This document shows, one piece after another, positions 1-64,000 of a stretch of DNA of 64,000 nt (within the stretch, counting starts at the first letter, position 1; the number at the start of each line of letters is the position of its first letter). Below the pieces are notes generated by a model, which was not told the DNA's origin, searched no databases, and worked only from the letters and a program-made list of their open reading frames with translations. A program made the translations under genes and the position numbers. This DNA is from Bacteroidota bacterium (GTDB lineage Bacteria; Bacteroidota; Bacteroidia; AKYH767-A; JABDAW01): contig JABDAW010000001.1 of assembly GCA_013288905.1 (NCBI GenBank), positions 7,723 to 71,722 of the forward strand, read 5' to 3'.

Positions 1-2700
1 ACAGAATAAGTACCGTTGCTTAATGAAGCAATGTTTTGAGATGTGGCATTATTGCTCCACGAATAACTGTAGTTGGGAGATCCTCCATTGACTGTTAATA
101 TGATGCTTCCATTATTACCATTAAAACAAGATACATTTGTTTGTGTTGTGCTTGTTGTTAATTGTGTTGGTTGGGTGACAGTAACGGAAGTGCTTGCTGT
201 GCAGGAGTTTCCATCTGTAACGGTTATGGAATAAGTACCGTTGCTTAATGAAGCAATGTTTTGAGATGTGGCATTGTTACTCCATAAATAACTGTAGTTA
301 GGAGTTCCTCCATTGACTGTTAAACTGATGCTTCCATTATTACCATTAAAACAAGATACATTGGTAATAGTCGGAGTAATACTAATTGCCGAAGGTTGAT
401 TAACCACGAAGCTATTTGTTGAAACAATATTGTTACTATCCGTTACAGTTATAGTATAAGTCCCTGAAGAAACATTTGAAATGTTTTGCGTAGTTGCGCC
501 ATTACTCCAATTATAGAAATAGGGCGTAATACCCCCGCTGATAGTAATTGATACTGCGCCATTAGCACCGCCATTGCAAGAAGCATCGGTCTCCGTGCCA
601 TTGATAGTTATGGTTGAAGGTTGTGTAATAGTAAAGTTGCTTGTGGCACTACAATTATTCAAATCAGCAACTGTTACATCATAAGAACCTGCTGTTAAGG
701 TATTGATATTTTCGGTTGTGGCACCATTACTCCAAATGAAATTGAATGCAGGAACACCTCCTGAAACAGTTAAATTAATTGCACCATCATTACCACCGTT
801 GTATGAAACATTGGTTGTGGAACCAGATAGATTAAGAGCATTCGGTTCTGTAATAGTTACAGAAGTTGCTACAGTACATTGGTTTGCATCGGTAGCAGTG
901 ACAGAATAAGTTCCAATAGCTAAGGAAGCAATGTTCTGTGTGGTTGCACTATTACTCCATGAATAAGAATATCCTGGGATTCCACCACTAACAGTAAGAT
1001 TAATACTTCCATTATTACCATCAAAACACGATACGTTAGTTTGTGTAGTATTAGTTATTAATTGTGTCGGTTGTGTAATGGTAACAGATGTTGTTACTGT
1101 ACATGAGTTTGCATCTGTAGCTGTTACAGAATAAGTTCCAATAGCTAAGGAAGCAATGTTCTGTGTGGTTTCACTATTGCTCCAGGAATAAGAATATCCC
1201 GGGACTCCACCACTAACAGTAAGATTAATACTTCCATTATTACCATCAAAGCAGGATACATTCGTTTGTGTGGTACTTGTTGTTAATTGGGTCGGTTGTG
1301 TAATGGTAACTGAAGTCGCTACAGTACATTGGTTTGCATCGGTAGCTGTTACAGAATAAGTTCCAATAGATAAGGAAGCAATGTTCTGTGTGGTTTCACT
1401 ATTGCTCCATGAATAAGAATATCCTGGGATTCCACCACTAACAGTAAGATTAATACTTCCATTATTACCATCAAAGCAGGATACATTCGTTTGGGAAGTA
1501 CCTGTCGTTAATTGTGTTGGTTGTGTAATAGTAACTGAAGTCGCTACAGTACATTGGTTTGCATCAGTAGCTGTTACAGAATAAGTTCCTATAGTTAAGG
1601 ATGCAATGTTCTGTGTGGTTGCAGCATTACTCCATGAATAAGAATATCCTGGGATTCCACCATTGACAATAAGATTAATACTTCCATTATTACCATCAAA
1701 GCAGGATACATTCGTTTGTGTGGTACTTGTTGTTAATTGGGTCGGTTGTGTAATAATTACAGAAGTTGTTACAGTACATTGGTTTGCATCGGTGGCAGTA
1801 ACAGAATAAGTTCCAATAGCTAAGGAAGCAATGTTCTGCGTGGTTGCATTATTACTCCAAGAATAAGAATATCCCGGGATTCCACCACTAACAGTAAGAT
1901 TAATACTTCCATTATTTCCATTAAAGCATGATACATTCGTTTGTGTGGTACTTGTTGTTAATTGTGTAGGTTGTGTAATGGTAACTGATGTTGTTACTGT
2001 ACATTGGTTTGCATCGGTGGCAGTAACAGAATAAGTTCCAATAGCTAAGGAAGCAATGTTCTGTGTGGTTGCACTATTACTCCATACATAACTATAAGAA
2101 GGGATTCCACCACTAACAGTAAGATTAATACTTCCATTATTACCATCAAAGCAAGATACATTGGTTTGTGTGGTACTTGTTGTTAATTGTGTTGGTTGTG
2201 TAATGGTAATTGAAGTCGCTACAGTACATTGGTTTGCATCGGTAGCTGTTACAGAATAAGTTCCAATAGCTAAGGAAGCAATGTTTTGTGTGGTTGCTGA
2301 ATTACTCCATGAATAAGAATATCCTGGGATTCCTCCACTAACAGTAAGATTAATACTTCCATTATTACCATCAAAACACGATACATTAGTTTGTGTAGTA
2401 CTTGTTGTTAATTGGGTCGGTTGTGTAATGGTAACTGATGTTGTTACTGTACATAAGTTTGCATCGGTGGCAGTAACAGAATAGGTTTCAATAGCTAAGG
2501 ATGCAATGTTCTGTGTGGTTTCACTATTGCTCCAGGAATAAGAATATCCTGGGATTCCACCACTAACAGTAAGATTAATACTTCCATTATTTCCATTAAA
2601 GCAAGATACATTCGTTTGGGAAGTACCTGTCGTTAATTGTGTTGGTTGTGTAATGGTAACTGATGTTGTTGCTGTGCAGGTAAAACTATCAGTTACTAAA
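1..2700. repeat. Coding tandem repeat, 225-bp (75-aa) period, about 12 copies. The copies between ~900 and ~2650 are near-identical.
   Basis: The anchor acagaataag recurs at 1, 226 (variant), 901, 1126, 1351, 1576, 1801, 2026, 2251 and 2476, exactly 225 bp apart. Confidence 0.9.
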
Positions 2701-4838
2701 ACTGTATAGGGTCCTGCTGCCAGAGAAGTTGCGGGGTTTGTTGTTTCTCCTCCTGTCCATGAATAGGAGTATGGACTTTGACCTGTGGTAACTGTAACTG
2801 TTGCCGAACCATTGCTTCCATTATAACAACTTACATTTGTAAATGCGGAAATGGAAGGATTCGGTAAAGCATGAACTATTATTATTTGAGATGCTGATCC
2901 TGTGCAACCATGAATATCCGTTATTGTTACAATATAATTCCCTGCGGATGAAACATTTATTATTTCATTGATGTTTGCATTATTCCACAGGAAAGAAACA
3001 TAAGGACCGGCATCAAGATTTACAGAATTACCTTGACAAAAAGTTGTCGGACCACTCGGAATGATAACAGGATTTGGTAATTGCCAGAGGGTAATATCAG
3101 TTCCATTGTCTGTTCCGATATTTGCCGGATTGCTGCCTATGACTCGGATTCGATAATGAATGCCGGGGGTAGCATTCAAAGGAATGGTAGCGGAGATAGT
3201 TCCGGTGGTTGCTGAAACTAATGTACCGATAGTAGTCGGGTTATTATTAAAACTCCCTGATGAATCACTAAGTTGTGCGGTATAAGTATTTGGAGCCACT
3301 GCCGCAGTGTCGGTAAAGGTTCCATAAGTATATAAACTCCAAACTCCTGATTGATTCCAGACTCTTACAAAGAGATTATGTGTACCGGCGGCGAGACCTG
3401 TAATGGTATATGGAACATTTACATTCGTGCCGGGACAAATTGCTGTGGTGACTGGGTTGGTATTGATTTGTGATGTAGGCATATTGGCTGTAACATCAAT
3501 GGAATCTCCCATAGTGAAGTTCGGTGATACTGGAAAACCATTGCCAACACCGGGATCATTATCAAAGAAGAATTCTGCTTTTACAATTTCCACAGGTTGA
3601 GTTGTAACAGCAGGGCTGATATAGAAATTCCTTCCTGCATATTGGCTCCAACTGCCACCTTCATTCTGAACTCTGATAAATAAACTATGGAAGCCTGTTG
3701 ATAATCCTGTAGTAGGAATATTGGGACTGCTATCAATAGAATCTGAAGGAATCACAAAACTTATGGCTGTTCCATTACCAAGCCCGGGATCGCTATCAAA
3801 GAAATATTCCCCATTAGTAATTAATTCAGAGGCTTGAGAAGGAGGTGGTGGAATCACATAGAAATTTTGCCCGAAGTATAAACTCCAGGAACCATTAGAA
3901 TTCTCTACTCGAATAAATATAGAATGTTGTCCTTGTGATAAACCTGTGAGATCAATATTTTCAGTAATATCTATTGAATCAGCAGCAGTAAAGGATGGCA
4001 AGGCTGTACCATTCCCAACACCGGGATCGGTATCAAAGAAATATTCAGCATTAGAAATTGGAATTGGAGCATTATTATTGTTAGAAGGACTTACACTAAA
4101 GTTTCTGCCGGTATAAAGACTCCAATCACCATTGGAATTTTGTGTTCTGATAAATAAATAATGCGGACCTGCTCCTAATCCTGTCGTAGGATAATTCCCG
4201 GTTACATCTATCGAATCATTAGGGGAGAAAGTAGGAGGGATTGCCGTTCCATTTCCAACACCGGGATCGGTATCATAGAAATATTCAGCATAAACAATAG
4301 GATATGTCGTGAGGGATGATGCCGGATTAACATAAAAATTTCTTCCTGCATATAAACTCCATTCCCCAAATTCATTTTGACATCGAATAAATAAAGCATG
4401 TATTCCAGTACCTAATCCTGTCGTACTTATTGACTCATTCAAATCAATAGAATCGGCAGCAGTAAAGGAATTTATCGCCGTTCCATTCCCGACACCAGGA
4501 TCGGTATCAAAGAAATATTCGGCATTTGCAATTTCTGTTTGTGTGGATGTAAGAGGTGTCGGACTTAAATAGAAATTTTGTCCGGCATACAAACTCCATG
4601 TACCATTAATATTCTGAACACGGATATATAAAGCATGGTAGCCCAAGCTCATTCCCGTAGTCGAAATGTTCATAGTAACATCCACCGAATCGCCGGAAGT
4701 CAGGGTAATAGCTGTGCCATTCCCCAAGCCGGGATCTGTGTCGAAGAAGTATTCCGCATTAGTAATCTGCTGCCCTATCGCCGGAAGGCAAAGGAGAATA
4801 CTCACGACCACGATGAAAGATGTTATTATCTTTTTCAT
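1..4838 (-). CDS. Giant cell-surface adhesin, N-terminal ~1610 codons only (the ORF runs off the left edge). It has a signal peptide, six ~80-aa AEYFFDTDPGxGNG repeats, one Ig-like CxGxS..NGC module, then at least 12 SprB-type repeats.
   Basis: ATG at 4838 (MKKIITSFIVVVSILLCLPAIGQQ...). My own minus-strand translation stays open down to nt 3. It is absent from the ORF track because no stop lies inside the window. The repeat consensus TNVSCFxGNNGSINLTVSGGxPGYSYSWSN..TTQNIASL..GTYSVTATDANxC matches the SprB repeat family of Bacteroidota gliding/T9SS adhesins. Confidence 0.8.
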   Translation of the reverse strand, partial: MKKIITSFIVVVSILLCLPAIGQQITNAEYFFDTDPGLGNGTAITLTSGDSVDVTMNISTTGMSLGYHALYIRVQNINGTWSLYAGQNFYLSPTPLTSTQTEIANAEYFFDTDPGVGNGTAINSFTAADSIDLNESISTTGLGTGIHALFIRCQNEFGEWSLYAGRNFYVNPASSLTTYPIVYAEYFYDTDPGVGNGTAIPPTFSPNDSIDVTGNYPTTGLGAGPHYLFIRTQNSNGDWSLYTGRNFSVSPSNNNNAPIPISNAEYFFDTDPGVGNGTALPSFTAADSIDITENIDLTGLSQGQHSIFIRVENSNGSWSLYFGQNFYVIPPPPSQASELITNGEYFFDSDPGLGNGTAISFVIPSDSIDSSPNIPTTGLSTGFHSLFIRVQNEGGSWSQYAGRNFYISPAVTTQPVEIVKAEFFFDNDPGVGNGFPVSPNFTMGDSIDVTANMPTSQINTNPVTTAICPGTNVNVPYTITGLAAGTHNLFVRVWNQSGVWSLYTYGTFTDTAAVAPNTYTAQLSDSSGSFNNNPTTIGTLVSATTGTISATIPLNATPGIHYRIRVIGSNPANIGTDNGTDITLWQLPNPVIIPSGPTTFCQGNSVNLDAGPYVSFLWNNANINEIINVSSAGNYIVTITDIHGCTGSASQIIIVHALPNPSISAFTNVSCYNGSNGSATVTVTTGQSPYSYSWTGGETTNPATSLAAGPYTVLVTDSFTCTATTSVTITQPTQLTTGTSQTNVSCFNGNNGSINLTVSGGIPGYSYSWSNSETTQNIASLAIETYSVTATDANLCTVTTSVTITQPTQLTTSTTQTNVSCFDGNNGSINLTVSGGIPGYSYSWSNSATTQNIASLAIGTYSVTATDANQCTVATSITITQPTQLTTSTTQTNVSCFDGNNGSINLTVSGGIPSYSYVWSNSATTQNIASLAIGTYSVTATDANQCTVTTSVTITQPTQLTTSTTQTNVSCFNGNNGSINLTVSGGIPGYSYSWSNNATTQNIASLAIGTYSVTATDANQCTVTTSVIITQPTQLTTSTTQTNVSCFDGNNGSINLIVNGGIPGYSYSWSNAATTQNIASLTIGTYSVTATDANQCTVATSVTITQPTQLTTGTSQTNVSCFDGNNGSINLTVSGGIPGYSYSWSNSETTQNIASLSIGTYSVTATDANQCTVATSVTITQPTQLTTSTTQTNVSCFDGNNGSINLTVSGGVPGYSYSWSNSETTQNIASLAIGTYSVTATDANSCTVTTSVTITQPTQLITNTTQTNVSCFDGNNGSINLTVSGGIPGYSYSWSNSATTQNIASLAIGTYSVTATDANQCTVATSVTITEPNALNLSGSTTNVSYNGGNDGAINLTVSGGVPAFNFIWSNGATTENINTLTAGSYDVTVADLNNCSATSNFTITQPSTITINGTETDASCNGGANGAVSITISGGITPYFYNWSNGATTQNISNVSSGTYTITVTDSNNIVSTNSFVVNQPSAISITPTITNVSCFNGNNGSISLTVNGGTPNYSYLWSNNATSQNIASLSNGTYSITVTDGNSCTASTSVTVTQPTQLTTSTTQTNVSCFNGNNGSIILTVNGGSPNYSYSWSNNATSQNIASLSNGTYS
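3330..4772. repeat. Coding repeat, ~240-bp (80-aa) period, six copies (AEYFFDTDPGxGNGT...G.H.LFIRV.N..G.WS modules).
   Basis: The anchor atcaaagaaatattc (and variants) recurs at ~3551, 3791, 4031, 4271, 4511 and 4741. The translated modules align by eye. Confidence 0.8.
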
Positions 4839-4871
4839 GTTTGTCGTATTAAATTATTTATGACAAACCTC

Positions 4872-5906
4872 TTAGTTCTGCTTCTGTGCTTTGAATTCCA
4901 CATTCAATGTTCCATTCAAAGGAACACTGGCATTATTAATATTCATATAATAGACCTGTGGCAGCGTGGATGCACCGGTAAAGTTCATCGGATAATTGCC
5001 TCCATAAAGTCCTATATCTGTGCCATCGGTTCCGGCATTATGCCCTGTGCCGCCATTCAATCTCCAGTTATAATTTAATAAATTGGGATAATTTTGAGTA
5101 CTTGTCGGGGCATTCACGAAAATGGTATTAGAAGCATTGTTAATGTTATTGCCACCAGAATTATTTCCGTATGGCAAAACATCTGCAGATCCATAAATAG
5201 TAATGTTATTGCTAAAGGAGTTGAAAGAAGTATTTGATGATGAAGAAATATGTGCATAAAAGAAAATATTATTAGAAACGACAGCATAATTGATATTGTT
5301 GAAAGCACCTTCTATAATATTATGGTCAATGATTAATCCTGTACAGGTACCATTTCCACTAATTCCTGATACGATAAAATTCCCCCTGACGATACAACTT
5401 GATACATTATTAAATTCAATAGTAAAACTACTATTTACTACACAGTTTTCAATAACCCATCCATTATTATAAACGTTCATTGTATTTATCCGGCAACGAC
5501 TAATATATACATTGGATGGACTATAATATCCAAAAAAATTATCATAGTTTTGGTTTAATGCATTAGCAATATAAATCCCGATTATCGAACAGCCCGATGC
5601 GCCAGAAGTGGATTGAACAGAATCAAAACCTATTGCATCAACATAAGAATAGAGATTATACTGCGCACTGTCATTATAACCGGCACCAATGAGGGTAATC
5701 CGTTTATTAATGTTGATAGTACCATAATCATTTGTAGAGCCTTGCAAATAAATGGTGTCACCGTTGGAAGATGCCGTTTGAGCACTTGCAAAGGTAGAAA
5801 ACGTTCCTGCTGAAATAGCATTGTTACAAACTGTTCTTACTGAAGCCATAGAGCCTAAAGAACTAAATACGAGCAGCGTTGCTGCGATAAGGTTTAACTT
5901 TTTCAT
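4872..5906 (-). CDS. Secreted right-handed beta-helix repeat protein, immediately upstream of and co-oriented with the SprB-type adhesin.
   Basis: 344-aa ORF with an N-terminal signal peptide (MKKLNLIAATLLVFSSLGSMAS). It has periodic N/G/I-rich turns (IIGIYI, VIENCVV, CIVRGNFI, LIIDHNII, AVVSNNIF) typical of parallel beta-helix repeats. There is a 33-bp gap to the next ATG. Confidence 0.6.
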   Translation of the reverse strand: MKKLNLIAATLLVFSSLGSMASVRTVCNNAISAGTFSTFASAQTASSNGDTIYLQGSTNDYGTININKRITLIGAGYNDSAQYNLYSYVDAIGFDSVQSTSGASGCSIIGIYIANALNQNYDNFFGYYSPSNVYISRCRINTMNVYNNGWVIENCVVNSSFTIEFNNVSSCIVRGNFIVSGISGNGTCTGLIIDHNIIEGAFNNINYAVVSNNIFFYAHISSSSNTSFNSFSNNITIYGSADVLPYGNNSGGNNINNASNTIFVNAPTSTQNYPNLLNYNWRLNGGTGHNAGTDGTDIGLYGGNYPMNFTGASTLPQVYYMNINNASVPLNGTLNVEFKAQKQN

Positions 5907-5995
5907 TTTTTTACTTTTTTAATTAGTTTAATATTTATTTTTAATTTTGAATTTACGAATCCTTGAATTGCTCTTCCGAGACTTTTTTACGAATG

Positions 5996-6003
5996 CAAAA
6001 TTA
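5996..6003 (-). promoter_or_regulatory. Candidate Bacteroidota sigma-A -7 box (TAATTTTG).
   Basis: Exact match to the TAnnTTTG consensus on the minus strand, ~90 bp upstream of the ATG at 5906. Confidence 0.35.
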
Positions 6004-6240
6004 CAGCCTTTTTGCCTCGAGGATAATAGCATAATGATGTGAAATATTTGGGTTTGGAAGGCTTCTTTGTAATGTAGAAATGTTCTAATGGGGTTGGTTT
6101 AATGTGATTGGGGATGACATTGTTTTTTTGGGGGGGGGTAGGTTTGGGAATGAGTTTAAGTGATTGATTAATGGAAATTCAATAGACATTATACCATTCG
6201 TTATTTTGTCTGAAATACTAAAAGGTATGTGTTGACGGTC

Positions 6241-6425
6241 ATTTAGTTTCTTTTGGTCACCATTTAGTTTCTTTTGGTCACCATTTAGTTTCTATTGGTC
6301 ACCATTTAGTTTCTATTGGTCACCATTTAGTTTCTTTTGGTCACCATTTAGTTTCTTTTGGTCACCATTTAGTTTCTTTTGGTCACCATTTAGTTTCTTT
6401 TGGTCGCCAATTAGTATCTTTTGAA
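6241..6425. repeat. Intergenic tandem array, 21-bp unit atttagtttcttttggtcacc, 8 good copies plus 1 degenerate.
   Basis: Copies start at 6241, 6262, 6283, 6304, 6325, 6346, 6367, 6388 and 6409. Copies 3-4 carry a tctattgg variant. Confidence 0.95.
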
Positions 6426-6857
6426 TTATTTTATTCTTCATTTTCTGAAAAATATCGGCTCAACACCCATTAACCTCCAATAGAACAATCAATTCTGGAT
6501 GCCTTGTTTTGAAGAATCAGCCCTTTTGAAGCCTTCAAAACCTGATAAAAGGGATAATTCAGGGCAATTATTCAATTCAAAAAAGAGGGTGATTGAGATT
6601 AAGGGGTATTACAGGCGTTTCTAAGCATTTTTGAATTTCAAATGGACAAAGTGCCACTTGATAGTTTTATTTGAAGGGTTTTTATAGAATATGATCCTTA
6701 GTCAGGACAATCAAATAATAATTGCTTCATTCATAACCTTAATCAAACTGCCAAACTTTCAATAAAAATTTAAAAAGATAGTTGCCTCTTTGAAATAAGA
6801 ACTAAGAAAAAGGGTCTTGAAGAATGGAAAATTTATCAGGAAAAGCTTCCTTGATTA

Positions 6858-9800
6858 CTAATTCTTTCGATAAATAAGATTTAATAAAGCAGGAAAAACG
6901 ATGAGCAGCAGTGGCAGCGCAAGAATTAATCCTCCTATCACCGCGATGGCTAATGGCTGATGCAATTGTGCGCCCGTGCCGATGCCCAAAGCTAATGGAA
7001 GCAAGGCAATGATGGCTCCGGTAGCGGTCATTAATTTCGGACGAAGACGTACAGAGATGGCATAGAGGATGGCTTGTTTATTTTTTAATTCTGTAGTGAT
7101 CCTTCGCCTTGTAGTTTTGAATTGCTGGAAGGTGAAGATGGCATTTTCGGCGATGATTCCTACTATCATGATGATGCCCGTATAGCTGCCCACATTGAGT
7201 GGCGTATCGGTGATGAAGAGCGCAAGAATGCTGCCGGCCGTGCCAAGTATGGCTATCAGAAATATCAGAAAAGCTATTTTATAATCTCTGAATAAGAAAA
7301 TTATTACCGCAAAAACCAGGAGGCTCGCCGCTATAAGGATCATTAATAATTCGTTGAACGATTTCTCTTGTTGAGCATACGCGCCTCCATAAGAAATGTG
7401 GTATCCCGGTGGCATGTGGATGCTGTCGGTTACCTTCCTTTTAATATCCTTCATCACGCTTCCAAGGTCACGATTGTCAAGGCGTGCCGTCACTGCCACC
7501 ATATTCTCAAGGTTCTCTCTTTGAATCTCCGCTACGCCAGGTTTTATTTCATAATCTGCAAATTCTGTAAAAGGTTTTAGTTTGCCACCAGGCAGGAAAA
7601 TAAACTGGTTCTTCAGATCCTTCACAGTATTTGATTTGTTATGAGGATAGACCATCCTGATATTGGTTAATTGTTGATTCTCGACGATAGTTCCGATTAT
7701 ATTTCCTTCAAGCTGAGTCTGCAACTGGAACTGGAAATTGTTAGGAGAAATAGAATATTGACCGAGCTTCACGAAGTCAGGTTTTACATTGACATAAGGA
7801 CCCGCGATGGTGATTCCATTGAATACATCGGCAGTGCCTTTGGTGCTATCTACTATGGTTTCGACCTTCATCGCATATTCCTTTAATTCATCCTGATTAG
7901 GACCATAGATTTTTACTTCGACAGGCTGGGCAGAAGACATCAGATCACCCAGCATGTCGCCGATTATCTGTCCGAATTCAATGGTCAATGCAGGTTGAGT
8001 GGCGAGGATTTGCTGGCGGATATCATCAATCACTTCATCGGTAGTTTTCTTGCGGTCTTTCTTTAATTGAATCAGATAATCACCCCTGTTGGGCTCCGTT
8101 AAAAAGAAACCCATCTCCGTTCCGGTACGTCTTGAATAAGCCTCTACCTCAGGGACTTTGATGATGAGCTTCTCTACCTCACGAAGCATCCTGTCAGTCT
8201 CCTCAAGAGAAGTTCCTGGAGGCGATTTGTAGTCAAGCACAATGGTTCCTTCGTCCATATCAGGCAGGAATCCTGTTTCTAATTTAGGATAGATAATACA
8301 TACCGAAACGATTAATCCAACAATAAAAAGAATACTCAAAACAGGTCGCTCAACAAAGAAAGAAACCCAGCCTTTGCTGATAAGGTTTTCGGCATCATCA
8401 TCAGCTTTGTGGATAAACTTTTCAGAGATGGTTAATTCATCGGCACCTGCAAGATTTTCTCTTCTCGAAAGTATTAAATAAATCACCGGAAGAGCCAGCC
8501 ATGTGACAAAGAAAGAACTCACCAAAGTAAATATCATAGTATTGGTAAGGACATTGAAATAAGCCCCGGCGACACCTCCCATCAAAAAGAAAGGAACAAA
8601 AATAACGATGGTGCTGATGGATGATCCCACCATCGTCGGGAAGAGATATTTGATAGAGCGAACGATGAGAATAGAAGAACGCTCATGAGGATATTCTTCA
8701 TGGGTTCGATGTATCTGTTCTGTCACGACTATGGCATCATCAATGATTAAAGCGATGGCTGCTGCGATGGCACCCAGGGTCATTATGTTGAAAGTATATC
8801 CGAATGCATAAAGCAATATCAATGTCAATCCCAAAGTCAATGGGATAGTCAATAATATAGTAATACTCGCCTTCCACGAACGAAGGAATATTATAGATAC
8901 CGAGATAGCCAGCAACAGTCCTATCCACAGGCTATCTGAAACACTTTTAATTGTTGTATTAACGAAGTCAGCTTGAATGTAATATGGTTTTAATTCTACT
9001 TTAGGAGGAAGAATTTTAGCAAGTTCCTTGACCTTATCTTCCATATCATTTGATACATCCAACAGGTTTGCATTGGGCTGACGAAAGACATTTATCAATA
9101 AAGCTTCCTTACCATTAGCATTGATTTTAGTGTATTCCACCTGCTCTTTTATATTAACTTCGCTGATATCTTTTAATCTGGTAACTCTTTTTCCATCGTT
9201 TTTAATCACGACATTCTCAAGATCTTCTTTGCTGTAAATCTGGGCATCCGTGAGGGTGAGATACAACCTTCGATAATCTGTCGAGTAGCCATTAGAATTA
9301 ATGAAGTTGGTCTGGCTAAGAACGGTATTAATTGTATCGGGAGTTATGGACAGCGCACTCATCTTGTGAATATCCGGCATCACCCAATATTCTTTGGTTT
9401 TGCCCCCGATAACCTTCACACTTGCCACACCATCAACTTGAGACAGGAAAGGTTTGATGAGGGTATTAGCGATAATTTTTAATTCGATAGCACTCTTAAC
9501 ATCGCTCTCCAAAGTATAACCCATTACAGCAAGTGCGGCTGGGTTCATCTTGACCACCATAATATTCAAATCATTTGGAAGGACATTTCTAATCTCCGCA
9601 ATCTTTGATTCCATCATTTGCTGGCTCAAATCCATGTCAGCCTTCCAATCCATATATGCAGAAATCTCACAGCTTCCTCTGCTGGTAGTGCTTTGAATCA
9701 ACTTCAAATCATGAACCTGCTTGATGGCATTCTCAATAGGTTTGGTAACAGTTACCAAAGTCTTTTCTACAGGCTGTTCACCATTATCAACAATGATTTT

Positions 9801-9929
9801 TATCTTAGGAAAAGTAATCTCCGGAAACAAAGAAGTCTTGATGTTTACAAAAGAAAATACCCCACCAATAACCACTATCAGCATCAGGAAGGTTATCGAA
9901 TTTTTATGCCTTATGTAAAAATGTCTCAT
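6858..9929 (-). CDS. RND efflux transporter permease subunit (AcrB/CzcA superfamily).
   Basis: ~1023 aa with 12-TM RND topology and two large periplasmic loops. The N-terminus MRHFYIRHKNSITFLMLIVVIGGVFSF is typical for the family. I prefer the ATG at 9929 over the track start at 10001, which would add a non-hydrophobic 24-aa extension. Confidence 0.85.
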   Translation of the reverse strand: MRHFYIRHKNSITFLMLIVVIGGVFSFVNIKTSLFPEITFPKIKIIVDNGEQPVEKTLVTVTKPIENAIKQVHDLKLIQSTTSRGSCEISAYMDWKADMDLSQQMMESKIAEIRNVLPNDLNIMVVKMNPAALAVMGYTLESDVKSAIELKIIANTLIKPFLSQVDGVASVKVIGGKTKEYWVMPDIHKMSALSITPDTINTVLSQTNFINSNGYSTDYRRLYLTLTDAQIYSKEDLENVVIKNDGKRVTRLKDISEVNIKEQVEYTKINANGKEALLINVFRQPNANLLDVSNDMEDKVKELAKILPPKVELKPYYIQADFVNTTIKSVSDSLWIGLLLAISVSIIFLRSWKASITILLTIPLTLGLTLILLYAFGYTFNIMTLGAIAAAIALIIDDAIVVTEQIHRTHEEYPHERSSILIVRSIKYLFPTMVGSSISTIVIFVPFFLMGGVAGAYFNVLTNTMIFTLVSSFFVTWLALPVIYLILSRRENLAGADELTISEKFIHKADDDAENLISKGWVSFFVERPVLSILFIVGLIVSVCIIYPKLETGFLPDMDEGTIVLDYKSPPGTSLEETDRMLREVEKLIIKVPEVEAYSRRTGTEMGFFLTEPNRGDYLIQLKKDRKKTTDEVIDDIRQQILATQPALTIEFGQIIGDMLGDLMSSAQPVEVKIYGPNQDELKEYAMKVETIVDSTKGTADVFNGITIAGPYVNVKPDFVKLGQYSISPNNFQFQLQTQLEGNIIGTIVENQQLTNIRMVYPHNKSNTVKDLKNQFIFLPGGKLKPFTEFADYEIKPGVAEIQRENLENMVAVTARLDNRDLGSVMKDIKRKVTDSIHMPPGYHISYGGAYAQQEKSFNELLMILIAASLLVFAVIIFLFRDYKIAFLIFLIAILGTAGSILALFITDTPLNVGSYTGIIMIVGIIAENAIFTFQQFKTTRRRITTELKNKQAILYAISVRLRPKLMTATGAIIALLPLALGIGTGAQLHQPLAIAVIGGLILALPLLLIVFPALLNLIYRKN

Positions 9930-10165
9930 TGATTTTTCTTTTTCTGCGGCGGTAAAAATAGACAATGTCCGTTGAATTCGTATTACTTTAGAATGATTCA
10001 ACGATAAAGAGATTCAACGACCATCTTCAACTTACACTCCATCAACTTAAAGAAGATTTATCCGGTTTTGAAAACGGCTTTACCTTTGCCATTCAAAAGC
10101 CATAGGGAAAATGGAAGTCTTGAAAAAGGTATCCTTCAAAACGAAAATGAACCCCTTTTTATCCC

Positions 10166-10396
10166 AACTCTACATATCAAAAGCTGAACTCTACATATTA
10201 AGAGTTCAACTCTATATATGTAGAGTCGAACTCTATAACTGTTTTATTCAACAATATATATGTAGAATCCAATTCTACACCTAAAGAGCTGAACTTTTAA
10301 TATGAAGAGTTCAACTCTACAGTTGTAGAATTCGACTTTACATATATAGAGTTCAACTTTACAGTTGTAGAGTTGAACTCTATATATGTAGAATTG
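10166..10396. repeat. Intergenic tandem array, 21-bp period, 11 units. Each unit is internally palindromic (aactcta...tagagtt).
   Basis: The aactc/aattc/aactt anchors fall at 10166, 10187, 10208, 10229, 10250, 10271, 10292, 10313, 10334, 10355 and 10376. Confidence 0.9.
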
Positions 10397-10487
10397 GAGA
10401 AAAAAATGTCCTGATTCAAATAAGTTACTTGTGAGACACAAGAACAAAATTTTTCTTTACTTTGCACGCAATTAAAAATATATCAAT

Positions 10488-11249
10488 ATGAAAAGAAGTT
10501 TTATTATCCCGATAATTGGAGCGATTATCCTGTTTGCCTTTAATGCAAATGCTCAAAAAAAGGGAAAGGAAATGGATCCGGCAGCAGTTAAACCAACATC
10601 CGTGGCTGCACCAAAGCCTTCAAATGAATTGGAGGTAAAGATTTATGAAACCGCCCTGAAATATGGCGACATTGAAGTAGCTCGGAATGCTATTTATGCT
10701 TTGCTGGTCAAGCATCCTGATAGCTTGAGCTATTTAGATACATTGGCAAGATTGTATTTCAGTAATGGAAATTATGTGCAGTGTGCATTGACCTCCAAGG
10801 ATTATCTGACAAGAGATTCAGCCAACTTATTTGTTCGTGAAATGCTTGCTATCTCCTTGAGTTCATTGAATAAAAATAAAGAGTCTTTGGAACAATATGA
10901 GATTCTATATGCCAATACGCATAGCGTTTTCCATGCGTACCAGATTGCCATTTTGCAATATGTTTTGAAACGTTTTGGAGAATGTGAAACTACATGCGCC
11001 ATCATCTTAAGTGATCCAAAAGCTGGCGAACAAAAAGTTTCGATCAGTGCCGATGAAAAGAATAACCAACAAGTGCCCATCAAAGCTGCTGCTTATAACA
11101 TTCGAGGCGTGATGTATAAAGAACTGAACCGCCCTGATGATGCAATAAACAGCTTCAGAGAGGCTGTTAAAATCTTCCCGGACTTTGCTTTGGCGAAGGC
11201 TAATATCGAGGCGATGACCGCTCCTAAAAAGGATGCTCCGAAGAAATAA
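10488..11249 (+). CDS. Secreted TPR-repeat protein.
   Basis: Signal peptide MKRSFIIPIIGAIILFAFNANAQ, followed by TPR-like helical pairs (ALKYGDIEVARNAIYALLVKHPD, AYNIRGVMYKELNRPDDAINSFREAVKIFPDFALA). Confidence 0.65.
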   Translation: MKRSFIIPIIGAIILFAFNANAQKKGKEMDPAAVKPTSVAAPKPSNELEVKIYETALKYGDIEVARNAIYALLVKHPDSLSYLDTLARLYFSNGNYVQCALTSKDYLTRDSANLFVREMLAISLSSLNKNKESLEQYEILYANTHSVFHAYQIAILQYVLKRFGECETTCAIILSDPKAGEQKVSISADEKNNQQVPIKAAAYNIRGVMYKELNRPDDAINSFREAVKIFPDFALAKANIEAMTAPKKDAPKK

Positions 11250-11282
11250 AAATCCTAATTCGTAATTCCTAATTGATTTCTG

Positions 11283-12320
11283 ATGACATTCGATGCTATT
11301 ATAAAAGATTTAAAGAATAAGATTTATCACCCTGTATATTTTCTTCAAGGTGATGAGCCTTATTATATTGATGTTATTTCAGATTATATAGAAAAGAATG
11401 TTTTGGATGATAATGAAAAGGAGTTTAATCAGACCGTTCTTTATGGGAAAGATGTGGATGTGACGACAATAATTTCATATTCAAAACGCTTCCCGATGAT
11501 GTCAAATTACCAAGTGATTATTATTAAGGAGGCGCAGGATATAAGAGGTTTGATTAAGAAGGCTGATAGCTCTGGAAAGGATGTGAAGGATGATTTTTTA
11601 TCCTATATAGAGAATCCTTTGAAGAGCACATTGTTGGTGCTTTGTTACAAATATTCAACTACATTAGACAAACGAACCAAACTTGCCAAAACTCTTGATA
11701 AGTCAGCGGTCTTGTTTGAATCGAAGAAACTTTATGATAATAAAATCCCTGATTGGATTGTTGATTATCTGACTAAACGAAAATATACAATTAGTCCCAA
11801 AGCCTCCCAATTGATGGCAGATTATCTTGGCGTTGATTTAAGTAAGATTGCTAATGAACTGGATAAACTAATGGTAAATATTCCCGCCTCAGAAGCCATT
11901 AATGAAAAGCATATTGAGAAATACATTGGCATCAGCAAGGACTTCAATGTTTTTGAATTAAATGCTGCATTGACGAAGAAGGATGTTCTTAAAGCAAATC
12001 GCATCGTGCGATATTTCGCTGCAAACCCAAAGGCGAGCCCGATGGTGGTTACGATAGGAGTGCTTTATAATCACTTTTCAAAGATTTTAAAATATCAAAC
12101 CTTAACTGATAAATCAAGGAATAATGCAGCAAGCGAAATAGGCGTGAATCCTTTTTTTATGGCAGAATATGAACAAGCGGCAAAGAACTACTCGGTAGCT
12201 AAACTGATGAATATTTTTAATTATCTGAGAGAATATGATATGAAGTCAAAAGGTGTGGATGATACGGGTACAGATGATGGGGAGTTGATGAAGGAACTGG
12301 TTTATAAAATATTGCATTAA
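11283..12320 (+). CDS. holA: DNA polymerase III delta subunit.
   Basis: 345 aa. The N-terminus (IYHPVYFLQGDEPYYIDVISDYIEK...QTVLYGKDVD...PMMSNYQVIIIKEAQ) is the characteristic HolA clamp-loader delta pattern. Confidence 0.8.
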   Translation: MTFDAIIKDLKNKIYHPVYFLQGDEPYYIDVISDYIEKNVLDDNEKEFNQTVLYGKDVDVTTIISYSKRFPMMSNYQVIIIKEAQDIRGLIKKADSSGKDVKDDFLSYIENPLKSTLLVLCYKYSTTLDKRTKLAKTLDKSAVLFESKKLYDNKIPDWIVDYLTKRKYTISPKASQLMADYLGVDLSKIANELDKLMVNIPASEAINEKHIEKYIGISKDFNVFELNAALTKKDVLKANRIVRYFAANPKASPMVVTIGVLYNHFSKILKYQTLTDKSRNNAASEIGVNPFFMAEYEQAAKNYSVAKLMNIFNYLREYDMKSKGVDDTGTDDGELMKELVYKILH

Positions 12321-12338
12321 ACATAATTATCTAAGAAT

Positions 12339-12743
12339 ATGAACTATTGGTTAGTAAAATCGGAGCCTACAACTTATTCCTTTCAGCAGTTGATGAAGGA
12401 CAAAGAAACCTGCTGGGATGGTGTCAGAAATTTTGCTGCTCGCATTCATTTGAGGGCAATGAAGAAGGGCGATTTGGTATTGTTTTATCATAGCAATATT
12501 GATACCGCAGTCATTGGAATTGCGAAGGTCAAAAAGGAAGCATACCCTGATCCGACGGCTAAAGAAGGCGATTGGAGTGCGGTGGATTTGAGTTATTCCA
12601 AAGCATTAAAAAATCCTGTTTCATTAGCACAGATTAAAGCCGAAAAGAAATTACAAAATACAGGATTGGTAAGAATCGGAAGGCTGTCGGTGATGCCATT
12701 AACTACCGAAGAATTCGAACTTATTTGTGAAATGGGGAAATAG
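12339..12743 (+). CDS. EVE (PUA-like) domain protein.
   Basis: MNYWLVKSEPTTYSFQQL...WDGVRNFAARIHLRAMKKGDLVLFYHSN is the canonical EVE-domain opening. Length is 134 aa. Confidence 0.8.
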   Translation: MNYWLVKSEPTTYSFQQLMKDKETCWDGVRNFAARIHLRAMKKGDLVLFYHSNIDTAVIGIAKVKKEAYPDPTAKEGDWSAVDLSYSKALKNPVSLAQIKAEKKLQNTGLVRIGRLSVMPLTTEEFELICEMGK

Positions 12744-12931
12744 ATTTCTTGGGTATCTACCTTTGGATTGAATCATTTTTATTTCATAATTTTAATACTC
12801 CGAAAAAAGGGAATGATAAAAGTGGTGCATGACAAATTGCACCTATTAGAAGATGGAACATTGCTTTTATCATTTAGTCTTCCAATTTCCAATCATTCAT
12901 AGATGGGAATATATATTGTCCATCTAAGCTC

Positions 12932-13175
12932 CTATAATTAGCTCCTGTCCTTCTATAATTAACTTCTGTCCTTCTATAATTAGCTTCTGTCCTTCTATAA
13001 TTAGCTCCTGTCCTTCTATAATTAACTTCTGTCCTTCTATAATTAGCTCCTGTCCTTCTATAATTGGTTTCCGTCCTTCTATAATTAACTTCTGTCCTTC
13101 TATAATTGGTTTCCGTCCTTCTATAATTAACTTCTGTCCTTCTATAATTAGCTTCCGTCCTTCTATAATTGGTAT
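12932..13175. repeat. Intergenic tandem array, 21-bp unit ctataatt(a/g)(g/a)(c/t)t(c/t)c(t/c)gtccttct, 12 copies in four variants.
   Basis: The ctataatt anchor falls at 12932, 12953, 12974, 12995, 13016, 13037, 13058, 13079, 13100, 13121, 13142 and 13163. Confidence 0.95.
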
Positions 13176-13319
13176 TAATAAAAGAAATATTTCTTCAAGC
13201 CTAATTATTTTTACATTATTCCAAAAGAATAAACATGAAATACGCCCTATAAAGGAATGGCAGAATGTTTATAAAGACATACGTTAATTTTTAAAATTCG
13301 AGGCTTTTTCCTGATGGAA

Positions 13320-13775
13320 TCAATTATAAACATGCAGACTCCAGCCGGTCAATGTGGAATTGTATTGCTTCAAAGGTATCGTAGCAGGGCTATGTTGAAC
13401 GGCTCCATTATAAATATTAAAAACCGAGCCGCAAACAGAATCAGTAGCATATACATTGACACCAGTTCCTTTGGTATTCACGGTTACATAACCGGTGGTA
13501 TTGTATGTACAGGTTCTGTCAAGGATAATGAAGGGATTTGGAGAATTGGTATTCGTAGGAGAATTGCAAATGATGACCCCCTTGGTATTGCTGCCCGTGG
13601 AAATATACAACCAGTTTCCTGGTGTTTGAAGCGAACTATATTCAGGCAAAGTAAGGTCTAAAGTAAAGTCCACAGAGTAGTATGGCACCGGGTTAGCAGT
13701 CTTTGAACAGGAATTGACCATGACCATCATCAAAAGCAGGGTAATTTTTGTTAAATCAATGATTCTTTTTTTCAT
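13320..13775 (-). CDS. Lipoprotein of unknown function. The C-terminal half resembles a Rieske-type fold without the His ligands.
   Basis: MKKRIIDLTKITLLLMMVMVNSCSK is a lipobox-like signal (start taken at the second Met). The pattern DRTCTY...ATDSVCGSVFNIYNGAVQHSPATIPLKQY mimics the Rieske CxH...CxxH spacing. The Rieske link is inference only. Confidence 0.5.
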   Translation of the reverse strand: MKKRIIDLTKITLLLMMVMVNSCSKTANPVPYYSVDFTLDLTLPEYSSLQTPGNWLYISTGSNTKGVIICNSPTNTNSPNPFIILDRTCTYNTTGYVTVNTKGTGVNVYATDSVCGSVFNIYNGAVQHSPATIPLKQYNSTLTGWSLHVYN

Positions 13776-13880
13776 CTTAAGATCGTATAAATTCATTCTC
13801 GGTAAACGGAACTTGTTAATTATTCTTGTGCGAAGATAAAAATATTTGCGAATATGTTTTTATATTAAAGATTAATAAAG

Positions 13881-13888
13881 TAGTTTTG
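13881..13888 (+). promoter_or_regulatory. Candidate -7 box TAGTTTTG.
   Basis: Exact TAnnTTTG match, 29 bp upstream of the ATG at 13917. Confidence 0.4.
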
Positions 13889-13916
13889 CGGCTCAAATTA
13901 AATAAATATAGTCAAG

Positions 13917-14522
13917 ATGATTCATCCAAAGACAGAATTAAAATTTATTAGCCCTGAAATCGGCTATGGCGTTATCGCTACAGAGTTTATCCCTAAAGGA
14001 ACAATCACGTGGATTTATGATGATTTCGACAGAACATTTACTCCAAAACAAGTCTCTGAAATGAGACAGATTCATAAAGATATTATCCGGAAATACAGCT
14101 ATCGTGATAACAAAGGATGTTACGTACTTTGCTGGGACCATGCGCGTTTCGTCAATCACAGTTTTAATTCAAACTGCATTTCTACTGCTTATAATTTTGA
14201 ATTGGCAGTGAGAGATATTCATGTGGGTGAAGAACTGACGGATGATTATGGATACCTCAATCCTACCGAACCCTTTGATTGCATTGAGGAAGCGGGTAGT
14301 ACAAGGCGACAAGTTTTGCCGGATGATTTATTAAACTTTCATGGTATATGGGATGAAAAGCTGATAGAAGCTTTTAAATATTTCAATAAAGTGAAGCAAC
14401 CGTTCCTTGACCTTATTCAGCCCGAATTTAAAGATAAAATTATGGCTATTGCTGAAGGAAAAGAAAAAATGGATTCTATTTTGAATTGTTATTGTCCATT
14501 GAAAGATGAGGTTTTGATTTAA
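13917..14522 (+). CDS. SET-domain protein (putative protein-lysine methyltransferase).
   Basis: GYGVIATEFIPKGTI, RFVNHSFNSNC (compare the SET motif RFxNHSCxPN) and GEELTDDYG (compare ELxxDY). Confidence 0.7.
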   Translation: MIHPKTELKFISPEIGYGVIATEFIPKGTITWIYDDFDRTFTPKQVSEMRQIHKDIIRKYSYRDNKGCYVLCWDHARFVNHSFNSNCISTAYNFELAVRDIHVGEELTDDYGYLNPTEPFDCIEEAGSTRRQVLPDDLLNFHGIWDEKLIEAFKYFNKVKQPFLDLIQPEFKDKIMAIAEGKEKMDSILNCYCPLKDEVLI

Positions 14523-14531
14523 GAAGACACG

Positions 14532-15314
14532 ATGGAAACAGAATTTATCAAATTTGAAATCGAAAATAGTGTTGGGAAGATTACTCTTAATCGTCCTGAA
14601 GTTTTGAATAGTTTTAATAAAGGGATGGCTATGGAAGTACAGTATGCTTTAGATATTTGCATGAATGATTCAAAAGTTCGTGCTGTGTATTTAACCGGCG
14701 AAGGTCGTGGTTTTTGTGCAGGTCAAGACCTTGCAGAAGCCACTGCTGTAGATGCTCCAAACATAGGTCAGATAGTTGACTTGCATTACAATCCGATCAT
14801 TAAAAAGATAAGAGAAATTGAGAAGCCTGTTATCTGTGCAGTCAATGGAGTTGCTGCCGGTGCCGGAGCTAATGTTGCTTATTCTTGTGATATTATTTAT
14901 GCTGGAAAGTCAGCTACATTTATTCAATCATTTGCTAAGATAGGATTGATTCCTGATAGTGGCGGAACGTTCTTTCTTCCACGTCTGGCAGGCTTTCAAC
15001 GTGCTACTGCTATGATGATGCTTGCTGATAAAATATCTGCCGAACAAGCATTAAACTTTGGAATGGTTTATAAAGTTTGTGAGGATGATAAATTGCAGGA
15101 AGAGGCTTACTCAATAGCTTCATATCTTGCAACACAACCTACAAAGGGCTTGGGTTTGACGAAACGTTTGCTGAATCTTTCTTTGTTTAATTCTTTAGAA
15201 GATCAGTTGGAATTAGAAAGAGATATGCAGGCAGAAGCATTCGATACAGATGATAACAAAGAAGGTATTGCAGCCTTCTTCGAGAAGAGGAAACCTATCT
15301 TCAAGGGACAATAG
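14532..15314 (+). CDS. paaG: Enoyl-CoA hydratase/isomerase family protein, PaaG-like.
   Basis: LNRPEVLNSFN...LTGEGRGFCAGQDL...AVNGVAAGAGANVA closely follows the crotonase fold and the E. coli PaaG N-terminal pattern. Confidence 0.6.
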   Translation: METEFIKFEIENSVGKITLNRPEVLNSFNKGMAMEVQYALDICMNDSKVRAVYLTGEGRGFCAGQDLAEATAVDAPNIGQIVDLHYNPIIKKIREIEKPVICAVNGVAAGAGANVAYSCDIIYAGKSATFIQSFAKIGLIPDSGGTFFLPRLAGFQRATAMMMLADKISAEQALNFGMVYKVCEDDKLQEEAYSIASYLATQPTKGLGLTKRLLNLSLFNSLEDQLELERDMQAEAFDTDDNKEGIAAFFEKRKPIFKGQ

Positions 15315-15323
15315 TTTTATTCC

Positions 15324-16487
15324 ATGTCTTTAATCAAAATTGGAGTTGTTGGTGCCGGAACAATGGGTTCGGGTATTGCGCAGGTTGCCGCTACTGCCGG
15401 ACATTCTGTGGTATTGGTGGATTCATTTCCTAATGCTTTGATAAAGGGGAAAGACAGTATTGTGAAATCTTTAAACAAGCAAGTTGAGAAAGGGATTATT
15501 AGCAAGGAAACTTATGATGCTATACTTTCAAGAATTGAATTTAGTGAAGATACAAATTCTCTTCAAGGTTGTGGATTAATCATTGAAGCTATCATTGAAG
15601 CTTTATCTGTGAAACAAAATTTGTTTTCTCAAGTAGAGAAGCTTGTTTCTGATGATTGTATTCTTGCTACTAATACTTCTTCCTTGTCTGTTGTTTCGAT
15701 TGCTTCGGCATGTGTGAAGCCTGAAAGAGTCATCGGTATTCACTTCTTCAACCCTGCAACTTTGATGCCTTTGGTGGAGTTGATTCCTGCTTTGACTACT
15801 GATGAAAATATTCTCATTCAAACAAAAAATATCATTGATTCCTGGGGAAAGAAAACCGTTATTGCGAAGGATACTCCTGGCTTTATCGTGAATAGAATTG
15901 CTCGTCCTTATTATGGTGAAGCTATCAGGATTTATGAAGAAGGAGTTGCTGATATTGCCACCATTGATTGGGCAATGAAAGAGATTGGAAAGTTCAAGAT
16001 GGGTCCCTTCGAACTGATGGATTTTATTGGCAATGACATCAACTTCAAGGTGACAGAAACCGTGTTCGAACAATTCTTTTATGACCCTCGCTATAAACCT
16101 TCCTTCACTCAAAAAAGATTGTATGAAGCCAAGCGTTATGGAAGGAAATCCGGTCGTGGATATTATGATTATTCTCCTGATGCAATTCCTTCTATGCCAA
16201 CAAAAGATATTATTCTTGGTGAACAAATCTTTCAACGTATCATAGCCATGCTTATCAACGAAGCCATTGATGCATTGTTCCTTAAGATTGCTACAAGAGA
16301 TGATATTGATCTTGCCATGACGAAGGGAGTTAATTATTCAAAGGGTCTCTTGAAGTGGGCGGATGACTTGGGTTTGCAGCAGGTCTTGAATACTTTAGAA
16401 AACCTTCAATCAGAATACGGCGAAGACCGTTATCGTCCGAGTCCTTTGCTGAAACGAATGGTTCGGGAGGGTAAAACTTTTTATTAG
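15324..16487 (+). CDS. 3-hydroxyacyl-CoA dehydrogenase (PaaH/Hbd-like) with an extra C-terminal dimerisation repeat.
   Basis: Rossmann motif IGVVGAGTMGSGIAQVAATAGHSVVLVD, then NTSSLS, HFFNP and GFIVNR motifs of the 3HCDH family. Confidence 0.8.
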   Translation: MSLIKIGVVGAGTMGSGIAQVAATAGHSVVLVDSFPNALIKGKDSIVKSLNKQVEKGIISKETYDAILSRIEFSEDTNSLQGCGLIIEAIIEALSVKQNLFSQVEKLVSDDCILATNTSSLSVVSIASACVKPERVIGIHFFNPATLMPLVELIPALTTDENILIQTKNIIDSWGKKTVIAKDTPGFIVNRIARPYYGEAIRIYEEGVADIATIDWAMKEIGKFKMGPFELMDFIGNDINFKVTETVFEQFFYDPRYKPSFTQKRLYEAKRYGRKSGRGYYDYSPDAIPSMPTKDIILGEQIFQRIIAMLINEAIDALFLKIATRDDIDLAMTKGVNYSKGLLKWADDLGLQQVLNTLENLQSEYGEDRYRPSPLLKRMVREGKTFY

Positions 16488-16541
16488 GAAGGTAATAGGA
16501 ACGCTGATAAAGCTGATAGTTATGATTAAATAAGATTTTTT

Positions 16542-16982
16542 ATGGAGCCTGATGAATTAGCCAAAGCAGTCGTTGATAAGATGTTCACCTATGATCTATT
16601 CAGCCAGTGGCTTGGCATTGAGGTCATCGAAGTGAAGCCTGGCTATTGCCTTTTGAAGATGGAAGTGCGTGATGAGATGCTCAATGGATTCAAGATTCTT
16701 CATGGCGGCGTTACCTTCTCTTTGGCGGATAGCGCGCTTGCTTTTGCCTCCAATTCTTATGGCAGAAAAAGTGTTTCTATTGAAGCTAATATGTCTTATA
16801 CCGGGCAGGTAGAGGAGGGCGACATCCTCATTGCCACGGCAGAAGTAGCGAGTATGTCTAACAAGATCGCTGTCTTTAATGTTACTGTCAAGAACCTTGA
16901 AGATGCCACGATTGCGCTATTCAAAGGCACTGTCTATCGGACTGAAAGGGAATGGTTTGATGAGAAAGAAGAGGAGGAGTAA
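16542..16982 (+). CDS. paaI: Hotdog-fold thioesterase, PaaI-like.
   Basis: MLNGFKILHGGVTFSLADSALAFASNS matches the PaaI/4HBT-II catalytic region. It lies downstream of the PaaG-like and dehydrogenase genes. Confidence 0.65.
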   Translation: MEPDELAKAVVDKMFTYDLFSQWLGIEVIEVKPGYCLLKMEVRDEMLNGFKILHGGVTFSLADSALAFASNSYGRKSVSIEANMSYTGQVEEGDILIATAEVASMSNKIAVFNVTVKNLEDATIALFKGTVYRTEREWFDEKEEEE

Positions 16983-16992
16983 TTGATCAATT

Positions 16993-17262
16993 CAGTGAAT
17001 AGTGAATAGTGAATAGTGAACAGTGAACAGTGAACAGTGAACAGTGAACAGTGAACAGTGAATAGTGAATAGTGAATAGTGAATAGTGAATAGTGAATAG
17101 TGAATAGTGAATAGTGAATAGTGAATAGTGAATAGTGAATAGTGAATAGTGAACAGTGAACAGTGAATAGTGAACAGTGAACAGTGAATAGTGAACAGTG
17201 AATAGTGAACAGTGAACAGTGAATAGTGAATAGTGAATAGTGAATAGTGAACAGGCTACTAT
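16993..17262. repeat. Heptanucleotide microsatellite AGTGAA(T/C), about 38 copies.
   Basis: Directly visible. The T and C variants occur in blocks. It produces the artefactual SLFT(I/V)HY ORF 16987..17274. Confidence 0.95.
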
Positions 17263-17288
17263 TCTAATATTCAAATTCCATTAAAAAA

Positions 17289-17321
17289 GAACGCCCTTCG
17301 ATAAATCATCGAAGGGCGTTC
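17289..17321. terminator. Bidirectional rho-independent terminator hairpin.
   Basis: Perfect 14-bp stem gaacgcccttcgat / atcgaagggcgttc with a 5-nt loop. An A6 run lies on one side and a T-rich run on the other. It sits between convergent genes ending at 16982 (+) and 17358 (-). Confidence 0.8.
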
Positions 17322-17357
17322 CAATTTATAATTTATAATTTTTAATTCCTAATTTCC

Positions 17358-18320
17358 CTACGCATGCACCACTCTCCAAACCTTCATCAAGCCCTTGCTT
17401 ACCAGGGAAGGATGCACAAATCGCAAGTTCACGCTATAAGTATTTTGCTTCACATCACCAGGATTAAAAGTGATTTTATTAGCATCATTAATCGGCTTAT
17501 CCAGATCATACATATAAACAATGTCCGTCCCCGCATTCGTAATATTCTTCAATAGCACAGCATTGTGAATATCCTTGGTAACACCCTCCTTCAAAGTAAT
17601 TGGCTGCTCCACCTGATGCGGAGGATGAATGATTTCAAATTGAGTGCTGTAAGTAAATAAATCAAGAATAGCTTTTGAGGCAGGAAAGGCAAGTTCGGCA
17701 ACGGTATGAACCACTTGATAGCTGGTATAAAGTTCATTTCCTACTTTGTTTTTATCAATCGTCGCTGCATTTGTGATTGCTACCTGACCTGTATAATCTG
17801 TTTCACTTTGTTGCAGGTCAGTTTTTGCAGTGTCGCAAGTGGTGGCAAAATCATCCGTCATGCCGCCAATAACCATGTCAGCAGTGTTGTTTGCCACGAA
17901 AGTTATGAGGGCATTGATTAATTCCAAAGCATCGCCATAATGCCTGACCGAAGAATCAAAATAGGCATAACCAGCTTGATTTTTTTTAGTTGCCCACATT
18001 TCAGGATCGCTTTCCCATCTGGTTTTTATATAGCTCAAAGCTGTCTTGAAAACGCCATGAACATTCGACATTTCGATGGCACGTGCATGATGGAATTCCC
18101 TGTCATTGGACTCGCGGGTATGCACATCGGGCATTAATAACCAAGCTGCTTTTTTGGTCCTTTGCAAGCCCAGATTTATTTCCGTCATGTTCGTGTTTTT
18201 CGCAAATAATGCAGCCATATTATTATGCTCTGCATCAAAGCCGATTCCGAGGATTTGATTCAAATCGCCGTCTGAACCTTTCCATTTTCTTACTAAACCA
18301 TCTTCAATTTCTACTGTCAT
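17358..18320 (-). CDS. Hypothetical protein (320 aa), no family recognised.
   Basis: Long ORF with a -7 box 30 bp upstream and a strong terminator downstream. No signal peptide. Confidence 0.55.
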   Translation of the reverse strand: MTVEIEDGLVRKWKGSDGDLNQILGIGFDAEHNNMAALFAKNTNMTEINLGLQRTKKAAWLLMPDVHTRESNDREFHHARAIEMSNVHGVFKTALSYIKTRWESDPEMWATKKNQAGYAYFDSSVRHYGDALELINALITFVANNTADMVIGGMTDDFATTCDTAKTDLQQSETDYTGQVAITNAATIDKNKVGNELYTSYQVVHTVAELAFPASKAILDLFTYSTQFEIIHPPHQVEQPITLKEGVTKDIHNAVLLKNITNAGTDIVYMYDLDKPINDANKITFNPGDVKQNTYSVNLRFVHPSLVSKGLMKVWRVVHA

Positions 18321-18349
18321 TTTAATCTATTTTTATTTGTTTAACGGTT

Positions 18350-18357
18350 CAAAATTA
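18350..18357 (-). promoter_or_regulatory. Candidate -7 box TAATTTTG.
   Basis: Exact TAnnTTTG on the minus strand, 30 bp upstream of the ATG at 18320. Confidence 0.4.
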
Positions 18358-18400
18358 CATTTAATAAAGTTCTTATACTAATTATTACAAAAATATATTT

Positions 18401-18443
18401 CCATTTTCCAATTTCAATTGTCAATTATCAATTGTCAATTCAT
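18401..18443. repeat. Heptamer micro-array (ccatttt ccaattt caattgt caattat caattgt caattca).
   Basis: Six consecutive 7-bp units. The same CAATTGT family recurs at 21954-21995. Confidence 0.85.
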
Positions 18444-18579
18444 TCCCTAATGTCCCTGCCCAATGGATTAACAGCCGTTTTGAATTTTACAATTCCAGTT
18501 AGAAATTTATTTTAATATTTTTTTCTGATGTCTCCCAAATTTTTGGAAAAAGGTCGAAAACCGGAGAATCAAGTCTAAA

Positions 18580-18890
18580 AACTTTTTGAAATGCAAGAGC
18601 AACTTTTGAAATTGCAGGAGCAACTTTTGAAATTGCAGGAGAAACTTTACGACCTGCAAGAGCTACTTTTGAAAATGAGGAGGCATTTTGGGCGAAAAAC
18701 TGAGAAATTTGGGATATTACATGAAAAACTTCAAAACAGGAGGGAACTTCCATGATTTCAAAATGCACTCATTTACAGCGCATCCCAAAAACTTTTGAAA
18801 ATGCAGGAGCTACTTTTGAAATTGCGAGAGCTACTTTTGAAAATGCAGGAGCTACTTTTGAAAATGCAGGAGCTACTTTGAAGGACGAAT
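18580..18890. repeat. Intergenic 21-bp array, ~15 units (aacttttgaaaatgcaggagc), with well-kept ends and a degenerate centre that stays in phase.
   Basis: Unit starts at 18601, 18622, 18643, 18664 ... 18790, 18811, 18832 and 18853. 18790 - 18601 = 189 = 9 x 21. Confidence 0.9.
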
Positions 18891-19011
18891 AAGGGCTTTT
18901 AGACCTGTGGACGCTTATTTTAGGCGGTAAACCGCGAACTTTACCATTAAAATCTTATACCCTATTGCTAATATCAAAATTACCTTGATTCGTATTACCA
19001 GAAGAATTATC

Positions 19012-19019
19012 TAACTTTG
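19012..19019 (+). promoter_or_regulatory. Candidate -7 box TAACTTTG.
   Basis: Exact TAnnTTTG, 27 bp upstream of the ATG at 19046. Confidence 0.35.
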
Positions 19020-19045
19020 CATCTCAAATCAAGAAAGAATTCCCA

Positions 19046-19174
19046 ATGAAAAGACTCCTTATTATAGTAACGTTTTCCCTCCTCACCCTTAACGGCTATT
19101 GCCAAATGGGGGAATGGACTTGGATGAATGGGGCTGAAAAGATTGGAGGAGTTTTTGTAGAAAGGATAAAATAA
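19046..19174 (+). pseudogene. 42-codon stub: signal peptide plus the first residues of a kelch/beta-propeller-type secreted protein.
   Basis: MKRLLIIVTFSLLTLNGYCQMGEWTWMNGAEKIGGVFVERIK*. The (Q)..WTWM.G......GV(Y/F) opening is typical of Bacteroidota kelch-repeat T9SS proteins, which are hundreds of aa long. Here a stop follows at codon 43. Confidence 0.4.
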
Positions 19175-19199
19175 AATACATAATGTATCGTACAATTAT

Positions 19200-19207
19200 T
19201 AGATTTG
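19200..19207 (+). promoter_or_regulatory. Candidate -7 box TAGATTTG.
   Basis: Exact TAnnTTTG, 8 bp before the ATG at 19215. This implies a leaderless mRNA or use of Met12 at 19248. Confidence 0.35.
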
Positions 19208-19214
19208 CCGCCGA

Positions 19215-19922
19215 ATGAACAAAGAAAATCATCTTTTGACAGAAGTAATGTGTGCTTTTTGGTTTGACCAAAATCAAAATTCATGGGACAGTACTTATTT
19301 TGGTAAGTTTTTTGAGTTGATGGAATCAGAAGGGTATAATGAAAAAGAAGAACAAAAAAACTTCCAGATTCAATTTGAATTAAAAGGCAATGACCTTCAA
19401 AATCCAGGAGCCAAATCTGATGAACTACCTCCAAGAATGGTCTTTAGAAACAAAGAAGAAAATTATGCAATAATTTTAACAGCTAATTTTATTTCATTTC
19501 ATAAGTTGACACCTTATGAGAGTTGGGAAAAGATGTTAGAGGAGCAAATTATTCCAGGCTTGGAAAAATATTTTTCCATGGGATTGGGTAAAGGTTTATT
19601 GCAAGTTCAAATGCTTTATTTGAATAATTATACATTTCCAAATGATACAAATTTTTCTGACCATTTCCACTTTTTGCCATTGATGGATAAGCTTGAAATC
19701 GGAACAGAAAAAAGTATTAATTTTATTAGTCAATATGAATTAGAATCAAATTTACTTTCCCAAATCAGACTTCATACACTTCCCAATAACAATGAAAATA
19801 AAGGAGTCTTTTTGGAATGCAGTTGCCTTGCATTTAATAAAACTCAATCGGAAGATTGGAAAACTCTTGCCCAACAAGCTCATGATACAAACAATAAAAT
19901 TTTTAAAATAATAACCAAATAA
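19215..19922 (+). CDS. Hypothetical protein, resembles the TIGR04255 family. First gene of a coupled three-gene operon.
   Basis: 235 aa. The opening L.EV.CAFWF and the overall size recall TIGR04255 proteins, a recollection that has not been searched. Its stop TAA abuts the next ATG (taaATG at 19920-19925). Confidence 0.45.
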   Translation: MNKENHLLTEVMCAFWFDQNQNSWDSTYFGKFFELMESEGYNEKEEQKNFQIQFELKGNDLQNPGAKSDELPPRMVFRNKEENYAIILTANFISFHKLTPYESWEKMLEEQIIPGLEKYFSMGLGKGLLQVQMLYLNNYTFPNDTNFSDHFHFLPLMDKLEIGTEKSINFISQYELESNLLSQIRLHTLPNNNENKGVFLECSCLAFNKTQSEDWKTLAQQAHDTNNKIFKIITK

Positions 19923-20273
19923 ATGATCATGTCTAAACAACTTAGTATTTCAGAATCTGCCGATAAAATCTTCTTTGCTCGGTCTATAACAGAACATTCT
20001 ATAAGTTATAAAATTGAGAGTTCAAATTATTGTAATGCGATCGCATATTCGGTTACAGATGTTCCTAACACGCCGATTTATGGAGCATCACCGCTATGTT
20101 CTCTTGCTTATCAAATAACTTTTAATAAAATTCAAAACCAATTTAATGTTATAGGTTTAGCAACTATGATGTTCAAAGGTTCAAAGCCAATGAGAGGCAG
20201 AGAACTTGAAATATTAAATAAGACTTATAAAAGGTTATTATCTCCTACCCCAACAACTTTTATTAAAAAGTAA
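19923..20273 (+). CDS. Hypothetical protein (116 aa), second gene of the operon.
   Basis: The ATG immediately follows the upstream stop, and its own stop abuts the next ATG (taaATG at 20271-20276). Confidence 0.45.
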   Translation: MIMSKQLSISESADKIFFARSITEHSISYKIESSNYCNAIAYSVTDVPNTPIYGASPLCSLAYQITFNKIQNQFNVIGLATMMFKGSKPMRGRELEILNKTYKRLLSPTPTTFIKK

Positions 20274-20933
20274 ATGCCCTTTGGTGATGAAGATTGGGAA
20301 GCTACCTTGCCCAGCTATTTATTTAATACTGAAAAAGGAAGAATTAAAATTGGGCTTTCTCAATTCTTTGAAGCAAATCATCATCAGAGAGAAAAAATAT
20401 ATTCTAACTTTTATTTAGGAGAAAATACCATCTTGTTTTTTATGCAAGGAGATATTTTTAATTCTATTCCTGCCATTGAATGGGATGATGATAATAGTTG
20501 TTATTATACAGCATTTACACCTGCAATGCTTGTTTCTAATTCATGTGATATTTCTCCTGATAATAATCGCCAACTTCCTAAAGAGGCTTTATTTGCTCCA
20601 GTCATTCCTTTGGGTGAATTTATTAAAGGATTAGAAGATGATGGAATGGTTAAGGAACAAATTACTTCTATTATTAATAACCTTAAACATCAAGACTATT
20701 CTAACATTTTTTATTTGCCTCCAAATCCTTTAGATAGTTCTGAAAATATTGTTTTACTGGACAAAGTTTATTGGCATCCGTCTTCAGAAATCCAGAAGAA
20801 ACTTGCGAATATAAAAAGTGAAAGAGGTATTTCTTTAGACCACTTTGGTTTTTATTTATTTATTGCGAAACTTTCATTTCATCTTTGTCGAGTTCCCGAA
20901 GAAATTGAAAGAAGATCAGACGTTAAACAATAA
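20274..20933 (+). CDS. Hypothetical protein (219 aa), third gene of the operon.
   Basis: Translationally coupled start. It contains QGDIF....AMLVSNSCDI, a beta-barrel-like motif seen in some toxin/effector N-domains (inference only). Confidence 0.5.
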   Translation: MPFGDEDWEATLPSYLFNTEKGRIKIGLSQFFEANHHQREKIYSNFYLGENTILFFMQGDIFNSIPAIEWDDDNSCYYTAFTPAMLVSNSCDISPDNNRQLPKEALFAPVIPLGEFIKGLEDDGMVKEQITSIINNLKHQDYSNIFYLPPNPLDSSENIVLLDKVYWHPSSEIQKKLANIKSERGISLDHFGFYLFIAKLSFHLCRVPEEIERRSDVKQ

Positions 20934-21026
20934 TCTAATAGAATCTTCAACCATTTGGGGCAAAAACTTTTTGAATCCACCAAACCATCCAATCAATGGA
21001 ATGGCAAGATAAATAACACTGACGGA

Positions 21027-21120
21027 GAAGCCCCAGATGGCACCTATTATTATCTCCTCACCCTCAACGACCTCACCGGAAAGCCCTATTCCTACAAAGG
21101 CTTCCTCGCCCTGATAAGAT
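21027..21120. repeat. Left copy of a ~94-bp direct repeat bracketing the PIN toxin-antitoxin cassette.
   Basis: gaagcccc...attatctcctcaccctcaacgacctcaccggaaagccctattcctacaaaggcttcctc(g/a)ccctgataagat. The core is almost identical to 21833-21926. Confidence 0.9.
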
Positions 21121-21138
21121 GATTCCATAAAGTTTCGC

Positions 21139-21146
21139 TAATTTTG
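21139..21146 (+). promoter_or_regulatory. Candidate -7 box TAATTTTG.
   Basis: Exact TAnnTTTG. It overlaps the TTG start used by the ORF track, so the real start is more likely the ATG at 21162. Confidence 0.4.
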
Positions 21147-21161
21147 CAAAAAAATAAAGAC

Positions 21162-21368
21162 ATGCTAATAGAACGAACAGACAAAAATGAAATCACCATA
21201 AAGGTGTCCTCATCAGTTGATAGCTTTGGGCTGCAAAGGCTGATAGATTATGCAAAATACCTTGAATCAACCGCCAAAAGCAAAGCCAAACAATCAGACA
21301 TTGATAAACTTGCTGATGAAGTGAACTCCTCCTGGTGGACAAAAAACAAGAAACGTTTTGAGAAATAA
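21162..21368 (+). CDS. Putative antitoxin of the PIN module.
   Basis: 68 aa (MLIERTDKNEITIKV...SKAKQSDIDKLADEVNSSWWTKNKKRFEK). It ends 9 bp before the PIN ORF. The small acidic/basic two-part layout is typical of cognate antitoxins. Confidence 0.5.
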   Translation: MLIERTDKNEITIKVSSSVDSFGLQRLIDYAKYLESTAKSKAKQSDIDKLADEVNSSWWTKNKKRFEK

Positions 21369-21377
21369 GCTGCTCTT

Positions 21378-21833
21378 ATGAAGCCAGCCAAAATCATTGT
21401 TGATGCCAACATTGTATTCAGTGGAATCCTTAATTCCAATGGAAAGATTGGTGACCTTCTGATTAATTCAAAAGAGTATTTCAACTTCATTGCTCCTGAT
21501 TTTTTACGAATAGAAATTAAGAAACAGTATCCTAAACTAATTAAGATTTCAGGCATGTCTTTAGAACAAATTCAGGAAGCGGAATTTCATATTTCAAAAG
21601 ACTTAACTTTTATTTCTGAAGAACAAATCAGCAAAACCATTTGGCATAATGCAATTGAATTAGTTAAAGATATTGATCCCAAAGACGCTACTTATTTAGC
21701 CTATTAAAAACATTTCAAATGTAAAATATGGTCAGGCGATAAGCAGTTAATCAAAGGGCTTTCAAAGAAAGGCATTACTAATTTTATTACTACAGAAGAA
21801 CTCTTTCAACTAAGAAAAATTAAAAATAAATAG
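21378..21833 (+). pseudogene. PIN-domain toxin interrupted by an in-frame TAA at 21705-21707.
   Basis: IIVDANIVFSGIL (first acidic residue), then DIDPKDATYLAY*KHFKCKIWSGDKQLIKGL. The same frame continues to the TAG at 21831-21833, and the conserved C-terminal (T/S)GD motif lies after the stop. Confidence 0.6.
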
Positions 21834-21926
21834 AAGCCCCTACAGCACCTGTCATTATCTCCTCACCCTCAACGACCTCACCGGAAAGCCCTATTCCTAC
21901 AAAGGCTTCCTCACCCTGATAAGATA
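21833..21926. repeat. Right copy of the ~94-bp direct repeat.
   Basis: It starts at the last base (G, 21833) of the TAG that ends the full-length PIN frame. See 21027-21120. Confidence 0.9.
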
Positions 21927-21953
21927 ATTTGTAATGAGCAATTGGCAACCCTC

Positions 21954-21995
21954 ACAATGTCAATTGTCCATTGTCAATTATACATTGTCAATTGA
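21954..21995. repeat. Heptamer micro-array (acaatgt caattgt ccattgt caattat acattgt caattga).
   Basis: Six 7-bp units ending 1 bp before the stop codon (21997-21999) of the 1546-aa gene. Same family and orientation as 18401-18443. Confidence 0.85.
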
Positions 21996-21996
21996 C

Positions 21997-24900
21997 TTAC
22001 TTATCATCCTTTTCAGGCTTCTCGGTATCATCTTTCTTCTCCGGCTTCTCTTCAGTCTTCTCCGGTTCATCGTTTTCATCACCGGCTTTCTTGAGGAAAT
22101 TATTCTTTTGTCTTTCGGTAGAAAGCATGAACTGGAATGGAGCTTTATTCTCTCCGGTAGGCTTGAAGATACGCTTGTCCGGCTTGAGGTCGCGAATATA
22201 TTTGTTGAAAGCATCATTAGAAGAAATCGCTTGAAGAATACCACGTTGGTAGCTGAAGAAATACCAATTAGCACCATCCAATTCAAGATAGATATTCAAA
22301 ACATCACCTCCTCTTTTCTTCACCACTTCAACAGTCCCTTTCAGCGAACGATTGATTTGATTCTTGTAAATATTTCCAAGACTAAGGTCGCCACTGCTAC
22401 GGAAGGCGCGGAATTCAGGCTTATAAGTCATATTTAATTGTGTAAAGAAAAAAGGTTTATTCAACTCCGGCGGAAATTTTTTATAAGAACCATAGAGACT
22501 CATATCAGAGATCAGCTTCCCTGATTTATCCTTGCCAATCAACTCCGACAACCCTTGCTCAAATTCCTTGCGAGTATCCTTTGTAGCCTGCAAACCGGCA
22601 GTTGCACCTATCTGGTCAGTCATTTGTTTTAAGGCATCTTCATTGAAGAAGAAATCAAGAAGCATCAGCACATCCATACTCATCGCTCCATTATTCAGGT
22701 TGTAGGTAGCATTGCCCACAGTCTTCATATCCAATTGCCCGAAGTCCCCACCCAGGTTGACTTTCCCTTCTCCATAAAGAATACAAGTCTTGGTATTAAT
22801 ACTCAAATAATTGCCTGGCAAAGCATTGTTCTGAAGCTTCTCCATGTTCGATATTCGATACTCTCTCGATGTATTATCATAAACCAAAAAGCCGTTCGCA
22901 GTTACGATTTCATTATCGCTGGTACGTTCTTTAGGAGTCAGGAAAGCAGGATAAACCAATGTAGAATCCTTAGTATGAATGATGCCAGAAGTAATCTTGA
23001 CACCCTCCTCATTAATAGTTTCCTTATCAATCGGAATGGCGATGGATAGAGGGTTTATACTACTTTTGAATTTGAAATAAGAAGTCGTAAGAGCAGAACA
23101 ATTACCCAGGAATTTCAACTTAGCATATCCATTAAAATTAAGATTCTCAAGCGAAGCAGCAAGTTTGAAATCACCCTTGTATGCAAATGGTGGACCAAGA
23201 GTAAAGCTGGTATCAGTAATGGTTCCGGAGCCTACCGTCTGTCCGGTAGTATCCACGGAAATCTTATCAAGATGTATTCGCTGCTTAGATTTTGTAACAT
23301 CAACATAATTATAATCTCCGCTGCCTGAATAGTTTTTACGACTGGTAATTGAGAGGTCGGCATTGTAAATAGTATGATATTTGGTAACATTATTAGCAAC
23401 GATTCGTGAATTGGTAAATGGATCCATAGCAGCCTTCTTGCGAATTGTAACATTGCCGCTATCAGGAGTAATTGTAGCATCAGCCACCTTGATTCCAGCC
23501 ACCTCATGAGCATGAATGATATGATCTTTTGTACTGTATTCGGCAGTGGGTGCACGAAACCTCAGAGAATCCTGATTCGGATGCGTGGAAACAAATTCCG
23601 AACCAGCCAATTCCAGGTTGGTGGAATCGCGTGATGAAGCTGTTCCTGAACTGCTGAATTCCATCGTCTGTTTATCCATAAACCACTTGAATTTGTCTAT
23701 ATAACAGATGTATTGACAAACAGGAAATGCCTGTGGCTGCGTGCCAGAATTAGATTTAAACTCGCCATACTTTTTAATAAAGTCAACATCTGCCATTACA
23801 TTTTTAGAATCATAATCAAGTTTCGTGGTATCATCAGCAGATCGGATTCGAAAATCAGATGTATCGCAATGCACGGCATTCTGTTTGAAATGGAATAATT
23901 CGGAATTCATTTCAGCACCTGAGAATGCCATCAAACCACTACCGGTCAAGCCTTTTGGAGTGTTGATATAATTACCCATAAACTTGGAAAAGCCCTCATA
24001 CATATCAATCGGAACACCACGTGCATAGACATACTCAGCATCCTGGTATGGAGTATAATGAATATAAACATTAGTGGCTTTAACCTCAGGGAATTCAACT
24101 CCTTTATATAATTCCTTCTTCACAATCCATTCAAATGCGGTAGTATTTGTTGAATCTGGCAGGAAAGTAAAATCATGAGATTTGGCAATGGACGTCAGGT
24201 AATCCATTTCACCATCACCACGAAGCCCCTCATGGCTCAATTTAATATCATTGTGGTAAGTTGCCTTGCCACCATACATAGGAAAACCACTGATGGGAGT
24301 CGGTCGTACAAAGCCCAATGAATAATCTGGCATCAGCCGGATGGAATCCTTGAAATCAGGAAAGATATTGGCAGAAACAAAAGTGCCAAGGAAGTGTAAA
24401 CCTGCCTTTGAGAAGTTGTCCAAACTATCAATGGTAAAGGGAATCAAGTGGAAGTAAAAGTTGTCCTTTTTATAAACTCCTTTTTGAATTTCGGGGCGTT
24501 CATAAAAGACATAAGAATCCTTCTTACTATTGAAGATGGGGTATTCCGGAAAGTCTTTGACCCCGGACTTATTAGCAGGATTATCTATCATTAAATCACC
24601 AGTAATATTCTGCAATACACTCTTGACTTTAATATCAGGAATCTTGCCATTCTCATCGGCTGTATCGCCAGGCACTTTAAGACGTAGCGAATCAACATTC
24701 TTCAAATCAATTTTAAAATTATCATAATCGAAAGCAAACTCCTTACCATAGAAATCGAAACGCCCTGCCTTAACCAAGCCTGCGAACTTAAAGTCACGGT
24801 TCTTCAATACTTTAATCTCCTGATCTTTTGGATAGATATTTACATTCTGCGAATCACTGAGAAAGATTCTTTTCACACCATTAATATCTAATGAAAAATC

Positions 24901-26637
24901 CAGCAGACTAAGCTTCGCATTTGGTTTATTCAGAATGGTGGATTCAAATTGTATAACATCATAATCACTCTTTCCTTCACGAGCATTGATGTAATAAAAC
25001 AGCTTTTCCTTAAGCTCGATTTCATCAGTATTCATGTTATAAGATAGGAACCCCTTCGTTGAAAGATCAAGCAAATAGGAACGGATATTCTCTAAACTGA
25101 TCTTCATGTAATGAGCAAGGTCAGCACCAAGAAACTCACGGCTTTTCATTCGTTCAGAAAAATGTTTCATGGTATATAATGGATTCGTTTCAGATACTCC
25201 CTGAAGATTCCTGAATAGATAATCACGATAGAAATTATAAGACTCGAAATTAGCCTTGCTCTCACCACTTGCAGAGATCATCTTCATTTGAATTAAGGGA
25301 TCATCTATCTTCCAATACAAGGCATCAAAAAACATATTCAATCTATGATAAGAATCGTAATAAGGAGACTTCGACGGACCCTCATCATTCCTGATTAATG
25401 CAAGCTCTCTGTCCTTAGTGATATACTTGAATTCAAGACCTGGATGGTAGATTGAATCCTTCTCATAATATAAAGTTATTGCAGCACTCCCTGAAGTAAT
25501 TTTATCAGGCTTGATAGTAAAGTTTTGGGAGGCAGCCACAAATGTTTTCTTCTTATTATAATAAATAATAATCATGGCATCAAGTCCAGGAGAACCCGCA
25601 CCAAGAATTTTGTTTCCATGCATGGAGAAGCCGCCTACATAATCAATATCCTTGATGATTTGTGGAATTTCTATCCTCTTATAATAGGATTCAAAACGAG
25701 GATAGGTAGCATTCAATGGAGTTATGGCAGCCATGATTTTATCCGTATAAATACCAAGCAATGGCTTGGAGAAATAGAGCTTGTTATAAAAGATTACAGA
25801 ATCAGCCGTGAACTCATCTCCTTTGATTTTAATGATATAATTTTTTAATTCCGCATGTACAGTATCTTCACTTATTCCTGCGCGTTTCCAGTTCACAATT
25901 CCGCCCTTCCCATAGAACAATTCATTGGTTGGATAATAAGTTCCTTTAGTATTATAGATAAGGGAACTGTCACCCTTTGAATAGTCTTTCAGAGTCATTT
26001 CTCCAAAGACAATCTTAGGAATAGAATCAAAATCAAAGGTATAATTATTAGTACTGGAAACCCATTTTGTTGATAGCGAAGAATACAAAGTATTATGTAA
26101 AAACAAACCTACGCAGGTATTGATATAAGAAGCGAAATACCTATTGTTTCCCTGCAACAATTTATCCACTGAAGCCTGCCATCCATTAAAGCTTTCTTCG
26201 GATTGATTACTCTGAACAAAGCTTATCAAAGCATAAATATAATTCTTAAAATCAGGATAAGCTTTCATCCTTTTTTTAAGCATTGTATTTGCATTTTTAA
26301 TCACTGTTTCTATTTGTTTATCGGTCAGTCTTTTGCTGGATGCGGAGTATATAAATGTGAGGCTGTCGCCTTCCTTCATCCGCGCCACCATTGCTTCATT
26401 CGCCTGCTTATAAAACTTAGCTTCATCCTTCGGATTCATTGTTTGTGGCTTCCAGATTGCCCTGAACTCATTCATGATGGGTATACTTTCCAGCTTATTT
26501 CCTTCTTCCATGAAGTTCTGCATATCTGTAAGAAACAGCATCGGGTCTTTGCTGAAACTTGTTACTTTCACCTGTGCTTTTAACGAGAGGAAAAGCAACA
26601 CCATTATTGATAAAAAAAAGGTTTTCTTAAACATCAT
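21997..26637 (-). CDS. Very large secreted protein of unknown function (1546 aa) with an acidic/lysine-rich C-terminal tail.
   Basis: Signal peptide MMFKKTFFLSIMVLLFLSLKAQ. It is uninterrupted for 4.6 kb. The tail is ...DENDEPEKTEEKPEKKDDTEKPEKDDK. No family recognised. Confidence 0.7.
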   Translation of the reverse strand: MMFKKTFFLSIMVLLFLSLKAQVKVTSFSKDPMLFLTDMQNFMEEGNKLESIPIMNEFRAIWKPQTMNPKDEAKFYKQANEAMVARMKEGDSLTFIYSASSKRLTDKQIETVIKNANTMLKKRMKAYPDFKNYIYALISFVQSNQSEESFNGWQASVDKLLQGNNRYFASYINTCVGLFLHNTLYSSLSTKWVSSTNNYTFDFDSIPKIVFGEMTLKDYSKGDSSLIYNTKGTYYPTNELFYGKGGIVNWKRAGISEDTVHAELKNYIIKIKGDEFTADSVIFYNKLYFSKPLLGIYTDKIMAAITPLNATYPRFESYYKRIEIPQIIKDIDYVGGFSMHGNKILGAGSPGLDAMIIIYYNKKKTFVAASQNFTIKPDKITSGSAAITLYYEKDSIYHPGLEFKYITKDRELALIRNDEGPSKSPYYDSYHRLNMFFDALYWKIDDPLIQMKMISASGESKANFESYNFYRDYLFRNLQGVSETNPLYTMKHFSERMKSREFLGADLAHYMKISLENIRSYLLDLSTKGFLSYNMNTDEIELKEKLFYYINAREGKSDYDVIQFESTILNKPNAKLSLLDFSLDINGVKRIFLSDSQNVNIYPKDQEIKVLKNRDFKFAGLVKAGRFDFYGKEFAFDYDNFKIDLKNVDSLRLKVPGDTADENGKIPDIKVKSVLQNITGDLMIDNPANKSGVKDFPEYPIFNSKKDSYVFYERPEIQKGVYKKDNFYFHLIPFTIDSLDNFSKAGLHFLGTFVSANIFPDFKDSIRLMPDYSLGFVRPTPISGFPMYGGKATYHNDIKLSHEGLRGDGEMDYLTSIAKSHDFTFLPDSTNTTAFEWIVKKELYKGVEFPEVKATNVYIHYTPYQDAEYVYARGVPIDMYEGFSKFMGNYINTPKGLTGSGLMAFSGAEMNSELFHFKQNAVHCDTSDFRIRSADDTTKLDYDSKNVMADVDFIKKYGEFKSNSGTQPQAFPVCQYICYIDKFKWFMDKQTMEFSSSGTASSRDSTNLELAGSEFVSTHPNQDSLRFRAPTAEYSTKDHIIHAHEVAGIKVADATITPDSGNVTIRKKAAMDPFTNSRIVANNVTKYHTIYNADLSITSRKNYSGSGDYNYVDVTKSKQRIHLDKISVDTTGQTVGSGTITDTSFTLGPPFAYKGDFKLAASLENLNFNGYAKLKFLGNCSALTTSYFKFKSSINPLSIAIPIDKETINEEGVKITSGIIHTKDSTLVYPAFLTPKERTSDNEIVTANGFLVYDNTSREYRISNMEKLQNNALPGNYLSINTKTCILYGEGKVNLGGDFGQLDMKTVGNATYNLNNGAMSMDVLMLLDFFFNEDALKQMTDQIGATAGLQATKDTRKEFEQGLSELIGKDKSGKLISDMSLYGSYKKFPPELNKPFFFTQLNMTYKPEFRAFRSSGDLSLGNIYKNQINRSLKGTVEVVKKRGGDVLNIYLELDGANWYFFSYQRGILQAISSNDAFNKYIRDLKPDKRIFKPTGENKAPFQFMLSTERQKNNFLKKAGDENDEPEKTEEKPEKKDDTEKPEKDDK

Positions 26638-26767
26638 CTATTTATTTGGGTGAAGAAATTAATCTTATTTTACTTGACTGATTCAACGAAATGTCACGGC
26701 ATAAAATTACATCTTCCACAAGAATAAAAAAGAAAGTGCTTTTCCTTCAGATGCCCTTCTATTTATT

Positions 26768-26775
26768 TATCTTTG
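26768..26775 (+). promoter_or_regulatory. Candidate -7 box TATCTTTG.
   Basis: Exact TAnnTTTG, 38 bp upstream of the ATG at 26813. Confidence 0.4.
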
Positions 26776-26812
26776 CGACCTTATTAACAAACATTATTTT
26801 ATTCTTATAAAA

Positions 26813-27253
26813 ATGAAAAGAAGTATCTTGATTATTTCACTTGCCTTCATTGCCACTTTTGCTTCGGCACAAAAGTTGAACAGCAAAGACATACCCGCAG
26901 AGGTTTCCGGTGCCTTTGCCAAACTATTCCCTACCATCAAAGACCCTAAATGGGTAAAAGAAGGTATTAATTTTGAAGCTAATTTTGACTTTAATAAAGT
27001 CGAAACATCCGTAACCTTCGATACCTATGGAAATGCCCTGGAAACAGAATCAGAAATTAAGGTTTCTGAACTTCCGAAAATAGCAATTGATTATATGAAG
27101 AAGACGTATCCTGAAAAGAAAATAAAAGAAGCGTCAAAGATAATAGATAATAAAGGAACGATTACTTACGAAGCAGAAGGCAAAGGTATTGAAGTAATCT
27201 TTAATGCTAATGGAAACTTCCTGAAAGAAATTAAACAGGAAATTAAAGATTAG
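26813..27253 (+). CDS. PepSY-like (DUF2874-type) secreted protein.
   Basis: Signal peptide, then two copies of the pattern IP..V...F...YP......W.KE......YE... Confidence 0.55.
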   Translation: MKRSILIISLAFIATFASAQKLNSKDIPAEVSGAFAKLFPTIKDPKWVKEGINFEANFDFNKVETSVTFDTYGNALETESEIKVSELPKIAIDYMKKTYPEKKIKEASKIIDNKGTITYEAEGKGIEVIFNANGNFLKEIKQEIKD

Positions 27254-27344
27254 ATTCTTTATGTCAATTTTGGAATCTTCAAATAGACAGTTTTCGGAGT
27301 ATTAAAATATAGAATATGATTAACAGAATTATTTCAAAATATTT

Positions 27345-27758
27345 ATGATAAGTAAAGATTATATCGCAAAACAACCTGTCGAAAGACAAAAATTATTAAA
27401 GGAAATTCATGAAATAATTATTGCAAATGATAAAACAGTAACAGCCACTGTCGAGCCGATGATGGGTAAAGAAATGATAATGTATAAAGGAAAAGGAATG
27501 ATGAAATATGCATTGGCAAGCGTGAAGAACAGCATGACATTGCATGTATTGCCTATGTATGGTTCCGAAAAATTAATTAATAAATATAAGGCACTTTTGG
27601 TTAAGGCGAATTTTCAAAAGGGATGTATCAATTTCAATAATGAAGAGGAGATGCCCTTGGAAATAGTTAAGCAATTAATAATGGATTGTTCAGGTATAGA
27701 CCTCGTAAAAATAAGAGAAGAGTATTTGAAATCAAAGAAGGCTAAGGAAAAGAAATAA
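27345..27758 (+). CDS. DUF1801 (YdhG-like) domain protein.
   Basis: 137 aa. YIAKQPVERQKLLKEIHEIIIAN...MTLHVLPMYGS...FQKGCINF fits the DUF1801 pattern. Confidence 0.5.
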   Translation: MISKDYIAKQPVERQKLLKEIHEIIIANDKTVTATVEPMMGKEMIMYKGKGMMKYALASVKNSMTLHVLPMYGSEKLINKYKALLVKANFQKGCINFNNEEEMPLEIVKQLIMDCSGIDLVKIREEYLKSKKAKEKK

Positions 27759-27919
27759 AGGAATCTGCATCATGAAAGGTATCAGATCATTCCATACAAA
27801 ACTCGATAGTTTAATCTAAGAATATGGAAATTCAAAACAATTCTTTATTATGAAAGCAACAATTAAATTAATAGCCTGATTGATTATAATGAGGGTAGAA
27901 ACACTTAATGCCAAATAAC

Positions 27920-27927
27920 TAATTTTG
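27920..27927 (+). promoter_or_regulatory. Candidate -7 box TAATTTTG.
   Basis: Exact TAnnTTTG, 24 bp upstream of the ATG at 27951. Confidence 0.4.
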
Positions 27928-27950
27928 CCAACGTTTATAAAATCATTCAA

Positions 27951-28532
27951 ATGGATAAAGAATATTTTGCACATGAATCCGCCTATATTGACGAAGGATG
28001 TAGTATCGGCAAGGGCACTAAAATCTGGCATTTCTCTCACATTATGTCGGGTTGCGTTCTTGGCGAACGATGTAATGTTGGGCAGAATGTGGTGATTTCG
28101 CCGCAAGTAGTTCTTGGGAATAATGTCAAGGTTCAAAATAATGTCTCCATCTATACCGGTGTCGTATGTGAGGATGATGTTTTCCTGGGTCCTTCGATGG
28201 TATTCACCAATGTCATCAACCCGCGAAGTGCTGTCAACAGAAAGGATCAATATCTTAAAACAATTGTTGGCAAGGGTGCAAGTATTGGCGCGAATGCTAC
28301 CATTGTCTGTGGTCATAACATCGGTAAATATGCCTTCATTGGAGCGGGTGCTGTGGTTACAAAGCATGTTCCGGATTATGCTTTGGTAATCGGCAATCCT
28401 GCCCGACAAATTGGTTGGATGAGTGAATATGGCCACAAATTAATCTTCGATAAAGAAGCCATTGCCATCTGTCCTGAAAGCAATGAGGAATATCACCTGA
28501 TGAATGGGATCGTTACTAAAGTGGATGAATAA
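27951..28532 (+). CDS. Left-handed beta-helix (hexapeptide-repeat) sugar N-acetyltransferase, WbpD/WlbB-like.
   Basis: Hexapeptide turns ([52 protein letters not shown]) and a [14 protein letters not shown] tail. Confidence 0.75.
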
Positions 28533-28584
28533 AAACAAGTATCCTATCCTGACCTTTTTTGAATTGATTTTTCCAAACAAAAAT

Positions 28585-28670
28585 TTGAAACTATAGAAAC
28601 CTGAACAAAAACTATAGTGAGCAGACTAAAAACTATAGTGACCGGAACGAAAACTATAATTTTAGTTTTC
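28585..28670. repeat. Intergenic 21-bp array, 4 units (aaaactatagtgaccggaacg family).
   Basis: The ctatag/ctataa anchor falls at 28591, 28612, 28633 and 28654. Confidence 0.85.
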
Positions 28671-28759
28671 CAAACCTATTAACTCTTTCACCATTTTGAA
28701 CGATGCTTTTTATTATCTAATTTTTCGGTCTTCATTATTGCCTTTATATAAGTAGAAGT

Positions 28760-28790
28760 AAAAAGCCCTGTTTTGAATACTCAAAACCCT
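28760..28790 (-). terminator. Candidate rho-independent terminator for gpsA.
   Basis: Minus-sense stem gttttga/tcaaaac (plus-strand 28770-28787) followed by cttttt. It lies ~25 bp after the stop at 28814. Confidence 0.45.
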
Positions 28791-28813
28791 AAAATAATTC
28801 ATGCTTAAATTTT

Positions 28814-29809
28814 TCAGGACAGTTTCTCTGTCAATGCCTTCATCTCTGAAGCAGGGCTTTTCTTTTCATAGAGAATATTATACACTGCCGTTGTAATGGG
28901 CATATCTATGTTGTATAGTTTATTGATTTCATGGATACATTTCACAGCATAATAACCTTCCGCAATCATATTCATTTCCAATTGAGCAGTGGCTATCGAA
29001 ACCCCTTTCCCTATCATAGCTCCGAAGGTACGGTTACGGGAGAATTGAGAATAAGCCGTTACCAGTAAATCGCCAAGATAGGCGGAATCATTGATGTCGC
29101 GGTCAATAGGATGAACGCGATCCACAAAGCGTTTTATCTCTTGAATGGCATTGGAAATAAGGACTGCCTGGAAGTTGTCCCCATAGCCCAAACCATGACA
29201 AATACCGTTGGCAATGGCTATGATATTCTTGATGACAGCAGAATATTCGGTGCCATAAATATCATCAGATACGATTGTTTTAATGTAATGACAACTCATC
29301 TGGGAAGCAAGTTTGGCAGCACTTTTGGTATTCTTGGAAGCGATTGTCAGATAGGAAAGTTTCTCCATCGCTACCTCCTCCGCATGGCATGGACCGGTGA
29401 TAACTCCAATATCAAGGAAGGGAATATGATACTTCTGATTCAAGAAGTCGCCGATAATAAGAAGGTCGTCAGGAATGATGCCTTTGATGGCAGAGAAAAT
29501 CATCTTCTCCTTGAATTGTGTATGGAAAATAGGAGCTAATGTTTCCTTTAGAAATGCCGAAGGGATGGCAAGAATAATTGTCTTGGAATAACGGATAGTA
29601 GCAGCCAAATCATTGGAAACATGGACTCGTGAAGTATTGATTTTAACATCGGTAAGATAAGAAGGATTGCGATGGTTGAGATTAATGAAATCAACTGTTT
29701 CGGGTTTACGAACCCACCAATTGACTTCCTGTTTATTATCAGGATTATCAGATAAAACCTTTACGATAGCCGTAGCCCAACTTCCTCCTCCTATGACTGC
29801 TATCTTCAT
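28814..29809 (-). CDS. gpsA: NAD(P)H-dependent glycerol-3-phosphate dehydrogenase.
   Basis: MKIAVIGGGSWATAIVKVL (Rossmann motif), ...ITGPCHAEEVA... and the C-terminal GpsA pattern. Length is 331 aa. Confidence 0.85.
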   Translation of the reverse strand: MKIAVIGGGSWATAIVKVLSDNPDNKQEVNWWVRKPETVDFINLNHRNPSYLTDVKINTSRVHVSNDLAATIRYSKTIILAIPSAFLKETLAPIFHTQFKEKMIFSAIKGIIPDDLLIIGDFLNQKYHIPFLDIGVITGPCHAEEVAMEKLSYLTIASKNTKSAAKLASQMSCHYIKTIVSDDIYGTEYSAVIKNIIAIANGICHGLGYGDNFQAVLISNAIQEIKRFVDRVHPIDRDINDSAYLGDLLVTAYSQFSRNRTFGAMIGKGVSIATAQLEMNMIAEGYYAVKCIHEINKLYNIDMPITTAVYNILYEKKSPASEMKALTEKLS

Positions 29810-31492
29810 TTAAAAAGTCAATTTAACATCCTTCATTTCATTACCTCTCTTTACTTTTAGAGTAACCGTATCGCCCTTCTTATGAATACCCAATGCTTTC
29901 ATGTAAGACATCATGTCTGTAATCTTAAAGTCATCCATTTGAGTAACAATATCACCTGATTTAAGACCGGCTTTGGCAGCAGGTTTGCCATCAGATACCC
30001 CATCAATCCTCATTCCTTCGCCATCAAAAGCATAGTCTGGAATGACACCCATAGTTACTTTAAACCGAGGTGCTTCCTTGCTGTCTTCCTCCTTTGTTTT
30101 GGTGAATTCCAATTTGCCCTTAGTATTCAAAGAATTAACCATCGCAATAATAATTTTCATTACTGATAATTCCCCTGGATAATTAATCTTATCCTCAGTA
30201 TCCGATGGCTTATGATAATCATTATGAGAACCAGTAAAAAAGAATATTACCGGAATATCCTTTAGATAAAAAGAGGTATAATCAGAAGGACCAATACCGG
30301 ATTCAGTGGTCTTGACCTTGATGCCATCGCGCTTAATAGTATCAACCAATGAATGCCAAACAGGCGAAGAACCTACACCATTGATAGAAAGATTCTTGGT
30401 TTCATTGAGCCTGCCGACCATGTCCATATTGACCATATAATTCATTTTTGCAAGAGGATAAGTGGGGTTCTTGACAAAATAATTAGAGCCTAATAAACCT
30501 TTCTCTTCGCCGGAGAATGCACATATTAAATAGTTATTATTTCTATCATTAGAAGTCTTTAAATACCTTGCCAATTCTATCAAAGCGGCAGTACCGCTTG
30601 CATTATCATCAGCACCATGATGAATGGCTGGCTTGCCACGATACAAAGAACCAGAACCTTCACCACCATATCCCAAATGATCATAATGCGCACCGAAGAC
30701 AACAGTATTCTTTGCACCATTATCAATGAAGCCGATGATGTTATGACCAGTGTGGGTAAGGCGGGTGATATCAACAGTCAAAGTAAAGTGGGCATTATCA
30801 AATACACAAAGGTCATCATTAGCATTCGCAAACACAACAGGAATTGAAGACGGAGAAATTTTATTAGTGAAATCATTCTTAGGATTTTCAACTGTTGAAT
30901 CCGAATTAATAAAGATTATAGCCGCTGCACCATGAGCAATTGCTGTATCAATCCTTGTCCTTAAATCAGAATAATCAGTGTATTTGGAATGAGGCGACAT
31001 TCCATCAGGACTCGAAATATTAATCATGAATATTTTCCCTTTCAAATCATTCTTTCCTTTATAATCATCATAACCTAATCGAGGGGCAACAATTCCATAT
31101 TTCACATTCGCAAGAGTTCCTTTGACAGTTCCTTTGGCGCAGGAATATGGGAGTGGATACCATTCAACATTTAATTTATGGGTTTTATGTTCATCAGTAA
31201 GTTCAGAAGATTTACCAAGCTTCACCCCTTCTGTAAAAGGAAACTCCTGAACATATTTATCAGTTCCCATTGGGGTCAATCCAATCTTTGTGAATTGTTC
31301 AATTATATATTTCTCGGCTAATTGTTCGCCTTTCTTTCCAGTCTCTCTGCCTTCTAATTTATCAGAGGCAAGATAGGTAATATGTTGTTTGAGATTCGCC
31401 TTTATTTGGGCATCATCAAGATTTTGTGCTTTTGAAATATTCCAAAGGAATAAAGTTGATAAAAGAATCAGATAAAGATTTTTATGATACAT
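29810..31492 (-). CDS. M28-family aminopeptidase with a PA domain and a C-terminal PDZ domain.
   Basis: Zinc-ligand context (GAHYDHLGYG, HHGADDNASGTAALIELAR, FSGEEKGLLGS, MDMVG, DYHKPSD) and a PDZ-like tail (GVSDGKPAAKAGLKSGDIVTQMD). Start taken at MYHKNLYLILLSTLFLWNISKAQ. Its stop abuts the gpsA start. Confidence 0.8.
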   Translation of the reverse strand: MYHKNLYLILLSTLFLWNISKAQNLDDAQIKANLKQHITYLASDKLEGRETGKKGEQLAEKYIIEQFTKIGLTPMGTDKYVQEFPFTEGVKLGKSSELTDEHKTHKLNVEWYPLPYSCAKGTVKGTLANVKYGIVAPRLGYDDYKGKNDLKGKIFMINISSPDGMSPHSKYTDYSDLRTRIDTAIAHGAAAIIFINSDSTVENPKNDFTNKISPSSIPVVFANANDDLCVFDNAHFTLTVDITRLTHTGHNIIGFIDNGAKNTVVFGAHYDHLGYGGEGSGSLYRGKPAIHHGADDNASGTAALIELARYLKTSNDRNNNYLICAFSGEEKGLLGSNYFVKNPTYPLAKMNYMVNMDMVGRLNETKNLSINGVGSSPVWHSLVDTIKRDGIKVKTTESGIGPSDYTSFYLKDIPVIFFFTGSHNDYHKPSDTEDKINYPGELSVMKIIIAMVNSLNTKGKLEFTKTKEEDSKEAPRFKVTMGVIPDYAFDGEGMRIDGVSDGKPAAKAGLKSGDIVTQMDDFKITDMMSYMKALGIHKKGDTVTLKVKRGNEMKDVKLTF

Positions 31493-31723
31493 GTTAATAT
31501 TAATTAGCGGTTTCAAAACTACTAAATATCGGGTAATGGTTTCTTGGGGAGAAAAAAATTGATTAATTTTGAACTTGGAGATATAGATGATTTGGAGTGT
31601 TCTTTTTAGAGGTTTATATTTTATAAATAAGAGGGCTTAGCCAGAGATTTGTATTGAAAAGATGCTTTATGCAAGCATTAATGTGGACATTGAAGGTGCG
31701 AAAAGGCAGTTTAAGGTGACTTA

Positions 31724-32060
31724 GTTGTTGTCTTTTTTTGAAAAGTTGCTGTCCTAAATTCAAAAGTTGCTGTCTTTTTTTGAAAAGTTGCTGTCCTTTT
31801 TTGCAGAAGTTTTGGGATGTGCTGTAAATGAGCACTTTTCCAAAATTGATCAGAAAGTCCTGGATGAGCATTTTTTATCTCAAATAGGATATTTGTAGTC
31901 GTTTAGTCGTGAAATGCAGTCTTTTTTTCAAAAGTTGTTCTCCCTAATCGTACATTAGTTGTCTTTTTTTCCAGAGTTGTTGTCTTTTTTTAAAAAGTTG
32001 CGGTCTCATTTTCCAGAGTTGTTGTCTTTTTTTGAAAAGTTGCTGTCCTTTTTTAAAAAA
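31724..32060. repeat. Intergenic 21-bp array, ~16 units (gttgctgtctttttttgaaaa family), with conserved ends and a degenerate but in-phase centre.
   Basis: The gttg anchor falls at 31724, 31745, 31766, 31787 ... 31934, 31976, 31997, 32018 and 32039. 31934 - 31787 = 147 = 7 x 21. Confidence 0.9.
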
Positions 32061-32098
32061 ATTTTGGATCAAAAATGGAATATTCAAAATATCTTAAG

Positions 32099-33007
32099 CT
32101 ATATTTCAATTTCCCAAATGATAATTGAACGATCATCGCCAGCAGAAATCAAGTAATCTTTATTCCACAATAATTTATTGACAGAATTGAGATGCCCATC
32201 AGATTTATCTTTGTCTAATCTCTTGACGATTTCAAAGGATTCGGCATTCCAGATTTTGATGGTTTTATCGCGGCTCGCTGTTGCGAATAATTTATTGGAA
32301 GGACTAAAGACAATGGAATAAATCGCAAAGTTGTGAGCAGGAATACTTTTGATTAATTTGCACGATTGCTTAATGTCAAAGATATTCAACATAGCATCCT
32401 TAGCTCCTGATAAAAGATACTTACCATTCGGATGAAACTTCACTGAATAAGAGGAGCCTTGATGAGCCTCTAAACTTTGGATTTGCTCGAGAGTTTGGAG
32501 GTTAAATATTCGAATGGTTCCATCTCCACATGCCACTGCGAGAAGGGTTTCCGAATCATTAATATCTAACGCTCTGACCTTTTCTTTACATAGAGGAATG
32601 TTTTTTATTAATGATAAATTATCCAAGTCCCAGGCAGATAAACTGCCATCTCCGGAGACGGAATAGAAAGCATTATTTGAAGGGGAATACTTAATATCAA
32701 AGATGGGTTCAAGGGTCTGAACAAAGAATTTTATTTCTTTCTTTTCGCTCAGATCAAGAATGTGAATTCCACCTTTCGATTCGCCGATAATCATGAAATT
32801 CTTTTCGGGAATAAAACAAAGGGAATAGACGATAGCGCCAACACTTGAAACAACTTTAGGCTCTGATTCATTACTCAAATCCCATTGAATAACGACCTGA
32901 TCGCCTGCGCCTGTATAAATAATATTCGGCTCTGAACCTTGCTCAATGCAATACACCGCAGACTTATGTCCCGTCAAATGTGAAACTTTATGTACCTGTA
33001 TTATCAA
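32099..33007 (-). CDS. WD40 beta-propeller protein (about 7 blades).
   Basis: Repeated ...GH...V..l.fsp......sgs.D..i.iWd motifs (e.g. SGDGSLSAWDL, CGDGTIRIFNL, GAKDAMLNIFDI, ASRDKTIKIWN, AGDDRSIIIWE). Confidence 0.85.
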   Translation of the reverse strand: MIIQVHKVSHLTGHKSAVYCIEQGSEPNIIYTGAGDQVVIQWDLSNESEPKVVSSVGAIVYSLCFIPEKNFMIIGESKGGIHILDLSEKKEIKFFVQTLEPIFDIKYSPSNNAFYSVSGDGSLSAWDLDNLSLIKNIPLCKEKVRALDINDSETLLAVACGDGTIRIFNLQTLEQIQSLEAHQGSSYSVKFHPNGKYLLSGAKDAMLNIFDIKQSCKLIKSIPAHNFAIYSIVFSPSNKLFATASRDKTIKIWNAESFEIVKRLDKDKSDGHLNSVNKLLWNKDYLISAGDDRSIIIWEIEI

Positions 33008-33037
33008 TTTATAATTTATAATTCATCATTTATAATT

Positions 33038-34063
33038 TCATTCTCCCCACACCATTGTGCCTTCCGTGCAGTTGGTGCATATATCTATTTCGCTTCTTGC
33101 TTTAAGCAATGAGGTTCGGAATTGTTGGTAGTTTTCATTATGCCAAAGGTCAATGAAGGATTGTTGCTTTAAGTCCCCCATTTGATGAGATGCATCTTTA
33201 TCAAAACAACATGGAACCACAATGCCATCCCACGTGATAACGCAGGAATGCCATAGCTTCCAGCAATGATTAAGGAGTTTATTTTTGATGGTATAGGTGC
33301 CATCATTTTGTTTTTTATACCGACTGTATTTATTGATAGTTGGGATTAAATCGCTGCCATGTTCGTAATCATAAATCTGCGCTGTCTTTAAACCGATTTC
33401 ATCAACTCCGTATTCTTTTGCCATGCGTTTCAAATCGTCTATCTGATGCTCATTAGGTTTCACAACGAGGAATTGAAAGATGGTATGCGGGGTCTTTGAA
33501 TTCAAGGCTTTCTTCCATTTGATGATGTTCTTTGTGCCTTCCAAAACCTTGTCAAGATTACCTCCTATTCGATAGGCTTGATAGGTTTCTTGGGTGGTGC
33601 CATCAATCGAAATAATTAATCTGTCCAAGCCTGATTCAACTGTCTGGCGGGCATTCTCATCATTAAGATAATGAGCATTGGTGGAGGTTGCTGTGTAGAT
33701 TCCTTTGCCTGATGCATACTTCACCATTTCAAGAAACTTAGGATTAAGATAAGGTTCGCCCTGGAAGTAAAATATCAGATACAAAATATCCATACTCAAT
33801 TCATCAATAGTCTGCTTAAAGAATCCCTCATCCAACATGCCGGTATCTCTGGTAAAAGATCGCAGACCACTTGGGCATTCAGGACAGCGAAGATTGCAAG
33901 AGGTGGTAGGTTCAAAAGAAATACTAATCGGCAAGCCCCATTGCACGGGTTGTTTGGTAGCTTTGGAAATATAATAACTGCTCAATACCCGGCTTGCATT
34001 CCAAAGCCGACGTGGTGTCATCTTCGACACAAAATTTATTCCATCCCTGATATTTCCATTCAT
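33038..34063 (-). CDS. Radical SAM enzyme with a C-terminal SPASM/twitch-type Cys cluster.
   Basis: CNLRCPEC (CX3CX2C) at the N-terminal barrel. The C-terminal CWKLWHSCVITWDGIVVPCCFD...ICTNC is an auxiliary-cluster pattern. Confidence 0.8.
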   Translation of the reverse strand: MNGNIRDGINFVSKMTPRRLWNASRVLSSYYISKATKQPVQWGLPISISFEPTTSCNLRCPECPSGLRSFTRDTGMLDEGFFKQTIDELSMDILYLIFYFQGEPYLNPKFLEMVKYASGKGIYTATSTNAHYLNDENARQTVESGLDRLIISIDGTTQETYQAYRIGGNLDKVLEGTKNIIKWKKALNSKTPHTIFQFLVVKPNEHQIDDLKRMAKEYGVDEIGLKTAQIYDYEHGSDLIPTINKYSRYKKQNDGTYTIKNKLLNHCWKLWHSCVITWDGIVVPCCFDKDASHQMGDLKQQSFIDLWHNENYQQFRTSLLKARSEIDICTNCTEGTMVWGE

Positions 34064-34073
34064 AATTAGATGG

Positions 34074-34081
34074 CAAAAATA
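34074..34081 (-). promoter_or_regulatory. Candidate -7 box TATTTTTG (minus strand).
   Basis: Exact TAnnTTTG, 11 bp upstream of the ATG at 34063. Confidence 0.35.
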
Positions 34082-34126
34082 GCTAAATAACGGGATGTGA
34101 ACTTCATCATTTTGCTTTGTGTTGAT

Positions 34127-34134
34127 TACTTTTG
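34127..34134 (+). promoter_or_regulatory. Candidate -7 box TACTTTTG.
   Basis: Exact TAnnTTTG, 24 bp upstream of the ATG at 34158. It lies inside the track ORF start at 34119, which is therefore unlikely. Confidence 0.4.
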
Positions 34135-34157
34135 CGACCGAATTAAAAATAGTTTAT

Positions 34158-35531
34158 ATGAAATATTTATCTTTATTAATCTCTTTATCCGTTTCCATAC
34201 TGTGTGTGGGACAGGTTGATATCATTGGGCAAATACAACCTTTGCTTCAGCCTAATACCATTAATCAAGCCGAAGAAAAAATCAATGAATTCCTGAAGCA
34301 TGACAGCCTTAATGTGGATGCTTTGATGCTGAAAGGCAATGTGATATTCTCCAAATATGGTTTCAATGCGCCTTCCATCATGATTATCGGAAGTATTGAT
34401 GAATCTATTTTTGAGACGGCTATCGGTTCGCTTGGGGAGAATAAAATCGTCCCTGACGAAGCCACCGCAAATGATATTACCAAGTATTATCTAAAGGCTG
34501 TTTCCATTGATAAGACAAGGGAAGACATTCAATTCGGCATCTGTTATATTTACTCGATTTCTTTGATGACGGATAAGCTGATTAATTACCTTCCCATCCT
34601 CAAAGAGCATGTTAAAGAACAGAAGAATCTGCCATTCACGATGAGCGATTATGCCATCAATCTTATCATGCGAAACAGGTTTGAAGACGGCATGAAAGTC
34701 TATTTGAAGATTGCGGATTTATTCCCTGACAATGGTTCTATTATGAGTGATATTGCCGGGCAGTACAAGCTTCATGGTGATCTCGACAAAGCAAAATATT
34801 ACATCGAGAAAGCCTTGAAAAGAAAGGATAATGATGACATGACTTATGCCAATTCATTCGCGATAAATAACGATATGGAAAACTATCCTGATGCGCTGAA
34901 AGCCCTGAAAACAAAGAGTGAAATGAATAAGAACAAGGATTATCTCCTCTACCAGGCATTGCTGCAATTCAGGGATGGAAAAGATTTTAAAACCACGCTG
35001 AATGAGTTCCTGAAATCCGGCTCGAAGGATGATGACAACATTCAATTGGCTACGAAAATGCTTGCCAGTTCCTATACCGTTGATGCCCTGGATACATTGG
35101 GAAAGATAGGGATGCTGGATGCTTATAAGATGTTGCTTTATCAGTATTTTGTTGCCCGATTCCCCAATGAATTCAACCCTTCTTTTAACTATGGGGACTT
35201 GCTGAATTACCACCAGCTTTATTCCAGAGCCATCAAAGTTTTCAAGGCGATGCCTAAGGATAAATTAGATAAAGAGCATCTCGAAGGGGTTAATTTTGAC
35301 TATGCATACGCGCTTTATATGAACAGGAATTTTGATGAGGCGAATAAACTTTGGGAGACGATGCTGTCTTCCAGTAACTTTTATTACAAGAGCGCATCGG
35401 CATATTTCCTTGGCAAATATTATCTCAACAAAAATCAAAAGGAGAAAGCCATCGGCTATTTCAAAATGGTGTCTGATAAGCCAAGCGAATCGAAGTACGC
35501 CAACTTCTGTAATTATTTGGTGAAGAAATAA
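34158..35531 (+). CDS. Secreted TPR-like repeat protein.
   Basis: Signal peptide MKYLSLLISLSVSILCVGQ, followed by helical-repeat content (e.g. GDLDKAKYYIEKALKRKDND, NFDEANKLWETML, NKNQKEKAIGYFKMV). Confidence 0.6.
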   Translation: MKYLSLLISLSVSILCVGQVDIIGQIQPLLQPNTINQAEEKINEFLKHDSLNVDALMLKGNVIFSKYGFNAPSIMIIGSIDESIFETAIGSLGENKIVPDEATANDITKYYLKAVSIDKTREDIQFGICYIYSISLMTDKLINYLPILKEHVKEQKNLPFTMSDYAINLIMRNRFEDGMKVYLKIADLFPDNGSIMSDIAGQYKLHGDLDKAKYYIEKALKRKDNDDMTYANSFAINNDMENYPDALKALKTKSEMNKNKDYLLYQALLQFRDGKDFKTTLNEFLKSGSKDDDNIQLATKMLASSYTVDALDTLGKIGMLDAYKMLLYQYFVARFPNEFNPSFNYGDLLNYHQLYSRAIKVFKAMPKDKLDKEHLEGVNFDYAYALYMNRNFDEANKLWETMLSSSNFYYKSASAYFLGKYYLNKNQKEKAIGYFKMVSDKPSESKYANFCNYLVKK

Positions 35532-35665
35532 ATTCCAAACAGCCTTTCCAATATCTATAAATTGTTAAAATTATCTTGAGGAAGTCTTAAAAGACTTTCT
35601 AATTTTTCTGTAAATTATGTAAGTCTTTTAAAGAATTATGTAACACTCAAAAGAAAAAACGGTAG

Positions 35666-35673
35666 TAATTTTG
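35666..35673 (+). promoter_or_regulatory. Candidate -7 box TAATTTTG with a long (~110 nt) leader.
   Basis: Exact TAnnTTTG, 117 bp upstream of the ATG at 35790. Confidence 0.3.
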
Positions 35674-35789
35674 CATTATGAAATTTAAAGCAAATAATGC
35701 CGGAGCTACGCGGATATATCCTGAACAGAAGCTATTGTGAAATCAGGGGTTAACAAATAAAAAGTAAAGTAAATAAAAATTTAAAAGTT

Positions 35790-36776
35790 ATGCAAAAAAA
35801 AGTAAAGGAAAAAGAGTTAAGTCAAATTCAAAAGATGCGCCTTGAGTCTCCTAAGTTACCGGGTGAAAGACCTGGGGCTTATGACAGACGGTTATGGGCA
35901 AATTTTAAAGCGACAAGATTATTTGAAGCTGAGAAATTGAAATCTTTGAATGAGAAAAAAGAACGTGCACCCAAGGATTTTTTGGGGAAACTTATTGAAA
36001 AGGTTTTTATCGAACCAATTCAATTCGTTGAAAAAATCATTAATAAAATTTTGGATACAATTTTTCTCCAAAGTTTTGATGCGGCTAATTCATCTATTGT
36101 CTATTTTGATAAAGATGATGAAAGAAAAGGTATCAACGGATATCTTCAAGTAAAGAATGATAAAGGTGTTATTGTTCTTTTTGCTAAGTTGCTTGTTATC
36201 AAGAAAGTTATTGCCTGTTTGAATTTGCCAACTGCAAAGGCTAACAAAGCCAAGAAATTCTTTGATATCATTACTGCGTGTGGAACTGCTACGTTAGTGG
36301 TTACTTTACCTGCTACTATTTCTGCCCTATTATTATTAGTTCCACTTTATGGCAATTCGTCACCCGAAAATGAAGAAACAACTTATAACAATCTATATAA
36401 CGGTGTTATTGCATTGATGGCTAATTTCCAAAATTTTGCGAATTTGAACCCAACTTTGGCGGTTTCTGCGATAAAACAAGGAGGATTTGATGTTCGTGTG
36501 GTCACTCCTAGAAAAAAACAACCGTTAACTGCTAAGAACAATGTAGTTCAAGGTGTTGTTGACCTTACTGCCGGAGGTGGACCTGCAAGATCATGCCACG
36601 AATGGAAAATTTCTTATGATGGAGTTATATTTAATTATCATTCCACTACTATCAAAGCAAGCTGTCAGATGTCTGGATTTGCGGGGGGAATAGAGGTTTG
36701 GTTTTTACATCAACTGATTACAGAAGCAGGACCTCAAGGGTTTGATGGAGTGTTGCAATTAACGATAGCGAGGTAA
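35790..36776 (+). CDS. Hypothetical protein (328 aa): Lys-rich N-terminus, central hydrophobic segment, beta-rich C-terminal domain.
   Basis: Long ORF. Hydrophobic stretch FDIITACGTATLVVTLPATISALLLLVPLYG. No family recognised. Confidence 0.5.
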   Translation: MQKKVKEKELSQIQKMRLESPKLPGERPGAYDRRLWANFKATRLFEAEKLKSLNEKKERAPKDFLGKLIEKVFIEPIQFVEKIINKILDTIFLQSFDAANSSIVYFDKDDERKGINGYLQVKNDKGVIVLFAKLLVIKKVIACLNLPTAKANKAKKFFDIITACGTATLVVTLPATISALLLLVPLYGNSSPENEETTYNNLYNGVIALMANFQNFANLNPTLAVSAIKQGGFDVRVVTPRKKQPLTAKNNVVQGVVDLTAGGGPARSCHEWKISYDGVIFNYHSTTIKASCQMSGFAGGIEVWFLHQLITEAGPQGFDGVLQLTIAR

Positions 36777-36894
36777 AAAAAATGTTGGGGCTGATGGATA
36801 AATTTGTTATCCATCAGCACTAATATAAGGTGTACAAAAATAATTTGTAAGAGCAATGATTACTTCAAAATCCAAATTGAGAAATCCTGTAAAA

Positions 36895-37140
36895 GTCTCG
36901 GTACTATATATAATAGTCTCGACATTTTGTGTAAATATGTCGATACATTGTATAAATATGTCGAGACATTCTATAAAAGTCTCAAGACATATTATTTTAT
37001 TAAGGGTGATAATTACACAAAGTCTCGACATATTTACACAAAATGTCGATACATTGTATAAATATGTCGAGACTCCTATACAAAGTCTCGAGACTAATTA
37101 TTAATTCTCGAGACTTTGTGTAAATGTCTCGAGACTAATT
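36895..37140. repeat. Intergenic array with ~21-bp mean period (19-23 bp jitter) built on gtctcgagac/gtcgaNac palindromic cores. It contains a ~65-bp duplicated block.
   Basis: The gtc anchor falls at 36895, 36916, 36939, 36960, 36979, 37022, 37045, 37066 and 37085. 37085 - 36895 = 190, close to 9 x 21. Confidence 0.8.
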
Positions 37141-37300
37141 GTAAATTTCTCAACTTACCGATATTTATTGTTAAAGTGAATGAAAAGTAAGGCTAAGGCT
37201 CCAAATAAGGTTTCAGGGTCAAGAAGTATATTGTTGAATAAAATGAAAAGAATGATTTGATAATTTCTAATAGTAATAATAAAATTAAAAAAATAAAAAG

Positions 37301-37621
37301 ATGATAAAGACAAAAGTAATTATGAGTACTGTAGAAGATAAATGCAGATGTGGCAATAGGTTCAGTCACTGGAAAAAATTCGGGCATCAGGACATAAGAG
37401 GCTGTCCTGTAAAAGATTGCAAGGGAGTAGATCTGGCAGGCACATTTGTTCAAAAAGCAAATTCAGCAGATAAAAAAATTTATATTATTCCGTTGTGCAG
37501 CATTCATTCAAAAAGTATTGAAGTTTTAGAAGTTCTTGATTCCTGTAATTATGTAAGTTCAGATTTTGAACATACCTGCGGTACAGGTTCAGCAACTGTT
37601 GAAGAAGCTAAGATTCTTTAA
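37301..37621 (+). CDS. Small Cys/His-rich (probably zinc-binding) protein of unknown function.
   Basis: CRCGNRFSHW...GCPVKDC...DLAGTFV....KIYIIPLCSIHSK. The spacing resembles a treble-clef/HNH-like CxC...C..C...C..H arrangement. A terminator follows. Confidence 0.5.
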   Translation: MIKTKVIMSTVEDKCRCGNRFSHWKKFGHQDIRGCPVKDCKGVDLAGTFVQKANSADKKIYIIPLCSIHSKSIEVLEVLDSCNYVSSDFEHTCGTGSATVEEAKIL

Positions 37622-37644
37622 GAATTATTTGCCCGAGAAAATAA

Positions 37645-37678
37645 AAAATCCTCATAATGAAAGTTGTGGGGATTTTTC
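37645..37678 (+). terminator. Rho-independent terminator.
   Basis: Stem aaaatcctca / tggggatttt (one G-U pair) with a 12-nt loop and a trailing T run, 24 bp after the stop. Confidence 0.55.
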
Positions 37679-37829
37679 TGATGTAAAGTATTGATGTAAA
37701 AAAATGGACGTGTTAGCTTTATTGTCAATTATTAAATGACATGAGTTTCGGAAAAACTACCACAAAACAAGAGTTAAGGAAAGTAAACTATTGTTGAAAA
37801 CTTTATTTGGAAGTTTCAAATCCTTTTTA

Positions 37830-37837
37830 TAGTTTTG
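37830..37837 (+). promoter_or_regulatory. Candidate -7 box TAGTTTTG.
   Basis: Exact TAnnTTTG, 24 bp upstream of the ATG at 37861. Confidence 0.4.
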
Positions 37838-37860
37838 CATCGTTATCAAAATAATAAACT

Positions 37861-39057
37861 ATGAAAACATTTTATCAATTAGTAATAATCCTAATTTTGA
37901 GTTTAGGATTCTATTCATCAACCAAGGCACAAATACCTCCATCACAAGATCCTAATTGGATCTTAAATGTAGCTCAAAGCGATGAATTTAATGGTACCGT
38001 AATTGATCAAACAAAATGGTGTATAATGCAAGATGCATATTGTGAACAGACTGTTTTACCTTGTGATCAAGGTCATTACGAACGCTGGGGAGGTAGTTCA
38101 ATAATGATGTTAAATAATGTAAGTGTTAGTAATGGTATATGCTCATTAAGAGTTGATAATATGAATCCATATACTTATAATACTTGTTATCAACACCAAA
38201 ATTGGGTTTCTGACGGCATTGCTACTGGTGGAATTATGTCACAAAATTCTAATTATTCTTATGGATATTTAGAAATATCTGCACTATTACCAGGATGTGG
38301 TACGAATGGAATTGCTTATGCTGAAAGATTCTGGCCAGCATTTTGGGCAGCATATACTTGTAATGGAGATCCTAATGGTGATTGTAGAACTGGTAATTGT
38401 AGAACTATACATAATGAAATTGATATTTTAGAACCAAGTGGTACTCTATATCAAGGATATAATAATTATGTTGATTTGCAACATCAATATTGTGCTCCTG
38501 ATTCATTTCCTAATAATGCACCTGCTTATAATTGCTGTAATTTTAATGGAACTGTACCACCTAATACTCATTTTACTAGTCCTACTCCTCTTTGTGATGC
38601 ATTTCATAAGTATGCTGTTGAATGGTTTCCAAATAGAATCGTATTTTATTTTGATGACGTTCCATTCTATATTCAATATAATAGTTCTACTTTTACGATG
38701 CACCCACTACAGATATTTATTGATCAACAAATTCAGTCTTCAGCTGCTAATGGTGGTATTGATTTTAATCCTAATCTAACATTTCCACAATTTATGCAAG
38801 TTGATTATTTTCATTATTATCAACTAATTTTTGATTGCTCTAATAGTATTACTCTTTTATCTAATACAGATGTTGCTAATTTTTTTACAGCACCAGTAGT
38901 TAAATATGATATAACACTTGGAGATAATGCAAATTCTATATCTTTAAATGTTGGTGATAATGATGTTTTCAGGGCTGAAAACACCATTACAGTTAATGGT
39001 AGTTTGACTGTACCCTTAGGAGCTAAATTACTTCTTTTACCCACACCTTGCTTTTAA
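37861..39057 (+). CDS. Secreted glycoside hydrolase family 16 (laminarinase-like) protein.
   Basis: Signal peptide, the catalytic motif HNEIDILE (GH16 ExDxxE), and the flanking W/F-rich beta-jelly-roll pattern (FWPAFWA, HKYAVEW.PNRIVFYFD). Confidence 0.75.
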   Translation: MKTFYQLVIILILSLGFYSSTKAQIPPSQDPNWILNVAQSDEFNGTVIDQTKWCIMQDAYCEQTVLPCDQGHYERWGGSSIMMLNNVSVSNGICSLRVDNMNPYTYNTCYQHQNWVSDGIATGGIMSQNSNYSYGYLEISALLPGCGTNGIAYAERFWPAFWAAYTCNGDPNGDCRTGNCRTIHNEIDILEPSGTLYQGYNNYVDLQHQYCAPDSFPNNAPAYNCCNFNGTVPPNTHFTSPTPLCDAFHKYAVEWFPNRIVFYFDDVPFYIQYNSSTFTMHPLQIFIDQQIQSSAANGGIDFNPNLTFPQFMQVDYFHYYQLIFDCSNSITLLSNTDVANFFTAPVVKYDITLGDNANSISLNVGDNDVFRAENTITVNGSLTVPLGAKLLLLPTPCF

Positions 39058-39084
39058 TCAATTAATAATATAATTAATAATAAA

Positions 39085-40251
39085 ATGAAAAAAAATAAAA
39101 TTATTCCGATATTAGTATTTATGCTAATATCCTTAGCTGTAAATGCACAGGTAAATGTTTTCCCAACCGGACAAGTTTCTTTTGGTACTTTATTGCCCCC
39201 GGCATGGCCATGCTCCTTTCAATTTATGGGAGGAGGAACGGTCTTTTCTGCTACACCTGTTCCGCTTGCGACAGGCTCATCGCCATACATTAGACCGCAA
39301 AGTACTTTTTCAACTTCTGGTAATCCAGATTATACTTGGTATTTTGATGATTGGACAGGGATGTTTCATCCAGCACAAAATACAATAGCATTTTCAAATG
39401 GTGGTACCGAAAGCATGAGAATTTTAAATACAAGTCATATCCTTATGGGTACTTTATTTGATGCTGGTTATCAATTAAATGTTGATGGAGGAAATAAAAA
39501 TAATGGTATTAATTGTTCTGTTGAACAAACTACAGATTATGGATTTGCTATGACTTCAAGCGTTACGAGACCCCTTTCAAAAATTTTTGGTGGTTTTTTG
39601 AGTAGTAGTGGGGAGGTTTTTAATATTTATGGTACAGGAGATGTTTGGTGTTTGGGAGCTTATACTCAAGGTAGTGATATTTCTCTTAAAGAAAATATTA
39701 AACCCATTAATAATGCATTGTCAAAAGTTTTATCCTTACAAGGATGCAACTATAATTTCAAAAAGGAAGTTTATGAAAACAAGAATGACACAAGTTCAAA
39801 TAAACCAAATTATAATAACAAAACTCAGATAGGGCTTATAGCTCAAGATGTTGAAAAGATTGTTCCAGAAGTCGTCAGCACTAATGAGAAAGGTCTTAAA
39901 GGAATTGCATATCCTAATTTAGTTCCATTATTAATTGAGGCAATAAAAGAACAAAACGTTCAGATTGAAAAACTTAAAAGTGATTTAGACCAATGTTGTA
40001 CTGTTATGAATACTTCAAATATTAATGGTATTAATAATAATAAAATTAGTTCTTCTGACCCAGATAAAGTTATTGCCGCGAATCCAAATAGCAGTTATCT
40101 TTTCCAAAATACACCGAATCCTTTCAATCAAAAAACAATAATTACATATTACATTGCTGGAAATAACAATAATACAAAAATATTGGTTTTTGATATGCAA
40201 GGTCAATTCATAAAAGACTTACATAATTTACAGAAAAATGTTTTTACTTAA
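39085..40251 (+). CDS. Tail-fibre-like protein with a peptidase S74 intramolecular-chaperone domain and a truncated T9SS C-terminal domain.
   Basis: GSDISLKENIKPINNALSKVLSLQGCNYNFK...QIGLIAQDVEKIVPEVV...GIAYPNLVPLLIEAIKEQNVQIEKLKSDL is the S74 chaperone signature. The tail NTPNPFNQKTIITYYI...ILVFDMQGQFI begins a T9SS CTD but stops early. Confidence 0.7.
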   Translation: MKKNKIIPILVFMLISLAVNAQVNVFPTGQVSFGTLLPPAWPCSFQFMGGGTVFSATPVPLATGSSPYIRPQSTFSTSGNPDYTWYFDDWTGMFHPAQNTIAFSNGGTESMRILNTSHILMGTLFDAGYQLNVDGGNKNNGINCSVEQTTDYGFAMTSSVTRPLSKIFGGFLSSSGEVFNIYGTGDVWCLGAYTQGSDISLKENIKPINNALSKVLSLQGCNYNFKKEVYENKNDTSSNKPNYNNKTQIGLIAQDVEKIVPEVVSTNEKGLKGIAYPNLVPLLIEAIKEQNVQIEKLKSDLDQCCTVMNTSNINGINNNKISSSDPDKVIAANPNSSYLFQNTPNPFNQKTIITYYIAGNNNNTKILVFDMQGQFIKDLHNLQKNVFT

Positions 40252-40490
40252 ATCGTTTATTTCAACGACTTTGGCTGCAAAATCTGGACTTCATCGTTTT
40301 CTCTTACCCCGGCAGATAAAAAAAGTTGAATCCTAGGAGAATCGCAAAGATCAAAAGCATCACATAAAGGGATGTGCGAGTAGAGGGATTTTGGTTTAGC
40401 ATGGATTCGAATTTATTTCTAAGGTTACAAAAGTAGTTCTTTAAAAATAAATCGATAAATTCTTTAATGAGTATAATCTGTTATAAAGTT

Positions 40491-41912
40491 TTACTCCTTT
40501 ATAAATTTCCCTTGAACAGTTTCATGATCGTTTATTATTTTATAAAAATAAACTCCGACACTCCACTTGGAAATATCAATTTTGGAATCATTGTTCAACA
40601 GATTTACTTTATAAGTTTCTCTTCCATAAACATCCGTAATAGTCAGATTAGAATTAATAGCGTTAATGGATTGATGAATGGTGATATTATTTGTTGTTGG
40701 ATTGGGAAAAACATAAAAGTCGTTTGTCGGCAAAGAGATATTTTCTTCTCCTGTCATATAAGAATCTGAATTTAATGTTCCATAAGTAATCCCATTTAAT
40801 TTGCATCCTACCAATGCACTATCATAGGAAACACTATTTGGTGGGCTCCAAGTAATGGTGTAGGAATCTATCAAACCTCTATTTGTTGCATATTTTTCTG
40901 AATGATGATTATATTCAGGAGTAATTCCTATGGTGTCACTTGTATATGGTCCTGGGCAATATTCACCAATAAAACCTTTGCCATTTTCAATAAAAATTGT
41001 ATCGTTATATAAATACATCTTTTGGCAATTACTTTCTTGTTCATGGTTGTAATAATACAAATATGGAAGTTGATGATTTATGAATCTTAAAGTTGATGAA
41101 TAATTACTATAAACAATATTATAAGGATAACCATATACAGTCCATAAAGTCGCTTTTTCTAAGACAGAAATTCCATAAGAAATAGTATCTAAGGATATTG
41201 TTTTTGATTGAATCGTAAATTTATAATCCCACCATTCTTGAAAAGTAGAATAAACAGTTTGAGTACTTTGACTAAATGTTTCAACGTACTCAAAAATATC
41301 TCCTACATTGAAATTGTATATATCATTAAACGAGGGTAATTGCAACCCGACATTAGGTCCTTCTACTCCAACTAATTTATATTTTTCAGGATTAAGATAG
41401 GAAGTTGAAAATTGAATTAATCCATAATCCTGACTAAGCAAAATAGTGTCTGAACTTGATAAAACAATAATCTTTACTGAATCATTATTTCCCAAGACAG
41501 AAATATATTCAACACTCATTAATTGAGCTGTAACATTATGCGCAATATCAAACATCCAATTATCTCCAACGGATGAAAATGGTTTGATTAAAAATGATGA
41601 TGTATCCAGAAAAATAATATCTCCGTTATTTTTTTTAATCATTGTTCTTTGAAGGAATTGTGGCATATTAATAACCACTTCGTTATAGCTAATTTGAACC
41701 ACGATTCTATTCAAATAATAAATAGAATCAAAACCTGAAACCCCTGTGGAATCAACATGAATAGTAACTGTGCTATCATAACCATTACCATTGGGAGAAT
41801 AATTATATTTGTATGAAGGATTAACAGGTAGCCAATTCTGGGAATAAGAATTCAGACAAGCAAATGATAATAATATTTGACAGGCAAGGAGGATCATTAT
41901 TGATTTTTTCAT
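40491..41912 (-). CDS. T9SS-sorted secreted protein of unknown function.
   Basis: Signal peptide MKKSIMILLACQILLSFACLNSYSQ. The C-terminus FYVFPNPTTNNITIHQS...LTITDVYGRETYKVNLL....IDISKWSVGVYFYKII....VQGKFIKE is a type-A T9SS sorting domain. Confidence 0.75.
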   Translation of the reverse strand: MKKSIMILLACQILLSFACLNSYSQNWLPVNPSYKYNYSPNGNGYDSTVTIHVDSTGVSGFDSIYYLNRIVVQISYNEVVINMPQFLQRTMIKKNNGDIIFLDTSSFLIKPFSSVGDNWMFDIAHNVTAQLMSVEYISVLGNNDSVKIIVLSSSDTILLSQDYGLIQFSTSYLNPEKYKLVGVEGPNVGLQLPSFNDIYNFNVGDIFEYVETFSQSTQTVYSTFQEWWDYKFTIQSKTISLDTISYGISVLEKATLWTVYGYPYNIVYSNYSSTLRFINHQLPYLYYYNHEQESNCQKMYLYNDTIFIENGKGFIGEYCPGPYTSDTIGITPEYNHHSEKYATNRGLIDSYTITWSPPNSVSYDSALVGCKLNGITYGTLNSDSYMTGEENISLPTNDFYVFPNPTTNNITIHQSINAINSNLTITDVYGRETYKVNLLNNDSKIDISKWSVGVYFYKIINDHETVQGKFIKE

Positions 41913-41936
41913 CGTCTATAATTTTTTATTTCGATG

Positions 41937-41944
41937 CAAAGATA
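41937..41944 (-). promoter_or_regulatory. Candidate -7 box TATCTTTG (minus strand).
   Basis: Exact TAnnTTTG, 25 bp upstream of the ATG at 41912. Confidence 0.4.
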
Positions 41945-42084
41945 AATAAATTTTGCATTAATGAATAAAAGAAATCTTCTGATTTCGTGATATTCAAATT
42001 CTTTTCCAGCATGAAAAGCTTTCCAAAATTTATAGAAAAGCTGTTCATATTTATTCACTGTAATATTTGTAGTTTTCCGCCCTG

Positions 42085-43503
42085 ATGAAAGAATTAAAAG
42101 GCATAATAGGAAATAAGAAAATAGTAACTGCGTGGACGTTTTATGATTGGGCAAATTCTGCTTATTCGCTTACCATAACTTCTGCAATATTTCCAATCTA
42201 TTTCACTGCCGTAACAGCTTTGAATGGCACGAAGGACACCATGTTTCTTGGTCATACCATCAATGCTGATTCATTACAGACGTATGCTATTTCGATTGCA
42301 TTCTTAGTAATCGCTGCTATCAATCCACTCCTTTCTTCTATTGCCGATTACAGTGGAAATAAGAAACGGTTCATGTATTTCTTCAGCACTCTGGGTGCTA
42401 TTTCCTGTGCTATGCTTTACTTTTTCAGAGGACCCGAAACCATTGGTATTGGTGTGTTTGGTTCTATGTTTGCTGCTATCGGTTATGCTGGTAGCATTGT
42501 GTTTTATAATGCCTTCTTACCAGAAATTGCAAAGCCGGAAGATCAGGACAGAGTTAGTGCTCGAGGATTCGCGATGGGATATATCGGTAGCTCGATTCTT
42601 CTTATTTTTAATCTGTTCATGATTCAGTTTCCTCAATATTTCTTCGATGTGACAGGCAAGATGAATGACCTCTTAGCCCTTACTCCCACGCTAAATCACG
42701 ATGAAGCATTCAAACTTGCCAAGGAAAGCTTTTCCGGTCAGGCATCTCGCATTTCCTTTCTTACGGTGGGTATATGGTGGTTTGCTTTTGCGCAATATAC
42801 TTTTACTTATTTGCCTCATAATGTTTTTAATCTTAAGCCTCCTTCGGGGAAGTATTTTTTCAATGGTTATTTGGAATTAAAAAAGGTTTGGAAGGAACTG
42901 CGACATACCACAAGATTGAAAAGATTTCTCCTTTCCTTTTTCTTCTATAATATGGCTTGCCAAACCGTTATGTATGTGGCGACTCTCTTTGGTAACAGTG
43001 AGTTGCACTTAGATACTTCAGTGCTCATAGCCATCATTCTTATCATTCAATTTGTAGCAATTGGAGGCGCCTATCTTTTCTCATTTCTTTCAAAGAAATT
43101 TGGAAATATCAATGCGCTTGCCATAGCTATATTCGTATGGATGTTAGTGGCATTGGGAGCTTATTTTGATGATAAAAAATTCGGTGTCAACGAACAAAAT
43201 GTATTCATCATTCTTGGTGCAGTAACCGGCTTGGTGATGGGCGGTATTCAATCGTTATCACGTTCTACTTATTCCAAACTATTGCCCGAAACCATTGACC
43301 ACGCCTCGTTTTTCAGCTTCTATGATGTCTGCGATAAAACCGGAACTGTCATAGGAACATTTGCATTCGGGCTGATAAACCAGGTAACAGGAAGCATGCG
43401 CAATTCAATATTAGTCCTTCTTGCCTTCTTTGTTATCGGGTTAATTTTGTTACTTCGCATTCCAGTTAGAAAGAAAGTTTTGCTTGGAGAATTAAATTCA
43501 TAA
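42085..43503 (+). CDS. MFS transporter, UMF1/Atg22-like family.
   Basis: The opening WTFYDWANSAYSLTITSAIFPIYF is characteristic of UMF1. About 12 TM segments. Confidence 0.75.
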   Translation: MKELKGIIGNKKIVTAWTFYDWANSAYSLTITSAIFPIYFTAVTALNGTKDTMFLGHTINADSLQTYAISIAFLVIAAINPLLSSIADYSGNKKRFMYFFSTLGAISCAMLYFFRGPETIGIGVFGSMFAAIGYAGSIVFYNAFLPEIAKPEDQDRVSARGFAMGYIGSSILLIFNLFMIQFPQYFFDVTGKMNDLLALTPTLNHDEAFKLAKESFSGQASRISFLTVGIWWFAFAQYTFTYLPHNVFNLKPPSGKYFFNGYLELKKVWKELRHTTRLKRFLLSFFFYNMACQTVMYVATLFGNSELHLDTSVLIAIILIIQFVAIGGAYLFSFLSKKFGNINALAIAIFVWMLVALGAYFDDKKFGVNEQNVFIILGAVTGLVMGGIQSLSRSTYSKLLPETIDHASFFSFYDVCDKTGTVIGTFAFGLINQVTGSMRNSILVLLAFFVIGLILLLRIPVRKKVLLGELNS

Positions 43504-43520
43504 ATCGTAAATAAAAAGAG

Positions 43521-44240
43521 ATGTTAATAGATATATTTATACCCTGTTTCATTGATCAGGTTTATCCTGAAACTGCCAATAACATGGTGAAGGTTTTGGA
43601 GAAAGTTGGATGTGATGTTCACTATAATGTTGAACAAACTTGTTGTGGTCAACCTGCCTTCAATGGCGGCTTCTGGGATGATTGCAAGGAAGTCGGTCAG
43701 AAGTTTATCAAGGACTTTTCCAATGACAGATACATCGTCAGCCCGTCTGCTTCTTGTGTCGGAATGGTGAGGAATTATTATGGAGAATTATTCCATAATT
43801 CCGCTCTTCATAATGAATTCAAACAGGTTCAAAAGAACATTTATGAGCTGAGTGATTTCTTGGTAAACGTAATGCACGTTACTGATTTAGGGGCTAAGTT
43901 GGAAGGTGTCGCTACTTACCATGATTCTTGTGCAGCTCTAAGAGAATTAAAAATTAAATCAGAGCCAAGAATTTTATTAAGCAAAGTAAAAGGTTTGGAA
44001 TTAAGGGAGATGAAAGACACCGAAACCTGCTGTGGATTCGGCGGAACCTTCTCTGTAAAGTATGAAGCCATAGCAGTCTCGATGGCGGATAACAAAGTAG
44101 AAAACGCATTGGCTACCGAATCAGAATACCTCATCTCAACAGATCAAAGCTGCCTCATGCATCTCGAAGGTTTCATCAAGAAACAAGGCAAACCATTGAA
44201 GGTAATGCACCTTGCCGATGTGCTTGCTTCGGGGTGGTAA
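43521..44240 (+). CDS. lutA: (Fe-S)-binding CCG-domain protein, LutA/YkgE-like.
   Basis: IFIPCFIDQVYPE...TCCGQPAFNGG...HDSCAALRELK...ETCCGFGGTF. Two CCG motifs, as in LutA. Confidence 0.7.
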   Translation: MLIDIFIPCFIDQVYPETANNMVKVLEKVGCDVHYNVEQTCCGQPAFNGGFWDDCKEVGQKFIKDFSNDRYIVSPSASCVGMVRNYYGELFHNSALHNEFKQVQKNIYELSDFLVNVMHVTDLGAKLEGVATYHDSCAALRELKIKSEPRILLSKVKGLELREMKDTETCCGFGGTFSVKYEAIAVSMADNKVENALATESEYLISTDQSCLMHLEGFIKKQGKPLKVMHLADVLASGW

Positions 44241-44261
44241 ACAAAAGTTTCATTCATAAGA

Positions 44262-44290
44262 AAAGCGACTTTAGTAAGCCGCTTTTTTTA
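44262..44290 (+). terminator. Rho-independent terminator.
   Basis: Stem aagcgac/gccgctt (one mismatch) followed by T7, 22 bp after the stop of the lutA-like gene. Confidence 0.6.
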
Positions 44291-44562
44291 TAAATTATTA
44301 GAATGAAATCAATCCTTAGGAGGAATGATCTTTTTAGTTATCGATTTTACTCCTTCGTATAAATCTCTATCTCCCATTCCCCATTGAGATTCAAGTCAAG
44401 GTTAGTAGTATTCAGGAATTGTTTGCCTAAAAAACTTTTGATTAGGTTTAATTATTAAATTATCGTATTAGTTATTTTAATTGTTGATATAGAATTAGAA
44501 TTATAAGCAGTAGTGAAAAAGTTAATATTGTTGGAAAATTTTCCAAACACATCCGCCAATCG

Positions 44563-45090
44563 GAATAAAAATGTTAAAATTGGGGTGTTTTTTCTGGGGA
44601 AATGGGTGGGTAGAAAAGGCAGAAAAAGTGTTAACATTTAACATAATATTTTAGAGATTGCTTGATAATGAGCAAGATCCACCACAAAGGTGGATAGTAT
44701 TGGGGGACAGGAGCATAGTTTTGAGGATTAAATGGATGGTTTTAACGAACAGATGGAGGGTATTGGCGATTGGGAGCAAAAAGTGGGTTTTTGGGTGTGG
44801 TGGAGGGTGGGGCGGGACTGACATTCTGTCAGTGAGGTGGGGTAAATGGTGCATTAATGGCAGGAATGAAGGGTTTGAGGGGAGTATTTTGGGGAACAGG
44901 GGGTAAAAAATCTCATTAAGATGAAGGTTTTTTTGGATGGGGTGGAGGATATTGTGGATGAGATGGAATGTGTTAAAATTGGGATGCAGGGTTTGGGGAA
45001 TCGGGTGGAGGGTTTTGGGAATATGAGGAGGGATTTTGGGGATTTGGGAAGGGGTTGTTTTATTTGGGTGGAGGTTCAGAAAAAGAGTGG
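44563..45090. repeat. Degenerate, strand-asymmetric G-rich 21-bp array (~25 units, consensus about GGTGGAGGGTWTTGGGGAWWW).
   Basis: ggtgga falls at 44689, 44941, 45004 and 45067, and gatgga at 44752 and 44962 (all differences are multiples of 21). gttaaaattgg falls at 44573 and 44972 (399 = 19 x 21). Confidence 0.8.
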
Positions 45091-45459
45091 GAATGGGAAA
45101 AATAGGAACGCAGATAAAAATGATTGCTTATGACAAGGTATGATTTTTATGCACCCGCATACATACTTTCAAGATAATGAACCGTATCCCCGGACATATA
45201 CACATAATCCTCCAGCATATATTTATGTGCAAAAGCATCCTGACAGCTGCCACCTGCTGCTGTAAGATTCAGAAAAAGAGTGGGAATGGGAAAAATAGGA
45301 ACGCAGATAAAAATGATTGCTTATGACAAGGTATGATTTTTATGCACCCGCATACATATTTTCAAGATAATGAACCGTATCCCCCGACATATACACATAA
45401 TCTTCCACCATATATTCTTGCGCATAAGCATCCTGACATCTGCCCCCTGCTGCTGTAAG
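45075..45459. repeat. Tandem duplication, 2 x 193 bp.
   Basis: ttcagaaaaagagtgggaatggg... starts at 45075 and 45268. The first ~90 bp of each copy are identical. The substitutions cluster in the part that is coding on the minus strand. Confidence 0.9.
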
Positions 45460-45489
45460 GTTGCCATTGTATTTTATTAGGAATTTCAT
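45340..45489 (-). CDS. Unannotated 49-codon ORF (MKFLIKYNGNLTAAGGRCQDAYAQEYMVEDYVYMSGDTVHYLENMYAGA).
   Basis: My own translation. It is below the track length cut-off. A start-less variant copy of codons 11-49 lies at 45147-45266, with both synonymous and non-synonymous differences. Whether it is expressed is unknown. Confidence 0.35.
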   Translation of the reverse strand: MKFLIKYNGNLTAAGGRCQDAYAQEYMVEDYVYMSGDTVHYLENMYAGA

Positions 45490-45562
45490 ATTTAAATTTG
45501 ATATATATTGATAAAGTAACGGGGCAACCTTACAGCAGCAGGGGGCAGCTGTCAGGATGCTT
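45426..45562. repeat. 40-bp inverted repeat (1 mismatch) flanking a 57-bp AT-rich spacer.
   Basis: aagcatcctgaca(t)ctgccccctgctgctgtaaggttgcc at 45426-45465 matches its reverse complement at 45523-45562. The spacer holds the ATG of the 49-codon ORF. Confidence 0.9.
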
Positions 45563-45580
45563 GGTCAATATGGTTTATCG

Positions 45581-46009
45581 TCATCTCTTACTTTCCAATT
45601 GTTCTTCTTCCAGTTTAATAACTCCTACTAATGTTTTCACTAAAATTATTTCAACTATTAAAAACACAATTGGAATAATCAATATCACATTGATGTTTCC
45701 CTGAACTATCTGAAGAATGATAGTTTGAATTTCTATCAATGCCCTTACGATGGTTAATATTGTCAAGGCTTCGGGAGCGCCTTTAATGATGGTTACAAAG
45801 GCTAATGCCAAACCAATAGCAAGGTTTCTGGCAGCAAATTCATAATTTGCATTTTTGATAATGGCATTAGTAAGGTCAAGACCCGCTCCATCTTTGAAGA
45901 GCAATGAAATATCAAAATAACCCACTACCGCAAAAGCAATGTTTACTAATGCTAAAATCCCTACTGCTGTTCGTACCCATTTTGGTATATTGTCTTTGTG
46001 ATTGCTCAT
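45581..46009 (-). CDS. Small integral membrane protein (about 4 TM), unknown function.
   Basis: 142 aa with hydrophobic segments VRTAVGILALVNIAFAVVGYF, LAIGLALAFVTII, LTILTIVRALIEIQTIILQIV and VILIIPIVFLIVEIILV. Confidence 0.6.
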   Translation of the reverse strand: MSNHKDNIPKWVRTAVGILALVNIAFAVVGYFDISLLFKDGAGLDLTNAIIKNANYEFAARNLAIGLALAFVTIIKGAPEALTILTIVRALIEIQTIILQIVQGNINVILIIPIVFLIVEIILVKTLVGVIKLEEEQLESKR

Positions 46010-46032
46010 ATATTTATTAATTTTATCATCAT

Positions 46033-46605
46033 TTAGTTTTTTCTGACCAATGGAATCTGCAGATTGGTTGGTCTGTTTTCTTCTTTGTCAAACCCTCGTC
46101 CATCCACATTTCTCGCTCCCCAAAACATCAGTTCGTTAAATATATAAATCAAATCGTACTCCGAAAAGATTTGTCCTTCTGCAAGTCCGAATGGAACAAA
46201 AGCTTTTCCTAAAATACTTTGTCCGGCATTCACTTCCCATTTGTCGAAACCAGTACTTGCCACTTTGTTCATGGCATCTGCAAAACCTTGAATTATAGGA
46301 GTAACCTGGTATGCTTCATCGGCAGTGAAGTCCACCTTTTGCGCCCCTGCTGCTATCGGATGGTCGCCTTTCCAAAACATAGTTCCTTTCAAAAGAATTT
46401 TCACAAGAGGCACTTTGCCGAATGGGTCAACAGCGTTTATTACCTCCAATTCAAATTTGTCGCCGGGCATCGCCTTGAATGTTCTGGTCAGGTAAAATGG
46501 TTTAATACTTCCGTCAGCATTTTTAATTGAGCTTGGGCGAAGTTCGGGCGCAATGCTTTTCCATTCGCCACCTTGAATAAATTGTTTAATTTCTTCTACT
46601 GTCAT
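46033..46605 (-). CDS. Hypothetical cytoplasmic protein (190 aa).
   Basis: ORF with a -7 box 23 bp upstream. It lies 23 bp upstream of the membrane-protein gene. No family recognised. Confidence 0.55.
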   Translation of the reverse strand: MTVEEIKQFIQGGEWKSIAPELRPSSIKNADGSIKPFYLTRTFKAMPGDKFELEVINAVDPFGKVPLVKILLKGTMFWKGDHPIAAGAQKVDFTADEAYQVTPIIQGFADAMNKVASTGFDKWEVNAGQSILGKAFVPFGLAEGQIFSEYDLIYIFNELMFWGARNVDGRGFDKEENRPTNLQIPLVRKN

Positions 46606-46627
46606 TTTATTATTATTTATTTGGGTG

Positions 46628-46635
46628 CAAAGATA
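46628..46635 (-). promoter_or_regulatory. Candidate -7 box TATCTTTG (minus strand).
   Basis: Exact TAnnTTTG, 23 bp upstream of the ATG at 46605. Confidence 0.4.
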
Positions 46636-46929
46636 GGGTTTGTTGTGGTTCTTATTTATGGTTTAGATTATTGGTGTAAAGCATTCAGGAGGTAGGGGAT
46701 TAAAAATCCCCAGTGAAAGACAAGCAATTGCAAATCGCTCGAAGCGATACGTCATATTCTATCTAACAGCTCGGAAATCGAATGAAAAACAAGCAAATTT
46801 TTCGGGCTGTTAGAAAACCTTTTTTACAGCTTTTAAGGTGTAGGGGTAACCAGCGGCTCTGGGGGCTCTGGTTATATCCTGCACGTCTGGTAAAGCCTAC
46901 ATGTCCAGTTTTATCGTCATTCGTTGAAA

Positions 46930-47742
46930 TTATAATTTCTTTCTCCATTCAGGATCATTAAAATCAACTTTTGTAGCTTCTTTCCAAATTATATCATAAT
47001 GCATTTTAGCAAAGTGGCTAAAATAGAAACTGTTCCCTTTAAGTTTTAATTTTAAATGGGGTGATTCTGTACAATTTCTTTTTCTCCAAAAAAAACCAAG
47101 ATAAATAATGTCATCAACTGCATAAATACTAAATGTACTATTACCATCAAAAAGTCTGATTTCAAAATTATTAGGATGGTTTGACTCTGAATATAATTGA
47201 AAAAACTTTGCAAGGTTTGAGTTAATTTCTCTAGGAACATAGTCAGTATCTTCGACTACTCCTAATTCTTGTCCACGAGCTTTAGCATAATTTGATTTAG
47301 GATTTAAAATCAATATTTCAACTTCCATATTTTTTTCAAGGGCAATTCTTATCGCGTTTTCTACAGGAATGAAATTTCCAATCCAAGTTTGCAAAATCCA
47401 TATTTTGTGTTTTCCAACCATCACATCATATTCAAAGTCATAAACTGGAAGTTTTTCATGTGATGAAATAATACCTGATTCTAATTCATATTGTACTTGT
47501 TTTAGTTTTTCAACAAGCAGAATTTCTTCATCTTTTCTAATGAGTTTTGCATAGATAAAATGGGATGCAATTGCAGCAGCTACAAATGCTCCAATTTCAC
47601 CAATAAAATGAATCCAGTGATTTTCTGTTTGATGATTTTCTGCAATTAGCATTAATATCAAACCAATTAAAAACACTATACCTACTATAAGGTAATATTT
47701 CCAGGAAAAAAGATTTGGTATTCTGTCAGAATTTTTTGCCAT
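46930..47742 (-). CDS. Two-TM protein with a C-terminal DUF5919/PLD-fold-like domain lacking HKD. Candidate membrane-anchored defence effector or sensor.
   Basis: TM1 YYLIVGIVFLIGLILMLIA and TM2 FIGEIGAFVAAAIASHFIY. The C-domain pattern KIWILQTWIGNF...VEILILNPKSNYAKARGQE...IRLFDGNSTFSIYAVDDIIYLGFFW...SPHLKLK....FYFSHF..HYDIIW recalls DUF5919. This is a recollection that has not been searched. Confidence 0.5.
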   Translation of the reverse strand: MAKNSDRIPNLFSWKYYLIVGIVFLIGLILMLIAENHQTENHWIHFIGEIGAFVAAAIASHFIYAKLIRKDEEILLVEKLKQVQYELESGIISSHEKLPVYDFEYDVMVGKHKIWILQTWIGNFIPVENAIRIALEKNMEVEILILNPKSNYAKARGQELGVVEDTDYVPREINSNLAKFFQLYSESNHPNNFEIRLFDGNSTFSIYAVDDIIYLGFFWRKRNCTESPHLKLKLKGNSFYFSHFAKMHYDIIWKEATKVDFNDPEWRKKL

Positions 47743-47958
47743 ATTTTAAATTTGTACTTTATTGTTTTTGTCTGATTATTAAATGAAACCATACAGGTGC
47801 AGGGGGCACCTGTCCGGTTTTATCGTCATTAAAAATTTATAATTTAGTTTTTTTGATATAAAATAGCAATTCTATTAGGTCGGCTATATCCAACACATCG
47901 GCTATATCCTGCATATCGGGTTATATCCTGCACGTCGGGTGTATTCACTAATTATTTA

Positions 47959-48858
47959 TTAACTTATTTTCTTTCTGCTTGATGCAACAAATATTTCAGG
48001 ATTATCATCAGTCAAATCTACATCATATTCCCTTCTGTCTAAAATCTGCAAGAAATGAATTACGGAATTATCTTCAGGTACTATTTGTTCATTTTCAACT
48101 CTGATTAAAACGTTTAAAGACTGGCATTTAGCAATTAGTTTTTCCATTGAGGTTCGTTCCAAATCTTCTCTCGATTTTATTGACGCAATCAATTTGGCTG
48201 CTGCTTTTGAGTGACCTACATAATTTGCAAGATAATTGAAATTTACAAAAGCAATCCGAGTTGTTAAAAGTCTTGTAGCATCTGCTGCAGTTCGTAAAAT
48301 TTCTTCTTCAATATTTGCAATAAAAGTAAAGCCAGTTGGATGAAGAATATCTATAACTAATTCATGAATAATAAAATCGAAATCAATATCCAATTTGAAA
48401 ATATCGTCTACTACCACTTTCAAAGTATCATCAACTAATTGGATTAATTTATTATGTTTTTTTAATAGCCCTTTAAATTGTGAAGGTCTTCTTACCGCAA
48501 TTTGTTTAGCACCATTAATATGATGAAATACTGCAAAATAATATGTAATTTTATTTGCAATTTCAGAAAGGACTAAATTTGAAACAGGAATATTTGGTTG
48601 ATTATATAAATTATTAAGAGAATTAAGATTTTGGTTGTTTAAAGGAATTGTCAATTTTTCATCTTGACCATATTTTTCACTAGCTTCAAAAAGTAACGGA
48701 TTACCATCTATAGCCAAATATGTATTGTAAAATGTTTCATGCATTTCATACAACGATTGTCTTACTGAATCGTCAATTGGGATAAGAGCAATTATTTCTT
48801 GCCCATCGATAATAGAGCAAATTCCAAATTCAATACTACGAAAATCTTCAAATGGCAT
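47959..48858 (-). CDS. kwaB: KwaB-like protein (DUF4868-like), second gene of a Kiwa-type pair.
   Basis: 299 aa and cytoplasmic. The central pattern IAVRRPSQFKGLL...IFKLDIDFDFIIHELVIDILHPTGFTFIANIEEE and the C-terminal ...IVPEDNSVIHFLQILD resemble DUF4868 as I remember it. It overlaps the preceding 4-TM gene by 11 nt. Confidence 0.5.
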   Translation of the reverse strand: MPFEDFRSIEFGICSIIDGQEIIALIPIDDSVRQSLYEMHETFYNTYLAIDGNPLLFEASEKYGQDEKLTIPLNNQNLNSLNNLYNQPNIPVSNLVLSEIANKITYYFAVFHHINGAKQIAVRRPSQFKGLLKKHNKLIQLVDDTLKVVVDDIFKLDIDFDFIIHELVIDILHPTGFTFIANIEEEILRTAADATRLLTTRIAFVNFNYLANYVGHSKAAAKLIASIKSREDLERTSMEKLIAKCQSLNVLIRVENEQIVPEDNSVIHFLQILDRREYDVDLTDDNPEIFVASSRKKIS

Positions 48859-49399
48859 ATTTATAATTTTTTAGTTCAATAAAAACAGAATTACTTATTC
48901 GATGGACTTTTAGCTCTTTGATATTTGATGGTATTCTTGTTCTCTTGGTTAATAATACAGAACAGTTATAACTATCAATTGTATAAACGCGATAACCAAG
49001 AATTGCAAAAAGTATATTGATAAAATGTAAATTCATATTCCACAATACAAACACAACAAAAAAGATTGCGCTTATCATAGCAACAAACTCTCTATTAGTG
49101 GTAATTGTCACACTAAAAAGAGGAAGCAAAATAGTGATAAGATAAGTAAATAAATATTCTCTATTGGTTTTTGTTTCAGAAACATCTAATAAGAAAGTAT
49201 CGTTACTTTTCTTTGAAAAGTAAATTCTTAACCAAATAAAAAGATAAGGAATAACAACTAAAAAACTAACAGCAATCCATAAATACTTATCACAGATGAC
49301 ATGATCAAATCCTTTTATACCAATCAAAATAAACAAGGGCGCCATGCTGCTTAAAAGCATCATTAACTTTATTAAAGGAAGACCTTCATTTGATTTCAT
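48848..49399 (-). CDS. kwaA: KwaA-like four-TM membrane protein.
   Basis: 183 aa. TM segments LIKLMMLLSSMAPLFILIGI, LWIAVSFLVVIPYLFIWLRIYF, YLFTYLITILLPLFSV and FVAMISAIFFVVFVLW..INILFAILGY. It sits directly upstream of and overlapping the DUF4868-like gene, which is the Kiwa gene order. Confidence 0.5.
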   Translation of the reverse strand: MKSNEGLPLIKLMMLLSSMAPLFILIGIKGFDHVICDKYLWIAVSFLVVIPYLFIWLRIYFSKKSNDTFLLDVSETKTNREYLFTYLITILLPLFSVTITTNREFVAMISAIFFVVFVLWNMNLHFINILFAILGYRVYTIDSYNCSVLLTKRTRIPSNIKELKVHRISNSVFIELKNYKYAI

Positions 49400-49401
49400 T
49401 T

Positions 49402-49785
49402 TTATAAATTTTCATTTATCACTTCAAAGCCGATAAATTGAGAGTCACTATAGTCAAGCATAGTGCCATCCCTTTGTGTTGTACATAATATTGTTAAGGC
49501 AGTAAAATCAGAAGGTTTTTCCCTTTCTAATCCATCATTCCAAATGTAATTAAAATCCATATTTATAATTTCTTTTACAAATTGAGGATCCTCTTTATAC
49601 AATCTTTTTGCATCAATCATAACAAATTGTCTGTTCCTTCCATTTTCAAAAGCAAGTGGAATAATATGCATATCTTCATAAGTGCCCTCAGTCCATATTT
49701 GGCATTTATATATTACACCATGTTTTAATTTGAAAAATGGTTCTTTAAGTTTTATCGAACTTTCGTACATTGAATTTTCATTCAT
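49402..49785 (-). CDS. Hypothetical protein (127 aa), tightly coupled to the kwaA-like gene.
   Basis: Its stop at 49402 leaves only 2 nt before the next ATG at 49399. No family recognised. Confidence 0.5.
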   Translation of the reverse strand: MNENSMYESSIKLKEPFFKLKHGVIYKCQIWTEGTYEDMHIIPLAFENGRNRQFVMIDAKRLYKEDPQFVKEIINMDFNYIWNDGLEREKPSDFTALTILCTTQRDGTMLDYSDSQFIGFEVINENL

Positions 49786-49846
49786 GATATTATTGTTTGT
49801 ATAAATTTATTTCTTTTTTTGTTTGCAAAGATACTTTTATAAAATC

Positions 49847-50521
49847 TTATAATCCCTTACCATGAAATCTATTTCTAAAATCATCAAGAAGTCTTTGACT
49901 GATTTTTTGGTCTAATCCATCAATAGTTCTTATTCCTTCTATTGGCAAAAATCTTAATTCCTGAGTTTCAATCGGAGAATTTAAGGTATATAGATTATTT
50001 GCTACAGACTGAATATTTATATCCTTTACATTCATTAAAGTTATAGTAATGCAATATGATTTGGAAGAAGTAAAGTTGTCAAGATAAAACGAAACTCCCT
50101 TCGTTATATATATTGTTGCTTTTCTGATGACCCAATCAAAATCAATAACCATATCATTATTCATGTAAGGGTTCTTATCAATTTTTAAATTATGATCAAA
50201 TATTTCAATAGCCCCATTATGTAACCAATTCACATAAAGTAATTCATTATATATAACCATTCCTTCCTCATTAGAATATCTTAAGATATAAGGATTATTG
50301 CCAGAGGGGTCATTATTTAGTAATGAATCAAAATATTTAAACTTCTCACTTTTGATTTCATCAGTTAAAGCTGTTTGAGATATATTCTCAATTCCTGTAG
50401 GAACTATATGAATTAGTATACCACTTCTATTAGAGGTAAATGGAGTTAAGACAGGAGAGATTTTAAATCTTTCTATTCTTTGATGTAATAATTGGAAGTC
50501 CATTTTTTTTTCTTTCATCAT
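49847..50521 (-). CDS. Hypothetical protein (218-224 aa), first gene of the four-gene cluster.
   Basis: ORF with three possible ATGs (50521, 50518, 50503). There is a 61-bp gap to the next gene. No family recognised. Confidence 0.5.
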   Translation of the reverse strand: MMKEKKMDFQLLHQRIERFKISPVLTPFTSNRSGILIHIVPTGIENISQTALTDEIKSEKFKYFDSLLNNDPSGNNPYILRYSNEEGMVIYNELLYVNWLHNGAIEIFDHNLKIDKNPYMNNDMVIDFDWVIRKATIYITKGVSFYLDNFTSSKSYCITITLMNVKDINIQSVANNLYTLNSPIETQELRFLPIEGIRTIDGLDQKISQRLLDDFRNRFHGKGL

Positions 50522-50566
50522 TTTATGACTGCGTTCCCCTCTTGGGGCGCAGCAATAAAATGATGA
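50515..50566. other. Long hairpin / REP-like palindrome covering the first two ATGs of the 224-aa ORF.
   Basis: tcatcattttat...ataaaatgatga (perfect 12-bp outer stem) enclosing gactgcgttcccc tctt ggggcgcagca (imperfect inner stem). It contains the GGAACGCAG core on the minus strand. Confidence 0.75.
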
Positions 50567-50610
50567 TTAGTAGTATCGGGATTGTTGGTTTTTGGCATGG
50601 TTTGGTTATT

Positions 50611-51036
50611 TTATTTGAAAGGGTTAATAATGGTCAGTTTGGATTCTATTACCAAGCCGTCTTGCATGTCTTCGGAATAGAGGATTTCGCAGTTATTTTC
50701 TAAAGCAGAAGATACGATTAAGCTATCCCACCAGCTTAATTGATATTTATTAGAAATTTTGAAAGCTGAATGGAATGTTGAAGGATTGAGCAAGACTACA
50801 TTAAATTTTTCGAGTAACTCTATTCCATGATTGTAGGATTTTTCTTTTGACAGTTTAAGGCTTCTCATACAAGCATTAACATTTTCTGCAACAACCTGTG
50901 TGCTGATAATGTATTTTTTAGAAACAAAGGCAAGGACTATTTCGCGTTTCACAAGATCTTTATCCATCAAATAGACAAGAATATTTGAATCCAAAAATGT
51001 TGGTTTAGCTTCTATCATCTCTGTCATAAAGTTCAT
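50611..51036 (-). CDS. vapC: PIN-domain ribonuclease toxin (VapC-like).
   Basis: FLDSNILVYL (Asp1), ...STQVVAEN... (Glu), WWDSLIVSSA (Asp3) and LYSEDMQDG (Asp4). The true start is probably Met4 or Met7 (51027/51018). Confidence 0.75.
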   Translation of the reverse strand: MNFMTEMIEAKPTFLDSNILVYLMDKDLVKREIVLAFVSKKYIISTQVVAENVNACMRSLKLSKEKSYNHGIELLEKFNVVLLNPSTFHSAFKISNKYQLSWWDSLIVSSALENNCEILYSEDMQDGLVIESKLTIINPFK

Positions 51037-51259
51037 CCCTGTTAAATTTGTAATTGCTCAAATCAACACTGTATTGGGAATAAAACTCTCTTAGAGATTG
51101 TCTCCATTCTTCTTCAGTTTGCTCCTTTTTTTCTGGATTATCGCTCTCAACTTTATGAAGAGATACCTCAATATCTACTTCTTTATCTTTGAACTCATCG
51201 GGTAACACAAGGTGGAGTTCGTTGCCTTCGGTTTTAACAATCTTTTTTATAGCACTCAT
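51005..51259 (-). CDS. Cognate antitoxin (VapB-like).
   Basis: 84 aa, acidic. Its 3' end overlaps the PIN gene start. A -7 box lies 58 bp upstream. Confidence 0.6.
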   Translation of the reverse strand: MSAIKKIVKTEGNELHLVLPDEFKDKEVDIEVSLHKVESDNPEKKEQTEEEWRQSLREFYSQYSVDLSNYKFNRDELYDRDDRS

Positions 51260-51316
51260 AGTTTATATATTTTATTAGGATGTAAAATTAAGAAAAAATT
51301 TGGAGATAGCTTTATG

Positions 51317-51324
51317 CAAAATTA
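51317..51324 (-). promoter_or_regulatory. Candidate -7 box TAATTTTG (minus strand).
   Basis: Exact TAnnTTTG, 58 bp upstream of the ATG at 51259. Confidence 0.35.
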
Positions 51325-51336
51325 TTTTTGTCGCTT

Positions 51337-51759
51337 TTATTTTGAGGCATATTCTACCGTCCATTCTATTCCATATTTGTCTCTGAACATCCCGAAGTAG
51401 GAACCCCAGGCACTGTCGGCTATGGGCATTTCTATGTTTCCGCCTGCTGATAGTCCATTAAATAATTTGTCGGCTTCTTCGCGACTTTCTGTACTGACAG
51501 CTATCTTGGAACGGTTTTCATTTTCATTTACCCTTCCCATAAATTCGGGAACATCATTGGCTATTAAAATGTTATTGCCTATGGGCAAAGCAATGTGCAT
51601 GATTTTATTTGCTTCATTTTCCGGTATAGGGAATTCCGTGCTCGAGAGGTCTTTGAAACGGACTATCCTGGAGAACTGTCCGCCAAAAACCGATTTGTAG
51701 AAATTGAAGGCTTCTTCGGCATTTCCGTTGAAGTTGATGTGGGGATTTATTTGGGGCAT
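51337..51759 (-). CDS. VOC/glyoxalase-fold protein (PhnB/YjdN-like).
   Basis: INPHINFNGNAEEAFNFYKSVFGG...MHIALPIG...AWGSYFGMFRDKYGIEW is the PhnB-like VOC pattern. Confidence 0.7.
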   Translation of the reverse strand: MPQINPHINFNGNAEEAFNFYKSVFGGQFSRIVRFKDLSSTEFPIPENEANKIMHIALPIGNNILIANDVPEFMGRVNENENRSKIAVSTESREEADKLFNGLSAGGNIEMPIADSAWGSYFGMFRDKYGIEWTVEYASK

Positions 51760-51779
51760 GGGGTTATTGTTTTAAAATT

Positions 51780-52049
51780 GGAACGCAGATGATGCAGATT
51801 GTTTATGACAAGATATGATTTATTGATTCCTAGGAAAAAATCATATCTTTTCATATAAATCAGCGGTATCTGCGTTCCTATTGTTATTTGATACATAGGA
51901 ACGCAGATGACGCGGATTGTTATGATTAAATATGATCTTAGGATTCCAAGCAAAAAATCATATCTTTTCATAACAATCCGCGGAATCTGCGTTCCTATTC
52001 TCTTAAAAAAATCATATCTTTTCATATAAATCAGCGGTATCTGCGTTCC
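51780..52049. repeat. REP-like imperfect hairpin elements with GGAACGCAGAT termini: two full copies plus one right half.
   Basis: Element A at 51780-51888 and element B at 51897-51996 each start with ggaacgcagat and end with atctgcgttcc, and have complementary inner arms (..atgacaagatatgat / atcatatcttttcat..). A right arm alone lies at 52008-52049. Confidence 0.85.
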
Positions 52050-52053
52050 CATC

Positions 52054-52476
52054 TTATGCGTTAATCAGTTTTTCGATGTCGAATTTTGTCATTTGCATAA
52101 AGGCATATAGTACCTTTGGTGCCTTTTCGGGGTCGTTCATCAGTTTGCCTAAAATGGAGGGGACTATTTGCCAGGAGACACCAAATTTATCATCCAGCCA
52201 GCCACATCTGTTATAGGTTCCGCCTTCGCCAAGGAGCTCCCAATAATAGTCAATTTCTTCTTGTGTGTCGCAGGTAACTACATACGAATTCGCCGGCGAA
52301 AATTTGTATTCCGGTCCGCCATTGAGAGCCATGAATTTTGTTTCATTCAGTTCAAAGATTACTACCATTGGGTTTTCGGAAACTATTTTTGAGTTTTTGA
52401 AAATGGAACAGTAGAATTCGGCAGCCGCTTTGGCTTGCCCGTTATACCAGAGGCAGGGGAAAAGTTTATTTGTCAT
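52054..52476 (-). CDS. VOC-fold protein of the 3-demethylubiquinone-9 3-methyltransferase-domain type.
   Basis: FPCLWYNGQAKAAAEFYCSIF....FELNETKFMALNGGP...CDTQEEIDYYW..L.......CGWLDDKFGVSWQIVP is the classic pattern of this family. Confidence 0.75.
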   Translation of the reverse strand: MTNKLFPCLWYNGQAKAAAEFYCSIFKNSKIVSENPMVVIFELNETKFMALNGGPEYKFSPANSYVVTCDTQEEIDYYWELLGEGGTYNRCGWLDDKFGVSWQIVPSILGKLMNDPEKAPKVLYAFMQMTKFDIEKLINA

Positions 52477-52868
52477 ATTATTTATTTAAAGTAGAAAATG
52501 TTACGATGATTATAAGCTGTGTTAAGCATTGTAGAATTTGATGTTGAGATTTGAGATGCCAAATTAACTAAATATTTCTTTTACCACCAAATTTTTTGTT
52601 AAATTTTTTTCATGAGACAGAATAACCGAGGAGATAATTTTTCGAAAATCTCACCGTGACTTGTATAAAAAATTCTTGAATAATTTAATTCAATTGCCAA
52701 TATATGTTTCTTGATACTAAAAATTTGCCAGGTGATAAAAATAAGAGAAATATTGATCGGTTAAAGTAATAGAATGATAACAGTTACCCCGAAATTTTAA
52801 ACCTGGTCTTTATCAAAATTCAAATTTCTTTTCACTTTTATCGTTCATGGGCAAATAATAAATAAATA

Positions 52869-53453
52869 ATGATACGGTTACTCTTCCTTTTATTCACAAT
52901 AATTTCTGTAAGCTCCTTTGCTCAAAAGGATGTGAAAGTGAATCCTCATAATGACACCCTGTTGAAAGATACGGTGGGTCCTTATTACCAGAAGCTTGCC
53001 GATAATCTGAATAAAGTGGTAGATGATTTCCCGAATAACTTCGATAAGATCAAAGGAAAGAAGGTCAGTATAAATTCGAAGATGATGACTTGGTATTCTA
53101 AAGTTACCATTCCTGAATGCGAGCAAGGAATCATCTACCAGGAACCTGCTTCCGGCTTTGATAAATGGGTCTATAAAGCCCGCCTGATAAGGAAAGATGA
53201 TAAGCAAGAACCCATAAAGCTTTATAAAGACTTCCTTAAGAAACTCCGCCTGACAAAGCTGAATTGCTGCATCATGGAATTGAAGGAGAACGTGGATTAC
53301 ATGGGGGATTATATCGCGACCTGGCATACCTTGATGCTGATGGAAGACAAAAGCAAAGGCTTCAAGCAACTGACGATCAGCCTCAGATATCATGAGCCTC
53401 AAGGTGATGAGAAAGCAGAGGTCTATCTTTATATTATGGGGTCTGATGAATAA
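52869..53453 (+). CDS. Secreted hypothetical protein (194 aa).
   Basis: Signal peptide MIRLLFLLFTIISVSSFAQ. I prefer it over the antisense ORF 52890..53402. Confidence 0.55.
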   Translation: MIRLLFLLFTIISVSSFAQKDVKVNPHNDTLLKDTVGPYYQKLADNLNKVVDDFPNNFDKIKGKKVSINSKMMTWYSKVTIPECEQGIIYQEPASGFDKWVYKARLIRKDDKQEPIKLYKDFLKKLRLTKLNCCIMELKENVDYMGDYIATWHTLMLMEDKSKGFKQLTISLRYHEPQGDEKAEVYLYIMGSDE

Positions 53454-53501
53454 GGCTTTTGCTAAATTTGCATCCTGTAAAATGAAACAAATAATAAGAT
53501 T

Positions 53502-54953
53502 ATGAAAAGTATAAAGGGTGGAATCGCAGTGGTGTTAATGTTCTTTGGAATGAGTTTTTCCTACGCTCAAATTAACATCACTATAACCGGAACCGTCAAG
53601 AATGCCGGTAATGACAGCGTGTATCTGAAGGTTGATAAATATTTTGTTGGAGATAAGACTGACATTGTCAAGAGTGCTGTGCATAGTGGGACCTTCACGC
53701 TTAATTACAAATTAGATCGCAGCAGAATTGCTGAAATCATTTACAAGAATCAAAGTTTAAAAATCTTTCTTGAGCCTCATGATGAATTAAATATTGATAT
53801 AAATGATACCAGCTTTAGCTTCAGAGAAAAAGGTATGGAGAATGATTATTTCCTGATGGAGTTTTCAGAAAAATTCAAGAAGGACTATGATTCTGCAAGC
53901 CTTCGTGAACACATGCTTAATGATAACATTGATCCATTTGAGATGACTTTATTCGATAGCAGAAAGAAGCAAATGGAATTCTATAAAAACTATTCTCATT
54001 TTAATGATTTGACAAGTTCTTTCAAGACTTATATTGAGAATACAATCAAATATTATTACTACGGAAACCTCTTCTCCTATCCCATTATCCGCGGCAACGC
54101 TGATAAAACGGTATTAATAGTTCCGCATTTGCCTTTGGCAATGATAGAGAATGTGGATGATAACATTGTGAATAACGAGGATGCGATTATCTGTGAAACC
54201 TACCGCACCTTCCTCAACTATTACATCATCTATAAGACTTCGGAAGCCAATGGATTCAATAAGTTCAAGGATTTATCCGTATCTATGGACAGGAAATGCA
54301 CCACTGCCCAAGATCATTTGAAGGGTATTTCTTTTGTTTACTTCCTCTCGAAGTTTTTATATGACAACTGCCAGAACGCTTTGCCATCAATGGATAAGAA
54401 ATGGTTTGCCGTGCTCACGGGTGTTGATAAATCTACAAACTATACCGCCATTGCGAAGTCGAAATGCAGTGATAAGATGAGTCAGAAAGACCCTGTCTCT
54501 GTCCGCACAGATGCTATTATTCCGGCTTCTGATTATACCTTCAAGATGCACGACATGAGCGGGAAGTATGTCAGTCTCACGCAATTCAAGGGAAAGGTTG
54601 TTTATATTGATTTCTGGGCAAGCTGGTGCGGTCCTTGCAGGCAGCAGATGCCATTCTCCAAGGAGTTGCATGGCAAATTGACGGACAAACAAAAGAAGGA
54701 AATCGTTTTCCTTTATATCTCGATAGATGGCTCTGAAGATGCCTGGAAAAAGGCAGTTGATCAAATAGGAATGGAGGGCGTTCTAACCATCAGTCCCGGT
54801 AATTGGGATTCCGAAGTGGTGAAGTTCTTTGGCATCAGCAGCATCCCTCGATATATGATTATGGACAAGCTCGGAAACATCGTGGACAAGGACGCTAAAC
54901 GCCCGAGTTCAGAGGGAATTCTGAATGATTTGACTAAGTTGGCAGAACAATAA
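53502..54953 (+). CDS. TlpA-family thiol:disulfide oxidoreductase with a long N-terminal extension.
   Basis: The C-terminal thioredoxin fold has FWASWCGPCRQQMP (CxxC) and the downstream ..SIPRYMIMD.. motif. Signal peptide at the N-terminus. Confidence 0.8.
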   Translation: MKSIKGGIAVVLMFFGMSFSYAQINITITGTVKNAGNDSVYLKVDKYFVGDKTDIVKSAVHSGTFTLNYKLDRSRIAEIIYKNQSLKIFLEPHDELNIDINDTSFSFREKGMENDYFLMEFSEKFKKDYDSASLREHMLNDNIDPFEMTLFDSRKKQMEFYKNYSHFNDLTSSFKTYIENTIKYYYYGNLFSYPIIRGNADKTVLIVPHLPLAMIENVDDNIVNNEDAIICETYRTFLNYYIIYKTSEANGFNKFKDLSVSMDRKCTTAQDHLKGISFVYFLSKFLYDNCQNALPSMDKKWFAVLTGVDKSTNYTAIAKSKCSDKMSQKDPVSVRTDAIIPASDYTFKMHDMSGKYVSLTQFKGKVVYIDFWASWCGPCRQQMPFSKELHGKLTDKQKKEIVFLYISIDGSEDAWKKAVDQIGMEGVLTISPGNWDSEVVKFFGISSIPRYMIMDKLGNIVDKDAKRPSSEGILNDLTKLAEQ

Positions 54954-55003
54954 GTTGCCAGCACTCATACACCTGCTTTCTATTTAAATTATTCCCAATA
55001 AAA

Positions 55004-55040
55004 AAAGCCCAAGGTAAAATTTACCTTGAGTTTTCTCTTT
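55004..55040 (+). terminator. Rho-independent terminator.
   Basis: Palindrome caaggtaaa a tttaccttg (55010-55028) followed by T-rich agttttctcttt. Confidence 0.55.
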
Positions 55041-55060
55041 AATTAAAAATTAAAATATAC

Positions 55061-55205
55061 TTACTGCATCACTATCTTGCTTTGCAATATGGCATCTTTG
55101 TTTTGTTTTGAAGTGTCACCCTGTAGATTCCTTTGGCAATGGTGGAAAGATCCATCTGGAATTGGTTCTCGCCAACCACCAAAGTATTGGCTTTTGTTCT
55201 TGTAA
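55061..55205 (-). pseudogene. Orphan 3' remnant of a T9SS C-terminal sorting domain, frameshifted.
   Basis: The minus strand reads ...NTLVVGENQFQMDLSTIAKGIYRVTLQNKTK, then after a 1-nt frame change DAILQSKIVMQ*. This is the typical end of a type-A CTD. No upstream ORF is attached. Confidence 0.4.
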
Positions 55206-55606
55206 TAAATCAAGATAGTATATAAACGATAGGTTTTCCAATTATCAAAACCCTTCTGTAGAAAACCTGAAGGGAGCGTGGATAGAATTACCTTTTAGGA
55301 CTTGGGTTCAAAAATCTTTGTAGTGTTTATTTTCATGGTTCCAAAACATTCATGAACAGCAGCATTAGGAATTGATAAGGAATAAAAATTTCTTTGTATA
55401 GAAGTAAAATTTATTGACTTGGAATTGAATAAGGAAGATATAAAATTTCTTCATCAATGCTTAATAGTTTAAGAGCAATATTTGATTCCAAAACATTTGA
55501 ATCAAGAAGCAGAATAAAGATATCCAGAAGTTAAACAATCAGCATTGGAAGTCCAATTTCTAAGCTTATTTGTACCATTTTATTACATAAAAGCAAGGAA
55601 ACATTG

Positions 55607-55860
55607 TGTGGTAGTAATACTACTAATGTTAGAAGTTTTACTTTTAAGCTTAGTAGTTGAACTACCAACATTAGAAGTTTTACTTTTAAGCTTAGTAGTT
55701 GAACTACCAACATTAGAAGTTTTACTACTAAGCTTAGTAGTAAAACTACCAATGTTAGAAGTTTTACTACTAAGCTTAGTAGTTGAACTACCAATGTTAG
55801 AAGTTTTACTACTAAGCTTAGTAGTTGAACTACCATGCTTGAAAGTTTTACTAACAGACA
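55607..55860. repeat. Intergenic 42-bp array (6 units), each unit made of two related 21-mers (ttagaagttttact... / ttagtagttgaact...).
   Basis: ttagaagtttta falls at 55629, 55671, 55713, 55755 and 55797, with a variant at 55839. All three overlapping track ORFs here are repeat artefacts. Confidence 0.95.
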
Positions 55861-55904
55861 ATGTTTCTTTACTTATTAGCATTGAAATGTTGCATCTTGT
55901 CATT

Positions 55905-56072
55905 GAAAAAGAACTTCCTGACCAAGATCTTCAGGAAAGAGATATGGATGTATACCTTTAATGACAGGGAGTTTCGCTTTGATTAATAGAAAAAGGAATT
56001 CCAAATCAAGAACTTCTATAAAGAGATCAGGATGTATTTCTTTAATGATCGGAAGTAGAAAACCTTAATCAT
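55905..56072. repeat. Tandem doublet with an 84-bp (4 x 21) period.
   Basis: gaaaaagaacttcctgaccaagatcttcaggaaagagatatggatgtatacctttaatgac at 55905 matches gaaaaaggaattccaaatcaagaacttctataaagagatcaggatgtatttctttaatgat at 55989. Confidence 0.75.
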
Positions 56073-56200
56073 GAAATGAAAGTTTAAGAATGGGATTATA
56101 AATTTTTATTCCTGAAAGTAGGATATTATTAAAGAAAAACAATACATCCAGGCTCTCCAGAATCGAATGTAGAACAAATTTTAAAAAGTTGAATTGTTTT

Positions 56201-56336
56201 ATTAATTGCCATTGGCTTTAGCCAATGGATAATAATGATCAAATGAATTAAATTTAGCCAAATAGTTTTGAATCTTTTGGCTGAAGCCAAATTGTTATTA
56301 TCCATTATTCCATTGGCTAAAGCCAACGGCAATGAA
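56201..56336. repeat. Cluster of three TTGGCT(N)AGCCAA palindromes. The outer two form a larger inverted repeat.
   Basis: ccattggctttagccaatgg at 56209-56228, ttggctgaagccaa at 56277-56290, and ccattggctaaagccaacgg at 56310-56329. The flanks ttaattgcc.../...ggcaatgaa are also complementary. Confidence 0.85.
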
Positions 56337-56435
56337 TTCATAATCGTGGAAATTTTATGTGCATCTCTAAATTACGTCTTTGTGTTGAATCTTCTTAACT
56401 GCTTTCAAATAATTTTGCATCGACAAAAGATAGAC

Positions 56436-59400
56436 TTACTCTATCACCAGTTTCGTCTGCAAAATCATCTCACCCTTTTCAAGAACCATGAAGTAAACTC
56501 CCTTTGCTATCGGGGTAAGATTCAACTCTGTTTGATTTTCTCCTTTTGTTGCCTGGAAGTCATTATTCAAAATTATTCTTCCGGTAATATCCATTAATCT
56601 TATCTTGAAATTATCATCATTCTCTGAATTGAAAGTTACGATAACATGGTCATAAGCTGGGTTTGGATAGACTTCAAAGGAAGATATTCCATTGTCAGAA
56701 TCATCCCTGTGGGCAAGGGTTGTGAAGACTTGGGTGGCACTAAACGAAGAGACGTTACTTTGTGAAGAATCACAGTTATTTCTTATCTGCCAATCGTAAG
56801 TTGTTGAAGAAGTCAAGCTCGAAAATGTGTAGTGAGTATTTGCTGCTATGATATGAGTTGTCCATGTATTAAGATTATGCAAACTGATGCGAATGGTATA
56901 GTTATAATGACAGGTTGGCTGGGTCCAATTAGCCATTCCGTAAGAAGAACCAATGTTATTGGTGAAAAGATTCGAGGGAATATCGCATACATTAGTCAGC
57001 GTTACGGAAGCTGTTCCGGTACAGCCATTTATACTTGTTACGGTAACGCTATAAGTCCCGGCAGTATTGACATTAGTGGCTTGAGTCGTCGCCCCGTTAC
57101 TCCAATTATAAGAAGCAAATGTCGCACCTGTTTTTATTGTTGTGAAACCGTTGTTACAAAAAGAACCTGTTTGAAGAATAGCAGGAACAGGATTGGGAAG
57201 AAATGAAAGAGATTGATGCGTTACATAATTACAAATGCCGCCATTGGAAACAGTTACATAATAGGTGTTGGTTGTAGTCGCTGTAATGCAGGAAGCGGTA
57301 GCTCCTGTACTCCAATTATAAGATGTATATGTCTGTGTGCAAAGAGTAATAGTATCACCATCACAAACTGATGTGGGACCAGTAATAACAGGAGGATTCA
57401 TGTGCGGATAAACAGTGATTGATGCAGTATCTGTGCCGGTGCAGCCCGTTCCGGTAGTGATGAATACGGAATAAGATCCTGATGTGGTCGCATAAATAGT
57501 GTCAGTAGTAGCTCCTGTATTCCAAAGATAAGTTGCAAAAGAACCTGCAACAAGTCGTATCAAATCACCATGACAAAACTCTGTAATATTCACAGGAACA
57601 ACAGTTATTACATTCACCTGTTGACAAGCAACGGCAGTACAACCGTTGCTATCAGTGACTGTAACACAATAGTCGCCTGTTGCATGAACCGTTATGGCTG
57701 CTGTTGTTGCGCTATTATTCCAAGTATAAGATGACCATGAACCGACATTCAGAATAACTGAATCATCAGGGCAGAAAGTTGTAGGACCATTTGGAATAAT
57801 GACAGGAACAGGGGAAGAGTATGCAATTACAGTAATACAGGCACTTCCCGTACATCCATTGCTATCAGTAACAGTAGCACAATAGTTGCCCGAAGCAGTG
57901 ACAGCAATGGTTTGAGTAGTAGCTCCATCAGACCATGAATAAGAAGTCCATGATCCTGCATTTAAAATTATAAAACCACCTTGACAAAAGTTGGTAGAAC
58001 CAATGGTTGTAATAACAGGTGTTGGATGATTGTAAACAGTTACTATCAAAGATGCAGTTCCTGTGCAGCCATTGGTATTTGTAACTGTCACTGTATAATT
58101 TCCACTTGATGAAACAGGAATAGTTTGTGCGGAAGTCGCGGTATTCCATAGATAAGAAGCGAATGAAGGGCTGACGGTAAGATTAACAGTATCGCCATTG
58201 CAAAAGGCAGTAGGACCATTGGGAATGATAGTAGGAATCGGAAGAGAATAAACAGTTACCGTCAACTGATCTGTACCTGAACAACCGGAAGCAGAAGTAA
58301 CTGTAACGATGTATGTACCGCTTGTGTCAGTAGTGATAGATTGACCGGTATCACCGGTATTCCATTCATAAGACGTGTATGAACCTTCGGTCAATGTAAC
58401 AGAATCTCCACTGCAAAATTGAAGAGGACCGGAAGAAGTTATTGCAGTATTTTGGAAAGGAATCATGGTAATATTAATAGTATCCATTGCAGTACAGGCA
58501 TTTGCATTGGTAACAGTAACTCTATAAGTGCCTGTTGTGAAGGCAGTAATGGTTTCGGTAGTTTCTCCTGTCGCCCATGAATAAGAAGTATAAGAACCGG
58601 CATCAAGAGATACGGAATCGCCCTGACAGAAGGTTGTTTGACCACTTGGAATAATAGAATCTGTAAAAGCAGGATAGACATTTACATCTTGAATTGCAAC
58701 TCCTGTACAACCATTTGCATCTGTAACAGTAATGCTATAGGAACCTGAAAGAGTCACTATTATAGTCTCTGATACTGATCCGATATTCCATAAATAAGAA
58801 GACCATATTCCTGCATCAAGTAGTACAGAATCACCTTGACAAAAAGTTGTGGGACCGCTTGCAGTAATAATTGGGATAGGGTTCGGATTAACAGTAATAT
58901 CAATACATGCAGTGCAAGTGCTGTTATTAGAATAGGTAACAGTAATGCAATAAGTTCCTGAAGTTGATACGGTAATTGTTTCATCAGTACTTCCTGTATT
59001 CCAAAGATAATTTGAAGCGGTGCTTGCTGTTAATAAAACAGAGTCGCCCTGACAGATAGTTGTTGATCCATTGGGTGTGATTGTACAATTATTTGAAATA
59101 ACAGTAATGACAATACATGCTACGCAAGTACAACCATTGCTATCAGTAATGGTAACACAATAAGTTCCGCTTGTATCAGCATTAATTGTTTCTGTTGATT
59201 GCCCGGTATTCCAAAGATACCCAGCCCACATACCTGCATCCAAAGTAACTGAACCTCCCTGGTTAAAAGTAGTAGGACCATCAGGGGTAATGGAACATGT
59301 CGGATTGTTATTCGCAGTAACATTAATACAGGAAGAACAGGAACATCCATTAACATCCATAATAGTAACACAATAGGTGCCTGTTGATGATGCAGTAAGG

Positions 59401-62400
59401 GTTTCAACAGTGCTTCCGTTGTTCCATAGATAAGAAGACCAGAGACCAGCATCCAAAGCTACAGAATCACCACTGCAAAATGTAGTTGAATTATTTGGAG
59501 TAATCGAACAAGCAAGATTATTAGTAACATTAACAGTGATACATGCAGAACCGGTACAGCCATAAAAAGAGTTTACTGTCACACAATAAATACCGGATGC
59601 AGTAACGGTAATTGTTTCTGTGGTATCACCTGTATTCCACCTGTAATTCCGCCATACACCAGCATCTAAGGTCACTGAATCCCCGAAACAGAAATTCACA
59701 GGACCATTAGGAGTTATCAAAGGATTGACACTGTCAGAAATAGTAACGTTTTGTGCACATGTTGAAATATTTCCATGTATATCAATTGTCGTCCAGGTAA
59801 CTACTGTAGTGCCATAGCCAAAATGAACAGGTGCATTATTATAAACAGTATCAATTCCGCAATTATCATGAGTCTGGGGAGTACCAATATCAGGGTGTTT
59901 AGTGCAATTTGCATAATCACGAGGACATATAATAGTGGGAGGTTCGGTATCATTAACGGTAACGGTTTGAAGACATGAGGCAGTGTTCCCTTGACTATCG
60001 GTTACTGTCCATGTCAATGTTGTTGTTCCAATTGGATAGGTTCCGCATTCCTGACCATTACTGTAATTTAAGATCACATTATTGTTAGCAGATTCACTAA
60101 TGGTTAAGTTACCACAACCAGTAATCGCTGGAAGCTCTATACAGATAAAAGCGTTACAACTATCCGTGTCATTAGAGACATTTATTGTGTTTCCACAAGT
60201 AATTGAAATCGGAGCACCCGTTACTTGAATGTCTATACATGCAACACATGTGCAATCGTTATTATCAGATACAATTACACAATATGAACCACTTGAAGTA
60301 ACAGTTATTGTTTCGGTTGTCGCGCCGGAACTCCAGTTATAATGACTCCATGTTCCTGCATCTAAAATTACAGAATCCCCTTCACAGAATATTGTAGGAC
60401 CATTTGGAGTAATACTGCAACTTATGATACCATTTGTAATGGTTATACAAGAAGAGGAAGTGCAACCATAAATATTCGATACTGTAACGCAATAGATACC
60501 TCCGGTAGTGGCAGAAATAACTTCCGAAGTGGTGCCATTTGTCCAGGTATAAGAAGTATAATAGGTATTAGTATTGAAATCATAATTGCCCGCATCAAGA
60601 TTAACAGAGTCTCCATTGCAAACGGTTGTTGGTCCTGAAGGAGTGATTGTTAATGTTGGATTCATGCTTGAATTAATATGAATAGAAGCCATGCCTGTGC
60701 ATCCGTTTGTGTCGGTAACAGTAACAGAATAATTCCCTGCATTGGTAATTGAAATTGTTTCTGCAGTATCATTAGTGCTCCAATTATATGTGGAATAGGA
60801 ACCTGCATTAAGGCTTATGGAATCTCCATTACAAATTGTTGAAGCACCTGTTATTGTTGGCGTTGGATTGGGATTGACAGTTACATCAATACATGCAGTA
60901 GCATTACATCCGCTGAAATCAGTAACAGTCACACAATAGGTTCCGGTTGTGAATGCATCAAGGGAATTATTTGTTGAACCATCACTCCATACCCAGGAAT
61001 AATAGTTGGCTCCGGGAGAGAGATTAACGTAAGATCCCTGGCAAAAGGTGGTAGGTCCGGAAGGGATAATTACAAGGCTGATTGTAGTAATGTCAATTGA
61101 TGCAGATGCAGTACATCCTGAATTTTGACCAGTGATGGTAACGGTATAAATGCCCGTATGATATATCGTTATTGATTGGGTAGTTTCTCCTGTACTCCAT
61201 AAATAGGAACTCGCCTGTTCAGAGGGGTTTGCAGTAAGTATTCTTGATGAATCAGAACATAAATCAGAGGAATTGGCATTGAAGAAAAACACTGTTGGCG
61301 TGGGATAAATATAAATATTGTTCATAGCCGTACAACCATCATTGCCCGTAACCGTTACATAATAATAACCTCCGGTGGTAACTATGAGTGTATCTGTTGT
61401 AGCCCCGTTATTCCACAGAAAAGAACTATAATTTCCACCAGTAACAATGAGAGTTGCAGAATCTCCATTACAAACTGCTGTAGCATTGCTGTTAATTATT
61501 GGAGCAGGAGTTGCGGGATAAACAGTGATGATTAGTGAAGTAGTTCCAGTGCAGCCATTATTATCAGTAACCGTAACAGTATAGGTAGTAGTAGTTGTGT
61601 CGTTTTCATTAATAAAAGAATTAGTACTTCCATTATTCCAAAGGTATGATGAATAGGGAGAACTCGTATTCAAGAATGCAGTTCCATGTCCGCAGAAATT
61701 ATTCCCGAAAGAAGATAAAATCATTGGAACAGGATTAGGATTAACAGTAATATTTATACAAGCTGTACCAGTACATCCATTGGCTCCACCAGAGGCTGTA
61801 ACACAATAAGTACCTGAAGCGGATACCGTAATAGTTTCAGCAGTGCTTCCTGTACTCCAAACGAATGAATTATATTGCCCTGCATCTAAGGAAATAGAAT
61901 CTCCTTCGCAAAAAGTGGTGGGTCCATTAGCAGAAATATTCGGTGAGGTAAGCATTTGAGTTGTAACATTAATACATGCACTGCCGGTACATCCGCTACT
62001 GTCTGTAATCGTTACACAATACATACCAACTGTTGATACATTGATTGAATCTGTAGTGGCTCCTGTATTCCACAAATAGGAACTCCAGGCACCTGCATTT
62101 AATGTTATCGGACCACTGCCACAAAGGTTTTGCGGACCATTATGAGTCAGCGTTATTGAAGGCGGCGGCAAGATGGTAATATTAATACAAGTAACTGCTG
62201 TACATCCATTGGAATCAGTAACAGTAACGCAATAAGGAGAACTCGTTGGAATCACTGCTGTATCCATTTGATCGGTTCCTCCATTAGTCCAAAGATAGGA
62301 TGCATAGCCGCCCCCTGTAACAGAATTCCTTACCAATAAATCAACAGTATCTCCCGGGCAAATGGTTGTAGTTCCATGAATAATTACAGGCAGATCTATG

Positions 62401-64000
62401 GCATGGAATACAGAAATATTAAATGTTGCAGAACCCGAACAGCCAGAAGAATTAGTAACAATAACCCTAAAAGAAGTATCAGAAGATACAAAAGGATTTA
62501 TAGTCTGTGAAGAGGCTCCTGTATTCCATGAATAGGATGAATATCCAGCACCAGCATTAAGCATTACAATTCCTGAACCACATACAGATGTGGGGATTTG
62601 AGTGATTAAAGGATTTGGTGAAGGATTTACTGTTACAGTGAAACAGGCAGTTCCTGTACAACTGTTTCCTGTCGAAACTGTCACACAATAAGTCCCGCTT
62701 GCATTCACATTTATGGAATTAGTTGTCGCTCCGGTATTCCAAATATAACTCAAATAATTCCCAACACTCAATACTGTACTATCACCCTGGCATATATCAG
62801 ACTGACCGATAATAGATGGATTTGGAGCAGCAGTTCCAGTAATTGTTACGCTATCAATCCATGAACATTGACTGCCATCAGTGATGGTAATATAATAGGT
62901 TCCGGCTGTCAGACCAGAGATAGAATTTGTGGTAGCACCTGTTGACCATTCAAAGGAGTATGGTCCGTTGCCACTCGGGCTTGCAGTGGCTGTACCATTA
63001 TTAAAATTCGGGCAACCGGCATTGGTAAATGTGAGATTTGAAACACCAACTCCTATACTAAAATTTAAAACGGTTGAGCACCCATGAGCATCGGTAATCG
63101 TTACTGAATAATTGCCTGCATTCAGATTATTTATTGAGGTAACATTCGTGGCTCCGGTTGACCAATTAATGGTATAGGGGGGAGATCCACTTGTTATATT
63201 TATAGAAGCATTTCCAAGTTGCGAAGTATCACAGGAAGTATTGATAGCAGCCAGATTAACCTGCAATGCAGAAGGCATACACCCAAGACAAGTAGTTTGA
63301 TAATACACGCCTTCTGCTATAATCATGAAACAATCATTCGTTGATGAGGCACCCATTTCAGAAGTGGTTTGCCCGGTGAGATATATCGTGGAATAATCAT
63401 CATCTTCCCAAAAATCCTGCGGAGAAACGAGCGTTGTTCCATTTATAATAATCGAGTCACCAGTAAGATTATCCTGCAAATCCGAAGCTATGACAAACCC
63501 TCTTTCATTAACAGGATTTCCGCAGACGGTAAAGTTAGTAACATTGCCCAAAGCCGCACCACCATCAACAGTATTAGCTCCATCATCAATAACTAATGTT
63601 CCTTCATAACTCGCCGAAGCATCCTGATAAATCACCAATAAAGTAAAGCCATCAACTTCGCGACTTGGGTTGGCAACACCCAAAACATTCATCATATTAT
63701 AATAACCATTAGCAATAATATAAGGAGTTACATCCACCCGAAAAGCATATGAACCGACTTCGCCCCAGCATTTATTTCCACCAACACCGATATAACTTCC
63801 GGCAACGGAATCCACCGTGCCTAAAGGGTTTCGAAAGATAACGGTTTGATTGGGAAGGGTGCCTGAATAATAAGATTCTGACCAATAGAGAAAAGCCTTT
63901 ACAATAGTATTGCAACCGCCCACTACATTATTAATTAACAAAGAATCCGGAAACCCATTCCCTAAATGATAGCTGTAAACAGTTTGGTAATTATCGCGTG
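56436..64000 (-). CDS. Giant T9SS-sorted adhesin (more than 2520 codons; the 5' end lies beyond the right edge). It has an N-terminal lectin-like region, at least 25 Ig-like CxGDS...NGC modules, two HYR-like domains, an FN3-like domain and a type-A T9SS CTD.
   Basis: The frame stays open from 63941 to 64000 (...RDNYQTVYSYHLGNGFPDSL|LINNVV), so the track TTG start is an artefact. The recurring module is GPTTFCxGDSVxLDAGxxxSYxWNTGxTTxxIxVxxSGxYxVTVTDxNGCTG. HYR-like segments at ~59735-60215 (PIGTTTLTWTVTDSQGNTASCLQTVTVNDTEPPTIICP). The C-terminus is FEVYPNPAYDHVIVTF...LTPIAKGVYFMVLEKGEMILQTKLVIE. Confidence 0.85.
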   Translation of the reverse strand, partial: RDNYQTVYSYHLGNGFPDSLLINNVVGGCNTIVKAFLYWSESYYSGTLPNQTVIFRNPLGTVDSVAGSYIGVGGNKCWGEVGSYAFRVDVTPYIIANGYYNMMNVLGVANPSREVDGFTLLVIYQDASASYEGTLVIDDGANTVDGGAALGNVTNFTVCGNPVNERGFVIASDLQDNLTGDSIIINGTTLVSPQDFWEDDDYSTIYLTGQTTSEMGASSTNDCFMIIAEGVYYQTTCLGCMPSALQVNLAAINTSCDTSQLGNASINITSGSPPYTINWSTGATNVTSINNLNAGNYSVTITDAHGCSTVLNFSIGVGVSNLTFTNAGCPNFNNGTATASPSGNGPYSFEWSTGATTNSISGLTAGTYYITITDGSQCSWIDSVTITGTAAPNPSIIGQSDICQGDSTVLSVGNYLSYIWNTGATTNSINVNASGTYCVTVSTGNSCTGTACFTVTVNPSPNPLITQIPTSVCGSGIVMLNAGAGYSSYSWNTGASSQTINPFVSSDTSFRVIVTNSSGCSGSATFNISVFHAIDLPVIIHGTTTICPGDTVDLLVRNSVTGGGYASYLWTNGGTDQMDTAVIPTSSPYCVTVTDSNGCTAVTCINITILPPPSITLTHNGPQNLCGSGPITLNAGAWSSYLWNTGATTDSINVSTVGMYCVTITDSSGCTGSACINVTTQMLTSPNISANGPTTFCEGDSISLDAGQYNSFVWSTGSTAETITVSASGTYCVTASGGANGCTGTACINITVNPNPVPMILSSFGNNFCGHGTAFLNTSSPYSSYLWNNGSTNSFINENDTTTTTYTVTVTDNNGCTGTTSLIITVYPATPAPIINSNATAVCNGDSATLIVTGGNYSSFLWNNGATTDTLIVTTGGYYYVTVTGNDGCTAMNNIYIYPTPTVFFFNANSSDLCSDSSRILTANPSEQASSYLWSTGETTQSITIYHTGIYTVTITGQNSGCTASASIDITTISLVIIPSGPTTFCQGSYVNLSPGANYYSWVWSDGSTNNSLDAFTTGTYCVTVTDFSGCNATACIDVTVNPNPTPTITGASTICNGDSISLNAGSYSTYNWSTNDTAETISITNAGNYSVTVTDTNGCTGMASIHINSSMNPTLTITPSGPTTVCNGDSVNLDAGNYDFNTNTYYTSYTWTNGTTSEVISATTGGIYCVTVSNIYGCTSSSCITITNGIISCSITPNGPTIFCEGDSVILDAGTWSHYNWSSGATTETITVTSSGSYCVIVSDNNDCTCVACIDIQVTGAPISITCGNTINVSNDTDSCNAFICIELPAITGCGNLTISESANNNVILNYSNGQECGTYPIGTTTLTWTVTDSQGNTASCLQTVTVNDTEPPTIICPRDYANCTKHPDIGTPQTHDNCGIDTVYNNAPVHFGYGTTVVTWTTIDIHGNISTCAQNVTISDSVNPLITPNGPVNFCFGDSVTLDAGVWRNYRWNTGDTTETITVTASGIYCVTVNSFYGCTGSACITVNVTNNLACSITPNNSTTFCSGDSVALDAGLWSSYLWNNGSTVETLTASSTGTYCVTIMDVNGCSCSSCINVTANNNPTCSITPDGPTTFNQGGSVTLDAGMWAGYLWNTGQSTETINADTSGTYCVTITDSNGCTCVACIVITVISNNCTITPNGSTTICQGDSVLLTASTASNYLWNTGSTDETITVSTSGTYCITVTYSNNSTCTACIDITVNPNPIPIITASGPTTFCQGDSVLLDAGIWSSYLWNIGSVSETIIVTLSGSYSITVTDANGCTGVAIQDVNVYPAFTDSIIPSGQTTFCQGDSVSLDAGSYTSYSWATGETTETITAFTTGTYRVTVTNANACTAMDTINITMIPFQNTAITSSGPLQFCSGDSVTLTEGSYTSYEWNTGDTGQSITTDTSGTYIVTVTSASGCSGTDQLTVTVYSLPIPTIIPNGPTAFCNGDTVNLTVSPSFASYLWNTATSAQTIPVSSSGNYTVTVTNTNGCTGTASLIVTVYNHPTPVITTIGSTNFCQGGFIILNAGSWTSYSWSDGATTQTIAVTASGNYCATVTDSNGCTGSACITVIAYSSPVPVIIPNGPTTFCPDDSVILNVGSWSSYTWNNSATTAAITVHATGDYCVTVTDSNGCTAVACQQVNVITVVPVNITEFCHGDLIRLVAGSFATYLWNTGATTDTIYATTSGSYSVFITTGTGCTGTDTASITVYPHMNPPVITGPTSVCDGDTITLCTQTYTSYNWSTGATASCITATTTNTYYVTVSNGGICNYVTHQSLSFLPNPVPAILQTGSFCNNGFTTIKTGATFASYNWSNGATTQATNVNTAGTYSVTVTSINGCTGTASVTLTNVCDIPSNLFTNNIGSSYGMANWTQPTCHYNYTIRISLHNLNTWTTHIIAANTHYTFSSLTSSTTYDWQIRNNCDSSQSNVSSFSATQVFTTLAHRDDSDNGISSFEVYPNPAYDHVIVTFNSENDDNFKIRLMDITGRIILNNDFQATKGENQTELNLTPIAKGVYFMVLEKGEMILQTKLVIE

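Follow-up and report, generated by a model that had tools for sequence, protein, structure and literature searches.

Intergenic tandem arrays with a fixed 21-bp period and locus-specific unit sequences in an uncultured soil Bacteroidota clade

Plasmid R6K carries seven 22-bp iterons, and parC of plasmid R1 consists of five plus five iterons placed around a promoter core. BOX elements of Streptococcus pneumoniae and the NIMEs of Neisseria are modular repeats dispersed between genes, and the tandem repeats of Borg extrachromosomal elements reportedly occur in many unit lengths. Borg repeats are reported to be pervasive and locus-specific, to originate locally and independently, and to evolve fast (Schoelmerich et al. 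2023, PMC9879509). Heptamer repeats form a further class, which includes the cyanobacterial STRR sequences as well as TAACTGA and other heptamers in Beggiatoaceae, Cyanobacteria and a few Bacteroidetes (MacGregor 2015, PMC4679880, summarising Mrazek 2007). An earlier note on a 64,000-nucleotide stretch of Bacteroidota DNA, hereafter the window, described intergenic arrays that share a strict 21-bp period and differ in unit sequence, and held that no known class combines fixed period, locus-specific sequence and such density. Our literature search found no such class either, and we could not find a description of a fixed-period rule with differing sequence for bacterial repeats.

Occurrence, register and unit sequences of the arrays

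TRF reported period 21 at every locus listed in the earlier note, with 3 to 11 copies per array, and the units aligned when the sequence was laid out in rows of 21 bases. Over 11.9 kb of intergenic DNA, self-match reached 0.388, 0.374, 0.365 and 0.359 at lags of 21, 42, 63 and 84, and ranged from 0.27 to 0.31 at all remaining lags from 2 to 90. The fixed period was thereby confirmed, with peaks at multiples of 21 only; coding DNA showed 3-periodicity only. All arrays are intergenic and occur, as previously described, in divergent, convergent and tandem gene contexts. The statement that nearly every gap longer than about 200 bp holds an array was too strong, since 10 of about 19 gaps of at least 200 bp contain a 21-bp array and two more contain heptamers alone.

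The array at 6241-6429 (unit ATTTAGTTTCTTTTGGTCACC; TRF 6240-6423, 8.8 copies, 96% matches) is flanked by two minus-strand genes and comprises eight near-identical units and one decayed terminal unit, and that at 12932-13170 has 11 units of AATTAGCTTCTGTCCTTCTAT (TRF 11.4 copies, 88%). Within these two arrays (6241 and 12936), units match one another at 88-96% and are thus recently amplified. The 11 units at 10165-10401 (array 10171; TRF 10165-10392, 10.9 copies, 66%) occupy a divergent gap. The repeated unit consists of a perfect 20-bp palindrome with one additional base (AACTCTACAT followed by ATGTAGAGTT); identity to the consensus averages 78%, in an exact register. A short array of 3.4 units lies in the convergent gap at 28588-28658 (TRF). 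The degenerate array at 36880-37152 (array 36901; about 13 units, several TRF rows over 36919-37151) contains GTCTCGAGAC palindromes and one +1 slip, an exception to the strict register described earlier. A second degenerate array (44582-45085), G-rich on the plus strand with consensus CGGGTGGAGGGTTTTGGGGAT, was recognised in 21-base rows (TRF 44988-45053), and its 19 units from 44687 retain phase at 60% identity to the consensus. At 55611-56093 (TRF 55618-55853, period 21/42), two near-palindromes alternate over 55611-55853 and are followed by a degenerate tail holding an 84-bp doublet (55905-56072, 62% identity); 23 units share one register. In arrays 10171, 44687 and 55611-56093, split-half PWM analysis located the second half at shift 0 with wide margins. 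The 21-bp register outlasts decay of the units to about 60% identity.

Each array draws on a sequence of its own. Best-match scores among 15 independent unit consensuses were indistinguishable from those of shuffles (p=0.26), in agreement with the locus specificity claimed earlier; this specificity does not extend to the arrays at 18581/18791 and 31721/31952, which belong to one dispersed composite. Dyads spanning the full unit were found in arrays 10171 and 55611 (10/10 and 9/10 pairs), and the other units lack them. Short palindromes were enriched in the units (Fisher p about 1e-5 for the full set of units), also when the two full palindromes were left out (p about 0.006, recalculated by hand). 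Stops close all six frames of arrays 10171 and 36901, and the other 21-bp arrays have one to four frames open on either strand. With 0 to 4 of 6 frames open per array, the earlier view that the arrays are non-coding was upheld.

The trait is specific to one uncultured soil Bacteroidota clade. In the 113 kb sampled from this clade, array periods were 21 (20 arrays), 42 (one), 7 (six) and 19 (one), with no array of 20 or 22 bp, and array density was about 180 per Mb. In 2.14 Mb of other Bacteroidota, periods of 7 (38 arrays) and 8 bp (15) dominate and four arrays have period 21; the enrichment of period 21 in the clade is about 95-fold. Relatives L084, L176 and L179 have 21/42-bp arrays of their own, and sister lineages have 7- and 8-bp arrays instead. 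Some arrays (L146, 10171) combine conserved and hypervariable positions within their units. Contigs from JGI 3300020675, JGI 3300021407, ENA ERZ27253762 and Logan SRR8430188 were 100% identical to the window over the arrays that they span; these four data sets are clonal and identical. Strain contig L167 (99.3% identical; a short-read contig ending at the array) apparently has 8 units versus 11 at 12932, with a different order of variants. Copy differences among L176, L177 and L178 are unreliable, because a scaffold gap filled with N and a probable collapse of repeats contribute to them.

The array-core-array composite and neighbouring heptamer arrays

Two arrays separated by a non-repeated core form a composite of about 300-400 bp, which is present in three copies in 69 kb, within a duplicated segment of about 2.1 kb. 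The first copy (18581-18879, minus strand; TRF 18584-18674 and 18791-18879) consists of five units (18581-18685), a 105-bp core (18686-18790) and four units (18791-18879), with the arrays spaced exactly 210 bp (10 x 21). It is located 260 bp upstream of the start codon of a 320-aa ORF of unknown function (17358-18320, minus strand) that travels with the composite. The second copy (31721-32059, plus strand; TRF 31723-31811 and 31958-32059) has the inverse orientation and its own homogenised unit, AAAGTTGYTGTCYTTTTTTGA, with its arrays in one register (best lags at multiples of 21). The third is found to the left of the window, at a distance of about 3.1-3.5 kb. Two of the three copies in this genome lack the ORF.

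In 5/5 composite copies, among them orthologues with protein identities of 89% and 56%, the arrays stand at lag 0 modulo 21, and this register spans 105-150 bp of non-repeated core. The unit variant is specific to each copy and the same on both sides of the core, showing within-locus homogenisation of units by concerted evolution. Furthermore, composite copies differ by exactly one 21-bp unit. The window composite differs from that of L179 by 68 substitutions and one 21-bp indel, with no small internal indels, versus about three small internal indels per 15 substitutions, one of them a 7-bp heptamer unit, in the adjacent non-repeat flanks of a different pair (window and L173). In these alignments, the sole unit-length difference seen between related copies amounts to a whole 21-bp unit. 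At its ends, the composite showed neither terminal inverted repeats nor duplications of a target. The core holds the conserved motif CTCATTTACAGCRCATCCCAAAA, and RNAalifold found no supported structure in it. The ORF has only four protein clusters in 5.8 billion sequences, no Pfam match, no informative PDB sequence match and an uninformative AlphaFold2 model (pLDDT 46).

A terminator-like hairpin (GAACGCCCTTCGAT...ATCGAAGGGCGTTC and a T run; 17289-17321, minus strand) lies between the stop of the ORF and a heptamer array, (AGTGAAT/C) x37, at 16994-17252 (TRF 16994-17251, 36.9 copies). This array adjoins the stop codon of the convergent gene, and a paralogous copy with 53 units is located left of the window. 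Upstream of the ORF is a short heptamer array (CAATTGT/AATTGAC; 18397-18440, TRF), and L179 has (AATTATA)n instead at the orthologous site.

Explanations for the fixed period

We favour, as the best reading, minisatellites that were seeded from local sequence and have changed through gene conversion and in steps of whole units. A constraint independent of sequence would lock their period to two helical turns; it may be either selected helical phasing or a 21-bp mutational ruler. Because the constraint would act on period rather than sequence, the arrays are most likely non-coding minisatellites acting as helically phased structural DNA, an explanation that we hold tentatively and with somewhat less than even confidence. 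If the period corresponds to two turns of B-DNA, every unit would face the same side of the helix. An array could then form a coherently bent stretch, or serve as a lattice to which a protein that recognises DNA shape and not sequence binds cooperatively. Whatever the orientation of the genes, it would be placed between transcription units. The short dyad symmetries of many units may aid the growth of arrays by slipped-strand mispairing.

Two wedge models predicted coherent curvature only at period 21 (partly 20 or 22); end-to-end/contour ratios were 0.69-0.79 at coherent periods and at least 0.95 for periods of 19 or less and of 23 or more. Against helical phasing, real units were no more bent than shuffled ones (median rank 0.28 and 0.47), with some (A37027, L084b) predicted to be straight, and no candidate binding protein was identified. 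Among the neighbours tested (20 window ORFs, mostly hypotheticals), Pfam recognised no DNA-binding family, Rep and ParR/RHH included. Moreover, arrays in convergent gaps, where little selection on phase would be expected, are also of 21 bp, which fits a mutational ruler equally well.

Such a ruler would be a clade-specific replication, repair or integration activity that duplicates about two helical turns of any sequence without function, as in fixed-length target-site or CRISPR-repeat duplication, and the arrays would be neutral or selfish by-products later subject to slippage and gene conversion. It would accommodate a period that stays the same whatever the gene context, even in convergent gaps, in which regulatory phasing is unexpected, the unrelated unit sequences, the sharp lineage specificity relative to sister lineages with 7- and 8-bp arrays, and the position of arrays at places where gene order differs between relatives. 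However, Pfam revealed no integrase, reverse transcriptase or transposase next to the arrays among the 20 window ORFs, and no array was interrupted by an element with a flanking 21-bp duplication, the apparent second composite of L177 being a run of N. An activity confined to array birth would also leave unexplained the long retention of register both in decayed arrays and across the non-repeated core. We regard a purely mutational origin as possible but rather doubtful.

Sequence-specific binding, with a cognate protein for each array as in iterons, operators or centromeres, finds its best case in the composite upstream of the 320-aa ORF, which resembles R1 parC (iterons, promoter core, iterons). 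In favour of such binding are the conservation of its layout, unit counts (4, and 5-7) and register ahead of orthologous ORFs, the conserved core motif, the fully palindromic units of two arrays, and the conserved and hypervariable unit positions in L146 and 10171. Nevertheless, we consider it unlikely, as ten unrelated units in 64 kb would require about ten proteins, and the ORF is missing from two of the three composite copies of this genome, contains neither a Rep nor a DNA-binding domain that could be recognised, and has a poor model.

It is quite improbable that the arrays are fragments or clusters of MITE-, BOX- or REP/BIME-like mobile repeats spread by a transposase such as RAYT. The dispersal of the composite family, the palindromic units of arrays 10171, 55611 and the L176 42-mer, and a Y1 transposase gene adjoining an ORF homologue in another contig would agree with this origin. 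By contrast, none of the other eight arrays was found a second time in the window or its 5-kb extension, and the composite ends, as noted, lack both target duplications and terminal inverted repeats. REP, BIME and REPIN elements, imperfect palindromes of 20-40 bp, number in the hundreds, dispersed with one shared sequence and accompanied by a RAYT gene; here the palindromic units have no second copy in 69 kb, and Y1_Tnp was not found among the 20 window ORFs scanned.

Very improbable, and for this window largely refuted, is a derivation of the 21-bp arrays as higher-order (3 x 7) products of heptamer simple-sequence repeats, a class known from cyanobacteria and some Bacteroidetes. Heptamer arrays do share gaps with 21-bp arrays, the L179 heptamers drift into a 21/22-bp period, and L030, from another genome, consists of three diverged heptamers (TTCCAAA-TTTCAGA-TTCCAAG; 15/21 lag-7 matches, p<0.001). 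Yet lag-7 self-similarity was at chance level in the units of the window, L084 and L146 (all p>0.2), even in the least-decayed arrays (6241, 12936), and no 14-, 28- or 35-bp arrays were found in the 113 kb of the clade. The T/C variants of the 37-unit array show no lag-3 (21-bp) order (p=0.14), which makes its fit to the modulus, pointed out previously, trivial, and the 3 x 7 framing of the period does not stand. A unit of 7 bp, or one visibly composed of heptamers, was found only in the arrays at 16994, 18409, 21958 and 33001 and in L030; given the lack of lag-7 similarity in all window units, the heptamer arrays form a separate, already known class. Finally, we give almost no credence to decayed heptad-repeat coding sequence, for which 21 bp would equal seven codons and spurious ORFs of 40-140 aa cross several arrays, against the closed or variably open frames described above, or to an assembly artefact, since four independent data sets yielded identical arrays.

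Comparison with known repeat classes

Consistent with the earlier note, the arrays do not belong to REP/BIME, CRISPR, iterons or STRR as a class. Their units abut without spacers and cas families are absent among the ORFs scanned, unlike CRISPR, and a scan of the whole window with Rfam gave no hits at gathering score, with none at E<=1 over 18300-19220. Heptamer simple-sequence repeats are likewise intergenic and lineage-restricted, with a fixed period and unit-step indels, and true heptamers occur in the window and at many related loci. However, a heptamer family uses the same sequence again at many loci; the 21-mers do not, nor are they trimers of heptamers.

Iterons and type II partition centromeres share strictly phased direct repeats of about two (or one) helical turns and the composite layout upstream of a gene; here the spacing is integral in helical turns, with a period of exactly 21 bp and both composite sides in register in all five copies. 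In contrast, iterons form one or few arrays of one sequence per replicon, next to rep or par, and the window holds many unrelated chromosomal arrays without a recognisable Rep or ParR. BOX elements and NIMEs resemble the composite as dispersed intergenic modules with a variable number of internal units, a likeness limited to this one array family; they are unrelated in sequence and follow no period rule. Borg repeats lie in genes as well as between them, whereas all arrays here are intergenic and share one period.

In organisation, the arrays resemble minisatellites and VNTRs such as the mycobacterial MIRU-type intergenic repeats: head-to-tail copies of a 10-100-bp unit, intergenic and non-coding, with decayed terminal units and whole-unit change as indicated by the 21-bp indel between composite copies. 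VNTR sets, however, vary in unit length by locus and usually share sequence within a family, whereas in this clade the length is fixed at 21 (or 42) bp and the sequence is arbitrary.

Period-21 arrays and their genomic setting

TRF recovered arrays of period 21 at every locus where the earlier note had placed one, as well as heptamer arrays. Set in 21-base rows, the arrays align without slipping, even the very degenerate ones (10171-10401 and 44687-45085), and the degenerate tail running from 55854 to about 56093 also stays aligned. Across the window's 11.9 kb of intergenic DNA, self-match was 0.39, 0.37, 0.37 and 0.36 at lags 21, 42, 63 and 84, versus 0.27-0.31 at all other lags from 2 to 90, so that an excess of 21 over neighbouring periods is present, at least within the window. 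The coding DNA of the window displayed codon periodicity only.

Arrays were found in 10 of about 19 gaps of at least 200 bp, showing that the earlier impression of an array in nearly every long gap was overstated. The mixed gene contexts were confirmed, with arrays in divergent (2), convergent (3) and tandem (4) arrangements. The 15 independent unit consensuses, compared at the best rotation and on both strands, matched no better than shuffles; apart from the dispersed composite described below, units are thus locus-specific as had been claimed, and a cryptic motif common to the arrays was rejected. Furthermore, each 21-bp array has 0 to 4 of 6 reading frames open, and the arrays are noncoding. 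Known RNA was discarded given the lack of an Rfam match and of covarying structure in the core of that array-core-array composite, and assembly artefact was discarded on account of identical arrays in contigs of independent data sets.

The proposed 3 x 7 build did not hold. No unit of the window is self-similar at lag 7, and the 37-unit AGTGAAT heptamer array lacks a 21-bp higher order (a lag-3 test on its variants was negative). Elhai et al. reportedly described small dispersed repeats in heptamer arrays in 2008. We observed that an array of another genome (L030) visibly consists of three diverged heptamers; hence, a route from heptamer to 21 bp exists but did not make the arrays of the window. 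Heptamer arrays form an established class, known from cyanobacteria, Beggiatoaceae and a few Bacteroidetes (PMC4679880). Those of the window are a separate phenomenon that coexists with the 21-bp arrays.

The window comes from the chromosome of an uncultured Bacteroidota bacterium, has 36% G+C and encodes T9SS-type secreted proteins, SprB-like repeats, an RND pump, HolA, an EVE-domain protein and GpsA, together with a small defence-like island. Identical contigs were found in JGI metagenome data (Ga0206829_10025) and in three other data sets, and one related contig bears a soil-metagenome label. GpsA of the nearest GTDB species representatives is only ~70% identical, and these genomes have no array in common with the window. 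For L084, a relative from the same clade, and for L085, the TPR-HolA-EVE block is all that is shared with the window, and its neighbours differ; HolA of L084 is 76% identical to that of the window.

A 225-bp (75-aa) tandem coding repeat of at least 8 copies (89% identity) spans positions 842-2670 and continues leftward into 15900-17015 of L173, the contig reaching left of the window. It sits within a very large minus-strand ORF crossing the window start, and the surrounding JGI gene calls include an SprB / Por_Secre_tail protein. A minus-strand gene run at 46930-51036 encodes a DUF5919 protein (46930-47742), a KwaB-like protein (47959-48858), a PIN-domain protein (50611-51036) and several ORFs without family, and is possibly an anti-phage defence island.

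Other small repeats were also observed. A 193-bp tandem duplication and 117-bp repeats with GGAACGCAGAT ... ATCTGCGTTCC inverted termini lie at 45075-45459 and 51780-52049; the terminal motif occurs 7 times exactly and 9 times with at most one mismatch, compared to 0.6 expected by chance. They look like a separate small repeat family of the accessory/defence-like region, and the 101-aa ORF called over it at 51747-52052 is probably spurious. The hairpin motif TTGGCTNAAGCCAA is found three times in 115 bp (56212-56326; 0.16 expected by chance), next to where the last array degenerates, close to the 3' end of a 2501-aa gene, and these hairpins look like REP-type palindromes. A 99-bp direct repeat (92% identical, 21026-21124 and 21832-21929) brackets a PIN_2-domain gene (21378-21707), and the TGTCAAT/CAATTGT heptamers at 21954-21994 match those at 18409-18440.

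The array-core-array composite and its linked ORF

One composite, in which 4 units are followed by a ~105-bp core and 5-6 further units, occurs three times: as the array pairs 18581/18791 and 31721/31952, and as a third pair that lies 3.1-3.5 kb beyond the left end of the window. Each copy has its own unit variant, which is the same on either side of the core, a pattern of concerted evolution, and a diverged 'odd' unit holds its position among the copies. The array-to-array distance is an exact multiple of 21 bp in all five composite copies.

A 320-aa ORF (17358-18320, minus strand) starts 260 bp downstream of the first composite copy. The third copy belongs to a ~2.1-kb paralogous segment in which this ORF is deleted. 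The upstream composite is kept in ORF orthologues of 89% (L179-L181) and 56% (L176-L178) identity, and the heptamer array downstream of the ORF in the 89% orthologue only. The search for a function of the ORF returned no Pfam family and only noise from PDB sequences; its AlphaFold2 model has a pLDDT of 46, and its family comprises only 4 clusters.

The downstream array of AGTGAAT (reverse complement TTCACTA) contains 37 copies in the window (16994-17252), 53 copies in L173 (19678-20051) and ~6 copies in L179 (1990-2030). It comes after the terminator of the ORF cassette in three copies or orthologues, and touches the stop codon of the convergent neighbour gene in both copies of the window genome. 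On the contigs carrying P0003 (ENA ERZ1426836 / ERZ1426842), a 154-aa Y1 transposase (PF01797, IS200/IS605 or RAYT type) is encoded ~0.7 kb upstream of a homologue that is 58% identical to the 320-aa ORF. On either side of the transposase are ORF calls of 42-43 aa, like those that arrays generate.

Repeat periods across lineages and conservation of phase

Arrays of at least 3 copies were counted in 113 kb of clade sequence, comprising the window with the adjoining 5 kb on its left (L173), and the relatives L084, L176 and L179. The periods found were 21 (20 arrays), 42 (1), 7 (6) and 19 (1), with no other, hence no 20- or 22-bp array. Other Bacteroidota (159 loci, 2.14 Mb) exhibited periods of 7 (38 arrays), 8 (15) and 21 (4), the rest being scattered, which corresponds to a ~95-fold enrichment of 21-bp arrays in the clade. 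Therefore, the 21-bp rule is a clade trait. Neighbouring lineages have preferred short periods of their own: L100, L106, L098, L120, L160 and other, more distant HolA-related loci (44-49% G+C) carry many intergenic 7-bp and 8-bp arrays of up to ~15 copies instead of 21-bp ones, and preferred periods therefore seem lineage-specific across this part of Bacteroidota. A 42-bp array at 18001-18286 of L176 (6.8 copies, 95% matches) has a unit with a CTATCCC...GGGATAG hairpin, and the two halves of the unit agree at 10 of 21 positions by hand count.

The composites of the window and L179 differ by 68 substitutions and a single indel of 21 bp, with no small indel inside them. Non-repeat flanks, compared between the window and L173, showed ~3 small internal indels per 15 substitutions, one of them a 7-bp heptamer unit, although these counts are small. 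Furthermore, arrays decayed to 60-78% identity remained in phase across 230-480 bp in split-half profile tests; one array had a single +1 slip. Taken with the composite register and the absence of 20- and 22-bp arrays from the clade, these observations mean that the 21-bp period is restored or protected by something independent of sequence.

Strain-level copy-number variation is tentatively suggested by L167, a 99.3%-identical short-read contig with 8 units where the window array has 11. Length differences among L176, L177 and L178 were rejected as strain polymorphism since the 'core' there is a run of 100 N and the differences are scaffold-gap artefacts; for the same reason, their second 'array-core-array' structure was not accepted as evidence for an inserted element. 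The L176 assembly has probably collapsed. At a 21-bp array of L176 and L177 (1877-2092), the flanks of these two 99.95%-identical assemblies become unrelated at the left edge of the array, which may reflect a real rearrangement or an assembly chimera.

The 21-bp arrays are thus a real, statistically strong and clade-specific feature. They belong to a known kind, bacterial tandem repeats or minisatellites, and their defining property, of which our literature search for a fixed-21-bp bacterial repeat class found no description, is a period fixed at two turns whatever the sequence, with a phase kept through decay. The arrays disrupt short-read assemblies and give rise to spurious 40-140-aa ORF calls in public databases.

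Possible origins of a fixed period

Twenty-one bp corresponds to two turns of B-DNA. Two dinucleotide wedge models, with the parameter tables used here, predict that any repeated 21-mer would build coherent curvature, and that curvature would average out at periods up to 19 and from 23 upwards. Real units were no more bent than shuffled ones in either model, and selection for extra curvature was rejected; the models therefore show that period alone would suffice for phasing and do not imply selected bending. Short dyad symmetries are enriched in the units, two of which are complete palindromes, and would favour slipped hairpin intermediates. We tentatively favour the reading that the arrays would be phased structural DNA, independent of sequence, that slippage of whole units and gene conversion keep up.

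A near rival, though rather unlikely, is a 21-bp mutational ruler without function, which better explains the uniform period in convergent gaps but accounts less well for the long-term conservation of phase. Sequence-specific binding is improbable overall; the conserved composite, with a layout reminiscent of R1 parC, is the only case in which it is plausible. Mobile elements, derivation from heptamers, coding sequence and artefact are minor explanations.

Beyond the favoured structural reading, the clade could, somewhat doubtfully, possess a sequence-independent 'two-turn ruler', either an enzyme duplicating exactly 21 bp of arbitrary intergenic DNA or an architectural protein lattice tolerating only a 21-bp phase. 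If true, either version would define a new class of genome-structuring repeat, period-defined rather than sequence-defined, and sister lineages may have analogous 7- and 8-bp systems.

Bacterial repeat families such as REP, BOX, CRISPR repeats and STRR are normally defined by sequence. In contrast, in the clade of the window, length alone, equal to two helical turns, is conserved across unrelated sequences, decayed arrays and species at 56% protein identity in a linked gene. Therefore, the long-standing question of why prokaryotic tandem repeats favour certain unit lengths, as in the unexplained preference for heptamers, becomes directly testable.

Follow-up and report, generated by a model that had tools for sequence, protein, structure and literature searches.

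A divergent Kiwa (KwaA/KwaB) gene pair in a low-GC accessory island of a soil Bacteroidota genome

Structure and mechanism of the anti-phage system Kiwa are known from Escherichia coli, where solved structures are available (9mrg, 9mrr, 9mrx, 9mtn, 9nyu; Zhang, Todeschini et al., 10.1101/2023.02.26.530102). In the published plan, KwaA consists of four transmembrane (TM) helices and a six-strand barrel to which the loop ICL1 and the C-terminus contribute. K75 and N77 of E. coli KwaA are interface residues in ICL1, and their mutation abolishes defence. When cloned, the Kiwa operons of E. coli conferred protection on E. coli BL21-AI, and E. coli Kiwa lowers conjugation, too (10.1101/2023.02.26.530102).

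The locus described here was found in a window of 64,000 nucleotides, meaning the whole stretch of DNA that was analyzed, from a soil metagenome-assembled genome (MAG) that is 59% complete. Similar to the E. coli systems (O55:H7 RM12579, ECOR8/12/49), it consists of two co-directional, overlapping genes with kwaA in first position. KwaA is modelled with four TM helices and a cytoplasmic beta part from ICL1 and the C-terminus, as in E. coli, and KwaB with its about 300 aa likewise combines an N-terminal alpha/beta domain with a C-terminal DUF4868 domain. In comparison to E. coli, both proteins are slightly shorter (183 vs 195 aa for KwaA, 299 vs 315 aa for KwaB), the overlap of the genes is longer (11 vs 4 nt), the host is a soil Bacteroidota instead of an enterobacterium, and only about 12–16% of the residues are identical in the structural alignment. 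A defence-island setting is common to both, the E. coli locus adjoining an HsdM-family gene, a phosphorothioated DNA-binding restriction endonuclease and Zorya II. We conclude that the locus is very probably an intact two-gene Kiwa system of a divergent, mainly Bacteroidota branch that was horizontally acquired in a low-GC accessory island.

Gene pair and protein families

The original prediction had described two open reading frames of 183 and 299 aa with an 11-nt overlap. Both were found at the positions given in Table 1, and the ORF list of the window places kwaA directly upstream of the co-directional kwaB. On the coding strand the overlap, ATGCCATTTGA, extends from the kwaB ATG through the kwaA TGA; it is probably a site of translational coupling. 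The GC content of kwaAB is 28.4% vs 36.3% for the window, within the lowest 1.8% of the 1441-bp windows. The AT-rich setting noticed at the outset was thereby reproduced, the pair being located inside the most AT-rich 3.6-kb block of the window (46930–50521, 28.5% GC).

Table 1. Features of the Kiwa locus and its surroundings (positions refer to the window).
Feature	Position	Strand	Description
kwaB	47959..48858	(-)	299 aa; soluble; N-terminal alpha/beta domain and C-terminal DUF4868 (residues about 119-282)
kwaA	48848..49399	(-)	183 aa; membrane protein, four predicted TM helices
kwaA stop / kwaB start overlap	48848..48858	(-)	11 nt, ATGCCATTTGA
orf127	49402..49785	(-)	127 aa, small soluble protein; stop 2 nt before kwaA start
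TATCTTTG	49826..49833	(-)	Fits the Bacteroidota -7 box (TAnnTTTG); 41 nt ahead of the orf127 ATG
orf224	49847..50521	(-)	224 aa; near-orphan; 61 nt from orf127
VapC-like PIN toxin (50611-51036) with overlapping 84-aa ORF (51005-51259)	50611..51259	(-)	PF01850, E=5.7e-13
GC-rich hairpin, 8-bp stem	47793..47813		Terminator-like site between kwaB and next gene
Variable island holding the Kiwa pair	44242..52913		8.7 kb, absent from same-genus genome G002

A comparison with the PADLOC models had been proposed along with the prediction, and both proteins are matched over their full length. The KwaB model PDLC00228 aligns with the 299-aa protein over model positions 7–299 of 300 (E=2.6e-68) and the KwaA model PDLC00218 with the 183-aa protein over positions 4–185 of 186 (E=2.1e-44), values that put the matches beyond chance; 11 more PADLOC KwaA models match the 183-aa protein as well. 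The second protein, which had been called DUF4868-like, contains PF16162 (KwaB, formerly DUF4868) at residues 119–282 with 46.6 bits, clearly above the gathering cut-off of 26.3. For KwaA, a PF28043 (KwaA) match is precomputed for exactly this 183-aa protein. Among the NCBIfam models, none for KwaB matches the 299-aa protein, and the KwaA equivalog NF041622 reaches 40.4 bits, under its cut-off of 100 bits. The E. coli systems differ from the present clade in this respect: the NCBIfam equivalog models miss the clade, and its members are therefore labelled ‘hypothetical’ in the sources.

Four TM helices had been predicted for the first protein, a number on which hydropathy analysis and structural model agree. 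The Kyte-Doolittle profile exhibits four hydrophobic segments at about residues 8–29, 39–61, 82–100 and 104–135, and the AlphaFold2 model (pLDDT 78) contains helices at 7–29, 37–64, 81–95 and 102–120. Strand residues of the model are located in ICL1 (68–72, 76–77) and in the C-terminal tail (137–141, 147–151, 162–167, 172–175). With four lysine and arginine residues in the loop 62–80, nine in the C-terminal tail and 0–1 in the other loops, the distribution of charges follows the positive-inside rule, and this concentration of basic residues fits a cytoplasmic location of both N- and C-terminus. The model thus predicts a KwaA with four TM helices, in which the loop and the C-terminal tail together form a cytoplasmic part of six strands.

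Fold comparison leads to the same assignment. Confident AlphaFold2 models of KwaA and KwaB were built from 29–30 homologues and, as monomers, compared with the PDB by Foldseek, the tool also named in the original prediction; solved KwaA and KwaB structures were the sole significant matches. For KwaA, the top six matches are solved KwaA chains (9mrx, 9mrg, 9mrr) with E=1.3e-4 to 1.4e-2, and the next one follows at E>2. For KwaB (pLDDT 81), the top six are solved KwaB chains (9nyu_A, 9mrx_D, 9mtn) with E=1.2e-7 to 6.4e-6, a probability of 1.00 and 311–325 aligned columns that span the whole length, and the seventh match has E=0.07. The KwaB model yields TM-scores of 0.40–0.44 against the solved chains, values at which the two-domain fold of the solved structures, with a Rossmann-like domain at the N-terminus followed by DUF4868, is recognized without a tight superposition of the domains. 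Over both models TM-scores range from 0.34 to 0.47 with an rmsd of 9–11 Å, where monomer models are compared with oligomeric, partly domain-rearranged solved structures. These modest scores indicate that the fold recognition is specific and the superposition not tight. The 299-aa protein is a two-domain, DUF4868-containing KwaB. With full-length PADLOC matches, the PF16162 domain and Foldseek matches to solved Kiwa only, the identification of the pair as KwaA/KwaB could be confirmed.

On the level of sequence the solved proteins are remote. A phmmer search of KwaA and KwaB against the PDB sequences returned no KwaA or KwaB chain, and hmmsearch with the KwaB clade profile gave no match among the PDB sequences, the solved KwaA and KwaB included; the distance is bridged by fold comparison only, not by searches of PDB sequences. 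Alignment of the KwaB clade profile to E. coli KwaB with hhalign comprises just 36 columns at 6% probability. In this alignment K155 and D157, two residues that (almost) never vary within the clade, stand opposite the DNA-contact residues R167 and D169 of E. coli, and with so short and improbable a match the residue-level transfer of DNA-contact sites is weak. In addition, numerous basic positions in the DUF4868 half of KwaB do not vary within the clade, which together with K155/D157 gives a hint of DNA binding. In KwaA, the conserved motif ‘KKSND’ (K64/N66) is found opposite E. coli K75/N77 in ICL1 with an hhalign probability of 74%. The two hhalign matches lend weak support to the reading as Kiwa and to the mechanism proposed below, K64/N66 hinting at an interface between KwaA and KwaB.

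Relatives and genomic context

Homologues of the same length were found for KwaB (76) as well as KwaA (100), with identities of up to 78%. The closest relatives (65–78% identical) come mostly from Bacteroidota, are identical in length and share the invariant residues; named sources are Meridianimaribacter, Parapedobacter, Flavobacterium and a Burkholderiales MAG. They belong to a Bacteroidota-centred Kiwa subfamily (PDLC00218/PDLC00228), exemplified by DMZ43_07590/07585 of Meridianimaribacter sp. CL38, the pair in the Burkholderiales MAG and a KwaA homologue in Parapedobacter sp. ISTM3. The locus is a divergent member of a known system, and its subfamily is already covered by PADLOC models.

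A pair of 183 and 297–299 aa is kept in all eight related loci that were fetched, whereas every neighbouring gene differs; conservation is thereby shown to concern the pair as a unit. The 11-nt overlap is retained as well, at six of six junctions checked. Five of them read ATGnnAnTTGA (L001, L013, L014, L015, L017), and the sixth, L002, has an 11-nt overlap with a TAA end.

In five of the seven distinct contexts of the other clade loci, the pair is found inside or directly beside type I restriction-modification (R-M) genes. The order hsdM..kwaAB..hsdS..hsdR occurs in L001, L013 and L017; in L015/16 and L020 kwaAB directly precedes hsdS. In L002 the pair is located beside an OLD-TOPRIM/UvrD (Gabija-like) pair with flanking serine recombinases, and in L014 kwaAB stands alone amid housekeeping genes. 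Unlike most of its clade relatives, the present copy is free of R-M genes, its neighbours being orf127/orf224, the PIN toxin and a 2-TM DUF5919 protein; the sole Methylase_S match in the assembly sits on another contig. The lack of an R-M neighbour here, together with the solitary L014, speaks for a pair that functions as a module of its own. Defence genes embedded in type I R-M operons have precedents, among them PrrC in the EcoprrI locus. A defence pair in such an operon is TgvAB from VPI-2 of Vibrio cholerae (10.1101/2024.04.04.588119). The clade relatives share this arrangement of cargo inside an hsd operon with TgvAB and PrrC, whereas the present copy is not embedded, and as proteins KwaA and KwaB are unrelated to both.

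The pair had been assigned to a defence island, and comparison with the same-genus genome G002 agrees with this view: kwaAB lies within an 8.7-kb insertion that is absent there. Homology with G002 ends at 44241 and restarts at 52914. In G002 only about 117 bp separate the LutA-like (CCG-domain) gene from the orf194/TlpA-like genes, and this syntenic region yielded no match to any of the 11 genes of the island. KwaB was not found in 40 relatives, two same-genus genomes among them, and among the 146 genomes from the order PF16162 is confined to 3. Together with the insertion and the low GC content, these absences mark the pair as accessory. No tRNA gene is present in the window. A T9SS sorting-domain protein is encoded nearby, which points to Bacteroidota.

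An interpretation of the island as a bounded mobile element was rejected. Neither a target-site duplication nor similarity to the empty site was found, the island contains no integrase or transposase, and the GGAACGCAGAT hairpins close to its two ends are members of a REP-like family spread over the whole genome (68 matches vs 0 in the control).

The VapBC module originally placed next to the pair could be verified in part. The toxin half carries the PIN domain listed in Table 1; the antitoxin half is assigned by position only, and the 84-aa ORF upstream of the PIN gene gave no significant family match in Pfam or NCBIfam.

Upstream genes and alternative readings

The gaps of 2 and 61 nt that connect kwaA, orf127 and orf224, together with the TATCTTTG box, make co-transcription likely. 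Judged from its sequence, TATCTTTG is a possible promoter of orf127-kwaA-kwaB; since the TAnnTTTG motif is not enriched across the window (94 found vs 85 expected), it is only a lead. A sigma-70 promoter scan remained at background level, and no RNA runs holding the stretch were found. Downstream of kwaB, the hairpin of Table 1, which is related to a repeat at 45526–45570, possibly marks the end of the transcription unit.

Such an arrangement raises the question of whether the system is larger than two genes. If Kiwa here were a variant of three or four genes, orf127, perhaps along with orf224, would be a functional partner of KwaAB under one promoter, e.g. as regulator, sensor adaptor or second effector. 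The tight packing of orf224, orf127, kwaA and kwaB on one strand, their common low GC content and the -7 box just upstream of orf127 would be in accordance with this, as would the recurrence of the four-gene array in a separate soil run. That array, however, is identical, and since the orf224 product it encodes is 100% identical, it derives from the same population and does not count as independent conservation. Moreover, orf127, orf224, orf270 and vapBC are absent from all eight other loci of the Kiwa clade, one of which (L014) consists of kwaAB alone, so that orf127 and orf224 are not conserved Kiwa partners. For orf224 the homologues are limited to itself and one 81%-identical protein of 178 aa, and no Pfam, PADLOC, NCBIfam or PHROG match was obtained. 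Hence, we regard the larger variant as decidedly unlikely, and a four-gene system, given the near-orphan orf224 and the neighbours missing from the clade loci, as unsupported. The family of orf127 deserves separate consideration. It comprises 35 clusters. In most members a YjdM-type zinc ribbon is added at the N-terminus. Six other loci were examined, one of which was uninformative. Members are located directly upstream of PDC-S02 (L025, L026) and of a GmrSD-like gene (L024), a position that would also suit an accessory role beside Kiwa; another is found just after a type I hsdR, adjoining FRG and GmrSD-like genes, and one is convergent with an HNH protein. These orf127 relatives occur without Kiwa, and their neighbours point towards a defence-associated family that is not Kiwa-specific. 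That the family (a ~115-aa domain) is an exchangeable defence accessory, and that the present locus is a three-gene Kiwa with orf127 as regulator or trigger of KwaAB, appears unlikely to us. If true, it would add an undescribed defence-associated accessory family, in most cases joined to a YjdM-type zinc ribbon, and the orf127 family is a candidate for a new defence-associated gene. Within the two-gene reading, orf127 and orf224 are probably co-expressed neighbours and not obligatory parts.

The pair could also be a homologue that does not defend, either as a remnant after loss of a type I R-M operon or re-purposed, e.g. for the exclusion of conjugative DNA only. The prevalence of in-or-beside-R-M positions among the other contexts of the clade (five of seven), the absence of R-M genes from the present island and the location of the only Methylase_S match on a different contig would fit a remnant, and the lowered conjugation in the case of E. 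coli Kiwa would fit re-purposing. Nevertheless, both ORFs are intact and matched end to end by the profiles, every clade-invariant residue is present and the coupling overlap is kept. In addition, the relative L014 likewise stands without R-M genes, and the cloned operons from E. coli did protect BL21-AI. A non-defending homologue therefore seems highly improbable, and an intact two-gene Kiwa remains the reading that we prefer.

Proposed function and significance

For the present branch an anti-phage function is proposed from its homology to the systems of E. coli, whose mechanism (Zhang, Todeschini et al., 10.1101/2023.02.26.530102) may serve as a template. By analogy, KwaA would form tetramers in the inner membrane, with the cytoplasmic beta-barrel docking KwaB dimers. 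KwaA might then sense a perturbation of the membrane at the site of phage attachment or DNA entry, or during conjugation. Subsequently, KwaB would bind the incoming DNA non-specifically via DUF4868 without cleaving it. Stalled replication forks would be the consequence, potentially blocking late transcription and virion production.

Within its clade the locus is slightly unusual, as the typical R-M context is missing and orf127 is tightly linked. The value of the finding lies in the correct annotation of a branch whose proteins are labelled ‘hypothetical’ or ‘DUF4868’ in the sources. Kiwa is extended to a soil Bacteroidota lineage, and the locus provides a natural case in which a clade usually found inside type I R-M operons occurs without R-M.

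Kiwa and restriction-modification genes

In the Kiwa clade of the window, kwaAB is usually found inside type I restriction-modification (R-M) operons (loci L001, L013, L015/L016, L017 and L020), where it either separates hsdM from hsdS or immediately precedes hsdS. These nested loci are often accompanied by PIN or PIN_12 genes. Exceptions to the nesting are the window copy and locus L014. An HsdM-family methyltransferase gene adjoins the reference Kiwa of E. coli O55:H7 RM12579 as well (NC_017656, 5117500-5125500), further neighbours there being a degraded integrase, a restriction endonuclease that binds phosphorothioated DNA, and a type II Zorya. The source assembly of the window (G000) contains a single match to Methylase_S (hsdS-type), at G000:C77:11386-11889. 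Since this match sits within a 1217-aa open frame, it suggests part of a fused R-M enzyme without linkage to Kiwa.

Repeats and accompanying genes of the island

Hairpin elements of REP-like type, with the ends GGAACGCAGAT...ATCTGCGTTCC, occur at several window sites (Table); those at 51774-52053 separate the two PF06983 paralogues. A pattern search of the source assembly returned 68 matches over many contigs compared to 0 for the reversed control; the hairpins are a genome-wide family. A 101-aa ORF (51747-52052) overlying the hairpins between the paralogues looks spurious.

At the left end of the island, a stretch at 44560-45090 is non-coding, strongly G-rich and C-poor (GC skew 0.63), with GGTGGAGG-type units recurring at multiples of 21 nt. 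Within 45072-45562 the tandem duplication is followed by the inverted repeat. Directly 3' of kwaB, 19-nt tandem units (TATATCCTGCAnnTCGGGT) form a short array (47897-47944), and a related copy is located downstream of orf270 (46867-46895). The orf270 protein combines two TM segments at the N-terminus with a DUF5919 domain (PF19319, E=4.6e-7); PADLOC models gave no match to it.

Features of the window and further orf127-family loci (L numbers)
Feature	Position	Strand	Remarks
193-bp tandem duplication	45072-45264 / 45265-45457		94% identity
52-nt inverted repeat	45426-45477 / 45511-45562		88%
REP-like hairpins	51774-52053; 45098-45146; 45292-45339		
orf270 (270 aa)	46930-47742	(-)	directly 3' of kwaB, same low-GC block
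Two paralogous 140-aa VOC/3-dmu-9_3-mt family genes (PF06983)	51337-51759; 52054-52476	(-)	inside island
orf127	49402-49785	(-)	directly upstream of Kiwa
Member, L025			directly upstream of PDC-S02
Member, L026			directly upstream of PDC-S02
Member, L024			directly upstream of GmrSD-like gene
Member, L027			after type I hsdR; adjoins FRG and GmrSD-like genes
Member, L018			adjoins HNH protein

The orf127 family

Members of the orf127 family were seen repeatedly in defence contexts, often immediately 5' of a defence gene. The family is built on a domain of ~115 aa, in most cases with an N-terminal zinc ribbon of the YjdM/PhnA type. It may represent a defence-associated gene not yet described.
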